From Lama guanicoe (lineage: Eukaryota), in the NCBI GenBank assembly GCA_013239625.1, contig MU053588.1, forward strand, positions 1,451,988 to 1,515,987: DNA of 64,000 bases. The letters are read 5' to 3'. The notes below the pieces were generated by a model. It saw nothing but the letters and a program-made list of their open reading frames with translations, ran no database searches and was not told the DNA's origin. Below are positions 1 to 64,000 of this stretch, piece by piece. How positions within the stretch are numbered: position 1 is the stretch's first letter; each line of letters begins with the position of its first letter. The position numbers were made by a program, and so were the translations under genes.

Positions 1-2350
1 AAGTTCCGTATGTTTCCATGAAGGAGGAAAGCCTGTGAATCTGAGTCTAGAACCCAATTCCAGCTTGCATGTAAATGTAAAGTGTGTTAATAGACACGGA
101 TGCTCCAGGAATGCAGCTACTGGATCAATCGGAAGATTGTCTTTGACTTTGTCGGCACTTTGCTGCTTGTGCCGTAGGTGAGAAAAACCACAGGATCTCT
201 TCATCACAGTGGTGCCCACTGTGGGTCTTATGAAGCTTTAGGGATCCACAGAGAGGTCCGAACATCCTGGGGCTCTATCATATTCCCAGGGGAGATTTAA
301 AAATCCAAACTCTGAATCAGGTCTGCATTTGTAACAAATTCACAAGAGATGCTGATGGCTACACTCTGTGGACCACACTTTGGGTAGCTGAATCTTATTG
401 GAATCAAGCCCAAGCATCATTTCCATATTGAAATATGTATTCTTTTAATTATAAATTTCTCTCCTTTTCCCTCACGTTTACACTATATATGTATGAGGGG
501 CATTTTATTAACATTTAAAGAATCTCAGTTGAGGCAGTTTCACTATCTAAGTATTTCATTTCAAGATAGTAAAGGCTGCACGAGACATTATTTACTACCT
601 ACGGTGGTAGGGGTTGGTTGGCTCTGACAGAGAAGCAACCAGTATGGCCAGGTGAGTGGGGACGCAGGTGCATCTCACTGCTGGAGGTGTGGTTGGGAAG
701 TTGGGGGAAAAACCCTGCCAGTCTGGTTCGCAGAAGTGGAAAATTCCTGAATCTCAGGGCACTGGGAGGCAGGCTGCATCAATAGTTCCAATGACATTAG
801 AAGCTCCACGACCTTGGCTTTCCTGCCTCTCGTTCTCCTATCCTGTTAACAGGAGTGCGGAGGCAAGCTTCACAGTGTAATCATTCCAGGAAAGGAACTG
901 GACTGGGAATGGGCCTCGTATGTGGAAAGGCGGGGGAGGGGGTGTTGAGGGGAGCAGGTAACTAGTTAACACATCTCTTCTTTCAGAAGGGTGGGACAGA
1001 TTTGAAAGGAGGCTAACTCCCTAGAGGTAGGATTTATTAGATGGTTTCAGTAATCTAGCTCCTTCCCCCAGGCAATTCAGCCCTGGCAGGCCCTTCTCTC
1101 CTTTGAGGGGGCGTGGCGTGTGGATATTGGTGGGGAGATGGAATTTCAGGTAAAACCCTCTCAGCTCCCCACCCAACCCAGCCTCTTGGGGGTCAAGAAC
1201 AGGAAAGAGCCACAAACCCCCACAAAACTTCTTCGCCCCAAAGAAAAAAATTCCTCCTACTGAAACCACACTTGGAAATAATCAAGACCTTAAGAAAAGT
1301 TCTGGCCAGAGGTAATTTTCTAGGTTAAACATAACAACAACAGAAGAGGCTTTAAAGATCAAAACACCAGCCTGTTCCAATGGGACACACACCTAGAAGG
1401 CTTTGAAAAGAAAGAGCTGAGAGGGGCAAGTTGCTGGAAGGACCAAGGAGGGCCTGGAGGGACAGCAGTGAGTAGGGAAGGTCTGTACAAAGTGGAAGGT
1501 GAGGGGTAGGAGGGCCCTCCCTGGAGGGGGAGATGGCCCTGGAGGGTACTGAGGGGCTGCCTCCTTCCAGAGGAATCCACCATACCTAATGCCCTCAGGA
1601 CTGTCTAGCCAGAATATCCAAAACAGCAGACCAGGTGAGCATCCCTACCAAGGGCTTCAGCCAGGGCTGTGGCATCTGGTGTACCACGCCCAGTAACATT
1701 ACTGCATACCGCTGATGGCCCATTTTGTAATTAAAGGTCATCCCATATAGTTAAGAAGACATTAATAATTCCCAAGTGGACAAAGTTGTTGCAGTTCCCT
1801 TTAAAAAGGGATAGACTCTATCTTTTAAAGATAATATTAAAGTATTTTTGGAGGAAATGATAGGCTGTCTGGGATTACATTAGAATAATCCCCTGGGAGG
1901 ATGGGTAAAGATATAGATTAAAAAAAGATTGACTACAAATATGAAAAGGAATATAAGTATGTTCATGTATGACTGAAGCATTATGCTATACACCAGAAAT
2001 TGACACAACATTGTAAACTGACTGTACTTCAATAAATATATATATATATATACAAAAAAAGATTGACCACAAATTAAAATAAACACGTGAAGAGGTGCTC
2101 AGCCTCCTTAATCAAGAGGGAAATGCAAATTACAACTACTACATATCCACCAGCATGGTTGAAACCAAAAAGCGAAAAAAACAAGAACAAATCAAACACA
2201 AGTAAACTAATGCTAGCGAGAGTGTGCAGCAATTGATTGGCACTCTCTTACATGGCTTGTGGGTGTGAGGGTGAAAGTACTACATTAGAGAATTGTTTGG
2301 CTTCACCTGATAGAGATGAATGTATGCCTACAACATGACATGTGTTAACC
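1..2350. repeat. Segmental duplication block: 5' flank of an FBXO27-like unit
   Basis: Aligns by eye to ~38409-39750, ~11725-12408 and ~24260-25890. Confidence 0.9.
1941..2053 (+). mobile_element. 5'-truncated L1 3' tail with TSD
   Basis: Contains caccagaaattgacacaacattgtaaactgac..aataaa; TSD aaaaaagattgac(t/c)acaaat at 1921-1940 and 2055-2074. Confidence 0.8.
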
Positions 2351-2770
2351 TAAAACTATAAAATCACCAGTTATTTTATCAGCAAAACAGGGCTTATTCA
2401 GAAACAGCAAGAAATTGCAATTTGGGATGTGCAACAATGGTGAACCACATACAAGCCCCCTAAAGCAAGGGAGAGAACTTTTTTATGAAGAGAGGGAAAG
2501 TTTGAAGGGACTGTTATAAACAAAAATTCATTGCAAAAAAGGAGATGCTCTGAGTGTAGAAGTTTTTCATTGGCCGAGGTGGGACAGTCTCTTATTGGCT
2601 GAGCTGTTGCCAGGCAAGAAGAAAATCTGTCCTCCTGTTGGCTGTAGTAGCATCACTTCCAGAGATGCAAGGTAGGTCTCTTCCTTGTATTGACATGGTG
2701 GGGTGCTTGCATAAGAGCTCCCCTTTCTGGCCTTCTGATTCCATATTAGTGTGGTTTCCTTTTCTCTTGC
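2340..2770 (-). mobile_element. LTR-like element (family not assigned)
   Basis: Starts at tgt where paralogy to ~25890 ends; carries minus-strand poly(A)-like and TATA-like motifs. Confidence 0.4.
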
Positions 2771-4089
2771 AGAAGAAATTCTCCTGGAATTGTGATTCCT
2801 GCCATCCTGCCTCCTTCCCTGTGAGGCTGCATGATTCCCCTCCCTTCCCCATCCTCCCAGCCCCTCCTGCTGTCCCTGAAGAAATCTGATTCACTCTGGA
2901 ATCTTCCCCTTCCCCTCCCTGCTCCCCATCAACCCCCCTGACCAGGTGCTTTCTTCATCCCTCTGGCCCTGCTTCTGTCTGCTCCTCTCATTCTCCCTGG
3001 GAGTCCTGGGGTCCCAGAGGCTCTCAGCAAGGTGCCCTGGTGCAAATCCACCTGCCCTTTCCAAGTAAGTGTCTTCCACTCCTTCCCGGGCATTACCCAG
3101 CAAGGTCCAGTCACTTGGGGGCTCAGGAACCCCACACTGGTTGCTGTGGGAGCCTAGGTTGGTGGTTTTCCTGAGCCTCAATTATCTGCCTCTGTTAAAT
3201 GGGTGCATCTATCTGTGTGGGAAATGATTCTGGTGCCCAGACTATAGTTAGCGCTCTCCTAAGGGGGCTGCTGTTGTCCTTACTCACTGTGTGATTGCTC
3301 CTTGTGTTCCCACAAACCTGCCTCCTGGTCCTTGATCTTGAGGTGCTGGTGCACAGGGGTAGTAAGACCCTGGACTTGGACCCTCTGCACCCAGACTTCC
3401 TGGGTTTTAATCCCAGCTTCACTGCTTACCTGCTGTGTAAACTTGGGCAAATGACTTCACCTCTCTGGTCTCAGCCTTCTCATCAAAGGAGTCATATTAG
3501 TGAGACCTAACTGTGAGGAGTCAATGAGATACTACCTGTGAGGCAGCAAAGCAGATCATGGTGTGTGGCGTGGTTTTCACAGGTTTTCGTTCAGGAAGCT
3601 TTTGCACAGCTAAAGATTATAACCTCAGAGAGCTTAGTTTATGTGAGTTGCATTTGTAATAGTCACTATGTCGGAAACTAAAAAGGGGGCATTTGAAACT
3701 ATTGATTAAATAATTTAAAAATGAGTGTTTATAAACCCATTCAATAGTAAGCTAAATGACATTTTTTGCGGTAAATAACTACAATCTACACAGAAAGGAA
3801 ATGGAGTGAGAAGAGTGGCATCATTTTACATCTTTTTAAGTCTCTTTGCTGACAGGCATTCTCCTTTACATCTGGTTCTGCTCCAGTCTGTCTCCATATG
3901 TCACTTTGGTTGATGTTCATGTAGAAAATTTCACCTCACATAGACACAGTTGAAACAGGGAGGAGGATTTTAATAGGAGTTTCAGGTAATTGTGGCTATT
4001 CCTTTTTTTGCTACAGCTCCAAAATTCAGCACACAGTAGTTTCTTTCTCTCTTTAAAATTGTTTTAGCTTTGCTCTTTGCTCTTACAAA

Positions 4090-5170
4090 GGAAACAATAA
4101 GGAAAACAAAAAGACAACCTATGGAATGGGAGAAAATATTTGCAAATGATGAGACCAAAGGGAGTGATTTCCAAAATATACAAGTAGCTCATACGACTCA
4201 ATATAAATAAAAAACAAAAACAAACGACCTAATCCAAAAATGGGCAGAAGATCTAAAGAGATCGTTCTCCAAAGAAGACATACAGATGGACAACAGGCAC
4301 AGGAAGAGATGCTCAACAGCACTAATTATTGGAAAAATGCAAGTCGTAACTACAATGAGGTATCACCTCAAACCAGGCCGAGTGGCCATCATCAAAAAGT
4401 CCACAAATAATAAATGCTGAAGAGGGTGTGGAGAAAAGAGAACCTTCTTACACTCTTGGTGGGAATGTAAATTAGTGTATCCACTATGGAGAACAGTATG
4501 GAGGTTCCTTAAGAAATGAAAAATAGACTTACCACATGATCCAGCAATCCCATTGTTGACATATATTTGGAGAAAACTCTAATTCAAAAAGATACATGCA
4601 CCCCAATGTTAATAGCAGCGCTATTGACAATAGCCAAGACGTGGAAACAACCTAGATGTCCATCGACAGATGACTGGATAAAGAAGTTGTGGCATGTATA
4701 TATATATATATACTACTCAGCCATAAAAATAAATGAAATAATGCCATTTGCAGCAACATGGATGGACTAGAGATTGTCGTACTAAGTAATGTAAGTCAGA
4801 GAAAGTCAAATACTATATGATGTCACTTTTATGTGGAATCTAAAACAAAACAAAACAAAAAGATAGAAATGAACTTATTTACAGAACAGAGACTCACAGA
4901 CATAGAAAACAAACTATGGTTACCAAGAGACAAAGTAGGGTAAGGATAAATTGGAAGTTTGGCATTGAAAGATTCAAACTGCTATGTACAGAATAGATAA
5001 ACAACCTGGTCCTGCTATATAGCACAGGGAACTATATTCAATAGCTTGTAGTAACCTGAAATGAAAAAGAATATGAAAAAGAATACATACATGTATAACT
5101 GAATCACTGTGCTGTACATGAGAAACTAATAAAACATGGTAAATCAACTATATTTCAATTAAAAAATTAA
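4090..5170 (+). mobile_element. L1 fragment: end of ORF2 plus 3' UTR
   Basis: ORF2 C-terminal peptide [36 protein letters not shown]-rich tail. Confidence 0.92.
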
Positions 5171-6310
5171 AATTTAACACTATTTTAGCTTTTTATTTTG
5201 AAATAAAATTAGACTTACAGAAGACTTGCAAAGGTAGTACAGAGTTTCTGTGCACCTTTCATCCCCCTTCCCCTGATGTTAATCTGTTTAGTATCCACGC
5301 AAAATCAGTAGGTACAAAATTACCGCTATCCACCAATTACCATTGGGATAACTTTGTAACTGTTTAACTCATATTCTTTTTCTACTGAATATGTATCTCC
5401 AGAAAGTAATCCAGAATACAAATACAAGGATACATACAAATATATATAAGTATGTCCGTTCAATTTAATTTGCTATATGTAATACACACATACCTACATA
5501 TATGCATATTATGTACAATAGGACACAGAAGGGTTATCTCAAAATTATGTGGTGGCTTTTCTTTCAGGTGTGGTCTCCACCTTTCTCTTCCTGGAAATGC
5601 CTCTCCTATCTTTTAGATTCCTCCAGTTGATCCCAAAATATCCTCCAGAATTGACACAACATTGTAAGCGGACTATATGTCAATAAAAAAGAAAATAAAC
5701 TATTTTTAAAAATGTCATCCAGAGCTGAATTGTCCAAACCAAACCAGTATTTACTCCTAGAAGACTCACACCACATGTGGTCCTGGTTCTTAGGTCTGTT
5801 TCAATTGTCACAGTCCCCTTTGGATGATCCTGGCAGAGAATCTCCCCCTTGGGGTGCGTCTGCATGGTAAGGGGTGCAGTTCAGGGTGGGGACCTCACAT
5901 CCTTTGCATCACATCAGGAGATCTGGAACTTCTTAGGGATCCAGCAGCAGTGAGATCATGGCCCCTGGGCTGGGGTGGGGACAGCCTGATCCTGTCAGTG
6001 CCTGGTTCTCTCTCACCTTCAGAACTAGAAACTCACAATGTGGTGTCGCTGTGACACTGTACCCACACCTGCCACCTGCCTAATGCTTTTAACCCTGATT
6101 GATAACCTTCGCTGGGATGCTTCCCTTAGGGTTTAGGAAATAGGGTTTTACCTCTTCCACTCTTTCCACTGGAGACCATCTTGGTGTTTTCTTCTGTAGA
6201 GTTTTCCCTCCTCATTTGGGATAACTCTTCACTCTGAACCCATAGTCAGAGAAAGACAGCAACATTGTATTTCTATTAAAAAGATCTGTGACACTTGTCA
6301 AAATAATACA

Positions 6311-6316
6311 TTTATT
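6311..6316 (-). terminator. Polyadenylation signal AATAAA, copy 1
   Basis: About 670 nt past the stop codon; conserved at the paralogous position in all three copies. Confidence 0.65.
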
Positions 6317-6984
6317 ATCTATGATTGGCAGATATAGTGCTGCCAGTATTTCAAAAGGATTTAAAAATAACAAAAGAACTTTATACACCATATAAGTTGG
6401 GGTAGAGTTGGGCTCAGGGGACCACTTCATTTTTCACAGAGTAGGCAGAAACGTCAAACTCCAAACTTGTTTTGAGGTAGTTGACTTTCAGCTGTGAGTC
6501 CTGGTCCCAGTCTTGAAACCTCAGGAGGTTAAGTCCACCACCCGAGGAGGAGGGAATTCTCTCAGCCATAGGGACGAGGCTCCAGTCAGAGAGGAGGAGA
6601 AGGCTTCCCAGAAGGCAGCGATAAAGCCTGTTGAGCAGAAACAGAGGAGACAAGGGCAGAGGGGACTGGGGCTGAAACAGAAGGGCCTTGGGGGGAGGGG
6701 GAGGAGTCGTCTCCAGTTCCAGCATTTCCCTGTGCTCACCCGGGGGTCCCCACTCAGTGGAACAGGGGCTGCCTTAGAGAAACAGCAGCAGTTAAATCTG
6801 ATGGAGGAACTCTTCGAGTAGCTTCCAGAAACTGAAGACAGGGCCCAATAAGACCCTTGAATGGACTCAGGAGATCAAGATGCCAGGTAGCTACAAGCCC
6901 TTGATTAACGAACAAGATGTCCCAGCTAATGGTCGCAGCTCCTGGAAGGCACAGTCAGGTGGTTTTGCAAGGACAGTCCTTTGA

Positions 6985-7128
6985 CTAGGACAGAACGACC
7001 TGCACGATCACACTGGAGTTGGGCAGATAGATTCCATAATGTTTGGAACAGAACTCCATTTCACGGACCCAGTGTTCAAGAGACACAAAGCGGACGCCCT
7101 TCTTGAGGTTGGAGAACACATGGCTGAC
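6985..7128 (-). CDS. FBXO27-like: Copy 1 last coding exon (144 nt)
   Basis: cctacag| [47 protein letters not shown]. Confidence 0.93.
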   Translation of the reverse strand, partial: VSHVFSNLKKGVRFVSLEHWVREMEFCSKHYGIYLPNSSVIVQVVLS

Positions 7129-9590
7129 CTGTAGGCACAGAAAGAGGTAAGTCCCATTGTGCCATGGCCTTGTCCTCAAAAGCTGAGGTTGGGGCCTTCT
7201 GGCAGGTGGAATTTTCCACAGATGGCTGCAACAGCACCTCCAGTGCCCCCTGTACTTCTAGAATCAGACCACTCCTCATCCAGAGGTGGCGTCTAATCCC
7301 CACTCCCCTTGAATCTGGGCGGGTTTGCTTGTAACCAAGAGTGTGGTAGACATGATGCTGAGTAACTTTCACCTAGTGGCCTCCAAGGCTGGGTCAGAAA
7401 GGCAACGCAGCTTCTGCTGGTTTCTCATTCTGCTGGTCGGAACCCTCATGGGGGAGCCCTGAGCCCCCAGGAAGCAGTCTGACTGGCCTGAAGCTGCCAT
7501 GCTGTGAGGAAGCCCAAACTAGGCCACGGACAGAGGTCCCACAGCCAAGCTCTGAGACTAAACCAGGAGATGCTGGCCACCCACCAGCTGCTGTGTGCAC
7601 ACTGCACCCAGCCTGCCCCCAGCTCCAGCCAGTGTCTAAATGCAACTGTGTGAGAGTTAGAGCCAGAAGCTCCCAGCAGAGCCCCACTCAGAAACCAGGA
7701 GAGGTGATAGAATCACTGCCGTTTGTATTAAGCCACTAAACTTTAGGGCAAATTTTTTATGGAGAAATAAATTGATCATCGTAAGCCCCACATTCCTTTC
7801 CCCTCACCCCAGAGACTCACCTCAAGGAAGGAAGTGTGTCTCCTGTTCCGGATGGGGAAAAGCGTAGTAGAAAATTGATCCAGAATGGCCTGGTTGGCAT
7901 CTAGAAGTTGGATGGTTAGCCGATATATAGAGTTAATGTCTTGTTGGGCTGTCCACCTGTGGGAAAAGGGAGAACTTGAAGGCTGGACTTACCACCCATC
8001 TCTTTGGCTGGGCCTGCCTCCTCCACCTGGCTGGACTTCCCATGTGTGCAAATCCAAAATGTGGTCCCAGGGACTAGCACCATCTCTGTCACTTGGGGGC
8101 TTGGCTCACCTGCACTGATGAACTAGCAGTGCTCTTCAAGTTACTTCCCCCATAGGCTTGTCCAAAGGTATGGTCTTTGCCCTCTGCTTTGGGGAGGTAA
8201 TCTCTGGACCCTTTGAATATTATGCTGACAGGAGTATCTTTGTTTGCCTGGGGTCCTTGGGTCATATTGGATGGCCTGCCAATGTGATTTGGTGGCTGCT
8301 GGCCACACCCACATAGATGGTCTTACAATAGGGAACAGCCACCCACGGAACATAGGAGTTCCTAAGCAGCTCACACTTCAAAGCACTGGCTGTGTGCTTG
8401 ACATATAACCTTGTCTTATGAAGATAGGGTAACTGAGGCACATTGACTTGCCCCACAAAGCTGCAAAGCCAGGGTGCAAACCTGAGGGTCTGGCTCCAGA
8501 ATCTGAACTCTTACCCAACGATCCTATCTTGCCTCGTCCTGAAGTAAGAATCGTCTCATTCACAGACAAGTCTGAATTGAGCCCAAGTCCTCTGTGTTGG
8601 ACCCTGCCTGATATCTTCCAATCCAGTTCCCTCTGGGGGATAGGATAGGGGTTCAGGGAGGGCACTCTGCTAATTCCTAAAACTCTGATGGTGATTAAGT
8701 CATTTCCCGACCTGCTTTATCCTAAGGGATTGTGTTAGGAGGCCTGGATGGAGGAGTCACCTGTAAAAGAGCAGGGCTCAGCCCAGGGCTGTTTTTATCA
8801 TCACACTCACCAGTCAGAGAAACAAATCTCAATCTTGCCACTATCCAGGAGTTCAGGCCAGAAACCCTCCTCCTCCAGGTCCAACACTTGCTTCTTCTTA
8901 TGATACCACCTACAAAAGAGGGAGAAAGGTGAATGAGACTAGGCAAAGACTCACAACCAACCCGCTGGCCCTTGGGGGATAAAAGGTATTAACCTGTAGG
9001 GAGACCGGAAGCAGACCCGCAAAGGGGCCCTAGGCATAACCTCCCAGCTTTCCTCCATAGCCAGGTCGCCCAAATCCTGCACCATCATTGATTTCTGGAG
9101 GCTTCCTGTTAAAGAAAAATATTTGTCTCGGTTACTCGTCCTCCAGCTGCCCGCGGTCCCAGGGAGAAGTCCAGTGGTTTCCCGTGTGGTCCCGCCCCTC
9201 CAGCCCCTCCCACCGGCTCCCTTGAGGACGATCCCCTTTCCTGGGCTCCCCACCTTCTCTCTCACGTTTGCACAGCAGGTTGCGTCCTATGGGTCCGCGC
9301 GCGCAGAAGCGGCCCAGGAGGCAGGCACTGGCGGCGTCGGCGCGCGGCAGGCAGCTGCGGACGACCGGCCACAGGGCGCGGTGGTCCCGGGCCAGGATCT
9401 TCAGCCACAGGCCCGGGGCGTCCACCAGGGCGCGCCAGCGCCGGCACACCTGGCGGCAGCGGCCGAGCAGCGTGCGCGGGGGCAGGAGGCTCAGCACCGC
9501 CAGGAGCAGCTCCGGGGGCAGCTGGCTCAAATCCAGCACGTTCTCAGATTCCGTCTCCAGCGGGGGAACCCTGGAGGCCGAGGCGTCCAT
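6985..9590 (-). CDS. FBXO27-like: FBXO27-like F-box/FBA-domain protein, copy 1, intact, 275 aa; coding exons 9254-9590, 8994-9105, 8811-8909, 7821-7956, 6985-7128
   Basis: Manual splicing gives 337+112+99+136+144=828 nt in one open frame with GT-AG introns and ATG in gagaccATGG context. Motifs [58 protein letters not shown] and [22 protein letters not shown] match my recollection of FBXO27. Confidence 0.93.
7215..7780 (+). mobile_element. MaLR (MLT1-like) LTR in the last intron; paralogs at ~20535-21075 and ~31525-32060
   Basis: Motifs ccccttgaatctggg, gccatgctgtgaggaagccca and ttaagccactaaa..ggggcaatttgttatgcagcaata. Confidence 0.65.
7821..7956 (-). CDS. FBXO27-like: Copy 1 coding exon 4 (136 nt)
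   Basis: cccacag| [45 protein letters not shown] |gtgagt. Confidence 0.92.
8811..8909 (-). CDS. FBXO27-like: Copy 1 coding exon 3 (99 nt)
   Basis: ttttgtag| [33 protein letters not shown] |gtgagt; one codon longer than copies 2 and 3 (96 nt). Confidence 0.92.
8994..9105 (-). CDS. FBXO27-like: Copy 1 coding exon 2 (112 nt)
   Basis: ttaacag| ... TACAG|gttaat; [38 protein letters not shown]; same length in all three copies. Confidence 0.88.
9254..9590 (-). CDS. FBXO27-like: Copy 1 first coding exon (F-box domain)
   Basis: [10 protein letters not shown]...[11 protein letters not shown]; donor G|gtgggg; acceptor ctccagcag| 26 nt upstream of the ATG (exon starts at 9616). Confidence 0.92.
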
Positions 9591-9843
9591 GGTCTCCTCT
9601 CCAGGCCTGACTCTGACTGCTGGAGAGCCAGTATCAACATCAGGGACCTGCAGCCTCCGCCAGCCCCACCCCTACCACCCGCATCTCAACACTGTCAACC
9701 CTTAAGTTCCGTCAGCTGTCTTCCCAACTTCACCACTATCAGCCGGACCTTGCCAGCAGTCCATGTGAGCCCCGCTTCCGCCATGTGCACCACCAAACCC
9801 AGCAGCCAACCTCCTCCGTGGCCTCACCAACCGCCAGTCTTAC

Positions 9844-9930
9844 CCTGCATCTCCTCCAGTGCTCCTCGCCAGGGGGCTCTCACTTTGACTCAGGGGCCCC
9901 CATCTCCACTGCCCTTTTAATTGGCCAGGC
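9844..9930 (-). promoter_or_regulatory. Putative non-coding first exon and core promoter of copy 1
   Basis: Donor CAGG|gtaaga at 9844/9843, with paralogous donors near 22577 and 35602. AT-rich element ggccaattaaaa near 9915-9926. The transcription start is not determinable from sequence. Confidence 0.5.
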
Positions 9931-11008
9931 CCTCCCTTCTTAATACCCAGCACCAAGCCCCACCCTCCCTCCCAATACTCCCTATTACCAGTCAGTCTCT
10001 GCCTGCCCCTCCCTTCTTACTACCCTGCTGCCTCCGCCCTCTGCCTTGCCCAATCTTACAAGCCAGCCCCTCCCCGTCCTGCTCTCCCATACTCTCTAGT
10101 CACCCCCTTTTCAGGGTATGTTCTGACCCCTGGGTAACTAAGGTAGGAATCAGATGCGGCAGAGGAGGGAGGGGGCAGAGGCGCTGAGATCCAGAATCTG
10201 TCACTAGTCTTTGGGACCAGTGGCCCCTTGGAGTGTCCCTAACCTGCTGTAAGGCATTTGGTGCTGAACAACTGCAGTTATTTTGGTCAGGCTTCCTGCA
10301 TAAGCCTCATATCTGTTCCCTTCTGTAAAAGTTCCCGCCACCTTTAAGCACCGGGCATCACTGTCCCTGAGATCATTGCATAGGAGAAAACATGCTTCAG
10401 TAGGAAACAAATGTATTTCATCTGACTTCCTAAATGAGTGCTCCAACCAGTAATGACCCCAGCCGGCCTCATGGAGAGTTTTATTACTAGTCAGGGTAGC
10501 AAGTCCCTGAGGTAGGAATTGCTATGTCATCATTTCACATGTGAGAAAACTGAGGCCAAGTGACCTGTCCAAGGTGACAGCACTGGGATTTTAACCTAGC
10601 CTGGCTGTCTCTAGAATCCTGCTTTTAACCTCTATACTAACTCTATCCAATAAAAATGAAATGCAACCTACTCATATAATTTTGAGTATCAACAAGTAAA
10701 ACCAGACATGGATTCTGACCCAAATGGAACCTACCTTCTAGGGGGAGAGACACAGTAAACAGGAGGCAGAGTAAGCAAATTATGTACTGTTGGGGAAACC
10801 ATTAAAAGAAAAATCTCCTGTGAACCCTGAATATCCTTTCCATAAATGCAGAAAAGAATGAAACACTTTTATTATTGAAGAAGCATTAAATCAGACTATA
10901 AAGCACATGGGCCATGGTGACAGTAGACGTGATGTGTAAATTATGTGGTGTGATCAGCTCTGCGGGGAAGTAGAGCAGGGAAGGGAATGGTGGGTAAGCC
11001 ATCTGAGT

Positions 11009-11110
11009 GGGGAGATACAGCTCAGTGGTAGATAGGTGCTTGGCATGCACAAGGTCCTGGGATAAATCCCCAGTTCCTCTGTTAAGGAAAAAAAATTAAA
11101 AATAATTAAA
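11009..11110 (+). mobile_element. tRNA-derived SINE (vic-1-like)
   Basis: A box tacagctcagtggtaga, degenerate B box, A-rich tail; absent from the paralogous flanks. Confidence 0.85.
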
Positions 11111-12408
11111 AAGAAATGGTTACTATCGAGGTTTTCAAACAGATCCCAAAGGGAAGCAGGGTAAGAGCACCAGTTCCAACAGTTCATCTCTACTCCCATG
11201 GACTTGCTCCCCCAGGTAATGCAAGCAAATCTCAGAAATCACACCCTTCCGTCCATAGCAATACATTATTTTTTAATGTAATGTGTAAGCTGTGGGAATC
11301 TTTTTGATAATGAGATTATGGAAATTGACTATGACCCAACTATGAGTTCAAAAAGTAGTTTTAAAAAAGTTAAAAAAAACCTTAAGTAGGATAAAAGGGC
11401 AGATACTGACAAGTGATTTTCCTTTTCCATTCTTCAATTTCCTTCTCAGAGACAATCTCCGTTAATTCTTGGGATTACAACCAAAGCTGTACTCTGATTA
11501 AAAAGAAAAACAAATATAATTGGATTTCAAAAGGGCTTACCATCTAGAAGATAACAATTAGAGGATAATGGTTCCCAGTAGAGGAGGGTGTACAAAGCAC
11601 CCCAGGAACCTTTGGGGAAAGTTGTGAGTGCATTTTGGTGTCACAGTAATGGGATGCTATTTGGAAGCTGTGCCTAGGACAGGGCCACCCGGGGGAGAAT
11701 GTTCCTGGATACCTTCTCCTAGTCAAAGTTCTGTGTGTTTTCAGGAGGAAAGCCTATGAATCTGAGCCTAGAACCCAATTCCAGTTTGCATATAAATGTA
11801 AAGTGTATTAATAGACGCTGATGCTCCAGGAATATGACTACTGGGTCAATTGGAAGATTGTCCTTGGCTTTTTTGGCACTTTATTAGTTGTGCTCCAATT
11901 CTGAAAGCCACAGAATCTCTTCATCAAAGCAATGCCAGCCATGGGACTTAGGGAGCTTCACACTTTGAGTAGCTGAGTCTTATTGGGACCAAGCCCAAGC
12001 ATCATTTGCATATTGAAATAGATAGTCTTTTAATAGTAAATTTCTTCCTTTTATTTCACCTTTACACTATATGTGTATTGCGGGCATTTTATTAACACTT
12101 AAAGAATTCTCAGTGGAGGTTTCATGATCTAAGCATTTCATTTCGAGATAGTAGAGGCTGCAAATTGGAGTGTGGTGGCTGGCTCTGACAGAGAGAAGTA
12201 ACCAGGGTGGCCACGGAATGTTGGGATGCAGGTGCATCTCTGCTGGAGATGTGGTTGGGAAGTTGCGGGGAAAGCCTGCCAGTCTGATGGTTTGCAGAAG
12301 TAGAAAATGCCTGAACCTTGGAGCACAGGGAAGCGGACTGCACAAATAATTCCAAAGACATTTAGAAGCTCCACCAGCTTGGCTTCCCTGCCCTCAGTTC
12401 TCTTATTC

Positions 12409-12975
12409 TTTTTTCCACCCCATTTATTTAATTGAAGTATAGTCAATTTACAATGTTGTGTTAGTTTCTAGTGTACAGCAGAGTGATTCATATATATATA
12501 TTATATATATATGTATTCCATTTCATATTCTTTCTCATTAGAGGTTACTACAAGATATTGAATATAGTTCCATGTTCTATACAGTAGGTCCTTGTTTATC
12601 TATCTTATATGTATTAGTTCACATCTACAAATCCCAAATTCCCAGTTTATCTCTCCCCACCCGCATAACCATAAGTTTGTTTTTTATGTCTGTGAGTCTA
12701 TGTCTGTTTTGTAAATAAGTTCATTCTGTGTCTTTTTTTTTAGATTCCATATATAAGTGATATCATATGATGTTTTCTTTTCTTTCTCCTTCTGGTTTAC
12801 TTCACTTAGTATGACGATCTCCAGGTCCATCCACGTTGCTGCAAATGGCATTCTTTTTAATGGCTGAGTAGTATTCCATTGTGTATATATACCACAACTT
12901 CTTTATCTGGTCATCTGTCAATAGACATTTAGGTTGCTTCCTTGTCTTGGCTGTTGTCAGTAGTGCTGCTGTGGA
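12409..12975 (-). mobile_element. L1 3' end, antisense
   Basis: Minus-strand ORF2 C-terminus ([33 protein letters not shown]) and 3' UTR. Confidence 0.9.
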
Positions 12976-12989
12976 ATACAATCTAGATT

Positions 12990-14700
12990 TTCCAGTCAAG
13001 ATGGCAGAGTAGTAGGACCACAAGCTTGCCTCTCATGACTACAACAAAACTGTAACTGACTGCTAAACAACCACCAAAAAAAAAAAAAGAGCAGGACCTA
13101 GCAAAAAAGTCTTCAACTGGAAGCATAGAGAGGGACCCACAGCAGGATGGTAGGAGGCATGTGCTTATGATATAATTAGGCCCCGGGGGTAGGCCACCCA
13201 CAAGTCACAGAGGCCCTCCCACAGGAGTGAGAGTTCTAAGCCCCACAACAGGCTCCCCAGCCTGGGGTTCCAGCATTGGGAGGAGGAAGAGATCCCAAGA
13301 CATCTGGTTTTGAAGGCCAGTGGGGCTTAATTCCAGAAGCCCCACGGGACTGGGGAAAACAGACTTCACTGTCTTGGGAAGGGTACACAGAATCTTGTGC
13401 ATGCCAGGTCCAAAGGTAGAGGCAGTGATTTCATAGGAACCTGGGCCAGAACCTGTCTGCTGGTTTTGGAGGATCTCCTGGGGAGTTAGGGGACAGCTGT
13501 GACTCACTCAGGGGACATAAAAGCTGGTGGCAGACAATCCGAGAGTGTTTTTCTACATGAGCTTTCCTGGAGTCTGACATCTTGCTTGGGTCATTAGCAC
13601 CAAGACCTAGCCCCACTTAACAGCCTGTAAGCTTAAGGGCTGGGACACCTCAGGCCAAAAAACATACTGGGTGGGAATTCAGCCCCACCCATCAGCAGAC
13701 TCCTTCCTGAACCCAAAGGCCTCTAGACAGGGCCCTACCCACCAGAGGTCCAGGACCAAGCTTCACCCAGCAGTGAGCAGGCACCAACTCCTCCTGCCAG
13801 GAAACCCGCATAAGCCTCTAGTCCAGCCTCAACCACCAGGGGGCAGATACCAGAAATAAGAAAACAACAATCCCAAAGCCTGTGGACCAGCTGGACTCTG
13901 GCTCTTGGGTGATAAGAGAGGAGTGCACTGCTGGAATGATGCATAGGACGTCTCCCACAGACATCTACTTCTCCAAGGTCAAGAAATGTAACTAAGCTAC
14001 CTAAAAATACAAACAGAAAGATAGACAATATGATGTGACATAGGAATATCTTCCAGGCCGTGGCAGAAGACAGAATCCCAGAAGAAGAAATAAGTGATGA
14101 GGAGATAGGCAATCTATCTGAGGAAGAGTTTAGAGTAATGATGGCAAAGATTGTCAGAGAACTCAAGAGGAGTATAAATGCACAGAGTGAAGTTTTTAGC
14201 AAAGAGTTGGAAAATATAAAGAATACCCAAACAGAGTTGAAGAATACAATTACTGAAATGAATAATATGCTAGAAGGAAGCAAGAATAGACCAAATGAGG
14301 CAGAAGAATGGATCAGTAGCTAGAAGACAGATTAGTGAAAATCACTACTGCAGAACAGAATAAAGAATGAAAAGAGATCAGGATAGTTTATGAGAACTCT
14401 GGGACAATGTGAAGCACATTAATATTCACATTAGGGGTACCAGAAAGAGAAGGGAGAAAGGACCTGAGAAATTATTTGAAGAGATAATAACTGAAAACTC
14501 CCCCAACTTGGGAAAGGAAACAGTCACCCAAGTCCAGGAAGCACAGAGAGTACCACACAGGATCAACCCAAAGAAGAACACATATTGTAATCAAATTGAC
14601 AAAAATTAAGGCTAAGGAGAAAATATTAAAATCAGCAAGAGAAAAACAACAAATAACATACAAAGGAACTCCCATAAGGTTATCAGCTGATTTTTCATTC
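12990..14700 (+). mobile_element. L1 5' UTR plus disrupted, truncated ORF1
   Basis: Starts caagatggcagag; ORF1p-like peptides EIGNLSEEEFRVMMAKIVREL and EKLFEEIITENSPNLGKETVTQVQEAQRVPHRINPK. Confidence 0.88.
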
Positions 14701-14749
14701 AGGTATAATGGACTTTGACCGCTGTCTCTAGCACCTGGCTTCAACTAAG

Positions 14750-15480
14750 GCAAGAATCACCAAGCTAGGATAAGACAGTAACAGACAACTGAGAAGAGAG
14801 GCTGGACCAGGTCTATAAGACCCATGTTACTGGTTCAATTGCACTGTTTACCAAATGTCTGTCTCACTATCAAAATGAAAAGTTACTGTTTTATTTCTAG
14901 CTATGTTTTTGCCCCAGTGTTTAGGATGAAAAGAAAACTCTGTGGTAACACTACCAGAAAGTATAGCTACTGGGGGCAATTTAACTGGTTGTTGGATCTG
15001 TCATCAAATTCCTTGATCAATATAAGGCCAATAGTAGCGCTTCATAATTCCTGTCACTGACTTTTCAGATGTTCCCATGATCTACAAAAAATGTCCCCCT
15101 TAGCATATGTTTGTTTACTACCTTCAATTAATTTACTTAATTCTGAAATTTCTATGATGAGAAAGTGATGTTGCAAAACCAAATGGTTCTTGCTTTTTAA
15201 AAACTGCTTTGCAGGGGGAAACTTGTGCAATAATCCAGACAGAATGTTGTGCTTTCATATTGGATGAATCCCTTGATATAACCATCAAATGACTCACATA
15301 GAAAATAAAAATTTCTGCATTGAAGGATTTCCTTTCTAGTCTCAATAAAATCTTAGGTATATAGTTCAGTTCTGAGGCTTTATGGCTTAAATCTTTGCTT
15401 CTGACTTTGTTATCATTATTGGCTGTATTGATTGTGTTCTATTTATAGAGTAACAATTTCTTGTGCCTCTCGATGTTTAT
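14750..15480 (+). mobile_element. Degenerate ERV env (TM subunit) remnant
   Basis: From 15171: LQNQMVL then, after a stop and frameshift, TALQGETCAIIQTECCAFI (immunosuppressive-domain-like motif plus CX6CC). A hydrophobic stretch LWLKSLLLTLLSLLAVLIVFY follows near 15380. Outer limits are approximate. Confidence 0.75.
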
Positions 15481-15689
15481 TCAAAATTCCAATTAAAATA
15501 ATGATGTCTAAATGACTTGAAATTGTTGATCACATCTATAGTTCTATGTAAAATAATGGGCATGCACAATGTACATACATAAGGAGGCTGGCATAAGTCA
15601 TATTGGTTGGAGATTGGCATAAGTCATATTGGACAACTCAGAAAAGACGATCAGTCCTTGTCAAGAATACTTAAGTTGAAAAAATTTAA

Positions 15690-16240
15690 ATTTCATATAT
15701 GATCCAGCAATCCTACTTCTGGGTATCTACCCACAAGAATTGAAAGCAGGACCCCTTCAAGAGATCTTTGTACACCCATGTTCATAGAATTATTCACAAC
15801 AGCCAAAATGTGGAAGTAACCCACGTGTCCATTGGCAGATGACTGCATAAGCAGAATGTGCTGTTTACACACGATGGAATAGTATTCAGTCTTAAAAAGG
15901 AAAGAAATTCTGATACATGCTGCAATATGGACCTTGAGGAGAGTGTGCTAAGTGAAATAAGCCAGACACAAAAAGAAAAAAACAGTATGATTCCACTTCT
16001 ATGAGGTTCTAGAGGAGGCAAATTCATAGAGGCCAAATAGAATGGTGGTTGCTGGGGGCTGGGGTGGGTGAAACAGGGAGATACTGATTAATGGGTACAG
16101 AGTTTTGGTTATACAAGATGAAAAGTGTTCTGAGGATTGGTTCCACAACAATGTGAATATACTTACCATTACAGAACTCAAAAGTCGTTAAGATGGTAAA
16201 TTTGACATTTTGCCAATTAAGAATTTCTATTAATAATTTT
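15690..16240 (+). mobile_element. Older L1 3' end
   Basis: Contains gatccagcaatcctacttctgggtatctacccac..ctaagtgaaataagccagacacaaaa and an L1M-type 3' UTR. Confidence 0.85.
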
Positions 16241-16959
16241 TTAAAATCCTGTTTACAAAATCGTAAGGAGGCTCAGAATAAATCCAATGAAAGATATGCA
16301 ATATTTTAGGAAGAAATTTATAAAACTTGAATGAAGACCATTAAAGAAAAGTTAGATATTGGCACACAAGAGGGCAGGATCTCCAGGAGGAGCAACATGG
16401 ACGAATCCAAAAGCATGTCCTCAAGGCAAATGTGAAGCTGTGGGTTGGTGAGTATGATATCACATTTACATACCACTTGACATAAAACAATGCTCTACAA
16501 TAATTGTTGGACAAACATATGTAGAAAAAGGAGAAAGTAATACAAGGAGCTCTGAATATAAGGAAACACTCACTGAAACACCTGAAGGGAGCTGTGAAGC
16601 CGAGCAAGGGGGCAGATATGGAGTGTTTGGTTTGTCACAGCTCGAATTTGAAGCCTTCACAGTCTTGGCTTGGAACTGGTGCTACCGATTTCTCTAGGTT
16701 CAATGCCAACTTCATGGACTGCAGGTGGAGAAGGGCCAGGGGCTCAGGGCACCTGCCTCCATCTGCACCCCAAGAGCCAGCTCCTTCCTGAGACTGACTC
16801 CGTCCTGTTGCTGCCCTGATCAGATGTCCCACACAGCAGGTAAGAGGCAGGATCAAGAGCCACCTCATATGTATAGATATTTTGATGGTTTCCGATATTT
16901 TGCAATTACAAATAGGCTACAATGAATAACTTTATGCACAGGAATTTTGTGCGTATGTT

Positions 16960-18775
16960 GCAGGAGGAAGAACTCCTCTTCCATAAAACAATCACTCTTA
17001 AAGAGTTCACTTATAGACTTTTATTCCATGTATCTCTGTCTCATTATTTTTGAAAATATCATCATACCAACTTGATTTTCTTACTGACAAATTTCGTAGC
17101 AGAGATGACATGAATTTACTGACTTATAGTAAACCTAGGCGCCAAGTAAATGTATTATGTTTAATGCTGATGACTCTAAAGACAACTCCACACTAATCAA
17201 ACCAATAACTCAAAGTTGTTTCACTTACTGAAGATGAATCCTAGAGCACGTGATCCTTTAAAAATCTGAGTTAGTTTTGGGTAATGTTTAGAAAATATTT
17301 GATTTTTAAGTGGTTACTTTGAAGTCAATTACAGCTCTTTTACAAATGAAATTTTGATAATATTATCTGGATGTACAAATATATCATATTTATAATGTAC
17401 ACGCAGACAGACAGACATCCAGGTAGACACAACCACACTAATCAAACCAATATCTCATAGTTGTTTCACTTACTAAAGATGAATCCTAGAGCACGTGATC
17501 CTTTAAAACTCTGAGTTAGTTTTGGGTAATGTTTAGAAATATTTGATTTTTAAGTGGTTACTTTGAAGTCAATTAGAGCTCTTTTACAAATGAAATTTTG
17601 ATAATATTATCTGGACGTACAAACATATCATATTTATAATGTACACGCAGACAGACAGACATCCAGGTAGACACAGACAGAGACCTCATAGTTTTCCTGC
17701 TTGAGTTTTAAAAGGCCTTCCTCCTCCCTCTAACCCCTGCCCTTTATTTTTAATTCTTTTTTGGTATCAAGTTCTTCTAATTGAGCCAAGGCTGCAGCCT
17801 CTCAGGCAACATGGGCTGTGTCTGCCTTTCAAGGACGTGGAAAGGGTTATAACTTCAAGTTGTCTCCCAGGAGTCCTATTTCTCTTTTGAAAAGATGTTT
17901 TATCAAGCTGGCTTCTTTTAACTGTGCATGCAAAAATCAGTTTGGGAATGTCAAAAGCACTCCATCCTGGCCATTTGAGGGTTAGATTAAGTACTTGCAA
18001 GTATTGGCTCCACACCAAGTGAGAAACCATTAGTCCTCTTCACCTAGGAGATGTATCAGTACTCTCTCAAGTCTAGAAGTCTTAAGATCACCGTTCAAAT
18101 AAAAGTCATGGACCACCACCTAATACAAGGAGCTCTGAATATAAGGAAACACTCACTGAGACACCTAAATGGAGCTGTGAAGCCGAGCTGCTCAAGGGGC
18201 CCATGCCTGGTACCGAGGGCCAGTCCAAAGTAGACCTCAGGTGGGATTTTGTGTGATCAATGTCGATAGCAATGTCAATGAAAATAATGATTAAACAATC
18301 TCTTATAGGAATAGAAAAGAGTTTTATCTGAGGGAAACTGAGGATTACAATCCAAAAGACAGCCTCTCAGGTAAGCTGGAGGAAATGCTTCAGAGAAGCA
18401 TGGTTTTCAACATCATTTTCTATCTTGTCAGAACAAAGACCATCAAACAAGTCAGGGAAACATTCCTTTAAGGTTATAAAAACAAACACTTACCCAGTAA
18501 GTCAGTGTGGCCTTGGCTCCTGGGAAGGGAGTTCATGCAGGGAGGACCAGCACTGGCATCCCAGGAAGGGAGGCATTTCATCTTTATTCTTTACATGAAC
18601 ATTCCTTAACTGTGATCACTGCACCCTTTACTTTAATGATCAAAGCAGACGTACAACATATGTTTGATAGGCCACACACAGGCTGTTTTAGTTACATAAA
18701 ACTTGAGTTAAATCACGTATAAGCCAGAATGACTTCCCCATACCTGAGGATGTGAAAATTTCTTTCCAGGAAAGT
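16960..18775 (-). mobile_element. ERV internal leader region plus probable LTR (~18273-18770)
   Basis: Composition and motifs resemble an antisense ERV leader and LTR; no coding motif recognised. Confidence 0.4.
17188..17675. repeat. Direct tandem duplication, period ~245 nt, two copies
   Basis: ccacactaatcaaaccaata...ccaggtagacaca at 17188 and 17433, with few mismatches. Confidence 0.95.
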
Positions 18776-19592
18776 CTAGGAGAGGGAAACTTTCCTATGA
18801 AGAAGAAGGGGAGACATGGAAAGGCTTCCACAACCTGGAGGGCCCCCCATGACGCTGCTCAGTTTCAATTCCCACCCCCTTTCTTTAATGCTTCTCAATT
18901 TTGAGGGGAACAAGAAAGGAAATGAAGTTGTGGATGGAGAGGTTAATCATAGACTCAGCTGGAGAACTCGGCTTTAGTGGGACTCAGTCACAAACAGAGC
19001 AGCTCATGCTATGCCAAACCATGGGCAACTCCATGGCCAGCTGCAGTAGGATCTCACCATTCCCCACCCCTTTCCTTTTCCCCAAATAATGGAGCCATAT
19101 TTTAGGAGGCCAGGATGCTCCTAGTAGTCCCACTACTGCCACCACTGTTTGTTTGTATGACCAAGACAACCCCCACGCCCAGATATTTGCCAGAGGGACT
19201 CGGGGGGCTCAGTGTAGAGTTGTCCTCACTCCTGAGACTCACCACAGTGGTGCAGGAAAGATGCACGTTTGAATCCTAAGAGAAAAACACACAGACAAAG
19301 ATAAGAATCCATGTGCCTCTTCCTTCCACCTTTTTCCTTCCCTGAGGGGTCCTGCAGATGGTACTCAGATTTCACCTTAAGAAACTAGAAAAAGGATGGA
19401 CAGGACCTTGGCAGATGAATGTGGAAGGCAAAGGGATTTATAGACGACAACTCTGAAGTGGGTTATGTGTAGTAATCATGTGTGTATATTTACACATTTA
19501 TATATGAGCTAATAGGAGGATCTTCTGAAAACTAGTAAAGAGAAAGAATAATGGGGAAAAAAGATCTGAGGCATTTTTGGCAAAATAATACA

Positions 19593-19598
19593 TTTATT
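19593..19598 (-). terminator. Polyadenylation signal AATAAA, copy 2
   Basis: Paralogous to 6311-6316. Confidence 0.6.
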
Positions 19599-20130
19599 AC
19601 ACATGATTGGCAGATAGATTGCTGCTGATTATTCTCTCCAAGCTTGAAAAGAATTTCAAAATAGTATAACAATTTTATACATCATATAATTTAGGGTATG
19701 GTTGGGCTCAGGGGACCACTTCATTTTTCACAGGGTAGGCAGAAACATCTGACTCCAAACTTGTTTTGAGGTAGTTGACTTTCAGCTGTGAGTCCTGGTC
19801 CCAGTCTTGAAATCTCAGGAGGTTAAGTTCACCACCCAAGGGGGCAGGAACTTTCTCAGCCATAAGGATGAGGTTCTAGTTCAGACCAAAGGAGAGGGCT
19901 TCCCAGAAGGCATCAGTAAATTTTCTTGAGCAGAAACAGAGGAGACAAGGGCAGGGGACTGGGGCCGAAACAGAAGGCCTCGGAGGGAGAGTGAGGATCC
20001 ATCCAGTTCCAGCATTTCCCTGTGCTCACCTGGAGGTCTCCACTCAGAAGGACAGGGGCTGCCTTAGAACAGCAGCAGCAGGTAAAACTGATGTAGGAAC
20101 TCCCTTCTAGTGGCTTCCAGAACCAGAAGC

Positions 20131-20191
20131 CAGGGCCCAGTAGGACCCTCAGTTGGACCCAGGGCCCAGTAGGACCCTCAGTTGGACCCAG
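20131..20191. repeat. 29-nt tandem duplication in the copy 2 3' UTR
   Basis: cagggcccagtaggaccctcagttggacc x2; single in copies 1 and 3. Confidence 0.95.
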
Positions 20192-20307
20192 GAGATCCCA
20201 GCATGCCAGGGAGCTACAAGCCCTTGATTAACAAATAGGATGTCCCAACCAATGGTCGCAGCTCCTGGAAGGCACAGTCAGGTGGTTTTGCAAGGACAGT
20301 CCTTTGA

Positions 20308-22284
20308 CTAGGACGGACGGACCTGCACGATCACACTGGAGTCGGGCAAATAGATTCCACAATGTTCAGAGTAGAGCTCCATATCCCAGATCCAGTGTTC
20401 AAGAGACACAAAGCGGACGCCCGTCTTGAGGTTGGAGAACACATGGCTGACCTGTAGGCAGAGAAAGAGGTAAGTCCCATTGTGCCATGGCCTTGTCCTC
20501 AAAAGGTGAGGCTGGGGCCTTCTGGCAGGAGGAATTTTCCACAAATGGCTGCGACAGCACCTCCAGTGCCCCCTGTACTTCTAGAATCAGACCACTCCTC
20601 ATCCAGACGTGGTATCTAATCACCTCCCACCTCCTTGAATCTGGGTGGATTTGCTTGTAACCAAGAGTGTGGTAGAGTGACTTTCTCCAAGTGACCTCCA
20701 AGGCTGGGTCAGAAAGGCAATGAAGCTTCTGCTGGTTTCTCCAGAACCCTCATGCGGGAGCCCTGAGCCCCTAGGAAGCAGTCTGACTGGCCTGAAGCCG
20801 CCATGCTGTGAGGAAGTCCAAACTAGACCACAGACAGGTCCCACGGCCAAGCTCTGAGACTAAACCAGGAGATGCTGGTCAATCACCAGCTGCTGTGTAC
20901 ACACTGCACCCACCCTGCCCCCAGCTCCAGCTAGTGTCTAAATGCAGCTATGTGAGAGTCCAGAGCAAGAAGCTCCCAGCTGAGCCCCACTCAGAAACCA
21001 GGAGAGGTGATAAAATCACTGCTGTTGATGTTAAGCCACTAAATTTGGGGGCAATTTGTTATGCAGCAATAGTTCATCATAGACTCCACTGACCTTCCCC
21101 CTCACCCTTGTCAGAGACTCACCTCAAAGATGACATTGTTTCTACACTGCCGGATGGAATAAGGTTTAGGAGAGAAATGGTCCAAGATGACGTGGTTGGC
21201 ATCAAGAATCTGGGCAATTAGCTGATAGACACAGTTCGTGCCTTGTTGGTCTGTCCACCTGTGGGAGAAGGGAGACCCTGGGGGCTGGGCTTGCTGCCAG
21301 TGCAGCTGCAATGTGCTTAAGTCATTTCTTGACCTCCTGCATCCTAAGGGGTTGTTAGGAGGCGTAAGTGAAGTCACTCAAGCAAAGGTCAGGGTTCAGC
21401 AAAAGGGCTGTTTTTATCACCCCACTCACCTGTGGGAGACGTAAATCTCCATCTTGCCACTATCCAGGAGTTCCGGCCAGAAACCCTCCTCCTCCAAGTC
21501 CAATACTTTCTTGTTGTAACAACACCTAGGAAAGGGGAAGAAAGGTCAATGAGAACAGGATAAGGACTCACAATGGCCCTGGCCCCTGGGAATAGGCCCA
21601 TTTACCTGTAGGCAGATAGGAGGTAGGTCAGATAAGGGAGTCCAGGAATGACCTGACAGTTTTCCTCCTCTGGCCAGTCGTCCCCATCGCTCAGCCTCAT
21701 CCATTTCTGGAAGCCATCTGTTAAGTTCAAAAAGTTTGTGCCCAAGTTCCAGGCCTGCCTACTGCTGCCACAGGGATGTCTCAGGGAGGTTCCCAGCGGC
21801 CCCGCCCCTCCGGCCCCGCCGGCCCCTCCGACTGGCTCCGGCGCAGCCACGCCCACCCACCAAATCCTTCCGGCCCCGCCCCTCGCCCCCTCTGGCGGGC
21901 TGGCTTGAGGGACTCCTTTCCTGGGCTCCACACCTTCACTCTCAGGTTTGCACAGCAGGTTGCGTCCGATGGGTCCGCGCGCGCAGAAGCGGCCCAGGAG
22001 GCAGGCACTGGCGGCGTCGGCGCGCGGCAGGCAGCTGCGGACGACCGGCCACAGGGCGCGGTGGTCCCGGGCCAGGATCTTCAGCCACAGGCCCGGGGCG
22101 TCCACCAGGGCGCGCCAGCGCCGGCACACCTGGCGGCAGCGGCCGAGCAGCGTGCGCGGGGGCAGGAGGCTCAGCACCGCCAGGAGCAGCTCCGGGGGCA
22201 GCTGGCTCAGGCCCAGTGCTTCCTTGGGCTCGGAAACCACGGGGGAACCCCGACCAGCCAGCCCCTGGAGGGTAAGACACCCAT
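20308..22284 (-). pseudogene. FBXO27-like: FBXO27-like copy 2, frameshifted as assembled (recent pseudogene or homopolymer error); exons 21934-22284, 21606-21717, 21430-21525, 21123-21258, 20308-20451
   Basis: The ATG at 22284 reads [25 protein letters not shown]. One extra base in the G5 run at 22241-22245 would restore a 279-aa frame. All other exons are open, with GT-AG sites. Confidence 0.8.
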
Positions 22285-23356
22285 GATCTCCTCGCCAGGG
22301 TAGGCTGTCCCTGTTGGAGATCCAGTGTCAAGACGTCAGGGACCTGCAGCGCCTCGTCCCCCAACCCCTCCCCTGCCAGCCGTACCCCAAGACTGTCAGC
22401 TCCCAAACGCTATCAGCCACCTCCGTATCCTCACCACCTCGAATTCTCTCCTCAAGTCCGCAGTCTCGCAGCTGGTCCTTGCCACCCACCCATCTCAACT
22501 CCTTCCCACTGTGCTCACCACAGACCCCAGCAGCCGACCCTCTCCGTGGCCTCAGGGAACCCCGAGGTCTAACCTACATTGTCAGCCAGCAGTCCTCGCC
22601 AGTGGGCTTTCACATTGCTTCACTCGCCCCAGTCTCTAATTCTGCCCTTTGTATTCTCCAGCCTCTCCCTCTTAATTCCCAGCACTATCTAACCCCTGAT
22701 CCCATCCTCCCTCTGACCTCCCAGTCTTTGCCCTCCCCTCCCTCCGCCTTGCCCAGACTGACCAATCAGCCCCTCCCGGACCCATTCCCTCGCCCCCATT
22801 CTCCAGACAGCCCCTCCTTGGGACGGTATTCAGACCACTGAGTAACTACCCAACCTAATCGGAAGCCTCAGAAGAGAGAGGTGGGGCACCGGGATCCAGA
22901 GTCTGTCACTCTTGGTCCATACCAGTGGCCCCTTGGAGTGTCCCTGTAAGGTGCTTGGTGCTGAACAGCTGCTGTTATTTTGATCAGGCTTCGGCGGGAG
23001 TCCTCATATTTGTTAGTTCCTGCAAAAATTCCCATCACCTTTAAAGGCTGGGAGATTACTTCACAGGAGAAAACGGGCCCCAGCAGGATTCAAGTGCATT
23101 TCTATTTGACTCCCTAAAAATGCAAGCTACACATATAATTTTAAATAACAGCAAGTAAAATGAGACGTATATTCTGGCCCACATGGAACCTACCTTACAG
23201 GGGGAAAGACACAGTGAACAGGAGGCAGAGTAAGCCAATTACATACTGTTGGGGAAATCATTAAACATAAAATCTGCCAACACCCTTTCCCCGAAATCCT
23301 CTCCACAAATGTAGAAAAGATTGAAACAGTTTTATTATTGAAGAAGTGTTAAATCT

Positions 23357-23667
23357 TGTTGCTGAATCCAAACTCATTCTGCTCGCTATACGACAGGCCA
23401 ATAAATCAGGAGATGAGGTTGGGGCAAGGAATAGCGACTTTATGCGGAAAGCCGGCAGATCAAGAGGATGGCAGACTAATGTCTTGGAGAACCATCCAGC
23501 TCTAGTCAGAATACAGCCTCTTTTTATACAAAAAATAAGGGAGAGGGTGTGGTTGATTGTTGTAATCTTCTTGCTGCAGGCATTCTTTGTTCTTGCAGCC
23601 CTCCCCGTGGGCTAGGTCATGGTGTCCCTGTAAACCTCCAGCAAAACAAAGGTTATTCTCAACTACA
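23357..23667 (-). mobile_element. Solo LTR specific to the copy 2 upstream region
   Basis: TG...CA ends, flanks atct/gtct, minus-strand TATAAAAA near 23521-23528; empty sites at ~10890 and ~36598. Confidence 0.7.
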
Positions 23668-25487
23668 GTCTGACTAATCTAATTCACATGGGCCACAGTG
23701 AGCGGTAGACGTGAAGTGTAAATTATGTGGTGTGTTGGAAGGGGATCAGCGCTGCTGGAAAGCAGAGCAGGGAAGGGAATGAGGGGTAAGCAGTCTGGGT
23801 GGGGAGACCCTGAATTCTGAGAGATGGAGTGACTATTACATGGGCTTAATTTTTTTTTCAATGCATGAATTTTCAAGAAAATGTTGACTATTGAGGTTTT
23901 CAAATGGATCCCAAAGTGGAACAAGGTAAGAGCACTGGCTCCAACAGTTCACTCCAGACCAATCTGCCTTCATCTCTACTCCCCCTACCTGACTTGGTCC
24001 TCCAGGCAATTTGAAGCAAATCTTAGAAATCATACCATTCTGTCCATAGCAGTACTTATTTTTTTTAATGTAATGTGTATACTGGAAGAATCTTTTTGAT
24101 AATAAGATTATGAAAATTGATTATGATCCAACTATGAGTTTAAAAAGTAGTTTTTTAAAAAGTTAAAAAACCTCAAGTAAGATACAAGTTCAGATACTGA
24201 CAAGTGAGTGTCTTGTCCCACTCTTGAATTTCCTCCTCGGATGTAGACTGCTGTTTCTTGGTAAAACCTGCCAGTCTGATTTGCAGGAGCAGAAAATTTC
24301 TGAGCCTCAGAGCACTGGGAGGCAGGATACACAAATAATTCCGAGGACATTAGAAGCTCCACCAACTTGGCTTCCCTGCCCTCGGTTCTCCTATCCTGTT
24401 AACAGGAGTGGGGAGGCAAGCTTCACGGTGTTTTCATTCCAGGAAAGGAACTGGACTGGCAATGGGCCCTGTGTGTAGAGGGAGGTTTGGAGGGAGCAGG
24501 TAACTAGTTAACACATCTCTTCTTTCAGAAGGGTGGGACAGATTTGAAAGAAGGCTAACTTCCTAGAGGTAGGATTTAGTCTGGACAGTCCTGGGTGTTG
24601 GTAATCTAGCTCCTTCCCCCAGGCAATTCAGCCCTGGCAGGCCCTTCTCTCCTTTGAGGGGGCGTGGCGTGTGGATATTGGTGGGGAGATGGAATTTCAG
24701 GTAAAACCCTCTCAGCTCCCCACCCAACCCAGCCTCTCGGGGGTCAAGAACAGGAAAGAGCCACAAACCCTCACAAAACTTCTTTGCCCTAAAAAAGGAA
24801 TTCCTCCTACTGAAGCTACACTTAGAAATAATCAAGACCTTAAGAAAAGTTCTGGCCAGAGGTAATTTTCTAGGTTAAACACAACAGCAACAGAAGAGGC
24901 TTTACAGATCAAAACACCAGCCTGTTCCAATGGAACACACACTTAGCAGGCTTTGAAAAGAAAGAGCTGAGAGGGACAAGTTGCTGGAAGGACCAAGGAG
25001 GGCCTGGAGGGACAGCAGTGAGTAGGGAAGGTCTGTACAAAGTGGAAGGTGAGGGGTAGGAGGGCCCTCCCTGGAGGGGGAGATGGCCCTGGAGGGTACT
25101 GAGGGGCTGCCTCCTTCCAGAGGAATCCACCATACCTAATGCCCTCAGGACTGTCTAGCCAGAATATCCAAAACAGCAGACCAGGTGAGCATCCCTACCA
25201 AGGGCTTCAGCCAGGGCTGTGGCATCTGGTGTACCACGCCCAGTAACATTACTGCATACCGCTGATGGCCCATTTTGTAATTAAAGTTCATCCCATACAG
25301 TCAAAAAGACATTAATAATTCCTAAGTGTGACAAAGATCTTTCAATTTCCTTTAATAAGGGGGAGACCTTATCTTTTAGAGATATAATTGAAGTATTTTT
25401 GGAGGAAATGATAGGCTGTCTGAGATTGCATTAGAATAATCCTTCGGAGGATGGATGGAGGTATAAATTTTAAAAAGGTTAACCACA

Positions 25488-25626
25488 GGGGGAGGGTATA
25501 GCTCAGCGGCAGAGCACATGCCTAACATGCACTAGGTCCTGGGTTCAATCCCCTGTACCTCCATTAAGAAAATAAGTAAATAAATAAACCTAATTACCTC
25601 CACCTCTAAATAAATAAAAATTTAAA
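25488..25626 (+). mobile_element. tRNA-derived SINE (vic-1-like)
   Basis: gggggagggtatagctcag..gtcctgggttcaatccc..taaataaacctaattacc; imperfect TSD at 25472-25486 and 25627-25641. Confidence 0.9.
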
Positions 25627-28239
25627 AAAAAGATTGACCACGTGAAAGGTGTTCAACTCCTTAATCAACAGGGAAATGCAAGTTAAAACCACTACACATC
25701 CACCAAAAAAACAAAACCCCAACATCATACCCAAAATAAACAAACAAAAACAACCAGTGTTATTGAGAGTGTGGAGCAATTGGTTGGAGCTCTGTTACAG
25801 CTTGTGGGAGCGAGGGTGGTAGTACCACATTGCAGAATTGTTTGACAGCACCTACTAAGCCTATACCAGGACAGGCGTTAACCTACAACACTAAAGCCAC
25901 CTAGGGGTGGGGGTAGGGATGGGACTGGAGGGAGGGGGCAGATATGGAGTGTTTGGTTTGTCACAGCTCTGATTTGAAACCTTGGCAGTCTTGGGCTTGG
26001 AATTGATGCTAACGATTTCTCTAGGCTCAATGCCAAGTTCATGGACTGCAGGTGGAGAAGGGCCAGGGGCTCAGGGCACCTGCCTCCACTTGCACCCCGA
26101 GAACCAGCTCCTATCTGAGACTGAACTCTGTCAAGTCACTGCCCTGATCAGGTGCCCCGCACGGCAGGTAAGAGGAGGGATCAGCAGCCACCTTGCCGTG
26201 GACGCTGTTCAGCTGTGTGACTTTGAGCAGGCTGCTGCCCTTCCGAAACTTCATGTTCATTTTGTAAAATGGAATGGGAGTTGAGAGGAGCTGATGAAAC
26301 AGTCCTCCTAAGACATTCAGCAAAGTGCCTAGGATGGGACACTGTTATTATTATTATCATCATGTTTCCAGGGTGGAAGGGCTTAAGAAGCATTGGCCAT
26401 CATCAAGGAGAATCCCAGTAGCCAGCGACCTTTCCATCTCATGCCAGAGACAGAGTCCCCAGCAGAAACCCACTTCTCCAGAGCAGTGACAATCACATCC
26501 CCACTAACAGCAACCTCTCCAGGAGGTGGCACAGTGCCGGGGTTCAAAGCATCAGATCTAGAGTCAGAGGCAAACAGCTCCACCGCTCCTGAACTGGGCA
26601 AGTCATACGTCTTCTATCAGAAGCTCAATTTTTTCCTGAATTAAATGTGAGCCATCACCTTTGTTCCCAGAGGTGGAAAACGATTTCCTGACGTGGTTCA
26701 TAACTGTCATGACTCATCAGCCCCTCCCCCTGTAGAAGAATCTAGTTAAAATGGAAATGTAACCCTGTGAGAAAGTGCTACATTCACTCATGTGTTCCAC
26801 AAGCATTTACTGAGCATTTATTGTTTATAGGCCCTGGGCTAGGTACTGGGGACACAAGAATGAATGCAGCAGGTAATGCATTTACACTCCTGGAGCTGAA
26901 AACAGACACTAAATAAGTAAAGATGTGAATAATAGAATATAGGAGGGTGGTAAGTATTATGGGGGAAAAATGCAGCAGGGAAGGGGCATAGAAAGTCTAG
27001 GAACAAAGTTGCAATTTCAGGCAACTGAGAAGTAGGTATTTGGGTGAATCTGAAGGGGATAAGGAATTAAGACATATCAATATCTGGGGGAGAAAGACTC
27101 TTGGAAGGGGGCACAGCAAGTGCAAAGGCCCTGTGGCAGGAGAAAGGAGCAAGAAGTCCAATGTGGCCGAAGCATAGGGATCAAACAGGAGAGTGGTAGG
27201 AAATGCACTCAGAGAGCTGATGGGGACAGCCTGTGGGAGCCTTAATATTTCCCCTTACTGAATCCTTATATAAAGGCTTTGTCCTTTGCCCTTTGGAAAG
27301 AGGGAGTCAGGAGAGTACTCAGAGCAGGGGAGGGTGCTCACAGGTGCCCTCTGCTTCTTGTGGGAAGACCTGGGGGCAGGAGGAGGAAGGGAGCAGAGGA
27401 AGAAGAATGCTGGATGATACGGGTGTCAGGGAGGAGGGGTCTGGACAAGGGCAGGGCCATTGGAGAAGGGACAAGTGGACGGGTTCTGGATAGATCAGTA
27501 AGTGGAGCTGACAGGATCGGTGGAGAATTGAGTGTGGGCTGCAGAGCCCCACTGAGGATGTGTGGGCTCTCAGGCAAATTTTTTCCCTGTGGAGTCCCTG
27601 TCTATGGAGATGATTTGATTGAAAAATGTGTTACAAAATTCATGGACACAAGTGAGTTATAGAATGAAGATTTAGAATGATGGCTCAGAAGAGGTACTTC
27701 AGTATTTGCTTATCTTTCAATCCTGGGAGGTGAGATCCTTTGATGTCCAGGTACCATTTCTTCACGTTTTTTGTTGTGAGAGGTTGTCATTAATGGCTAA
27801 TTTAATAGCCCTCATCAAGCAAAAAAGGCAGGGATGCTGTTTTTACTCACTGTTATTGCCTCTGCTGGTTTGAGTCCTGAGGCCCATTAGAGAGTTGTCT
27901 CAGCAGGTGAGTTTACCTCCTCTCCCCTTCTCTGAAGTCCTTATTTAGAAATGATTAGCATTTAAGCCAAAAATCAGAGAGGTATGTGCCCCAGCTACCG
28001 CCACCTTGGAAGAACTGAAGTATGGGGAAGAGAGGTGATCTAAAGTCAGTTGACAATTTTCAAATTTCGAAGGTCATTCATTTAGCTCTGCTGACATCAT
28101 CTCTCATGTCTCTGACTCATCCATTGTGCCCCTGTGACCACCAGCTTCCGGTGATTCTCTCAAAGGGTGGACTGGGCTTTGTTAATGATGACCGCATATG
28201 CAATTTTTAACAGAGAATGCAGGAAAGCATTAGCAGGAT

Positions 28240-28635
28240 TTTTTCTTTTAGTTTTTGTTGAAGTATAATTGATTTACAATGTTGTGTTAATTTCTTGTGA
28301 ATAGCATAGCCAATCAATTATACATATATATATTCCTTTCCATATTCTTTCTCATTACAGATTACTGCAAGATATTGAATATAGTTCCTTGTGCTATACA
28401 GTAGGACCTTGTTTATCAGTTTTATGTATGGGAGTTAGTATCTGCAAATCCAAAACTCCCAATTTATCCCTCCACACCCGCTGTCCCACCCATCCCCAAC
28501 GCTGGTAACCATAAGCTTGTTTTCTATGTCTCTGAGACTGGCTCTGTTTTCTAAATAAGTTCTTTTTTTTTATATACATGATTCTATGTATAAGTGGTAT
28601 CATATGGTATTTTTCTGTCTCTTCCTGGCTTAAGT
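28240..28635 (-). mobile_element. L1 3' UTR, antisense
   Basis: Same family as 12409-12975. Confidence 0.85.
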
Positions 28636-30597
28636 AATAACAAGCGAATCCTCCTTTACAGGGTTTTAAAAAATTAGCCCTTGGAGAAGAGAGGCAAAGT
28701 CTACTTGGCCCTTGGCCTAGAATGTGGGGAGCGGGTTGGGAGAGCACCCTGGCTGCTGGTGGCCTGAATGGGGTGCATGGATAAAGGCACCTGTGCTACT
28801 CCCACCGTGCCTTTGGGTGCTATGGGCTGGAAGCAGCAGAGAGATGATAATTGATGTACAGACCCACCTCCTAGGCTCCAGCCTAAGGGATGGTGGCAGA
28901 CAGGTGACGATCCAGAACCCTGAACTTGTCCTGTGTCCAGCTGAGCGAGTGAAAGGCATCCCAAATCAGTATGCCAGCGCTCTTCTGGCAGCCAGCCCGT
29001 GGGAGCCATCAGCTTGCCAATCTACTCACCATGGGACCCCAGGATGACCCTATTAAGGCAAGAGTCCTAGAGTGCCTCTGGGCTTCCAGCCGACCCCATG
29101 CACCAGGGTTGGTGGTGGAGGTAAAGGCAGAGCCCCTTAATTGGGCAAGAAACAGGATGAGACTCACTTAGGTCCTGATCTAAAGTCGAGGTCCATGCCC
29201 AGAGAGCCCGCAGCCCTGGCTTAGAGAATTTCCAGGAAAGTGCTACATAGGGTGGGGACCCCTTCCTGGGTAAGGATTCTCTTGATGGGGTGGGAGAGAA
29301 ACAGAAAAGTCCTGGGGGACTCCAAGGTTTCTGGTCCAAGAACAGAATAGATTTTGCTACTTTTTACTGAGACAGGATGTATGGGGAAGAAGCTGGTGGG
29401 GAAGGGGTCAGAAAATCAAGACTCAATAGGAGGGAAACTGAGGCTCAGAAAGCCAAGTCCAAAGGCATAAAGTAAGGATGTGAACCTGTTTTGTCTCACA
29501 GCCTCCAGGCAACACCACCTACCCTGGCCCCAGGGGAGGTACCATTTTTAAGCATTTGATACACTAGGCCTGGTTCTGCACGTTTCATAAATGATTTTGT
29601 TTACTCTTCCCAACAATGGACACTCTGATCCTTTTTTAGGGGGAACAAGGGGAGACTCAGAGAGATCTTGCTCAAGGTCTCAGACTGAGGGGGTGGCAGG
29701 CATCAGTCACGTGTGTGCTCCCAAAACCATTTCTCCTCTTCCATCCTGGCTCAGGCTTTCCTGAGGCTTCCTCCTCCTGGAATCAGGGAGCCGAGGGTCT
29801 CATCTTTGCCATCCAAGGGCCCCAGGGCTAATTCCTACTATTTTATTTGCATTGTTCAGACCCAGCTAGCCCCAGCTCTCACCTGGTGGCCAGCTAGGAG
29901 GTGTCAGAAGTGGGGACAAAATCTTCCTGGGTCCTGCTTCCATTGCCCCACGTAGGGGGCAGAGCAGGTAGGCGTGGGGCACCCAGGACTGGCCAGACAT
30001 GTGGGACCTGCTACCCTAGCTGTCTCAGGAGGCTGTTACCTGGAGAAGGCAGGGTCTTCTGGGGCTGGGACAGCTGTGAGCAGCAGGAGGCCTCTGTGTC
30101 TGCAAACTCGAATACTGGGGTTGCACTGGTAGCAGGATGCTCGTTTGCCCAGTTGGCACCCCAGCAAGTGAGCTGGAGACCAGGAGGGAGCCCCCAGTCC
30201 CAGCTCCTGGCCCCCTAACTGACCAGTCCAGGCCTAGTTATGCCCTGGCAGGCAGGTCCTCGGGGAGCAGGAGAAACACCAGAAAGTCACAATGTGGTGT
30301 CACTGTGACACTATACCCACATCTGTCATCCGCCTAATGCTTTTAAACCTGATTGATAATCTTTGCAAGGATGCTTTCCTTAGGCCTTGGGAAATAGGGG
30401 TCTAACTCTTCCATTCCTTCTACTGGAGAAGACCTTGCACTGTTGTTTTCCTCTGTAGAGTTTTCCTTCCGCAACTGAGACACTCCTTGCTCTGAACCCA
30501 ATAGTCAGGGAAGACAGCACCACTGTGTTTGGATTTAAAAGATCTGAGGGAAAACAAAAAACAAAGAGATCTGAGACACTTTTGGTAAAATAATACA

Positions 30598-30603
30598 TTT
30601 ATT
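30598..30603 (-). terminator. Polyadenylation signal AATAAA, copy 3
   Basis: Paralogous to 6311-6316. Confidence 0.55.
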
Positions 30604-31291
30604 ACCTATGATTGGCAGATAGAGTGCTAATTTATTCTCTCCATATTTCAAAATTTCAAAGTAATAAAAGAATTTTGTATACCATATAATTTAGGGTACA
30701 GCTGGGCTCAGGTGACCACTTCATTTTTCACAGAGTGGGCAGAAACAGGTCTGCAAACATTTTTTGAGGTAGGTGACTTTCAGCTGTGAGTCCTGGTCCC
30801 AGTCTTGAAACCTCAGGAGGTTAAGTTCACCACCTAATGGGGCGGGAATTCTCTCAGCCATAGGGAGGAGGTTCCAGTCAGAGAGGAGGAGAAGGCTTCC
30901 TGGAAGGCAGCGATAAAGCCTCTTGAGTAGAAATAGAGGAGACAAGGGCAGAGGGGACTGGGGCTGAACCAGAGGGCCTGGCTAGGGATGGGAGGGAGGG
31001 AGGGTGAGGAGTCCTCTCCAGTTTCAGCATTTCCCTGTGCTTACCTGGGGGTCTCCACTCAGTGGAACAGGGGCTGCCTTAGAGAAACAGCAGCAGTTAA
31101 ACCTGATGGAGGAACCCTTCTAGTAGCTTCCAGAACCTGAAGACAGGGCCCAGTAGCACCCTCAACTGGACCCAGGAGATCCCAGGATGCCAGGGAGCTA
31201 CAAGCCCTTGATTAACGAATGAGATGTCCCAGCCAATGGTCGCAGCTCCTGGAAGGCACAGTCAGGCTGTTTTGCAAGGACAGTCCTTTGA

Positions 31292-34200
31292 CTAGGACAG
31301 AACGACCTGCACGATCACACTGGAGTTGGGCAGATAAATTCCGCATTGCTCAGGCTGAAAGGCGAAGTCCTAGATCCAGTGTTCAAGAGACACAAAGCGG
31401 ACACCCGTCTTGAGGTTGGAGAACACATGGCTGACCTGTAGGCAGAGAAAGAGGTAAGTCCCATTGTGCCATGGTCTTGCTCTCAAAAGCTGAGGTTGGG
31501 GCCTTCTGGCAGGAGGAATTTCCCACAGACGGCTGTGACAGCACCTCCAGTGCCCCCTGTTCTTCTAGAATCAGACCACTCCTCATCCAGAGGTGGCGTC
31601 TAATCCCCACTCCCCTTGAATCTGGGCGGGTTTGCTTGTAACCAAGAGTGTGGTAGAGTGACTTTCACCAAGTGACCTCCAAGGCTGGGTCAGAAAGGCA
31701 ACGCAGCTTCTGCTGGTTTCTCCAGAACCCTCATGGGGGAGCCCTGAGCCCCTGGGAAGCAGTCTGACTGGCCTGAAGCCGCCATGCTGTGAGGAAGCCC
31801 AAACTAGACCACGGACAGAGGTCCCACGGCCAAGCTCTGAGACTAAACCAGGAGATGCTGGTCAATCACCAGCTGCTGTGTACACACTGCACCCACCCTG
31901 CCCCCAGCTCCAGCCAGTCTCTGTATGCAACTATGTGAGAGACCAGAGTGAGAAGCTCCCAGCAGAGCCCCACTCAAACCAGGAGAGGTGATAGAATCAC
32001 TGCTGTTGGTATTAAGCCACTAAATTTGGGGGGCAATTTGTTATGCAGCAATAGTTCATCATAGGCTCCAACGACCTTCCCCCTCACTCCTGTCAGAAAC
32101 TCACCTCAAAGATGACACTGTTTCTATGCTGCTGAATGGGAAAAGACACAGGAGCGAAGTGGTCCAGGACGGCCCTGTTGGCATCTAGAAGCTGGACGGT
32201 TAGTTGATACATACAGTCAGTGCCTTGTCGGTCTGTCCACCTGTGAGAGAAGGGAAACCCTGAAGATGGACTTCCACCTCCATTTATTTCTTTGGGTGTC
32301 AAATGGCTTCCCTATGGATGCAAACCAATATGTGGTCCCTGGGACTAGCACCAGTGTCACCTGGGAGCCTGACCCCACTGCACACCCAATGAATCCATCT
32401 GCACAAAACCAGCTCCCCAGCTGGCCTGCCTGCACAACTGCTTCAGAAGTGATGACCTAGAGCAGAGCTCTTCACAGCACCTCCTCCCCGTGTTATTTCT
32501 TATCCATGTTTCACTGGTGGCAAATGATGTACAATGTGTACAACAATGATATCTGAGATACAATTTTCTTATCAGTCCTTTAAAAGGATCCAGGGGAATC
32601 CAAATCGATGATGGGATACCCAGCAACATTCAAAGAAACAACATCCAATGACCGTCAATGGTAAATGGGTAAATTATGGCATATTCACATAATGGAACAT
32701 TATACAGCCATGACAGTAAAGTAACTGCAGCTACATGCAATTATGGGTGAACTTACATGCTATTGAGAGAAGCCAGATACAAACTATATACTGTATGGCT
32801 CCATATATGTTAAGTATAAAAATGCACAAAATTCATCTACTGTAACAGAATTCAGAATTGTGCTACACTTGGGTTGGTAGTGATGGGGAAAGGGGCATGA
32901 GGGATGCTGAGGGTGGGGTTTTCTGGCATTTTCTGTCATTGATGGGGGGGCTAGTATGGTGAATGTCTTCACTTTATAATAATTCATTCAGTTGCACTCC
33001 CAAGAAATGTTCATCTTTGATGTTAGAAATTAAAAATTTAAGAGTAATGAGCTGTATAAATTCACAAACATGTATCTACTTTACAGACACTTCACATCAC
33101 TCCACTTCTCAGCGTCTATTTTAATTCTCCACAGAATTTTGTTCTCATGTTAATATATTTTCATGTTCTTCGGATTTACCTTTCACACTATTTGGTGGCA
33201 ACCACATACAAAGAATATACATTAAAAATTTTAAATTTTCTGTGACCATAAAGCTCTCAATGTTAACACTTTTTCTTTTGGACTGAATTATTAGCTACTT
33301 GTAATTTACAGACACTGCCCCAGATTGGAGTCATCTGGAATCTTGAAGATACTTTGTAGAAAAGAATTTAGCCTGGTCCAAATGTATGGCCTTTGCCCTC
33401 TGCTTCTTTGGAATATTATGCTGACAGGAATGTCTGTTTGCCTGGGGACCTTGGGTCATACTGGATGGCCTGCCAATGTGGTTTGGTAGCAATTGGCTGC
33501 ATCCACATGGGTAGTCTTATAACGGACGCCAGCCCCCCAGGAGGACTAACAAGATGACATGGGATGCATCACACAGTGTCAGTTGACTGGAGGCTGAGCT
33601 GAGAAACATGAGAAAGCCCCAATAAAGGCTCAGGTGAGCTTCCCTGGTGGCAGTATCCCATGCACATGTCACACATGATGCCAGGACAGTCTTGTGTCCC
33701 GACTCCAAGGGCAGAAGAGAGCAATGGAAGTCTGGCATTGGATTCTTCCCTTGGATGCTATCTGGTGACCTTCCCCTTGGCTGATTTTCATCTTTATCTT
33801 TTCCCTGTAATAAACTAAATTATGTATACTAGTTTTCAGTGAGTGCTATGTCTTTCTAGTCAATTACTGAGCCTGAGGGTGGTTGTAGGAACCCCCTACA
33901 CTGGCCACTGAAAGGCGGTCTTGGGATTGTGCCCTCTAACTTTGTAGTTGGCTATAAAATTCTGAGAGATGTTGATGCCTGGCTCCCTCACCCCAGATAC
34001 TTTGATTTAATGGGTATGCAGTGGGACCTAGGCATCGGGAGCTTTATACAGTCCTGGGCGATGTCTGGCAATATTTGGGAGTCACTGATTATTACCATGA
34101 AATGGTACATCATTGCTCAAAGTAACACAAACATGCTACAATAGTTTGATAAAAGATTAAATTACAAAGAGAAGTTGATTGCAAATTCATCTGCTAATGA

Positions 34201-35314
34201 TAGGGAAAACTGAGACACATTGACTGACCCAAGGCCACAAAGCTGCAAAGCCAGAGTGTGAACCTGGGAGGTCTGGCTCCAGAATCTGAACTCTTACCCA
34301 ACCATCTGGAATTGTCCCCTCTTAAAGCAAGGAGCATCTCATCCACAGACAAGTCTAAGTTGGGCCCAAGTCCTCTGTATTGGACCTCACCTGACATCTT
34401 CCAATGCAGTTCCCTCTGGGGGCTAGGAGAGGGGTTCAGGGAGTGCACTCTGCTAATTCCTAAAGCTCTGATGGTGGTTAAGTCATTTCCTGACCTGCTA
34501 TATCCTAAGGGGTTGTTGTTAGAAGGCCTGAAGGAAGTCACCCATGAAAAGTCAGCACTCAGCAAAAGGGCTGTTTTTATCATCACACTCACCAGTGAGA
34601 GACACAAATCTCAACCTTGCCACTATCCAGGAGTTCCGGCCACAGACCCTCCTCCTCCAGGTCCAACACTTTCTTGTTGTGACAACACCTAGGAAAGAGG
34701 GAGAAAGGTGATGAGAACAGGTAAGGACTCACAACCGCCCTGGTCCCTGGGGAATAGATGCATTTACCTGTAGGTAGATGGGAAGCTGGTCTGGGAAGGC
34801 GCCCCACGCAGGACCTCATAGTTTTCCTCCTCTGCCCAGCCATCCCCACCGGTCAGCATCGTCCACATCTGGAAGGCATCTGTTAAAAAGGTTTGTGCCC
34901 AAGTTCCTTTCTGCCCACCAGCCCAGGAATAAGTTCCAGGGGATTCCGGCGCAGCCCTGCCTCTCTGCATCCTCCCACCGGCTCCCTTGAGGACGATCTG
35001 CTTCCTGGGTTCCCCACCTGTGCCCTTAGGGTTCTGAAAGAGATTGCGTCCTATGGGTCCGCGCGCGGCAGGCAGCTGCGGACGACCGGCCACAGGGCGC
35101 GGTGGTCCCGGGCCAGGATCTTCAGCCACAGGCCCGGGGCGTCCACCAGGGCGCGCCAGCGCCGGCACACCTGGCGGCAGCGGCCGAGCAGCGTGCGCGG
35201 GGGCAGGAGGCTCAGCACCGCCAGGAGCAGCTCCGGGGGCAGCTGGCTCAGGCCCAGCGCCTCCTCCGGTTCGGGCTGCGGCGCCGGCCTGCCCCTGGAG
35301 GCAGAGGCACGTAT
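31292..35314 (-). pseudogene. FBXO27-like: FBXO27-like copy 3, unprocessed pseudogene; exons 35018-35314, 34768-34879, 34593-34688, 32105-32240, 31292-31435
   Basis: The start codon position reads ATA (35312-35314). A 43-nt frameshifting deletion lies at 35060/35061. An in-frame TAG at 31370-31372 replaces copy 2's TGG. Splice sites are retained. Confidence 0.9.
33350..33950 (+). mobile_element. MER21-like LTR in a copy 3 intron; partial paralog at ~8140-8370
   Basis: Motifs ggcctttgccctctgc..gtttgcctgggg..cttgggtcata; aataaa near 33808. Family name is from recall. Confidence 0.5.
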
Positions 35315-36982
35315 GGGCTCCTCGCCTGGCCCGGGTGCCCCTGCGGGAGAGTCAGTGTCAAGACGTCAGGGACCTGCAGCCTCAGCCAGCCCGGTCCCTG
35401 CCACCCGCACCCCACGACTGTCAGCCTCAACCCCGTCAGCTGCCTCCCCATCCTCACCGCCCCCCCACCCCCGCCCGGTCCTCAAGTCCCCAGATTCCCA
35501 ACCAGTCCTTGCCAGCAGACTATCTCAGCCCCTCTCCCCAACACGCACCACTGCCCCTGGCAGCCAATCCCCTCTGTGGCCTCTCGGACCCCCGAGTCCT
35601 ACCCTGCATCTCAGCCAGTGCTCCTCGCTGGTGGGCCTCCACTTTGCCTCACTTGCTCCCATCTCCTCCGCCGCCCTTTTTATTCACCTGCGCCTCCCTT
35701 CTTCATACCCAGCACCGTGGGCTCCCACCTCACAGCTCCATCCTCCCTCGGACCCAGTATCTGCCAGCCCTTCCCGGCCCCGGCCCCGCCCCCTTATTCA
35801 CCAGACTACTCTCCTTCGGACTTCATTCGGACCACAGGGTAACTAACCACCAGCCTAACCACCAGCCGAACAGAATCGCAGACCCCACAGATGAAAGAGG
35901 GATGGGGGCTGCCAGGATCCAGAGTGTGTCACTCATCGTCTCCACTAGTGGCCCCTTGCTGCTGAACAACTGCTGTTATTTTGGTCAGGTATCCAGGCAG
36001 GAGGCCTCATATTCTTTAGCTCCTGTAAAAATTCCCATCACCTTAAAGGCAGGGCATCACTATGCCAGGGGGTCACTTCACAGGAGAAAACAGGCTCCAG
36101 CAGGAACCAAATGCATTTCTATTTGATTCTCTGATTGAGTGCTCTGACCAGCGATAACCCTAGCCAACCTTCAGGGAGTGTTTATTCTACCAGCAATGTC
36201 CTGTAGTGGTGAGTGCTATGTCCCCACTTCACAGGTGAGAAAACTAAGGCCAAGTGACCTGCCCAAGGTCACAGCTAGTAGCTGACAGAGCTGGGATTCA
36301 AACCTAGCCAGGCTACCTCTAGAATCTTTGCTGTTAACCTCTATACCAACTCTACCCAATAAAAATAAAATATGAGCTACATATACAATTTTAAACATCA
36401 GCAAGTGAAACCAGACATGGATTCTGGCTCACATGGAACTTACCTTCTAGGGGGAGAGATGTGAACAGGAGTCAGAGTAAGCCAATTATACACTGTACAA
36501 GAAATCATTAAAAATAAAATCTCCTGTGAACCCCCAAATATACTTTCCACAAATGTAGGAAAGAATGAAACAGTTTTATTATTGAAGAAGCATTAAATCA
36601 GACTGTAATGCACATGGGCCATGGGGAGCAATAAATGTGACGGGTAAATTACATGGTGTGTTGGAAGGGGATCAGCGCTTGGGGAAAGTAGAGCAGGGAA
36701 GGGAATGGGGGATAAGCCATCCGAGTGGGGAGACCCTGAATTCTGAGAGACGGATTGACTTTTATATGTGCTTAATTTCTCTTCAATATACGGATTTTCA
36801 AGAAATTGTTTACTATTGAGGTTTTCAAACAGATCCCAAAGTAGAACAGGGTAAGAGCACTGGCTCTAACAGTTCACTCTGGACCAATTTGCTTTCATCT
36901 CTTCTCCCACCCACTTGCTCTCCTGGGCTATTTGAAGTAAATCTTAGAAGTCACACTACTCTGTCCATAGCAATATATTACT

Positions 36983-37463
36983 CCCCCTGTGCATTTAAAG
37001 AAATTGAAGTTAGTTGAGTTACAATGTTTGTATTAGTTTCTGGTGTACAAATAGTGATTCAGTTACACACATATATATATATACATATTCTTTTTCATAT
37101 TACTTCTCGTTACAGGTTACTACAAGCCATTGGATATAGTTCCCTGTGCTATACAGTAGGACCTTAATTATCTATTTTTATACATAGTGGTGTGTATCTG
37201 CCAATCCCAGACTCCCAATTTATCCCTCCCCACCCCCTTTACTCCCAGTAACCATAGTTTGTTTTCTATGTCCATGAATCTCTTTCTGTTTTGTGAATAA
37301 CTTCATTTGTGTCATTTTTTTAGATTTCATATATAGGTGACACATATGGCACTTGACATTTTCTCTGACTGAGTTACTTCACTTAATATGATAATCTTTA
37401 GGTCCATCCATGTTGCTACCAGTGACATTACTTCATTCCTTGTTTATGGCTGAGTAGTATTCC

Positions 37464-37512
<49 letters not shown>

Positions 37513-37799
37513 CATCTTCTTTATCCATTCGTCTGTCGATGGACACTTAGGCTGCTTCCATGTCTTGGCTATTGTAAAAAGTGCTGCTATGAACACTGGG
37601 GTGCATGTGTCTTTTCGAATCAGAATTTTCTCCAGATATATGCCCAGGAGTAGGGTTGCTGGATCATATGGTAACTCTATGTTTAGTTTTTTAAGGAAGC
37701 TCCATACTGTTCACCATAGTGGCTGCACCAATTTGCATTCCCACCAAAAGTATAAGAAGGTTCCTTTTTCTCCACATCTTCTCCAGCATTTATTATTAG
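36983..37799 (-). mobile_element. L1 3' end, antisense, unit-3 specific, with TSD
   Basis: TSD agcaata(t/c)attact at 36969-36982 and 37800-37813; empty sites at ~11258 and ~24048. Confidence 0.92.
37466..37511. repeat. (TG)n microsatellite
   Basis: Perfect dinucleotide run inside the L1. Confidence 0.98.
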
Positions 37800-37925
37800 A
37801 GCAATACATTACTTTTTAATGTACTATGTATACGGTGGGGGAATCTTTTTGATAATGAGATTATGAAAATTGATTGTGACCCAACTATGAGTTCAAAAAG
37901 TGGTTTAAAGAAACGTTTAAATAGT

Positions 37926-38060
37926 GGGGGAGGGTATAGCTCAATGGTAGAGTGCATGCCTAGCATGCCTAAGGTCCTGGGTTCAATTCCCTGTACCTCC
38001 ACTAAGTAAATAAATAAATAAACCTAATTACTTCCCCCTCCACACACAAAATTAAGTTTA
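37926..38060 (+). mobile_element. tRNA-derived SINE (vic-1-like)
   Basis: A and B boxes, taaa tail; absent from paralogous sites ~11380 and ~24170. Confidence 0.9.
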
Positions 38061-39749
38061 AAAAACTTCAAGTAGAATAAAAGGGCAGATACTGACAAGT
38101 GAGTGTCCTTTCCTGTTCTTCAATTTCCTCCTCTGAGATGATCTCTCTTAATTCCTGGAATTATTCCCCATGCTGTAATCTGATTAAAAGGAAAAACATA
38201 TAATTGAGTTCCAAAAGAGCTTACTGCCTGGAAGAAAAGGATTAGAGAATAATGGTTTCCAGGAGAGGAGGGTGTACAAAGCAACCCAGGGGCCTTTGGG
38301 GAAAGTTATGGGTGCATTTTGGTGTCACAGTAATGGGATGCTATTGGGAAGCTGTGCTCAGGACAGGGCCACGTGGGGGAGAATGGTCCTGGATTCCTCC
38401 TCCTAGTGAAAGTTCTGTATGTTTCCATGTAGGAGGAAAGCCTGTGAATCTGAGCCTAGAACCCAATTCCAGCTTGCATGTAAATGTAAAGTGTGTTAAT
38501 AAACACTGATGCCAGGAATGCTGCTACTGGGTCAATTGGAAGATTGTTCTTGGCTTTGTTGGCACTTTATTGCTTGTGCTGCAAGTGAGAAAAACCACAG
38601 GATCTCTTCATCACGGTGGTGCCCACTGTGGGTCTTATGAAGCTTTAGGGATCCATAGAGAGGTCCCAACATCTTGGGGCTCTATCAGATGCCCAGGGTA
38701 GATTTGAAAATCCGAACTCTGAATCAGGTCTGCATTTGTAACAAATTCACAAGGGATGTTGATGTCTGCACTTTGTGGACCACACTTTGAGTCACGGAAT
38801 CTTATTGGGATCAAGCCCAAGCATCATTTGCATATTCCAATATGTATTCTTTTAATAGTAAATTTCTCTCCTTCTATTTCACCTTTACACTATTGGGGGC
38901 ATTTTTAGAAATGTCTGTGGAGGTAGGTTTTATTAAGTGTTTTATTTCAAGATGGTAAATGCTACGTGAGAAATTATTAGTTATAATGGGGGGAGGGGGA
39001 GGTTGGCTCTGACAGAATGAAGCAATAGTGATGGCCAGATGAGGGTAGGGACGCAGGGGAATCTCCCCACTGCAGGTGTGGTTGGGAAGTTGGGGGGAAA
39101 CCCTGCATACCTGATTTGCAGAAGTAGAAAATTCCTGAACTTCAGAGCACTGGGAGGCAGGCTGCATGAATATCCCAAGGACATTAGAAGCTCCACCAAC
39201 TTGGCTTCCCTGCCCCTGGTTCTATCCTGTTAGCAAGAGTTGGGTGGCAAACTGGGAGGTATTTTGATTCCACTGAATGAACTGGATTAGAAAATGGCCC
39301 TTTGTATGGAGGGAGGGTCCGAGGGATCCTAGGAAGGAGGAGGTAAGTAGTTAACAAAATCTCCTCTCTCAGAGGGTGGGAGGGATTAGGAAAGAGACCA
39401 CGCCCCTGAAAGTAGTATTGAGTCAGGCCAGCCCTGGGTGTCAGTAATCAAGCTCCTTTCTCAAGGTGATTCAGCCCTAGAATGCCCATCTCTCCTGGAG
39501 GGGGCAGGATTTGGGTTTGGAGACGGCATTTCAGGTAAAACCCTCTCAGCTCCCACCCAACAACCCAGCCTCTGGGTTGGGGGTCAAGAGCAGAAAAGAG
39601 CCATAAATCCCACAAACTTCTTTGCCCTAAAGAAGGAATTCCTCCTACTGAAGCCAGACTTAGAAATAACCAAGGCCTTTAGAAACATTCTGGCAGAGGT
39701 CATTTTCTAGGTTAAACACAACAACAAAATAAGAGGCTTTAAAGATAAA

Positions 39750-40125
39750 AAAGACACAGAAAGACAAATACTGTAAGATATCACTACACCTGGAGCCTAA
39801 AAAAATACAACAAACTAGTGAATATAACAAAAAAGAAACAGACTCACAGATGTAGAGAAGGAACTAGTGGTTACCAGTGGGGAGAGGGAAGGGGGAGGGG
39901 CAAGTTGGAGGTGGAGGATTAAGAGGTACAAACTATCAGGTGTAAAATAAGCTACAAGGATGTGCTGTACAACATGGGGAATAGAGCCAATATTTTATAA
40001 CAACTATAAATGGAGTATAACCTTTAAAATTGTTTACTATATTGTATACCTGTAACATATAATCTTGTACATCAATTATACTTCAATTTAAGAAATATGA
40101 TGTTGTAAAATAAATATATTTTTTT
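39750..40125 (+). mobile_element. L1 3' UTR fragment
   Basis: gactcacagatgtagagaaggaactagtggttaccag...; interrupts sequence paralogous to ~1354-1370. Confidence 0.85.
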
Positions 40126-40239
40126 AAAAAGATCAAACACCAACCTATCTGGAGAGGACACACACCTAGCAGGCTTTGAAAAGAAAGAGCTGGATGGGGC
40201 AAGGAGGTGGAGGGGCCAGGGAGGGCCAGGACGGGAGCA

Positions 40240-40541
40240 TGCTCTCTGACCTCAGACAATACTACAAAGCGACAGTAATCAAAACCATATGGTACTGGCA
40301 TAAAAACAGACACACAGATCAACGGGACAGAATAGAGACTCCAGAAATAAACCCACGCACTTATGGTCAATTAATCTACAACAAAGTAGGCAAGAATATA
40401 CAATGGAGAAAAAACAGTCTCTTCAATAAGCAGTGCTGGGAAAACTGGACAGCTACCTGTGAAAGACTGAAATTAGAACACTTTCTAGCACCTTTACAAA
40501 AATAAACTCAAAATGGATTAAAGACCTAAATGTAAGATCAG
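40240..40541 (+). mobile_element. Internal L1 ORF2 fragment
   Basis: [37 protein letters not shown]. Confidence 0.92.
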
Positions 40542-41555
40542 GTAGAAAGCCTAGGAACAAAGTTGCAGTTTCCAGTGGGTCAGCCAGAGGCCTCACTGAG
40601 AAGTTGATATTTTAGCTGAAGTCTGAAGGGGATAAGGGATTAAGTCATATCAATGTCTCGGGGAGGAAGATTCCTGGGAGGGGGTACAGCAAGTGCAAAG
40701 GCCCTGCGGCAGGAGAAAAGAGCAAGAAGAAAGCCTGTGCGGCTGGAGCACAGGGAGCAAAGGGTAAAGTGGTAGAAAATGCACTCCGAGAGGTGATAGG
40801 GGCAGCCTGTGGGAGCCTTACCCTTTGCCCTTAGTGAGTCCTGACATAAGGACTTTGCCCTTTGCCCTGTGGAAAGAGGGAGCCAAGAGAGGGCTCAAAG
40901 CAGGGGAGGGATGTCACCTGACTCAGGTGCTCACAGGCGCCCTCTGCTGCTTGTGGGAAGACCTGAGGGAAGGCAGAGGAAGGGAGCAGAGGAAGAAGAT
41001 TCCTGGACGATACAGGTGTCAGGGAGGAGGGGCCTGGATCAGGGCAGGACCATTGGAGAAGGGACAGGTGGGCAGGTTCTGGATAGATCAGTAAGTGGAG
41101 CTGACAGGATGTGTGGGCTCTCAGAAAAACTACTTTTTTCTGTGGAGTCCCTGTCTATAGAGTTGATTTGATTGAAAAATATGTTACAAAATTCATAGAC
41201 CCAAGTGAGCTATAATATGAAGATTTAGAATGATGGGTAGAGAAAGGGTACTTAGGTATTTCCTTATCTTTCAGTCCCTGCCGGTGAGATTCTTTGAGTA
41301 CTGTCTTTTCATGACCTTTATCGCCAGATATGTCATTTCTGGCTAATTTAATAGCCCTCATCAAGCAGCAAAGGCAGGGATGCTGTTATTCCTCACGGTT
41401 CTTCCTCTGCTGATCCCGAAGTCCATTCATTTAGCTCTGCTAATGTCATCACCATGTCTCTGCCTCATCCATTGTGCCCCTGTGACCTCTGGCTTCCAGT
41501 GACTCTCTCAAAGGGTGGGGCGGACTTCACTGATGACGATCACAAATGCAATTTT

Positions 41556-41592
41556 TGTTTGTTTGTTTGTTTGTTTGTTTGTTTGTTTGTTT
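41556..41592. repeat. (GTTT)n microsatellite
   Basis: Direct reading. Confidence 0.97.
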
Positions 41593-42289
41593 AACAAATG
41601 CAACTCTTAACCAGAGAATGCAGGAAAGTGTGAGCAGGAATTTTTCTGGTCGCGTTAAGGGTCATGTTTGGGATTTTGCAGTGTCAGGGCAGAACACATC
41701 TTCAGACCAGGTCTTTCTTATGCTCTTTAGGTCGGAATCCCTGCACTCTTTTCATCCTTTCGAGATCTTTCAACCTTGATCGTGCCCTTGCTTCTATAAA
41801 CCATCCCCAGTGAGGACAAATGCAGCAAAAAGTGGTCCCATGTCTGCCCCACGCTGCTTAAGACTGGCCTGGGGGAGCATCTTTTCACCTATCACCTGGA
41901 AAGGCACCTGGTGTCTTGACAGTCCTGGGAGGGCAGAGCTCTTCCTATTCACTGATTATAGAGAAGGCATTGGCCAGTCCCTTAAAAGCCTAATTTCCTG
42001 CAGCAGGAGTTACAGGTCATGGATAATAGTTTCAGTGTTAGAAATAACACGATCTTCAGAGACAGCTGAGAAAGAAGTAAATGCTCCTCTCTGAAGATTC
42101 ATAACCTTATTGTAAATCCACGTTTACTGAGAGATTGGCCTCATTCTTGAAAATACAAGAAAGTACAATTCTTAGATTTGGGGCCAATTAAGTCAGAAGA
42201 ATCAGAATATACCCTGAGTGTTTATAATTTCTATTTTGATCAGGAAACATATGGTGGATTCTGATGATGCTTTATTTAGATTTGTAAAG

Positions 42290-42780
42290 GAAAAACCCAG
42301 ATGTTTCTTTCCTATGTAGGGAAAACCCCAGTTCTTCCTGCTGAGTTTCTCCCCATGTGTCTCCTTTACTTCTCACACAGAACACTTCACTTGTGACACT
42401 CTGGTCCCCAACTGTGTGGAGGTCCCCCCACCCCCCCATAAACGATTCTCTGTGACACCAGCAGGAAGTCCAAAAGTCTTACAATTTAACTCAGTTCTGA
42501 CACTATCTACCATAAGATAGTTCAGATCCCACAGTTTAAGGGCTCAGTCCCACAAGACTGCCCCCTCCCCATCAGATGCCAGTCTCAGGCCCTGGTTATC
42601 GCCTGCGCTTCTGACCAACTGGCTATGGGTCTACAGATGAGACGTTCCAAAGACCCCTTCCTGGAGTTCAATTAATTTGAAAGGGTGGCTCACAGAACTC
42701 AGGGAAACACCTTTATCAGTTTATTAAAGGATATGACAAAAGATACAGACAAACAGCCAGATGAAGAGATACACAGGGTG
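42290..42780. mobile_element. LTR-like element; related copy at ~44130-44830
   Basis: Both share tgtagggaaaa.cccagttcttcc and acaatttaactca.ttctgac.ct.tctacc..agatag..cagatcccaca. Confidence 0.55.
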
Positions 42781-45700
42781 GGGCCCCCTCCCTGGATAAG
42801 GATGCTCCTGATGGGGCGGGAGAGAAACAGAGAAGTCCTGGGGGACTCCAAGGTTTCTGGCCCAAGATGAGATTTCGCTGCTTTTTACTGAGACAGGATG
42901 TATGGGGAAGAAGCTGGTGGGGAAGGGGTCAGAAAATCAAGACTCAATAGAAGGGAAACCGAGGCTCAGAAAGTCAAGTTCAAAGGCATAGAATAAGAAT
43001 GTGAACCTGTTTTGTCTCGTTGCCTCCAGGCAACACCACCTACCCTGGCCCCAGGGGAGGTACCATTTTCAAGCATTTGATACACCAGGCCTGGTGCTGT
43101 ACTTTTCATAAATGATCTCATTTACTCTTCCCGACAATGGACACTCTGATCCTTTTTTAGGGGGAACAAGGGGAGACTCAGAGAGATCTTGCTCAAGGTC
43201 TCAGACTGAGGGGGTGGCAGGCATCAGTCACGTGTGTGCTCCCAAAACCATTTCTCCTCTTCCATCCTGGCTCAGGCTTTCCTGAGGCTTGCTCCTCCCA
43301 GAATCAGGGAGCAGAGGGATCCCATCTTTGCCACCCAGTGACCTAGGACTAATTTCTGCTGTATTATTTGCATTACTCAGACCCAGCTGGCCCCAGCCGC
43401 ATGCTGTCCAGGTGCCGCCAGCCCTGCAGGGGCCCCTTGCAGAGGCCTGGGGGAGAGGCACTGAAAGGCAGGTGCCACTTGGCTGGGCCACCCATAAACT
43501 TCCACTGTGACCCATCCACCCCTACAGGAGGCATGGTCCCCATGGTGCCGGCCATTCACCATGGACTGTGCCTCAGGCCTGCCAGGCGCCCAGGCCAAGT
43601 GTCCCATTCTTTATTCTTCCTCACCCGCATCCAGCCTCTCAGCAAACCTTGCCAGCTCCAACTTCATAAAATCTATCCAGAACTCGCTTCTTTCTGTCCC
43701 CACCACGGCTGCCTCCCTGGTCCTGTCCACTTTCGTCTCCTGTCTGGACTACAGTCTCCCTGTCCACTCACAGTGCCACCCGCCTCAGAGTAAAGGTCAA
43801 AGGCCTCACTGCGGCCCATGATCTATCAGATCACGTCTCTGACCCCATGGCCTCTCCCACTTGTCCCCTTGCTCAGCCCATTCCAGCCACTCAGGCCTCC
43901 TTGCTATTCTGTGACCCCTGAGGCTCCACCTCAGGGCCTTTGCACTGGCTGTTCCCTCCTGGTGGAACACCCTTCCCTAGATGTCCCCATGGCTCCCTCC
44001 CATCCCTCCTTTAGCTCTTTGCTCAAATGTCACCTTCTTGTCCACACCTCCCCTGATCACCATGTGTAATATTACTACTCTGACCTTTCCATGCCCCATA
44101 CCCTGTTCTGTTTTTCTGGGAAACCTTCCTGAAAAGGAAAAACTCATTTTTCCACCTTCCTGTGTAGGGAAAAACCCAGTTCTTCCCCATCGTGTGGGTC
44201 TTTATCCTGTGAGTCTCCTTTATGATCTACACACTTTTCTTCTAGGCATTGAACATGTGGAGGGTTTTCCCCATGCCACGCGATTCTCTGAGACATTAGC
44301 TAGGTGCCCTACAATTTAACTCAATTCTGACGCTGTCTACCCAGAGATAGTGTCAGATCCCACAAGTTCAGTGCTCAGTCCCACCAGACTGCCCCCCTCC
44401 CCACGTACACTGACCCTTGAGACATCAGCTGCAAACCAAGTTATCACCTGTGCTTCTGACCACCTGGTTATAGAGTGGAGGTTCCAAAGACACCCTCCTT
44501 GGGTTCAATTAAGTTGCCAGAGCAGCTCACAGAACTCAGGGAAACTCCTACTAATGTTCACCAGTTTATTAAATGATACAATAAAGGATACAGATAAATA
44601 TCCAGGTGGAAGAGATGCACAGGACAAGGTATGTGGGAAGGGGAGGGCGGAGCTTCCATGCCCTCTCCAGCCACATCCCACTCCCAGCATCTCCACCTGT
44701 TCCCCAACTCGGAAGCTCTCCGAACACCACACTATTGGAGTTTTATGGCAGCTTCCTCAAGTAGGCATGATCAATTGTTAACTCCATTTCCAGCCCCTCT
44801 CTCCTTGCTGGAGGACTGGGAGTGAGGATGTCCCATCTCCCCGCCACCACTGACACAATAGCAAACACTTGTGTCTCCAACCCTAGTACAACCCTGACCT
44901 TGTTACCTCCACCCAGACTCCCAGCCTATCATCCCTGTCTTCTCCTCTCTACATCTCTGGGCCAGTTTCCCACCCTGGACAAAACAGTCTCTCTGGAAAT
45001 TGTCACTTATTTCCTCCCAAAACAGCATTTCCCAAAGAGTAAAACATACTGGAGATTTTAGGTGGACACAAAATGAACCTTTATCATATAAACAGCTCCA
45101 TATTGTCTTTGAAAATATATTAAGTGGTATTGGTTTTCCCTTTGTAGTAGTGATATAAAGATATCTTTTAAATTAAATTAAATCTAAAAAAGATTAATGA
45201 AAAACTGTTAAGCAAATAGTAGTTCAAGTAGTCCTCAAACATGACTAAAAATCTCAGATTGTACACGAGCCACCGAGGTTGGGGGAACTTGGTCTTAGAG
45301 GAACCCAGGTGATGGTTTCGCCCCAGGTGATGGCCCCCAGTTTGTGTGGCTTGGCCTTGAGAATCTCCCTTCTATCTTGGATCTTCTCTTCATATGCATG
45401 AGTGTCCAGCACCTAGCTGGCCAAGGGGAAAGTTGATGGTTATCACCAAGCAGCCTATATCTCTCTGTTAGAAGCCTTCAAAGAGATTACATTGACAATG
45501 ATTCAAAGCAAGCAGAGAACTTTAGGAAACCTCTGCTGAGGTAGCACAGACCATGCCCACACTCCTATTTCTTAATGTTCCTGGATGAGCAGGGGCAGGG
45601 CTGTGCTCTGTTGGGTTATGCTGTGGAAGGGGAGAAACCTGGGTTCAAAACCAGGTTTCACCACGTACAAGCCATGTGATGGAGACAAGCTACCTAATTT

Positions 45701-45914
45701 CTCTGACCTCAGTTTCCTTATCCGTAAAAGGACTAATAAGGAAATCTACTTCTTGTACTGTGAGAACAAAATGAGATAAGGAGTGTAAAATACTTCGAGT
45801 GCTTGAAGCCAATAAGTCAGATAAATTAGATGACCTCAAGAAATAATCAGACAAATCCAGAATGTGGGACATTGTAAAGCACAACCATCCAGGACTTCCT
45901 CAAAAAGTCAGTAT

Positions 45915-46186
45915 CTACGTCCGTGAGTTTCTTCCTATTTTGTAAATAAGTTCATTTGTGCCATTTTTTAAGATTCCACATGTAAGTGATATCATATGAT
46001 TTTTAAAAGACTCACAGACATAAGAAACAAATTTATGGTTATCAAAGGGGAAAGCTGGGGAGGGAAAAATTAGGAGTTTAGGATTAGCAGATAAAACTAC
46101 TATATGTAAAACAGATAAACAACAAAGTCCTACTATAAAGCACAGAGAATTATATTCAATAACTTGTAATCACCTATAATGAAAAA

Positions 46187-46236
<50 letters not shown>

Positions 46237-46304
46237 GAATCACTATGCTGTACACCAGAAATTCACACAACATTGTAAATTAACTATGCTTCAGTAAAAA
46301 AAAA
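45915..46304 (+). mobile_element. 5'-inverted truncated L1 with TSD, containing (TA)n at ~46190-46232
   Basis: Antisense 3' UTR piece at 45915-46000 joined to a sense piece; TSD aaaaagtca(g/a)tat. Confidence 0.8.
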
Positions 46305-46662
46305 AAAGTCAATATTATAGAAAATGAAAGGATGTATGTGTGGGAAACTAAAAGGGACTGAAGTTGTATAACAAACAAATGTCATGTGTGAGTCTCAACT
46401 GACCCTAGATTTGAAAAAAAATGAGAACGGAAGGGGAGGAGGAAGGGAGGGAAATAAGGAAGGAAAAACGCTATAAAAGACTTTCTTGAGGCCATTAGGG
46501 AAATCTGAGATGGACCAAATAGAAAATATTACGGATTTAGATGGGATAATGGTAGTGAGGTTGAGTAGGAGAAGGACCTGATTTTTAGGAGACGTGTGCT
46601 TAAGTATTTAAGGTTGTTAAAAAAAAATTCAACTGAGTGAATTTCAAGATCAAGTTGGCTTT

Positions 46663-47072
46663 TTCTGGAAAAGGCACAGCTACAGAAACAATAAAAAGTT
46701 GGTGGTTTCCAGGAGTTTGGGGAGAGGGAGGGAGGGAGGGATGAAGAGATGGAGTAGAAGGGATTTTTAGGGTGATGGAATTATTCTGTGTGATACTATA
46801 GTGGTGGCTACATGTCATTATGCATTTGTCAAAGCACATAGAATGTACAACATCAAGCGTGAACCCTAATGTAAACTACGGACTTTGGTTGATAATAATG
46901 TGTCCATGTTGGTTCATCAATTGTACCAAATATGCCACACTGGTGAGGGATGTTGATGGTAGGTGAGTATATATGTGTGGGTGGGGAGGGCTATGTGGGA
47001 ACTCTGTATTTTCTGTTCAATTCTGCTGTAAACCTGAAATTGCTCTTTTAAAAAAAATTCTATTAAAAAAAT
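46663..47072 (+). mobile_element. L1 3' end inserted in an older LTR
   Basis: 14-nt TSD atcaagttggcttt at 46649-46662 and 47073-47086. Confidence 0.8.
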
Positions 47073-47135
47073 ATCAAGTTGGCTTTACTCATTGATATGT
47101 GAACTGGGTAGCAGCCCATCTGGCAAATAGAAAGG

Positions 47136-47556
47136 TGTCGGTGTCGCGATACCATGTACACATACACACCATATGCGGAGAGAGCTGATGGCTACTCTGA
47201 AGCTTTATTAAGCTGCGCAGTCTTATATAGCAAAGAAGAACGTCAAGGGAAATGGTTAACAGGCAGTGTCTGGCTCAAGGTCAGAAGACCCTTTACGTTT
47301 TGGTAAATCATGTTCGTGTTGGCACCAGCGAGCCTTACAGCTTATCAGGGCGGAACGTATGAGAAACGGCTGCTTCACAACATTCACATTTTTCTTGGAC
47401 TCAGGCGGCTGTGCCTGTCTTAGGTTGCGCCCCCCTGGGGATCTTCCCCATCCTTGGCTACCCAGCCTTCTCACCTCTGAGTCTGCAGCTTTTTATAACT
47501 TGTTTACCATTTTGGCCCAAGGCTCGTTCCTTTGTTCCCACAGTCAGGGGCCTACA
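47136..47556 (-). mobile_element. Young solo LTR, 421 nt
   Basis: TGT...ACA ends, exact TSD aaagg, minus-strand TATATAA (~47223-47229) and AATAAA (47204-47209), CpGs retained. Confidence 0.85.
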
Positions 47557-50500
47557 AAAGGAGCTCCAAAGACCTGAACAAAATGGTAGGCTTTTATAGG
47601 CAGAAGAGGGTGGGGACAAGGAAAGAGCAAATTACTTCACCTTTTTGGGGGGGATGGAAAGTGGGGATGGAAGGCTATCAGGTGGATTACCTCTCTAGTG
47701 CTGACCGGGAAGTTCCAGACTGACCAGTGAGGACTGCATTTCTGGGGGAGGTAAAAACTTCAATTAGGTTAGGTATGAAATCTTGGTTTGCTGATGTGGG
47801 GCTTTGCAAGAGTGACTCCATTTGGGGCCGGCTGCTTCTTTTATCAGTAGGATGAACAGTCATCATGTCTGCAACTCACTCTCAAATGGTTGAGAATAAA
47901 AAAAAATCAGGACAAAGCAAACACGGCAAATTATTGATAATGATTAAATCTAGAGAGAGGTAATAGGCGGTGTTTGTTATACTCTCTCCATTTTTCTGTA
48001 TGTTTGAAACTTTTTAGTAAAAAAGGCCAAGAAAATATACATTACCATAAGCAATTCTACTGATCAAAGGCAGGGCTAGAAAACTTCGGAGGAATTCAGA
48101 AGAGATGGGGTCCACTTGATGCTCAAAGTTATGATAGATGGTAGACCTGCTCCCCCTTGTGCTAATGGACACACAGCCCACCCCACAGCCAAGCCCTTTG
48201 TTCCCATCTTAGAGAGCCCCAATTTTGTTCAGGTACCAGGCAACCATATTCTCAGGGAATCGGTTCCCTCTGAGGTGGAGAGGTCCAGGTCTGTGGGAAG
48301 AATGATGTTGAAACTTTGGGGAGTTTATTCTGCTTGATAACAACCATGAGGTGCTTATACTCCCTCGGGTTAGGGAAGGCTGTGATTCGGGGGGGCCATG
48401 AAGAGGGAGACGTTGGGATAAGGCAGCGTTTTATATCTTGACTTGGTTGGTGGTTGCTTGGGTGTTTGCATTGTAATAATTCATTTATGTTGTTTATGTA
48501 TTTTGGGTATGCATGTTATAGTGTGCGTGTGTAAATGTTTCTTTCCATCTTGCAGCGCAGGTTGAAGACAGCCATGCAGGAGGCACGAGAGGCTATCATA
48601 AGATAATGAGACGTCTGGTCCTGAGATGGATGTCAACGTACTGGAGGAGAAATATGGACAGAGATGCCTCCTGCTGCCATTGCTGAAACCGCACTAACCC
48701 AGGTGTGGCCCTGTCTCAACCTCTATGGTTATCAGGGAGAATAAATGTCCTTATCTTCAAAGCCCCTTGGAATCGGATTTTCCCCCTTTACTATATCCCA
48801 AAGAATCTTGGGTATGGTGTTAGGGGTCTCCCCAACAACCCTTGCGTTTAGTGATTCCCTGGAAGGACTCACAAGACTCAGAAATTGTAATACTCATAGT
48901 ATTTTTCCGTCCACTTTTACTTACTTATTTTTATTGAAATATAGTTGACACACAGTATTGTGTTAGTTTCAGGCATATTCCACCGTGATTTGACATTTGC
49001 ATACATTATGAAATGATCATCATGGTAAGTTCAGTATTCATCTGTCCTCATACGAAGTTCTTACAACACTATTGACCATATTCCTTATGCCGTGTCGAGT
49101 TGTCGTTCATTATAGTGACAGGATGTGAAGCCAGGTATGCAAAGGGAAAGGTGCATGGGAAGGAATCCAGAGGAAACCATGTGCCAGCTTCCAAGAATCT
49201 TCTCCCAGTGGAGTCACACAGGATGCATGGCATTCCTGCAGCAGTGATGTGTGACAACTCATGTGCAGTGTTGTCTACCTGGGATACTCATTTGAGTCTA
49301 GGAGTCCAGAGTTTTTACTGGGGACCGGTCATGTAGACACACATGCTCAGTTGTGGCCATAGTCACTGAAGCTCCAGACCCCCTCGAAGGGAAGCAGGTG
49401 TTGAACCACAAATCATGCTGTTTGGACAAACCAGACAAACTGCTACAGTGTAGTTCAAGATCCTAACTGTGCAAAACACGCCTAACAGAACCTTCAAAGA
49501 ATTCATTTTCCAGGTGTTGGCCAAGTGCCGGTTACAGCAATTTGGGTCCTTCTTGGGAATGTGTAGGGTTTGGGCAATTCAGACCTGCTGCATTAACTCT
49601 TTTCTGAACAGTATGATCATCATCCTTATTCTTCCCTTTGAGAAAATGGAGGTCAGGAGGAGCAAAGACATGTTCCCAAAGCCACTGAGCTAATAAAGTG
49701 TGGAGCTCTTAAGTCCTTGGTATGACTGCTTCAGATATCCCCTTTCAAGTTGGCCACACCTCTGGGGCCAATTTTCTGGGCCAGAGAAAATATGGATTTG
49801 GCTCATAGGCCTGCATCTTCTGAAGATTCCACTTCTGGAAATGTCTGTGAAGGAATAAAAGGAGAGAATCTCCCCAATGGGAAAGGAAAGGGTCTAGGAA
49901 GAAAACTGCAAATGGATAGAAATGTCAACAAATTTCCCAAAGATGGAACTTATTTGGGAAGCTGTTGACCTTGGGACAGTGAGAAGTTCCTGGTCCTGAA
50001 CCTGCAGGAAGGGCCTACAGGAGGCACAAGGCGGGGCCAGGTGATGAGTGGGAAGAAGAGATGACAACAGGGGCTTCTGCTGTGTTAGTTGGCTGCTTAC
50101 AACCTCTTCCTTCCTGCTCCACTTCCAACCACAAAGCCTGGGTAACCCAACATTTAAACCCATGACCCACCAAAAGATAAGAGGGAGGATGGACTATTTT
50201 CTAAAACAATGCTTTCAGAACTGCAGTAGAGACTCATTCCTGGAGTGGCTACTGCTCCCCTGGGGGTGTTTGGGAAACTGGAGGAGGGTTTTAGTTACAG
50301 GAGTTAGGGGGTACACCAGCGCTTCCCGGGAGGGGACCAGGATGCTAAATGCCCCCAATGGGCAGTCCCTCCCCACATCCCATGAAACATTCATGGAAGT
50401 AAAGAACCTGTTATCATTACACAAGTCCAGCTCTGAGCTCCATTTTACTCATAAACAAAAATAAAAATTTCCCAGGAATGCAACTATCGCATAAAACAAG

Positions 50501-52049
50501 GGAATTCTGTTCACAGTTCCCCATTTTGTTCTTTAAATGGCAATAGAATGACCTGTGTCTGTCTTCATTTGTGGCCGTCCAGACAGCATTCCCGAAGGTT
50601 CTGCCCCAAGTGCATACTCCTAGCCCCACCATTATATCTTGCAGCTCAACCAGGCCTGAGCCTTTCAGCATCACACCACAGATTACTTTCCTCTTATTCT
50701 GTCTTTCTATTACAATAAGGACACCTTGATAAAAAAATTTTTGTATGTGGGTAGGTTATATTATCCATACATTTTAATTCAGGTTAGTAAAGGGAGCATA
50801 TAAAAATAATTATTATAACACTAATTTATGGTGATAAAAATCAGAACAGCAGTTACCCTGGCAGGGAGGTAGGTGGTAGGTGGTGAGAGGATGGACTGCA
50901 AAGGAGCACAAAAGAACTTCCTGGATGATAGAAACATTCTCTACTTTGACTGGGGTGGTATATAATCATCAAAACTCATCAAACAACACACTTAAAATGG
51001 GCTCATTTCATTGTGATGTAAATTATACCTCACTCAAGTTGAATAAAACATAAATCTCAAAAAAAACCCCATAAATCTCAACATATCTGTACAGAAAAAA
51101 TATTCAATTTATATTTGTTGTAAAAGAGGCATGGGATCTGCTAAGGCCTTGAAATCGATCAAGTGGACTTGGACAGGCATTTAAACACAAAGATGAAACA
51201 TAACAGAATGGACAGTGTCAGTCAGCGCTGCCCAGGGATAAGCACTGCTCCATGAATCTTGCACAAATTATATAAAACTTTCAATTAAATAGTAGATACA
51301 CAGATATATGTGCATGTTGGGCCATGATGTGAATGCATTTCTTATTGTGAATTGTAGTCACAAAAGTTCAAAACCCTCTTTTTATTTTTTTACAGAACAG
51401 CAAGATAACACATTTTTATTGTTTAAGCCACTTTGTTACAGCAACAAAAAGAAAATAATACAGAGATGATTGACATTTTTAAATATCAAGTCATCCCACC
51501 CAAGAACAATCGTATTTTTTCTTCTATTTACATACATTTTTTGATATCACTTAGTAACATTTTAAATTGTCTTTCTATAGATCATGCACATTTTGTTAAG
51601 TTATGAATTAGTGCTTTTTTTTTGATAGATGTAGAAAAACACTCTTAAATAGGAGTCGCCAGCCTTGGATGGCACATCTTTCAGTTTAATACCCACTCAG
51701 GGCAAAGGTTTCACTGATGGTGAGGGATGAAAGTCCCTTTCATGTATTTTCTGGATCATTTCTGATTCTTTTGCTGCAACCATATCGTGTGTGATTAGAT
51801 CATCCTGGCTTTACCCAACAAGCTTGCCAGTCAGGAGCTTGTGTTTGCGAGAGGCTTAAATGTGGCAGTGTTAGTTCTAATAATGGAAATTATAGGGAAG
51901 GGAGGAAAAAAGGTGGGGTAAGAAATCTAAATCTTCATAATGAAGAGTTAGTAGATAATGCCTAAATTTGGTCATTCCAGAATTAACACTAACAAAAATA
52001 GGAAAAATACAAATCGTGTTACACACAAAAGACTAATTTTCCTAACATG

Positions 52050-52541
52050 TACAAAAGGTCCCTGACTTAACGATGCTACAACGTATGAGTTTTTGGCTTT
52101 AAGGCAGTGGGAAAGCAATATGTATTCAGTAGAAATCGTATTTTGAATTTTGAATTTTGCTCTTTTCCCCAGGCTAAGCGATATGAGGCCCTTTCTCATG
52201 ATGCTGGACAGCGGAGGGGGTCCCAGCACGTGATCAGGAAGGTAAACAACCAACACACTTAATAACCATCCTCTACCCAGACAACCATTCTATTTTCCAC
52301 TTTCAGTACAGTATTCAACAAATTACATGAGATATATAACACTTTATTATAAAATACGCTTTGTGTTAGATGATTTTGCCCAACTATAGGCTAATGTAAG
52401 TATTCTGAGCCCTTCTAAGGTAGGATAGGCTAGGTTATGATGTTTGGTAGGTTAGGTGTATTCAATGCATTTTTGACTTACGATATTTTCAACTTATGGT
52501 GGGTTTAACCCTGCCTGTCGTAAGCCAAGGAAGATCTGTAT
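52050..52541. mobile_element. Tigger-type (Tc1/mariner) non-autonomous DNA transposon
   Basis: Degenerate terminal inverted repeats taca.a.gtccctgacttaacga / tcgtaagccaaggaagatctgta, TA-flanked. Confidence 0.75.
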
Positions 52542-53049
52542 ATAGATTTCCCACAAATCAATAAGGAAGGAACAATCCCACAGGGGGAAAAATGCACAGA
52601 GAATATGAACAAGAACTCCTAGAAAAGAAAATTAAAATGGCTCTTAAATATATGAGAAGCTATAAAACATGACTTGAAGTAAAATAAATGCAGATTAAAA
52701 CAGCACTGAGATATCACTTTTTATAAAGCAAATTGGTAAGGGACAAAAAGATTGGCGATGCCTTGTATTGTCAAGACCTCAAGGGAAAGGGCAGGCATTG
52801 CTGGTGGGAGTGTCAGTTAATATCATTTCTATGGTGGACGGTTTTCAAAATTTGTCAGAATTAGAAATGCATCTACTCTTCCACCCAGAAATTCATGTGC
52901 AGGAGAATGACACATGACAGTATAAAAATACATTTGAAATAGCAGAAGATAGGAGACAATCTAAATATCTCTGAGTAGGGGATTGGTTAAATAAGTCATA
53001 GAACCCCCAACACAGCATAACATGTGGCCACAAAAAATCAATCAATCAA

Positions 53050-53720
53050 TAGCTCGCCACTGTCACCAATGACCTCTATGTTGCTAACTCCAGAGTTCAA
53101 TTCTTTCAATATCCTTGGTCCACCAGCAGATTTGACATGGTTAAGCACTCCATCCTTCCTCTTTCCTTTGGCTTCCAGGATACCATGTCTATTAGCGTTC
53201 CTTTTCAGTCTCTCAGCACTCGGTCCTTGGTCCTCACTTCTACCCATTGGTGCTCACAGACAGTCTTGTGGCCTTAAATACTATTGATGAACTGTTGGAT
53301 CCCAGATTTCTCTCTCCAGCCTGAATTGTGCCCTGAACTCCAGACTCGTTATCCAACTGCCTATTTGACATCTGCTTTTGGATGCTGAATAGGAGTCTCC
53401 AGATTAACATATTGAAAACTGAATTCCTGATTTTCTTGCCAAAAATCTTTTCTCTTCCCTATCTCAATGAAAGGCAATTCATCCTTCCAGTTTCTCAGAC
53501 CAAAAGCCTTGGAGTTGTCCTTGTGTCTTCTGCTTTCTTTCCAATCCTCTCATCAGTCTGGCATCAAATTCTGTCAGCTCTACCTTCAAAATCTATCCAA
53601 AACATGATGGCATCTCACCACTTTCATGCTCCTTCCATACTGGTCCTCGTCTCCTGCCTGGACCACTTCAGAAGCCTCCTCACTGGTCTCCTGCTTCTAC
53701 TTGCCCCTCTTTGTGTCCAC
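53050..53720 (+). mobile_element. L2 fragment
   Basis: tctctccagcctgaa..cctgaactccagactcgt.atccaactgcctatttgacatct. Confidence 0.75.
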
Positions 53721-55178
53721 TAAGTTGATTAAAAAAAAATAGGCCCTTCCCAGGACATGTCACAGTGAAATTTTAGAACTCTGGGGACAAAAAGTTTTAA
53801 TAAGCTTTGAAAGAGTGGGGAGATGACAGGTCACCATCATCAACATCATCAACAACCAACCACAAAGGATCAGGAAACAGAATGGTTTTAGACTCTCAAG
53901 AACTGCCAACAAGACAATGATAAGGGAGCAATATCTTCAAAACTCTGAAAGAAACTCCTTTCTGTCCCTGAGTTCTCTAGCCAGCCAAACTATCAGTAAC
54001 AGGGAAGTCAAAGACATTTTCTGATGTGCAAGCTCTCAAAAATGTACCTCCCAAGAAACCTGCCTCAGGAAGCTACAGGATGTGCTCCACCAAAATGAAA
54101 GCAGCACCAAGAAAGAGGAAGAGCTGGGATCCAAGACACAGGGGACAGAAGTGAGTGGGACATGGGACAGAAGTGAGGGGAATCGCCAGGATGATGGAAA
54201 TCCAGCCAGGCAGCTGGGTATCAAGGTTAGAGGTCAACCTGTCCAAAAAAAAAATAACCTAGGTGACTCAGGGGACACTTGTGTTGACAGCTGGCATCAC
54301 CAGCATGACAACTGCCATTGTATTGTTTTGATTTTTAACCTGAAGATACAATGGTGGGTGAACATGAACCACATTCCAGTCTTGTCTAGAGAGTGATGGA
54401 GAGCCTGCTCTCCCTCTGGGATGGGCTGTTGGATTCACTGGGAAAGCTCATTCCACCCCCCCCCCCAATCAATGCGCTGTATGGCGCCCAAGCATGAGAG
54501 CCTGTGGAAGGCTGGGGTGTTCTCAGAAGGGGAAAACAGTGCTGACTGCATTCCTGCTGGCCATGCAGAATGTGGCCCACTTTTCGGTCCTGACAGCTAC
54601 CCTTATTTACAGTTGGCTATGTGCCTTCTCATGCCTTCACTCACTGAATTCTCCAGAAAGGGTTTTCATAGACTCTCAGGAAGCTGACACCAGATTACAA
54701 CCTGGATGTGGTCCAGCTCATCCTCCCCTAGGGGCCTCCAGTCAAGAAGGGCCAGTCTGTCCTTTCCTTGCACAAACAGATGGTCCTTGCTCTTTAAACG
54801 TTTTTGTTTTTGTTTTTGTTTTTAAAAAAACTCAACTACATAGTGGGGGGGAAATAGATTGGATATGTAGTGGAAAAATCAGGTAAAATCCAACATAAGT
54901 CTGTAGTCAAATCAGTAACATTGTGTCAACATAAATTTCTTCGTTTTGAGAAATATACCATGGTTTTATAAGAACCACTAACATTAGAGGAAACTGGGCA
55001 AGGGGTATATAGGAGCTTCTGTACTATCTTTGCAACTTTTCTGTAAATCTAAAACAATTCCAAATACAAAGGTGGAAAAGAAACCTCAATCATTATGGTG
55101 TTGGATGAATCCATCCATGTGTGGGTGATAAACTATAAAGAAAAGCAAGGAAATGATTAACACAGAAGTCATGTTAGT

Positions 55179-55292
55179 GGGGGAGGGTGCAGCTCAGCGT
55201 GCACGAGGTCCTGGGTTCAACCCCTAGTACCTCCATTAAATAAATAAATAAATACCTAACCCCCAAAATAGGTGAATAAATAATTTTTTTAA
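55179..55292 (+). mobile_element. vic-1-like SINE with an internal deletion
   Basis: gggggagggtgcagctcagc/gtgcacgaggtcctgggttcaa; imperfect TSD agaag.catg.ta.tgg. Confidence 0.85.
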
Positions 55293-56974
55293 AAAGAAGC
55301 CATGATAATGGTTACAGGGGACTTGGGTAGGACACACAGGTGGTGCTAAGGCACTGATAATGAAATGGTTCCTCACCTACATGATAAGTGTACAGGTTTT
55401 TAAATTGTTATTCCTTAAGCTGTATGTATGGGTTTCACACTCAATTCTATGTTGTAGGAAACATAACACAATATTTGGGTAATGTCTTACACAATACTTG
55501 GTTATAATCTACTATCACCAGTGATACTCCCAGCCTGAGTGAACACACATATTACAGGCATTCAATTTGTGGCCTCATGGAAAACCCTCCCTTCCAAAAC
55601 AAAACCAGCTCCCTAAAGGCTATTCTATTTGATAAGCATGTGTATCATGACTTTGTCGTTCCTTCTCATGGTAATTGTCATCCTAGTATATGATGATACA
55701 TATTTGTAAGATATCTTGGATCATCAATGCAAGCCAAGCTTGTTCAGTGGGTTCTGTTATTGCTCTCAGATTTTAACCTCAATTCAAGCTTTAGCCAAAC
55801 CACTGTGCAGTGATCAACTTCAACGTATGAGGGAAAACAAGATGTTTGTGTGGAGGCTTACCCAGAGAGAAGATGTTTATTGTGGCTTTTCTCATCTGTG
55901 AAATGGGTATAATAATATCCTTACAGCCTTGTTACAACCATGGATAAAGCACTTAGAATAGCGTCCCGCCCCCCTACTGAATGATCTGGAAATGTTCTTT
56001 TTTTAAAAAGACATAGAAAAGGGTTTTTTTTAAGGTAATCTAAAATAACATCTGCTTTCAACTCGTATTGACTTTCAACTCCTCCTCTACCCTTCGGTGT
56101 GACTGTGATGGAAAACGTAGCCAAACCAACAGTACAATAAATAGTTGGGCAAACACTAAGGAGAGCTCACATTTGTTGAGGGTTTACTCTGTCCCAGGTT
56201 TTATGCTGGTTTTGTGGAACCATCCTTTCTACCCCATGATTGGACAGTATGAGGAGATGCCACTGACCTTGAGTTGAGGCTTGAAATCCAGGATGTGATG
56301 GCCGATGTCTCTAGGCAGAGGGATGAATTAGAGACAGTGAAGTCTGGTGGTGAAGTTCCTAGAGGCAGGGAGCCCTGGGAATGAACCCCAGCTCTTCTTA
56401 CTAATTGTGACCTCAGGTAAGTGAGCTCACTTCTCTGAGCCTCAGTTTCCTTTTCTAGAAAACGGGGATAAGAGAAGAGCTGTGGAATTCACAGAGTCAC
56501 ACTCATAGTACCTGACACACAGTGACCTGTGTATGGCTCATGGCTGTGGCCATGACTATAAGGATGGAGTCTCAGGTGGGCTGGATGGAGTGTTCAGGGG
56601 CTGCCCTGGGTCTGTCACAAGATGCTTCCATATCCAAGGGGTGAGTCACCCTTCCTTCCTGCCATAATTTGAGTCAGGGTGGCATCTCCCAGAAGGTGAT
56701 CTGTGCCCTGGGCACGCCCCTCACTTCTGATGGCTCACAGGTCCCCTGACCCATGACATTACAGTCAGGGTGAAATCATGGAGCCCAAAAGTTGGGATGA
56801 GAAGGAATGGTTCTCTCTTCCCCTCTTCCTCCCAATCTCAAAGTCTTGAACCCAGCACTTAGCCAGATTCCTCTTGAAGCAGCTGGGCTCTCGGATGTGA
56901 GCACTGGCCATGGTTACCCCTGGTGAGGATAGGGGTTGGAAGTCAAGGATAGGTTACGCTTCCAATAGTCATTA

Positions 56975-58030
56975 GGATTCATTCAAGTATTCAATCATTT
57001 CACAAATCTTTATTGTGCGCCTACCATGGGCCAGACACACAAAATCCCTGCCTTCCTGAAGCTGACAATCTAGTGGGGAAGTTAGACAATAAACATATCA
57101 CATAAGTACAGTCTGTTAGAAGGTGGTGAGTGTCACATGAAAATACTGTGACATGCAGGAAAAATCTAGCCCATCATTTGTTTTTGTACAGTTCCCAAAC
57201 TAAGGGTGGTTTTTACATCTTTTAACATTTAGGAAAAGGAAATCAAGAGACGATTTTGTGATACATGAAATTTGCATGAAATTCACATTTCAGTGTTCAT
57301 AAAGAAAGTTTTATTGGAACATGGCCATGCTCATTCAGTTACCTATTGTCTTTGGCTACTTTGTGTTATAATCAGAGTTGAGTAACTGTGACAAAAACCC
57401 CATGGCCGGCAAAGCCTGAACTATTTAATATCTTGCCCTTTACAGAAAATGTTTGCAGACCCCTGACTTAGGGGATTGGGAGTGATGTGTGGAGGTGGAT
57501 TGCGATTTTATATTAGAAAGTCAAGGAGAGCCTCATTGAGAAGGTGACATTGGGTGAAGCCTGAAGGAGGGAGGGAGGGAGTCATGTGGGCATCAGGAAA
57601 GAATGTTCCAGGCAGAGAAAGTGGCCAGTGCAAAGGCCCTAAAGTAAGAATGTGTCTGCTGTGTTTAAGGAACAGGGCAGAAGTCCCTGTGTCTGGAGCA
57701 GAGTGGGCTAGCGGGTGAGTAGGAGGAGATAAGGACAGAATGGTGACTGGGGAAGATGGTGTGGGATGGGCCACGGGGTGGACTCTGGCTTTTATCTGAG
57801 TGAGATGGAGCCACGAGAGGGCTCTGGGCAGGAGAGGAACATGAGCTGGCTCAGGTGTTAACAAGGTCCCTCTGGTTGCATGTGGTGGGACATTTTGGGG
57901 ACAGAATAGGAGCAAGGAGACCAGGGACCAGGCTGCTGAGATAATCCAGGAAGGAGACAATGCATAGATGCTGGGGAAGGGAGGGAAGTGGGTAGATTCT
58001 GGATAAATTTGAGGGTGGATCTGACAGTAT
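56975..58030 (-). mobile_element. L2 3' region, antisense, interrupted by a MER58-like hAT element (~57150-57470)
   Basis: ttcattca..caaatctttattg terminus and aagtgcaaaggccct-type motifs; hAT end ccctttacagaaaatgtttgcagacccctg. Confidence 0.7.
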
Positions 58031-58109
58031 TTCTCAATACAGAGTATCCTAAATGGGGAAAAATCTCTCCAAAAAAACATTCACATCCTAGGCTTTCACA
58101 TTCAACACA

Positions 58110-58300
58110 CCCGGGTCTTAGTCCCAGCTTGACTACATACAGGCTGTGTGATCTCAGGTCAGTTGCTCAATCTCTCTTAGCCTCAGTTTCTCCATCTACA
58201 AAATGGGGTTAATAACCAGGGTGTTATATCAATGAGATTGTTCATGCAAAGCACTCAGAATGATGCCTAGCACCTGGGAAGCGCTCCATACAAGGCAGCT
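58110..58300 (+). mobile_element. MIR (representative; others at ~3390, 26210, 45620, 56360, 59440, 61220, 63100)
   Basis: Core gcctcagtttctccatct..aaaatgggg.taata.. Confidence 0.8.
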
Positions 58301-59699
58301 GTGATAATAAGGATCATTCTCCAGATGGGACCCCAAGATCTGTCTGCCTAAGTCACAGTCCCTGAGCGGTATGCCTCGCTGCTGGAAGGGAGCTGTCCCT
58401 CCACGACTCACCTCTCCTGGATCCCAGACTCCTCCTCTGCCCACCACCAATTCAGTGACCTGAAGGCCACACAGCGAAGTGCTAAGCCTTGCCAAACCTC
58501 AGTTTTCTTATCTAGAAAATGGGCCTCCAAAAGTCTGCAATGCAGATCGTCAGGGCCATCAAATGAGCAGGGTGCCTGGCATACCTCCATGCTCCGGAAG
58601 CAACTGCTACTCTGTTTTCACCAAGATCTTCAATAACAATAGCTACATGGATCTCCTCAAGTATTTTCCCAACATTTACTATGAAAAATTTCAAGCACAC
58701 AGAAAAATTGAAAGAATTTCATAAAGAACATACATATCTACCCACCCTGGATTCTACCATTAACATTTGACTATTCTTACTTTATCACACATGTACAATT
58801 CCTCTATCCATCCATCAATCCGTCTTATTTTTTTATGATGAATTTCAAAATCCTGAAATATTTCTTCTATGATTTTTGAGGACTCAGATTACACCAATCA
58901 CTATTTCTCGTACTGGTCTTAGTGCATTACATCCATTCACTGATTTAATTCTCACAGCAGTTCTCTAAAATATGTCAAGGATGCAGTATGGTATTTTATC
59001 CCCATTCTACATATTAGCACATTGAGGCACAGAGAGTCAAAAGACTGATAGCTACTAGATATTGAAGTTGGGTTTGAACCCAGGCCATCAGGCTCTGAAG
59101 CCCTGGTTTTTACCCACTAATGCTGTCTCTCTTCTCTTCAGCATAGGTTAAGTACACCACACGACGGAATATCTTGCAGCCAGTATGAAAGAATGTTTAA
59201 AAGAGTTCAGTAAAAATAGCACTGGTCTATGAGATGATCCCAAATCCAATGTCTGAGACAAAATACTCCAAGTAGGGGCATCTGCTGTTATCAGTGATAG
59301 CCTAGGGATAAATGACATTGGGTGATTAAACAAAATGCTTTATTAATAACTGCAGCTACTATTAATTGAGCTCTTTCTTTGTGCCCTACCCTGTAAAGTA
59401 TTATAGGCTTTAATATAAGCACTCAAGCACTTAAGAATTAGCCATTGCCATACCCATTTTAGAGATTAGGGCACTGAGGCTAAGAGAAGGGCAGGAATTG
59501 CCCAAGTTTACCCAGCCAAGAAGTGGCAGAACCAGGATTCAAATCCAGGTTTGTCAGTTCCCTGAGCTGTTAAAACTTTCTGGCTCTTTCTGCTTTCTTA
59601 TTTTATAATAAGTAATAAGACGATTAACTTTCATAATTAAAAAATACTTTTAAAAAAGAAGTCTCCTTAAGAAAGAAGACTCACTTACCTTTATTTTAT

Positions 59700-61110
59700 T
59701 AGCCATGTGTGTTAGTTTAATAAAATTAAAAACCCTACCTCACACCATCCCCAAAATCAGGTCCAGATAGATTGTCAACCTAAACGTAATGCTGAATGAT
59801 CTAGCTCTTGGAACATAACAAGAGAAAATCAGTATGTGTTGGCAGCATGGGGTATTTCTTAAATAAGATGTAAAAATAACTATCCATAAAGAAGAGATTA
59901 AGAACTTGGATGTTACTAAAGTTAAGACGTTCTGTTCATTAAAAAATGCCATTAAGAGAGTAAAAAGGCAAACCATAGAGCAGGAGAAGATGTTCATAGG
60001 ATGTACTGCTAACAACTGGCTGGTGACCAGACTATATAAAGAACAAATTCATTTTTAAAAAACCCGGGTAGGGGGCAGAGTATAGCTCAAATGGTAGAGC
60101 TCATGCTTAGCATGTACAAAGTCCTAGGTTCAATCCCCAGTACCTCCATTTTTAAAAAATTAAATAATTAAATAGATAAACCTAATTACACCCCCTCAAA
60201 AAATGGACAACCCAATAGGCAAGACACTTGAACAAGCACACCATGATAAAGGATATCCAAAAGGCTAATATGCAAATGTAAAAGATATTCAATTTTATTA
60301 CACATTCAGGAAATGCAAATTAAAACTACAATGAGCTACCACTACACATCCATCAGAATTGCTAAAAATAAAACGCTGACATGGCCAAGTGTTGGCAAGG
60401 ATGTGAGGCAATGGAAATGCTCAACTTGGCTGGAGGAAGGAGAAGAAATTATTACAACCACTTTGGAAGACTCTTTGATAGTATCTGTTAAAGATACATA
60501 TATCTCCCATGACCAAGCCATTCTACTCCTGGGTCCGTACCCAAGAGAAATGTATGCATATGTTCAGAGTATATTGTGAATGTACTAGAACAAACTATGT
60601 ACTAGAGTGGTAAGAGCAATACCATTTGCAAGAGCCAAAAAATGGAAAGAATTCAGATTTTCATCGACAGTATCTAAATAAATTGTGGTGTATTCATAGG
60701 ATGGAATATTACTCGGCTATGAGAAAGATTGGCTCGCATTTATACACCCACCTGGATGAATTTCACAATCATACTGTTAGGAGAAAGAACACAGACGCAA
60801 GGGATCACACTGTATGGTTCTGTCTACGTGATGTGGAAAACAGGCAAAATGAAACTGCTGTGCATAGAGAGGCATACCTAGGTACTCAGGTAAATCAGAT
60901 GGAAGTCAGTGAAGTGGGTACCTTCATGTGGAGGGAGAATGCAGTGCCCGGAAGGAGGAAGGAGGGAGCTTGTGAAAAGCTGGGAAGATTTGCTTCCTCA
61001 TCTGGGTGGTGGTTGGTTACACAAGGGTGTTTGTCACAATTCATTAAGTGGAATATTTCTGTTTCAGGTACTTTTCTGTATGTATGTCATATTTTACAAT
61101 AAAAGAGGTT
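59700..61110 (+). mobile_element. Old L1M ORF2 end plus 3' UTR, with a vic-1-like SINE at ~60071-60200
   Basis: MQIKTTMSYHYTSIRIAK and LNKLWCIHRMEYYSAM peptides. Confidence 0.85.
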
Positions 61111-61744
61111 TAAATAATTACAAATGACTGAGAAAAGTAGTTCATCATAGTCTTATCTCACAAACTGGGCAGACTGGAAGTCTAGGGTATAATGATAATT
61201 GGTAGGGATGTGTGTGGCATTGCTCTGTGCTGAGCAGTGCTCTAAGTGGTTTATACCTGTTATCTGATATAATGCTCACAACAATCCTGTAAGACAGTTA
61301 CTATTATCCCCATTTAAGGGATGGGGAAACTGAGGCACAGTGGGGTTCAATAATTCACCTAAGTTTGAGTCAATGCTTGAGCTAGGTCTAAACGCAGGGG
61401 CCACCTGGTCCCAAAGTAGATGCTGTGTTCACCACCACAAGATTCTTCTAACAAGTGGAGTGAAAAATAAGGAAGTGGAAGTATATTTCTCAAAACACAA
61501 AGGTATCTAAAAAGAGAAACTAGAAATTTATGATTGTCCTGAGAGTGAGAGAGGGGCGAGTATATGAGCAGGAGAGGGGAAAGGGGCGAGAAGTGAGCTA
61601 TGAGCCTTCTTCCACCACATCAGGGACCAACAGGTACAATTCCAGTAGGGCTTTTTAATGCGAGTTGTCAGATGAAATTCAGGGGCTGTATGGACTTGGA
61701 TTGGAAAAACAACTTTGCTTTTTTTTTTTTTTTTGAACTTTTAA

Positions 61745-61894
61745 ATTTTTATTTATTTATTTATTATTGTTTTTTTTTTCCTGCAGGGGTAATTAGGATT
61801 TTATTTACTTATTTTTAATGGAGGTACTAGGGATTGAGCTGAGGACCTTGTGCATGCTAGGCATGCACTCTACCACTGAGCCACATCCTCCCCA
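61745..61894 (-). mobile_element. vic-1-like SINE, antisense
   Basis: Reverse-complement A and B boxes; TSD acaactttgctttt on both sides. Confidence 0.9.
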
Positions 61895-62856
61895 CAAATA
61901 CAACTTTGCTTTTACAATCCTTCAACTCAATAGTCCTCAAAATGTGGTTTGGGACCAAAACTTTTTCATAATAAAACGAAGTTCTGTTCCTCTTTTTCAC
62001 CCTTTGGAAGCAACCTGAGCTGTGAAGATGTCATTGCTGTGATGGCTAATGTATGTGTATTCTTGTGTTTTAAAAACTTTCCAGTTTTATTTTCTTACAA
62101 GGGAAATACTAATATATATAACCCACATATACCAAAGCCCTTGGGGGTCCTCAATAATTTTTAAGAGTATCAAGTTTAAGAACTGCTGCTGTAATTAAAA
62201 TTTACCACATCTTTCTGCCATGGGGAGTAGGGAGGGGCAACCACAAGACAGTCAGCAGACATCTGGCTTTGTCATGAGAAGAAATCACACATGTTTTCAA
62301 ATCCCACTATAATCATCACAAGGCTCCCAAACATTTTCTATACACTCAACAAAACTTTTAAATTGCCATAATTTTGGGCTTATCCCTAGATCTTGAAGTT
62401 TAATGCATTGATAAAGAAGTATACATATTACTGTATCACATATACAAAAAAAATTGTATATCTGTAATTCAGTAGCTACAGTTTCCTTTGTAATCCTGCA
62501 TATTTTTTATGCATGTAAAAACCATGATTCGGAGAAGGGTTTCACCAGCCTGCCACGGGTGTCTAGCAAAAAACGGTTCAGAACCTCAGTTCCTGGAAGA
62601 CCACAAGTAAAACTAAAACTAAGAGGAAGTTACAACTGGTGGAGATGAGTGGGGTCTTGCGGGTATTTGAGTACAGCTAACAGAATGACTTTTTATTACA
62701 CGTTAAGTTGTAATGAAGACCCCAGGAGGTGGGGGAAAATCCACACAGTACGAAAGCCCATCTTGAACCCCCTCCCTCAGTGCCAGTCTATGAAATTGCT
62801 GTCCCCAATCAGCAGCGGCTGCTATACTTTGAATTTACAAAGCCAAATCTCAAGTC

Positions 62857-62954
62857 ATTTTACGTGCAGGCAGGAAGGAGAAACAACTGAAAACCTGGAC
62901 TCTGAATTTTACGTGCAGGCAGGAAGGAGAAACAACTGAAAACCTGGACTCTCT
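62857..62954. repeat. 49-nt tandem duplication
   Basis: attttacgtgcaggcaggaaggagaaacaactgaaaacctggactct x2. Confidence 0.95.
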
Positions 62955-63229
62955 GAATTTTCTGGGGAAATATCCAAGGGTATTTTGTGACAAATCACTC
63001 GCAACCTTCAAACAGCTCACAAAGGTTTACAGGCAAAATTCTCGTTTGCTCCCACCTAGACCCGAGGGCAATTTCTGGAGTTCATGCATTAATAATAATA
63101 AAAAGAGCAGCTGATTCTTATTCGGTCCTTACTCTGGGCCAGGCCATGTTCTCAGCATGAAATTTCATGTGTCAACTGGTTTTACCCTCATAATAACCCA
63201 TAGTGTAACGTACTATTATCACCCTCATT

Positions 63230-64000
63230 TCGCAAGGGAAGAAACCGAGGCCCAGCGAGGTCGAGTAACCGGCCTGGGGCAACCGCTGAGAAGCAGCGCT
63301 GCGGTTGGGTGGACTATGATTTTCTCTTCACAGCAAGCCCGGGGGCCTGGCGAGGAACCAGTGTGGGCTAAGATTGCAAAGAGAGGAAGGCGCAAAGAAT
63401 TGCAAGGACTACGAAGCTGCGGCTGCGGGAAGGGATGCGGGAAGGGATGGGGGAAGCCCCCCGGTCGCAGGCTCTGGTGCCTCCACACCTGGGTACCTCG
63501 GGATCCGACAGCCCCAGAAGTGGGGGCCAGTGTCCGTGCCCTGGGGGCTTCGCAGCCACGGGTGGGGCTCCTGGGGGACAGGCGCAGCCTTACCTGTCCC
63601 GGCGCTCACCTGGTGGCCGACTTGGAGGTGGCGGCGGAGGCGTAGCAAGCCTTCCTGGGTCCCCTACCCTCGCCCCGCCCTGGGGGGTGGGCGGGTGCGC
63701 GTGAGGCGCTCAGGACCGGCCGGACCTGTGGGACCCGGGGCCCCGGGTGTCTGGGGAGGCCGTCAAATGGAGAAGGAAGGCTCTTCCGGGGCTGGGACAA
63801 CTGTGGGCGGCGGGATACCTCGGCGCTTGCAAACATAAATACCGCCGTAGTAGTGGTGGCAGGAGACGCGTGCGGGCAGCTGGCGCCCGCGAGGGTGAGC
63901 CGGGGACAGGGACGCAACCCCCAGCCCCAGCTCCTGGCCCCCGGATGGACGGTCCTGGCTTGGCTCTGCCCAGGCAGGCAGGTCCTCTGGAAGCTGGAGA
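63230..64000. promoter_or_regulatory. CpG island, probable promoter/first exon of the neighbouring gene (possibly ACP7 by recalled human synteny; not shown by sequence)
   Basis: About 33 CpGs in 63601-64000, GC boxes (ccccgccc, gggcggg), TATA-like cataaata at 63834, donor-like GAGG|gtgagc at ~63895. Confidence 0.7.

Follow-up and report, generated by a model that had tools for sequence, protein, structure and literature searches.

Tandem FBXO27-like genes of the guanaco: old copies with a shared F-box exon, divergent FBA loops and a putative role as early-embryo SCF receptors

Why should neighbouring genes share an identical stretch of F-box sequence and yet differ strongly in the very next exon? 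This question is raised by a stretch of 64,000 nucleotides of the Lama guanicoe genome (hereafter, the window), which holds three FBXO27-like paralogues, A, B and C, all on the minus strand, with five large coding exons each, GT-AG ends and a 7-nt upstream coding mini-exon in every copy (Table 1). A first-pass annotation had described three paralogues of common exon structure, with constant F-box and variable FBA modules, and both descriptions agree with our analysis. It had also proposed a lineage-specific repertoire, possibly in conflict with pathogens, and here our results lead elsewhere. The reading that we prefer, at a probability of roughly 60%, takes the array for a set of ancient tandem duplicates of FBXO27. 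Their F-box exon would have been kept identical by gene conversion, and their FBA loops have moved off the ancestral sugar-binding loop; they are predicted to serve as SCF receptors that each recognise a different target other than a glycan and, like their cattle relatives, likely act when the embryonic genome is activated.

Table 1. Features of the FBXO27-like array, in window coordinates.
Feature	Position	Strand	Remarks
Copy A, end of mini-exon (ATG CAG G, donor GTAAGA)	9844..9850	-	protein begins MQAVRV, as in Camelus model P0002
Copy A, F-box exon	9254..9619	-	second ATG at 9590; Pfam F-box-like, 52.1 bits, cut-off 24.3
Copy A, identical tract (probable conversion)	9289..9529	-	241 bp; 78% GC; GC3 97%
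Copy A, FBA exon 2	8994..9105	-	the exon that varies most; its end falls on the Fbs1-F177 position (Tyr); splice to next exon in RNA run X1
Copy A, FBA exon 3	8811..8909	-	conserved; dN/dS 0.15-0.60
Copy A, FBA exon 4	7821..7956	-	variable loops
Copy A, last exon	6985..7128	-	Cys replaces Fbs1-W280 in the beta9-beta10 loop
Second region of homogenisation, intron 4 through 3' UTR	6300..7800	.	84-98% identity between copies; AATAAA 6311-6316
Copy B	20308..22310	-	exons 22264(22310)-21934, 21717-21606, 21525-21430, 21258-21123, 20451-20308
Copy B, tract (probable conversion)	21969-22209	-	exact match to A, 241 bp
Copy B, mini-exon (ATG TAG)	22574..22579	-	stop at codon 2
Copy B, candidate far first exon	25199..25249	-	17 codons; donor GTAGGG; identical twin 1649-1699; used in C. 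ferus model P0009
Copy C, pseudogene	31292..35609	-	mini-exon 35609-35603; exons 35340-35018, 34879-34768, 34688-34593, 32240-32105, 31435-31292
Upstream region of a putative fourth copy	1..1937	-	80-91% identity to upstream DNA of B and C; 286-bp exact match to 25001-25286
Head-to-tail junction of duplication units B and C	30274..30278	.	B unit ~19558-30274; C unit from 30278 to beyond 64000
CpG-island segment	63457..64000	-	decayed twin 29871-30274; weak match to N-terminal pieces of FBXO27 models (tenrec, dolphin), E 3e-6 to 6e-4

Copy A is the one intact copy of the earlier description, with an open frame of 287 aa once the mini-exon is included. Its F-box was recognised as PF12937 well above the cut-off, PF04300 (the FBA beta-sandwich) matched three of the four FBA exons, and the best matches in sequence and fold were Fbs1, FBG3 and Fbs2; judged by the presence of both domains, the copies belong to the FBA (Fbs1-type) F-box family. 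A structure model reached a pLDDT of 58, against 60 for a horse control, and low pLDDT over exon 2 was rejected as a sign of decay, as the control was equally low there. Spliced RNA of copy A was represented by one 151-nt contig of depth 2.4, from one of three RNA-type runs (X1). Read contigs were compared with positions 8720-10300, and in this interval, where absence from the contigs proves nothing, run X2 gave no contigs and X7 only unspliced pieces.

Copy B had been called frameshifted, and its own-exon ATG (22284) is indeed out of frame. However, the acceptor at 22264 restores the F-box frame, and the candidate joining of the far exon to the copy B exons gives an open frame of 289 aa; copy B may be open via this other first exon. 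Copy C is dead, as first reported: it has lost 43 bp of the tract at around 35061, between GCGCGC repeats, and reads a TAG stop at 31370-31372. A missing start codon was also considered for copy C and discarded, since the mini-exon supplies an in-frame ATG. The lesions differ from those of C. ferus model P0011, and paralogue sets vary between lineages, which fits the birth-and-death process that had been suggested.

At the left edge of the window, the resemblance of positions 1-1937 to the upstream DNA of B and C argues for a fourth copy beyond it. No additional F-box or FBA exon was detected within the window by tblastn with 327 proteins as queries; copy number and synteny beyond it were drawn from protein records. 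The CpG-island segment is likely the ancestral upstream region of FBXO27, because of its weak match to the tenrec and dolphin N-terminal pieces. More generally, flanking pieces weakly matched FBXO27 models of tenrec, lynx and dolphin, and on sequence grounds the array descends from the FBXO27 gene of this locus.

Across the F-box, the stretches of perfect identity span 241 bp between A and B, 190 bp between A and C, and 197 bp between B and C. The longest identical runs (241/207/205) far exceed the maxima of 67/92/82 obtained in 5000 shuffles of the alignments, which are 82-84% identical overall. The contrast with the following exon also held: A and B share 12 of 36 whole codons there, or the 13 of 38 residues originally counted if two split codons are included. 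The first-pass annotation had seen a constant SCF-adaptor module in the F-box; the constancy is real, but it extends to all 69 of 69 synonymous sites, where about 18 differences would be expected, so gene conversion, and not purifying selection on SKP1 binding alone, accounts for it. Among 27 full cores of 84 aa from four camelid species and several assemblies, 26 were identical, and whales and ruminants have shared cores of their own. The tract groups by lineage and its flanks by paralogue, and repeated gene conversion is the likely source of the F-box identity across camelid copies. Homogenisation has also reached a second region, made up of intron 4 and the 3' flank: copies are 91-93% identical in intron 4 versus 65-89% in introns 1-2.

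An identical tract could also arise from collapsed or copied reads in the assembly, and the head-body pairings of the window do differ from those of RefSeq alpaca models. However, the same core recurs across paralogues in several assemblies and species, contigs of the independent run X13 break at the edges of the copy A tract, whales and ruminants show cores of their own, and the private deletion of copy C lies inside the tract; such an artefact is largely refuted and extremely improbable.

Trees of the two domains gave different histories. The F-box tree required five label changes, the minimum, and grouped sequences by lineage (camelids 100/99), whereas the FBA tree required 11, joined copy A to whale genes (99/97) and united pig, hippo, baiji and ruminants (100/98); a camelid clade in the FBA domain had a p-AU of 0.044. 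The FBA tree excluded 14 of 63 rows, with exon 2 or 4 missing or read through an intron; the root was placed on eight canonical orthologues, with FBXO17 absent from the trees, and against these outgroups the artiodactyl clade received 100/100. The family occurs in pig, hippo, whales and ruminants (cattle) besides camelids, and a camelid-specific expansion, as first proposed, had to be abandoned: as the trees indicate, the paralogues predate the camelid-whale split and were homogenised lineage by lineage through gene conversion. The opposite case that the annotation had envisaged, old conserved paralogues, holds in so far as they are old and their orthologues keep their loops. Copy A is 55% identical in its FBA domain to horse FBXO27 and 67% to a sperm-whale orthologue, versus 60% among camelid paralogues. 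The FBA path from elephant measures 0.84-1.61 to artiodactyl copies and 0.21-0.36 to canonical orthologues, about four times further, and canonical FBXO27 was not found among artiodactyl protein records.

A fast-evolving substrate domain had been expected to show in dN/dS. Among the three DNA copies, pairwise values were 0.80 (0.52-1.33), 0.88 (0.54-1.46) and 0.55 (0.35-0.92), the intervals involving A including 1, and no estimate was significantly above 1. By exon, values were 1.1-1.6 in exon 2 and 0.15-0.60 in exon 3. These numbers bear on the view that the camelid copies are relaxed, decaying duplicates, whatever the cattle genes do, with F-box identity no more than a side effect of conversion acting on a CpG-rich exon, and FBA exons drifting near neutrality. 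In exons 2 and 4, dN (0.23-0.52) lies near dS and intron divergence (0.24-0.49), C is dead, B lacks a secure start, expression evidence is thin, and the differences accumulated since the Camelus split (7/162 in A, 4/161 in B) are not significantly fewer than the neutral 13/198, a yardstick of in-frame positions only (p 0.49 and 0.08). On the other hand, the FBA frames of A and B remain open after a dS of about 0.3, which simulated drift achieved in 0.1-0.7% of runs with indels and 6.5% without; exon 3 is conserved; copy A is closer to a sperm-whale orthologue than camelid paralogues are to each other; and few differences separate Camelus from South American camelids, in B as above and in a further copy, E (1/92, p 0.04). 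We consider such decay fairly unlikely.

The same data speak to an arms race, in which FBA loops would chase proteins of viruses or selfish elements, the latter possibly retroelements that are active when the embryonic genome switches on. The long FBA path from elephant, the exon 2 values, the concentration of change in loops at the substrate end and the births and losses of copies are all compatible with it. However, no dN/dS estimate significantly exceeds 1, orthologues of bovids and deer are 88-94% conserved in the FBA domain, and equally so in the W280 loop, which is stasis, and the sole knockout gives developmental arrest; such functional data as were found concern embryonic genome activation in cattle, not pathogens. 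This conflict is therefore an unlikely driver; as orthologues keep paralogue-specific loops, an early burst followed by constraint fits better.

The pocket residues F177, Y279 and W280 and the beta3-beta4 and beta9-beta10 loops were taken from PMC4603797 and mapped onto the copies. At these positions, copy A has Y/F/C, B has Y/L/Y and C has Y/F/Q, and none of them shows the sugar pocket of the Fbs1/2/3 type. FBXO44, however, warns that these residues alone do not predict binding (PMC4603797), a point against our preferred reading. At the W280 position, 24 of 135 artiodactyl rows have Trp, versus 63/63 of other mammals and 22/22 of non-mammals; a canonical-like loop is seen in 0/135, 60/63 and 20/22, respectively. 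Canonical orthologues share their loop at an identity of 0.98, the 16 artiodactyl paralogues compared at 0.39 and eight orthologue pairs at 0.69-1.0. The N-termini also differ: copy A starts with MQAV or MDAS and copy C with MQGA, the MGxxxS motif is present in 0/33 camelid models versus 45/70 of other mammals, and the MGxxxS at the own-exon ATG of copy B is out of frame. That the copies are still lectins, among which FBXO27 glycan specificities were split, would agree with their fold and closest structures, the aromatic Tyr at the F177 position in all three, the Trp of some rows and the Tyr of B. Against it, the remainder of the invariant loop is gone in 135 of 135 rows, and the myristoylation motif is missing from all camelid models, whereas FBXO27, as described in the accessible part of PMC6389600, requires both myristoylation and glycan binding to reach damaged lysosomes. 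Retained sugar binding is thus distinctly unlikely.

Evidence for a role in the embryo comes from cattle. In the accessible text of PMC11313146, LOC132342749 is abundant at the 8-cell stage, and its editing reduced blastocysts to 11.4% versus 36.3%. Four adjacent minus-strand genes (chr18, 48.71-48.78 Mb) rise at the 8-to-16-cell step (PMC12522504) and are labelled 'up_8c' in the published table, although only one of the four is named FBXO27-like in papers. In addition, two FBXO27-like proteins, one of them P0127, gave values only from the late 8-cell stage, decreasing through morula to blastocyst (PMC13012080). The edited gene has no resolved camelid orthologue among A, B and C in the FBA tree, and one of its two guides falls in a tract common to 27 ruminant proteins, so that editing may have nicked further paralogues. 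Transcripts of human canonical FBXO27 likewise appear in 8-cell embryos (6-13 FPKM), which counts against a special embryonic role. No DUX or K50 homeobox motif was found within 700 bp of the three mini-exons in a promoter scan; among the forms used, TAATCC and TAAYCYAATCA are given in PMC12522504 as well. Because the cattle copies switch on at genome activation, the camelid copies are likely active in the embryo too and, by this analogy, likely help to destroy selected proteins there.

The history that we propose for these old, converted FBXO27 copies begins with head-to-tail duplication in the artiodactyl ancestor, as the FBA trees show. At the protein level, fast FBA divergence followed, with loss of the myristoylation start, of the W280-type pocket in most copies and presumably of sugar binding, and then constraint within each paralogue. 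Neighbours would have overwritten the GC-rich F-box exon, independently in camelids, in whales and in ruminants; the tracts vary in reach and sometimes brought the 5' head or the exon end along. The pattern itself is evident, and GC-biased conversion at a CpG-rich exon may be its cause. With this exon shared, all copies would plug into SKP1-CUL1 via one module. Extrapolating from published cattle data, zygotic switch-on would occur at 8-16 cells, when the proteins would peak as well, and the copies would then direct maternal proteins, or those newly made by the zygote, to the proteasome. Copies still die, to judge from the different lesions of C in Camelus and in this guanaco genome.

A bolder version, which we offer tentatively and regard as less probable than not, is that the ancestor of even-toed ungulates and whales gave up the glycan sensor FBXO27, found otherwise throughout vertebrates, for a set of SCF receptors of embryonic genome activation, each with its own target loop. 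All would dock through one F-box cassette, which conversion keeps uniform and occasionally swaps, promoter and N-terminus included, between copies. At least one member would be needed for the cattle blastocyst, and the set would form an order-specific degradation programme that controls how livestock and camelid embryos pass from maternal to zygotic control and that studies of mouse and human could not reveal. The array would supply a short list of E3 receptor candidates, confined to this order, for the clearance of proteins when the genome is activated in embryos of cattle, pigs, sheep and camelids, for which mouse and human are no guide. It also places an isolated cattle knockout in an evolutionary frame, with a warning about the guide in the paralogue-shared tract, suggests that artiodactyls lack a conserved sensor of lysosome damage, and exemplifies concerted evolution at the level of a domain, one exon being homogenised independently in several lineages beside exons that keep paralogue identity.

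Among known systems, FBXO27/Fbs3 of human, horse and other mammals, an N-myristoylated lectin SCF receptor for damaged lysosomes in the accessible part of PMC6389600, is the direct ancestor. Exon layout, F-box and FBA domains, the FBA identity of copy A to horse and upstream flanking pieces link them; in contrast, the array is multi-copy, lacks the MGxxxS start, has a replaced beta9-beta10 loop and a far more distant FBA domain, and its cattle members are zygotic early-embryo genes. Cattle LOC132342749 belongs to the same artiodactyl FBXO27-like clade, and its guides would fit a ruminant paralogue type; the accessible text of PMC11313146 treats it as one novel gene and makes no mention there of an array, conversion or a lost sugar loop. 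It differs from the genes described here in not being resolved as an orthologue of A, B or C.

PRAME/Pramel and Tdpoz are cullin-adaptor clusters of cleavage embryos, and the mouse Fbxw12 cluster reportedly has a role in egg lattices. The substrate domains of Fbxw12, PRAME/Pramel and Tdpoz are WD40, LRR and MATH, respectively, and these clusters are maternal, whereas the present genes carry FBA and, to judge from cattle, are zygotic, apparently replacing a conserved parent gene. As far as the accessible part of PMC3984280 goes, the Fbxw12 cluster is likewise a lineage-restricted tandem family of substrate receptors for cullins, with links to the egg or the early embryo. The same part describes F-box-region conversion between primate FBXO6 and FBXO44, tandem FBA-family genes of different binding properties; that was one event between two genes, whereas here conversion would be recurrent, among 4-5 copies and in several lineages, with 100% identity and swaps of the 5' head. 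Finally, nematode and plant F-box expansions, cited there too, also combine a stable F-box, a variable C-terminal domain and birth and death. Unlike them, the artiodactyl set has only 4-5 copies, no dN/dS significantly above 1, an F-box kept constant through conversion, and orthologues that have been stable over tens of millions of years.

When the window was compared with itself, three related minus-strand units emerged, together with the upstream portion of a fourth unit. Copies A, B and C, the FBXO27-like paralogues of these units, each contain five large coding exons, all bounded by GT-AG, and, upstream, a 7-nt coding mini-exon. The start of copy A resembles that of the Camelus model P0002, and domain scores place the F-box in its first large exon and the FBA, the C-terminal substrate-binding domain, in three of the four exons that follow. 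In copy B, the ATG of its own exon is shifted by one base against the reading frame. Use of an acceptor at 22264 puts the F-box back in frame, with the mini-exon reading ATG-TAG. The first-pass annotation had counted one intact, one frameshifted and one dead copy: A is indeed open and C broken, whereas B may still be open through its candidate far exon. The ~20-kb segment that only the C unit has, compared with the B unit, gave no F-box or FBA match against the protein set gathered for this analysis, and the CpG-island segment is possibly a promoter or first exon located far upstream in the locus.

Features of the FBXO27-like array and its surroundings in the window
Feature	Position	Strand	Remarks
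Copy A	9850-6985	minus	287 aa, stop-free frame
Copy B, candidate far exon	25199-25249	minus	open 289-aa frame; exon used in C. ferus model P0009
Copy C		minus	start in frame; 43-bp deletion within F-box exon; TAG at 31370-31372
Identical F-box tract, A / B	9289-9529 / 21969-22209	minus	
Exact match, upstream regions of fourth copy / B	1451-1736 / 25001-25286		286 bp; contains candidate far exon of B
Exact match, upstream regions of fourth copy / B	1050-1186 / 24601-24737		137 bp
C-unit segment missing from B unit	43398-63597		flanking segments adjoin in B unit
CpG-island segment	63598-64000		exon-like donors
CpG-decayed twin, B unit	29871-30274		
Tandem duplication	17188-17675		244 bp x2
Tandem duplication, 3' UTR of B	20130-20192		29 bp x2.2
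Tandem duplication	62857-62961		49 bp x2.1

The F-box tract described as identical across the three paralogues was borne out, with runs of identical bases of 241 (A/B), 190 (A/C) and 197 bp (B/C); in 5000 shufflings of the unit alignments, which are 82-84% identical, the longest runs did not exceed 67-92. Given the dS of the remaining exons, some 18 differences would be expected over its ~69 synonymous sites, yet there are none, so protein constraint cannot explain the tract, which we attribute to gene conversion. Its GC content is 78% (GC3 97%), compared with 64% for the FBA exons, and of 27 full camelid cores, drawn from four species, 26 have the same 84 aa. An artefact of this assembly was ruled out, since contigs of the independent sequencing run X13 end at the tract edges (9289-9295 and 9500-9529). 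Conversion appears to extend beyond the tract in places, intron 4 being 91-93% identical vs 65-89% in introns 1-2, and there is a precedent over the F-box in primate FBXO6/FBXO44 (PMC3984280). The pairings of 5' heads with bodies in RefSeq alpaca models differ from those of the window and of camels: P0007 joins the A body to the C head, P0004 carries the A head on a different body, and P0006 is a B body with the exon end of A. In X13, the A head was found at single-copy depth, and the same contig continues into a head like those of P0010/P0089. In addition, exon 3 of copy C (34593-34688) is closer to alpaca P0012 than to P0011 and P0028, the models of C, a hint of another recent conversion. 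One ruminant paralogue (P0139, P0176, P0180) has an F-box core of its own and was apparently spared conversion with the three genes beside it; partial escape has been described for ruminant CEACAMs (PMC7042247).

The proposal of a camelid-specific expansion did not hold, as protein searches found FBXO27-like sets in pig, hippo, whales and ruminants, and copy A grouped with three whale genes (99/97) in the FBA tree (exons 2-4, 49 rows, 14 with missing or read-through exons left out). A second group in this tree united pig, hippo, baiji and ruminant genes (100/98), and eight canonical orthologues were separate from every artiodactyl row (100/100). It required 11 label changes; the F-box core tree (61 rows, 84 columns) grouped by lineage with five, the minimum (camelids 100/99, ruminants 100/97). 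Forcing the camelid FBA rows together was narrowly rejected (p-AU 0.044), on a largely unresolved backbone. FBA distances to elephant were 0.21-0.36 for canonical orthologues and 0.84-1.61 for artiodactyl copies. These comparisons indicate that the paralogues are old and artiodactyl-wide. Several models from dromedary, deer, musk deer and takin (P0107, P0101, P0182-P0186, P0246) stand on contigs that differ in length from those of the array. They may be retrocopies, as would be in keeping with expression in the germ line or early embryo; in P0107 and P0101, the F-box core has retained an older form.

N-glycan binding by Fbs1 requires F177, Y279 and W280 (PMC4603797). In alignments to Fbs1 and horse FBXO27, these positions read Y/F/C in A, Y/L/Y in B and Y/F/Q in C. 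The loop was covered in 135 of 143 named artiodactyl rows, with Trp in 24 and none canonical-like (at least 11/15 like the horse loop); among other mammals it was covered in 63 of 70, with Trp in all 63 and 60 canonical-like, and among non-mammals the counts were 22/22 and 20/22, rows including isoforms and repeat assemblies and thus not being independent. Loop identity was 0.98 for canonical orthologues, 0.39 for 16 artiodactyl paralogues and 0.69-1.0 for eight orthologue pairs. Judged from these alignments, the sugar-binding loop has been replaced in the artiodactyl copies, varying from copy to copy and remaining constant inside each. However, FBXO44 keeps the pocket residues and does not bind (PMC4603797), so these residues alone do not settle binding. 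The MGxxxS motif occurs in 0/33 camelid models vs 45/70 of other mammals; lysophagy by FBXO27 requires myristoylation as well as glycan binding (PMC6389600). Structure prediction gave the Fbs1 beta-sandwich, at a modest confidence that the horse control did not surpass.

Among the best 120 of 207 relatives of the horse FBA, the top artiodactyl match (full coverage, 60%) ranked below opossum (64%) and turtles (61-62%), and four canonical FBXO27 clusters named no artiodactyl member, although clusters can hide members and several large ones lay outside the check. Canonical FBXO27 was likely lost in artiodactyls, though bats likewise had no protein among the same best 120 of 207; in bats this may reflect loss or hidden cluster members. 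In Octodon degus, a single scaffold carries three FBXO27-like models, and bears have a second copy; all of these (P0290, P0291, P0294; P0135, P0292) keep the Trp loop and represent independent duplications without the artiodactyl loop change.

Pairwise FBA dN/dS over 158-159 codons was 0.80 (0.52-1.33), 0.88 (0.54-1.46) and 0.55 (0.35-0.92), with 1.1-1.6 in exon 2 and 0.15-0.60 in exon 3. Positive selection is not demonstrated, because divergence in the variable FBA exons is similar to that in introns 1-2. Under simulated drift, an equally long frame stayed open in 0.1-0.7% of runs with indels, at assumed rates, and in 6.5% without, an argument for A and B having been functional through most of their history. 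FBA differences to Camelus (A 7/162, B 4/161, C 12/93) were not significant (p 0.49, 0.08, 0.08) against a neutral yardstick of 13/198 in-frame differences in non-coding DNA read through in Camelus models. Between bovids and deer, orthologues retain 88-94% of the FBA domain. The pattern is best described as an early burst followed by constraint.

An RNA run labelled reproductive system yielded a 151-nt contig with the exact splice of copy A exon 2 to exon 3 (depth 2.4, three differences); of two further RNA-type runs, one gave no contig and the other unspliced pieces only. In cattle, four adjacent minus-strand genes (48.710, 48.725, 48.764 and 48.782 Mb) rise at the 8-to-16-cell step (PMC12522504); two tables of PMC11313146 mark them 'up_8c', with gains of 7-16 log2 units, one table there gives the same numbers again under a different label, and a further one has three of the genes as 'notDEG'. 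Their strand and spacing, together with the finding of four ruminant types, lead us to infer that the three neighbours of the edited gene are the remaining paralogues. In a table of PMC12522504, the cluster lies ~0.55 Mb from LEUTX, also a genome-activation gene, both within chr18 48.7-49.3 Mb. Two cattle FBXO27-like protein groups, one of them P0127 of our trees, were quantified only at three stages, late 8-cell (highest), morula and blastocyst, and human canonical FBXO27 reaches 6-13 FPKM in control 8-cell embryos (PMC13012080). Family expression is not limited to embryos, because a sheep member was detected in fetal heart (PMC9932081). As for the cattle editing, the translated motif of one guide is common to 27 ruminant proteins of three paralogue types and the other guide appears to match the exon end of one type, so specificity would rest on one guide.

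At the sequence level, the F-box module common to the copies, the divergence of their FBA loops, homogenisation within each lineage and the old paralogy are demonstrated, and zygotic expression and a knockout phenotype have been shown in cattle. In the mechanism we propose, the F-box module would dock SKP1, glycan and membrane targeting would have been lost, the substrates would be proteins at the maternal-to-zygotic transition, and the camelid copies would have the role of the cattle genes. The FBA tree does not resolve a camelid orthologue of the edited cattle gene, and no DUX or K50 motifs were found near the camelid mini-exons. The automatic FBXO27-like annotation and the editing of one gene are already known; no description of the array, of conversion within it or of the loop replacement was found in the literature searched, several queries being broad and most subscription journals outside its scope. 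Eggs and early embryos are known to use cullin adaptors encoded in tandem clusters, such as PRAME and Tdpoz, and the artiodactyl FBXO27 array resembles these. Another cluster of this type is that of mouse Fbxw12 (PMC3984280).

Follow-up and report, generated by a model that had tools for sequence, protein, structure and literature searches.

FBXO27 (Fbs3) was described, in the accessible part of one report, as a myristoylated, glycan-binding protein that marks ruptured lysosomes (PMC6389600). Phe177, Tyr279, and Trp280 were reported to be essential to N-glycan binding in the available portion of a structural study (PMC4603797). A divergence peak maintained under gene conversion was described for exon 5 in the genes encoding red and green opsins (PMC3924837, available in part). 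In cattle, a member of the family considered here was needed for normal blastocyst rates (11.4% versus 36.3% in controls), according to the part of the article at hand (PMC11313146). No account of the evolution of this FBXO27-like array was found in a literature search, the coverage of which did not extend to subscription papers.

The window analysed is a stretch of 64,000 nt of guanaco DNA. Self-comparison located three tandem copies of one gene on its minus strand, with flank segments of further copies at the window edges. The proteins of the array are FBXO27-like, and their top matches are Camelus and Vicugna models with 86-100% identity over the F-box exon. Exons are numbered 2-6 following the human numbering. 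Copy 1 (6985..9590, minus strand) is intact and encodes 275 aa in coding exons 9590-9254, 9105-8994, 8909-8811, 7956-7821, and 7128-6985; towards the C-terminus it corresponds to alpaca model P0005, and the two have the same sequence from the F-box on. Copy 2 (20308..22284, minus strand) has an ATG at 22284 that is out of frame with the F-box, and the same appears to hold for its first coding exon (21934-22284) in Camelus models. The copy 2 binding domain is near-identical to that of camels, with 1/36, 0/31, 1/45, and 0/11 residues differing in exons 3, 4, 5, and the loop, respectively. A sequencing slip was considered as the source of the copy 2 frameshift and rejected, since Camelus models carry the same ATG-less frame; the reading frame suggests upstream or non-AUG initiation, or a product without the F-box. 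Copy 3 (31292..35310, minus strand) is a pseudogene: the usual start position reads ATA, the F-box exon has lost 43 nt by deletion, and a stop codon lies inside the patch described below. Gene-less flank segments of the repeat unit were found at 1-1937, 24260-25487, and 38410-39751 (upstream) and at 29238-30274, 42764-43397, and 63598-64000 (downstream), and thus sit at both window ends. The array probably extends leftwards beyond the window, and the 37-43 kb region is probably a gene-less remnant. A CpG-rich stretch begins near 63000, a local tandem duplication of ~250 nt with 96% identity lies at 17180-17675, and the 3' UTR of copy 2 has a 29-nt tandem duplication (~20147-20204) that is missing in copies 1 and 3. 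Matches to the DUX motif were not enriched near the promoters, with 10 one-mismatch matches versus 10.7 expected and no perfect match.

The last exons of copies 1, 2, and 3 (6985-7128, 20308-20451, and 31292-31435, minus strand) are 144 nt each and contain a 33-nt patch, located on the minus strand at 7036..7068 in copy 1, 20359..20391 in copy 2 (IWDMELYSEHC), and 31343..31375 in copy 3 (I*DFAFQPEQC, interrupted by an in-frame stop and reading IWDFAFWPEQC in Camelus). The loop translations agree with those given in a preliminary description of this DNA, and an exact recount reproduced its headline observation that copies 1 and 3 differ at 20/33 nt in the patch versus 3/111 elsewhere in the exon, a count obtained for a pair in which one member is a pseudogene. 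The corresponding values are 10/33 versus 6/111 for copies 1 and 2 and 14/33 versus 7/111 for copies 2 and 3 (Fisher P of 5e-13 for the headline pair, then 3e-4 and 3e-6; the patch was chosen by eye beforehand and the P values are uncorrected for that). The patch flanks (intron and exon) differ by 7.1%, 5.4%, and 6.3% for the pairs 1-2, 1-3, and 2-3, versus 23.8% (354/1487), 20.3% (399/1966), and 21.2% (277/1305) in the unconverted non-coding background (P<1e-30). Around the copy 1 patch, the homogenised tract covers most of the last intron, the exon flanks, and the proximal 3' UTR (6885..7720, minus strand, approximate ends; 5-7% between copies). A second conversion tract is the F-box core (9292..9530 in copy 1, minus strand; G+C 78-79%), where copies diverge by 0.4-1%. 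Because the flanks and the F-box core are unusually alike, the patch/flank contrast is mainly due to conversion. The earlier proposal that conversion homogenised the flanks and left the loop out is supported by these values and by the trees described below. Within the converted intron, the copies still differ by an 11-nt indel.

The patch was also compared with the unconverted background, a comparison proposed at the outset, and the outcome was mixed with respect to diversifying selection. For copies 1 and 2, whose loops are intact, the patch is at background level (P=0.24; 10/33 is attained in 32% of 1391 overlapping background windows), which argues against such selection. Both comparisons with copy 3 lie above background, in its favour: the 1-3 patch is far over it (P=5e-7; none of 1838 windows reaches 20 and the maximum is 17), and the 2-3 patch exceeds it at P=0.005 (0.7% of 1209 windows). 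Removing the two copy 3 codons that differ from Camelus left both above background, with 14/27 (P 3e-4) and 11/27 (P 0.017) for copies 1-3 and 2-3, respectively. In the loop, pS exceeds pN in all three pairs (0.43, 0.92, and 0.84 versus 0.28, 0.49, and 0.34 for 1-2, 1-3, and 2-3, each with just 5-6 silent sites), and the 1-3 differences are distributed over the codon positions as 6/4/10, the pattern of a constrained sequence. Ten of 11 third positions differ between the copy 3 and copy 1 loops, which is above what background age predicts; the silent excess in the copy 3 comparisons is not fully explained by the reading proposed here.

Divergence between copies is not confined to the patch. Exon 3 and parts of exon 5 are equally different. 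Exon 5 of copy 1 (7821..7956, minus strand; b5-b6 and b7-b8 loops) is unconverted, with copies 22-29% divergent. Exon 3 of copy 1 (8994..9105, minus strand; b1-b4 region) is likewise unconverted and has the strongest replacement excess, with the trend of the loop reversed (pN of 0.37, 0.38, and 0.27 versus pS of 0.24, 0.33, and 0.20) and with pN over background in two of three pairs (P 0.005, 1e-4, and 0.15). pN>pS was significant in none of the nine segment-pair tests. Differences at second positions outnumber those at third positions across the three exons 3 (8994-9105, 21606-21717, and 34768-34879; 14 versus 9, 18 versus 10, and 14 versus 6). Nothing else in the gene hints as strongly at positive selection in the past as this position bias, and a burst of such selection, if there was any, would be better shown by exon 3 than by the patch.

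Exon residues 1-43 align to residues 254-296 of mouse Fbs1 (2e31) at equal length, and the other FBXO2 chain alignments shown are also ungapped. The patch corresponds to Fbs1 274-284, and from this gap-free alignment codons 26/27 are equivalent to Tyr279/Trp280. Together with the fold matches, this confirms the assignment of the patch to the Fbs1/FBXO2 loop that carries these residues. The aromatic pair itself is absent, being replaced by Phe-Cys, Leu-Tyr, and Phe-Gln in copies 1, 2, and 3, so that Cys, Tyr, and Gln stand at the Trp280 position; the equivalent of Phe177, in exon 3, is an aromatic Tyr in all three copies. The label "glycan-binding" given to the loop at first is thus doubtful, and because the essential Trp is missing from copies 1 and 2 it can be kept as an ancestral label only. 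The predicted fold of P0005 (104 sequences, pLDDT 81.3) places the patch at the end of strand b9 and in the b9-b10 loop, where the pLDDT blocks are at 74; an earlier fold with 49 sequences was poor (pLDDT 52.8) and was set aside. Residues were assigned to the fold from the alignment and the secondary structure rather than by superposing it onto the glycan complex. Fbs1, FBG3, and Fbs2 account for the ten best fold matches, with E values between 9e-15 and 4e-8. The C-terminal part carries the FBA beta-sandwich (PF04300), with low confidence in the exon-3 part of the fold model (pLDDT<50). The N-terminal F-box is covered by PF00646/PF12937, precomputed on the near-identical P0001 and P0005, and by helices 38-81 in the fold model; Skp1 docking and SCF formation are putative functions suggested by this intact F-box. 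N-myristoylation requires an N-terminal Gly2. This residue is missing from all three copies, as copy 1 starts MDASASR, the MGV of copy 2 is out of frame, and copy 3 has ATA at the start.

The loops were compared with those of other camelids. Between the guanaco window and Camelus, 0/11 residues differ in the loop of copy 1 (3/3 models) and 0/11 in that of copy 2 (4/4 models), and a third loop type, present in dromedary and alpaca and located outside the window, also shows 0/11 differences. One of 11 loop residues differs from Camelus in a degenerate copy, and 2/11 differ in pseudogene copy 3 (two Camelus models with the loop; two more are without it). For the three conserved loops, no changes were seen versus ~3.4 expected over 33 codons under neutrality (P=0.03, from a rough expectation); the nucleotide test of the loop alone, using an RNA-library contig of the copy 1 counterpart, gave P=0.22. 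The loop is thus not turning over in the working copies, and the term "hypervariable" in its ongoing sense does not fit. That contig (1019 nt, RNA library X16, from a related animal) covers 6406-7130 and runs on into copy 1 exon 5, i.e. across a spliced last junction. Its 29 differences comprise 26 in the 3' UTR and three clustered at 7096, 7099, and 7100, with none in the loop. Two of these three carry copy 3 letters, and the resulting Thr-Gly codons resemble copy 3; a micro-conversion that took place after the split, at a distance of 28 nt from the loop, is suggested by this. Since the Thr is common to Camelus proteins, the contig probably comes from an Old World camel. A similar contig without the exon-5 end was found in a second study (X15). 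Reads were compared for the last exon region of copy 1 in four runs; the contigs give neither expression level nor strand, and retrocopy DNA can mimic splicing in them. One contig of DNA run X6 has a copy-2-like exon 5 joined straight to exon 6 at window position 7130, suggesting a processed retrocopy and hence germ-line expression of a copy-2-like gene. Models P0074/P0113 are degenerate copies that may represent a processed retrocopy. The same loops and flanks recur in alpaca and in three Camelus species, all assembled independently. Relative to the window and to other species, models P0003, P0005, P0009, P0312, and P0114 combine the body of one type with an N-terminus or last exon belonging to another, as in alpaca P0003, where exons 3-5 of one type are followed by the last exon of another; such mixed models either reflect crossing over within the homogenised tracts or are errors of assembly or annotation.

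The family was found in camelids, pigs, hippos, whales, and ruminants, and these lineages have loop types in common; copies outside the window are known from public protein models. About five loop types were distinguished by eye, among them IWDLEFRNEQY, which is identical in whale and ruminant models. In a tree of the F-box from 51 selected models, sequences group by lineage (6 label changes, minimum 5) and all eight camelid rows are identical. In a tree of exon 5 plus loop (48 rows, with three gappy rows omitted), the lineages are mixed (13 label changes). Both trees are built on 56-85 columns and have 21 open forks, i.e. half are unresolved. Exon-5 identity predicts loop identity across 684 cross-lineage pairs (r=0.48, 0/2000 permutations); identity in the F-box is no such predictor (r=0.17, 169/2000 permutations). 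Homogenised last-exon flanks are specific to camelids (paralog identity 0.94 versus 0.63-0.80 in other lineages), which is why the patch looks so sharp there. Paralog variation covers exon 3, b5-b6, b7-b8, b9-b10, and the start of b10, corresponding to the loops that shape the Fbs1 pocket (PMC4603797), although errors in the gene models inflate the entropy of exon 3. Within the loop, paralogs vary most at the Trp280 equivalent. Ruminant types in the clusters of P0151, P0161, P0154, and P0121 lie on contigs of several lengths within a single species (Moschus, Cervus, and Capra), which suggests many dispersed copies or retrocopies.

The canonical b9-b10 motif, G-x-D/E-T-x-x-W-A-G, is kept from distant homologs up to the non-artiodactyl mammals, where it was present in 38/38 models with the last-exon block (51 picked). 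It was present in 0/123 artiodactyl models with this block (132 retrieved, from variant-based queries, one of them covering 120 of 228 matches; the retrieval as a whole yielded no bat sequence either). Eight canonical clusters had no artiodactyl in the part of their membership that was listed (for the largest, 15 of 85), and none occurred among seven further canonical-loop representatives. The Camelus and Physeter models named 'F-box only protein 27' carry variant loops. A loss of canonical FBXO27 in artiodactyls is put forward from these models as a lead and not as a result. An artiodactyl-wide replacement of this deeply conserved lectin loop appears to be undescribed in the literature. Elsewhere, two strepsirrhine primate models (P0056 and P0157) have an altered FBXO27 loop in common (GEETRFWAGDY), and Octodon has two FBXO27-like models. 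Models P0315, P0317, P0319, and P0323 contain several FBA domains each, with b9-b10 loops differing from repeat to repeat, and may result from the fusion, at the model level, of comparable tandem arrays in other animals.

The patch is best read as an old, copy-specific, substrate-binding b9-b10 loop that was left unconverted within exchanged DNA, with selection likely removing the events that overwrite it; a probability of roughly 0.6 is given to this reading. FBXO27 would have duplicated to about five types before the artiodactyl lineages split, as the shared types suggest. The tip loops would have changed early, probably under selection, with the loss seen here of the canonical G-x-D-T-x-F-W-A-G-H-Y. 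Gene conversion, which the homogenised sequences record, would then have acted on the F-box in most lineages and in camelids also on the last intron and the exon flanks, and the loop of each working copy would since have been held constant, as observed between camel and the guanaco window, presumably by selection. Each protein would likely dock Skp1 and bring its own, probably non-chitobiose, substrate to the SCF for ubiquitination, possibly in the germ line or early embryo. Having lost the ancestral sugar-binding signature, each copy likely picks its own targets. Several points count against this reading. The homogenised last-exon flanks are confined to camelids, and their tract seems to predate the camel split (5-7% versus 4.5%). 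The P0003 fusion indicates that the loop may at times be overwritten, unless it is an annotation or assembly error.

The main rival to a selection-protected loop is a neutral island, in which the loop drifted after glycan binding was lost and the mismatch then blocked conversion tracts mechanically, without selection for copy-specific loops. Copy 3 bears on this directly: it is broken here and the Camelus models look broken too, yet it keeps its own distinct loop, and function is therefore not required for the island to persist. The background-level patch of copies 1 and 2, the excess of pS in every loop pair, and the persistence of the intronic indel also fit passive blocking. Drift would, however, be expected neither to leave three loops without a single residue change between camelid genera, against two in the pseudogene, nor to keep an identical loop in whales and ruminants, nor to make the loop type follow the exon-5 type across lineages, and this rival is considered unlikely. 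The preliminary description had instead raised diversifying selection on the ligand pocket, which as an ongoing arms race with a pathogen or a fast-changing ligand is regarded as improbable. The excess of the copy 3 patches over background (also without its two deviating codons), the variability at the Trp280 position, and the exon-3 replacements in two of three pairs support a past burst. Against a current process stand the unchanged loops of the working copies across genera, the lack of a significant pN>pS in any segment-pair test, the higher pS in 3/3 loop pairs, and the constrained codon-position pattern. An assembly artefact, in which the similarity of the flanks would stem from the collapsing or polishing of repeats, is very improbable; near-identical tracts are hard to assemble and public models have N- and C-terminal halves swapped between assemblies, but the flanks differ by 5-7% even so, the loops and flanks recur in the independent camel and alpaca assemblies, and the RNA-library contig agrees.

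A broader extension of the selection-protected reading is possible but doubtful: artiodactyls may have lost the glycan-sensing FBXO27, with the locus now providing an array of some five SCF receptors whose specificities are new and fixed and which clear early-embryo proteins, where the converted F-box and last intron would serve as constant joints and crossovers would shuffle the tip-loop exons into new combinations. If the loss holds, livestock and whales may be unable to mark damaged lysosomes by the known FBXO27 route and may carry several uncharacterised ubiquitin-ligase receptors instead. The conversion map indicates the residues likely to set specificity. As an evolutionary mechanism, the locus neatly adds one more case to a process already known from the opsins and is not a new one.

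Compared with human and mouse FBXO27/Fbs3, the artiodactyl copies share an F-box plus FBA domain with ~60% identity and cluster together next to canonical FBXO27, whichever of the two trees is used; they differ in lacking the canonical loop motif, with the Trp280 equivalent gone in copies 1 and 2, Gly2 absent from copy 1, and the camelid locus being a multi-copy array. FBXO44/FBG3, which does not bind sugar, has the same fold, and its binding is set by loops b2-b3, b5-b6, b7-b8, and b9-b10; unlike the camelid copies, in which the residues are replaced, FBG3 retains Tyr-Trp and has lost the pocket through loop geometry (PMC4603797, available in part). Conversion between tandem FBA-family genes that covers the F-box was also described for Fbxo6/Fbxo44 in primates, but that case involves two genes at another locus, with no loop island reported in the accessible part of the article and FBXO27 unmentioned in its main text (PMC3984280). 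The cattle gene belongs to the same family as the camelid array, as far as the available material goes: translation of guide 1 (PMC11313146, supplementary file 1) gives the end of the exon in Bos models P0250/P0251. As to whether the guides might cut all paralogs, the guide 1 peptide occurs in four Bos models of one type and in one unrelated long protein, and the guide 2 peptide is common to many models. The loop of the cattle gene (VEGYDSWPEQC) keeps the Trp and is of a type without a counterpart in the window, and the array, loops, and conversion are not discussed in the accessible part of that article; an embryo role of the camelid copies would be a family-level extrapolation from cattle. 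In ruminant CEACAM32, conversion in introns and leader, and not in ligand-binding exons, was attributed to selection, but whole exons escape there and the cell-surface family is unrelated (PMC7042247, from the portion available). In the opsins, divergence peaks narrowly at functional sites, the introns on either side are converted, and orthologs are closer than paralogs inside the peak (as described in the accessible part of PMC3924837). The camelid locus likewise has a narrow peak, at putatively functional sites, flanks homogenised far below the duplicate age and, within the island, orthologs closer than paralogs; it differs from the opsins in having an island of 33 nt within one exon, about five types, and an older duplication.

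Follow-up and report, generated by a model that had tools for sequence, protein, structure and literature searches.

Recurrent interlocus gene conversion very probably keeps an F-box tract identical among tandem FBXO27-derived genes of the guanaco

Three tandem FBXO27-like genes, A, B and C, each with six exons on the minus strand, lie in the 64,000-nucleotide stretch of Lama guanicoe DNA analysed here (the window). They share a tract within exon 2, 241 nt long in A and B, that is identical in every copy down to its silent sites and lies amid introns and upstream DNA that are 20–37% different between copies. This tract is very probably kept identical by recurrent interlocus (non-allelic) gene conversion among the FBXO27-derived copies. 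Silent-site, tree and read evidence supports this reading, and with it the interlocus conversion proposed in a first-pass annotation of the same DNA.

The best protein matches of the copies are camelid FBXO27-like proteins. Copy A (6985..9850, minus strand) is intact, with an exon-1 ATG at 9850, exon 2 at 9620–9254 (ATG at 9590) and later exons at 9105–8994, 8909–8811, 7956–7821 and 7128–6985. Its splice joints 9254/9104 and 8992/8907 are also present in an intronless retrocopy contig, and its FBA domain is that of the alpaca protein P0008 at 162 of 162 residues. In copy B (20308..22579, minus strand), the FBA exons (21717–21606, 21525–21430, 21258–21123 and 20451–20308) are open and match those of A in conservation, with 2 of 158 aligned residues differing from Camelus. 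The exon-1 ATG of B is followed by a TAG, and its exon-2 ATG (22284) is not in the F-box frame and opens a 25-codon reading frame; the Camelus models P0094 and P0001 have the same frame relation. That B is a dead gene is unsupported, given its closeness to Camelus in the FBA domain and the database models that gain the frame via another splice site, and B may be used through such a site. A CAG at about 22267 is a possible alternative acceptor. Copy C (31292..35609, minus strand) is broken twice: its tract has lost 43 nt, and its last exon contains a premature TAG at 31372–31370. Its FBA domain differs from that of Camelus at 13 of 99 residues and from that of alpaca P0028 at 10 of 135, where A and B differ at 0–1; C is a mosaic or a different copy, and whether it is the orthologue of Camelus C is uncertain.

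The window exon matches PF00646 and PF12937, PF04300 is found at E 1e-54 in P0008, which has the FBA domain of copy A, and the PDB matches are FBXO2, FBXO44 and FBXO6. By these matches, the window genes are FBA-type F-box genes, with the F-box followed by the FBA domain. F-box, linker and FBA are common to them and FBXO27/Fbs3, which the available text of PMC6389600 describes as a glycan-binding SCF receptor for lysophagy; the same text assigns a role to myristoylation in FBXO27 and gives the three-part layout of F-box, linker and FBA for Fbs1. FBXO27/Fbs3 proteins are the nearest named relatives of the window genes, and FBXO17-like sequence lies nearby in the window. The window genes differ from FBXO27/Fbs3 in being multi-copy, and their FBA domain is about 59% like that of horse FBXO27, whereas non-artiodactyl FBXO27s are 93–94% alike. 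An N-myristoylation start (Met-Gly) is absent: A begins with MD (exon 2) or MQ (exon 1), C is without an exon-2 ATG and the Met-Gly of B is out of frame. In Fbs1, Tyr279 and Trp280 form the aromatic pair of the sugar pocket. The corresponding pair is FC in A and LY in B, placing Cys and Tyr, respectively, at the position of the Fbs1 Trp280. The pair is FW in 7 of the 8 canonical rows used as outgroups, the exception being an aberrant isoform, versus 4 of 49 artiodactyl rows. Judged by the Met-Gly start and the pocket Trp, the window genes are not FBXO27 proper.

A search with pangolin FBXO27 gave, among the 120 of 225 matches listed, named artiodactyl FBXO27-like proteins at no more than 61% identity and most carnivore, primate, rodent, horse and afrotherian FBXO27s at 70–99%. 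No named artiodactyl occurs among the members listed for nine canonical FBXO27 clusters (15 of 85 in the largest; one cluster is unnamed), and bat FBXO27 is likewise absent among the listed matches. These results are suggestive only of an absence of canonical FBXO27 in artiodactyls.

The converted tract occupies 9289..9529 in A and 21969..22209 in B, both on the minus strand. Self-comparison of the window confirms that the two are identical at 241 of 241 nt, silent sites and CpGs included, as the first-pass annotation had claimed, with no exact extension possible at either end. In C, the tract spans 35053..35257 (minus strand) and contains the 43-nt frameshifting deletion; here too the earlier claim holds, with 0 differences in 190 nt between 9340–9529 and 35061–35250. 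The exact match of B with C is 197 nt long, reaching 22216/35257. The deletion is flanked by 7-nt microhomologies, with its breakpoint within 35061–35067, and the 15 nt beyond it are likewise identical to the tract of the other copies. Around this deletion, C retains 0 differences in 198 nt, so that a dead copy does share the tract, as had been stated.

The tract encodes the F-box, the linker and the first FBA residues (codons 21–101 from the exon-2 ATG of A), the Pfam F-box covering residues 21–65 and the FBA model beginning at about residue 96 (P0008 numbering minus 12). Exon 2 extends 91 nt before the tract and 35 nt beyond it to the donor, and the tracts of neighbouring copies are spaced 12,680 and 13,041 nt apart. 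Within it are 79 whole codons, 68.7 synonymous sites and 31 CpGs; GC is 78% and GC3 is 97.5% (0.975 versus 0.64–0.67 in the FBA exons). G/A/R/P residues make up a share of 0.43 in the tract of camelids, 0.31–0.34 in other artiodactyls and 0.42 in canonical FBXO27. Since the canonical share is close to that of camelids, the GC-rich residue share may be ancestral.

On either side of the tract the copies are clearly diverged, as the annotation had said of the N-terminal codons and the next intron: A and B differ at 36 of 91 positions in the portion of exon 2 upstream of the tract and at 54 of 145 in the intron directly after the tract exon. Exons 3, 4, 5 and 6 differ at 39/112, 15/96, 39/136 and 16/144 positions, respectively. 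In the FBA exons, silent divergence (pS) is 0.25–0.26 in all three copy pairs and dN/dS between copies is approximately 0.6–0.9. The longest identical runs among the copy pairs are 241 (A–B), 207 and 205 nt, versus a maximum of 70–75 nt in 5,000 column shuffles (70 nt for A–B). With mismatches as rare as in the most similar 3′ part, a 241-nt run has a chance probability of about 5e-11, and the probability of zero silent changes in the tract, given the pS of the FBA exons, is about 1e-9. These silent-site tests apply to the window copies, whereas comparisons across species are at the protein level and use automatic gene models.

Contigs from four public DNA runs (four coded organisms, three studies; 4 of 24 runs listed) were compared over positions 8700–10200. 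Runs X1 and X2 each contain a separate 241-nt contig that corresponds exactly to 9289–9529 with 0 differences, and run X5 contains a 190-nt contig on 9340–9529; for run X11, a tract contig is absent among the rows listed. The depth of the tract contigs versus their flanks is 67.5 versus 11.5–12.6 (X1), 79.6 versus 30–31 (X2) and 83.3 versus 21.6–38.5 (X5), although depth is not a copy number, Logan contigs lose rare variants and one run is possibly the assembly's own source. Greater depth is expected of a collapsed exact repeat; the contigs support the identity without proving it. The deletion of C is not among the indels or joints listed for the run contigs. Among full-length camelid protein models, 25 of 26 tracts, from four camelid species, equal the 79 residues of the window (isoforms and re-annotations are counted separately and partial tracts are excluded); the remaining model, P0093, has two private changes. 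Assembly collapse or polishing, which the annotation had named as the finding that would undo its reading, is an unlikely source of the identity, with same-ended 241-nt contigs in two of the four runs and the deletion of C retained.

Relatives that lie outside the converting set have drifted in the tract as elsewhere, as two diverged contigs, each present in all four runs, indicate. One is a 2.4-kb intronless retrocopy of class A, in which exon 2 has 37–38 other letters and 41 gap letters and is diverged by approximately 10%, as are exons 3 and 4. Its contig is without introns 2 and 3 and runs on into exon-5-like and exon-1-like sequence (relatives of window positions 8808–9620). As a processed retrocopy of an A-class mRNA, it implies germ-line expression. 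The proteins P0105 and P0126 probably correspond to this retrocopy and keep older residues in the tract. The other is a 3-kb contig that is just 82% alike over 9250–9439 and represents an unconverted FBXO27-like paralog. Separately, loose contig ends at 8824 hint at a second retrocopy, of another class.

A second zone of homogenisation, older or partial, covers intron 5, exon 6 and the 3′ UTR (6300..7820, minus strand). It is about 90% alike among A, B and C and contains identical runs of 54–96 nt; intron 5 differs at 62/663, 53/664 and 44/666 positions in the three copy pairs. Exon 4 and the beginning of exon 6 look partly homogenised too, and exon 4 seems, from its sequence, to have been exchanged between copies as well. 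The start of exon 4 in C (34688–34593) resembles alpaca P0013, not P0028 or Camelus C.

Beyond the genes themselves, an FBXO17-like stretch (63695..63802, minus strand; compare the 5′ extension of a mustelid FBXO17 model) was identified by tblastn with P0189 (67% over 36 aa), together with a second, decayed FBXO17-like copy (30051–29968, minus strand; 57% over 28 aa). In a self-blast, 29871–30274 matches 63598–64000, and the FBXO17-5′-like sequence comes after a gene copy. The beginning of FBXO17, the neighbouring gene, thus appears to be part of what was duplicated. Near 29.87 kb, a segment resembling that at 63.6 kb meets one resembling that at 43.4 kb (29238–29876, 42764–43397), as if the unit of B were missing about 20 kb. 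A further paralog probably lies to the right of the window. Segments 710–1937 and 24263–25487 are 91% alike, versus about 80% in other upstream regions; they lie upstream of B and of another copy that probably exists to the left of the window, and would reflect a later duplication or conversion. A head-to-tail duplication of approximately 250 nt, 96% alike, is located at 17180–17675.

In a tree of the tract (57 rows), the 9 camelid rows all fall in a single clade (100/99), in which 8 are identical, and whales, hippo and ruminants are grouped (99/97); forcing camel A together with whale A is rejected on these data (p-AU 0.001). The FBA tree from exons 4–6, by contrast, groups whale A and camel A (95/90) and unites the E copies of pig, hippo, whale and ruminants (93/96), and the tree from exons 3+5 again unites camel A with whale A (93/99). 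Lineage labels change 10 times on the tract tree versus 18 times on the FBA tree. A single camelid clade is not rejected with exons 4–6 (p-AU 0.33) and is rejected with exons 3+5 (p-AU 0.036; 34 rows, these exons having been chosen after the result for exons 4–6). In both FBA trees, camelid E falls among other camelid classes and apart from whale and pig E. The predicted pattern, in which F-box tracts cluster by species and FBA exons by paralog, was thus found, with the FBA exons clustering only largely by class. Classes A, B, C and D occur in both Camelus and alpaca, and at least one FBA class predates the camelid–whale split.

Protein identities follow the same division. Between camelid classes, the tract is 98–100% alike and the FBA domain 63–70%, whereas between camel and whale copies of class A the tract is 65–69% and the FBA domain 66–71% alike. 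Pairs of classes within a species give, for tract versus FBA, 95 versus 64% in blue whale, 92 versus 69% in Lipotes, 90 versus 67% in narwhal, 92 versus 69% in hippo, 93 versus 60% in muntjac and 90 versus 60% for Bos E/G, and in each pair the N-termini differ in the same exon. One bovid class escaped, with a tract identity of 66%. Gene models in tandem arrays can be chimeric; a pig E/F pair (99%) and a reindeer row, which probably are, were included in the trees and not counted as evidence. The idea that the tract is frozen between camelid genera was dropped, with 0 of 79 changes in the tract versus 7 of about 163 in the FBA domain of A (p 0.10). In a metagenome scan for relatives, 181 pattern matches gave two loci, each of them an unrelated F-box gene.

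The 3′ end of exon 2 of copy B occurs in three forms: a B form in the window and in most Camelus models, an intermediate form in P0009/P0099 and an A form in alpaca P0007. In X2 and X5, the 3′ flank contig of A ends at 9318, as the window predicts; in X1 it ends a single base before the A/B-diagnostic site 9288 and in X11 a single base before 9265, where all X11 contigs have the B letter, although contigs cannot phase such sites. The contig ends and the forms of exon 2 fit variable tract ends. The window pairs its flanks as Camelus does, A5′ with A3′ and B5′ with B3′. Alpaca P0008 combines a C-type 5′ with an A-type 3′ flank and alpaca P0004 an A-type 5′ with a D-type 3′ flank, and similar mis-pairing is seen in a fragmentary C. 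ferus assembly (P0006, P0094). The alpaca pairings could reflect real crossing-over at the tract or mis-assembly.

Repeated unequal crossing-over in the tract, which turns copies over and yields hybrid genes, can coexist with conversion but is unlikely to have done most of the homogenising. The pairings in alpaca P0008 and P0004, unlike those of the window and Camelus, would fit it, as would the 10 of 135 FBA differences between C and P0028 if C is a mosaic and not another copy. However, the copies diverge again to the left and right of the tract, the pairing of A and B flanks that the window shares with Camelus would not survive a single crossover, and mis-pairing is also present in the fragmentary assembly. 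It is very unlikely that assembly collapse or polishing turned near-identical tracts into identical ones, even though short-read contigs pop bubbles, single-base differences could hide and the tract can trouble assemblies: in the scaffold-level C. ferus assembly, P0094 is garbled and partly doubled, and P0006 pairs flanks unlike P0093. The private 43-nt deletion of C lies inside the tract, contigs of independent runs share their ends, protein models of four camelid species agree and P0093 retains its private changes; moreover, an artefact could erase only a few differences and would leave the tract much more similar than its flanks.

Purifying selection alone, whether on the protein, splicing, RNA structure or the CpG island, is extremely unlikely to account for the identity of the tract. 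The tract is a conserved F-box module whose GC3 constrains silent-site composition, and its excess of conservation over the FBA domain of A between genera is not significant. Nevertheless, 0 changes at 68.7 silent sites stand against a pS of 0.25 elsewhere, the broken C is still identical, and camel and whale copies that share an FBA class differ by 31–35% in the tract, whose sequence is therefore not dictated by function. The lineage clustering of the tract largely refutes selection alone, and the earlier judgement that such selection is insufficient is upheld. A recent duplication with flanks diverging fast afterwards is barely credible. The FBA domain is highly diverged at the protein level and the 3′ parts are about 90% alike, as such a history could allow, but introns and upstream DNA are far apart, classes A–D are found in Camelus and alpaca alike and class A has whale counterparts; the neutral divergence of the flanks already refutes it.

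Recurrent interlocus conversion would proceed by double-strand-break repair templated by the neighbouring copy about 13 kb away. The tract is the only long near-perfect homology left between copies, and its identity would therefore be self-sustaining. Of the annotation's alternatives, 'recent or recurrent', the second stands, since homogenisation of this tract is also seen in Camelus, whales, hippo and ruminants; one recent event fits less well. Conversion would be tolerated in the SKP1-adaptor module, which all copies would need, and working copies under selection would set the shared sequence, with broken or out-of-frame copies as passive passengers. Exons 3 and 5, at 25–35% divergence, would be too different for conversion, and selection would probably act against it there as well. 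A contribution from GC-biased repair and from the CpG-island setting is possible, and GC-biased conversion at the tract is plausible. Conversion mediated by cDNA is disfavoured: the tract edges lie inside exon 2, 91 nt and 35 nt from its ends, and intron 5 is homogenised too.

Concerted evolution limited to one module, with a divergent specificity module, is known from tandem families including protocadherins, RH, opsins and histones. For primate Fbxo6/Fbxo44, the available text of PMC3984280 gives GENECONV evidence of conversion over nt 1477–1707, that is, the F-box and part of the FBA domain, and reads it as one event in a primate ancestor. That case resembles the present one in its tandem F-box and FBA paralogs, nearly equal tract size and conflict between gene tree and species tree, so far as PMC3984280 describes it. 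The genes studied here differ in belonging to an FBXO27-side cluster, in having at least four copies and not two, in including a broken copy and in extending over several artiodactyl lineages. For human duplicates, the accessible part of bioRxiv 10.1101/135152 reports non-allelic gene conversion with a mean tract of 250 bp, GC bias and dependence on similarity, and expects duplicates to escape conversion while diverging. The tract length here is similar, and the unconverted relatives resemble such escape; unlike that expectation, one island stays identical inside flanks diverged by 20–37%. As the modelling in bioRxiv 10.1101/135152 expects escape with divergence, long persistence would need an added selection step.

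In a literature search that covered few subscription journals, no paper on an artiodactyl FBXO27 array or on FBXO27 gene conversion was found, and the one paper listed for FBXO27/FBXO17 duplication and evolution concerns NCCRP1. Three papers listed for FBXO27 and tandem paralogs are, judged by their entries, unrelated, and no mention of FBXO27 occurs in the 25 of 2,444 and 15 of 504 entries listed from broader searches. The mechanism itself is already known, including for the F-box domain in the sister cluster Fbxo6/Fbxo44; what this array adds is a second, independent FBA-family cluster with nearly the same tract converted in several lineages. An adaptor module that is homogenised while the substrate module is kept apart thereby becomes a repeatable, testable rule. 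At this locus, F-box-based orthology, gene models, short-read variant calls and flank pairing are unreliable. Canonical FBXO27 features are seemingly lost in the artiodactyl array, which would bear on lysophagy in livestock and whales. It is conceivable, though doubtful, that artiodactyls swapped the single lysophagy lectin FBXO27 for tandem receptors without lipid anchor or sugar pocket, in which the shared, re-homogenised SKP1-adaptor cassette acts as a recombination joint that still shuffles promoters and N-termini among FBA modules. If so, South American camelids would carry differently shuffled hybrid genes.
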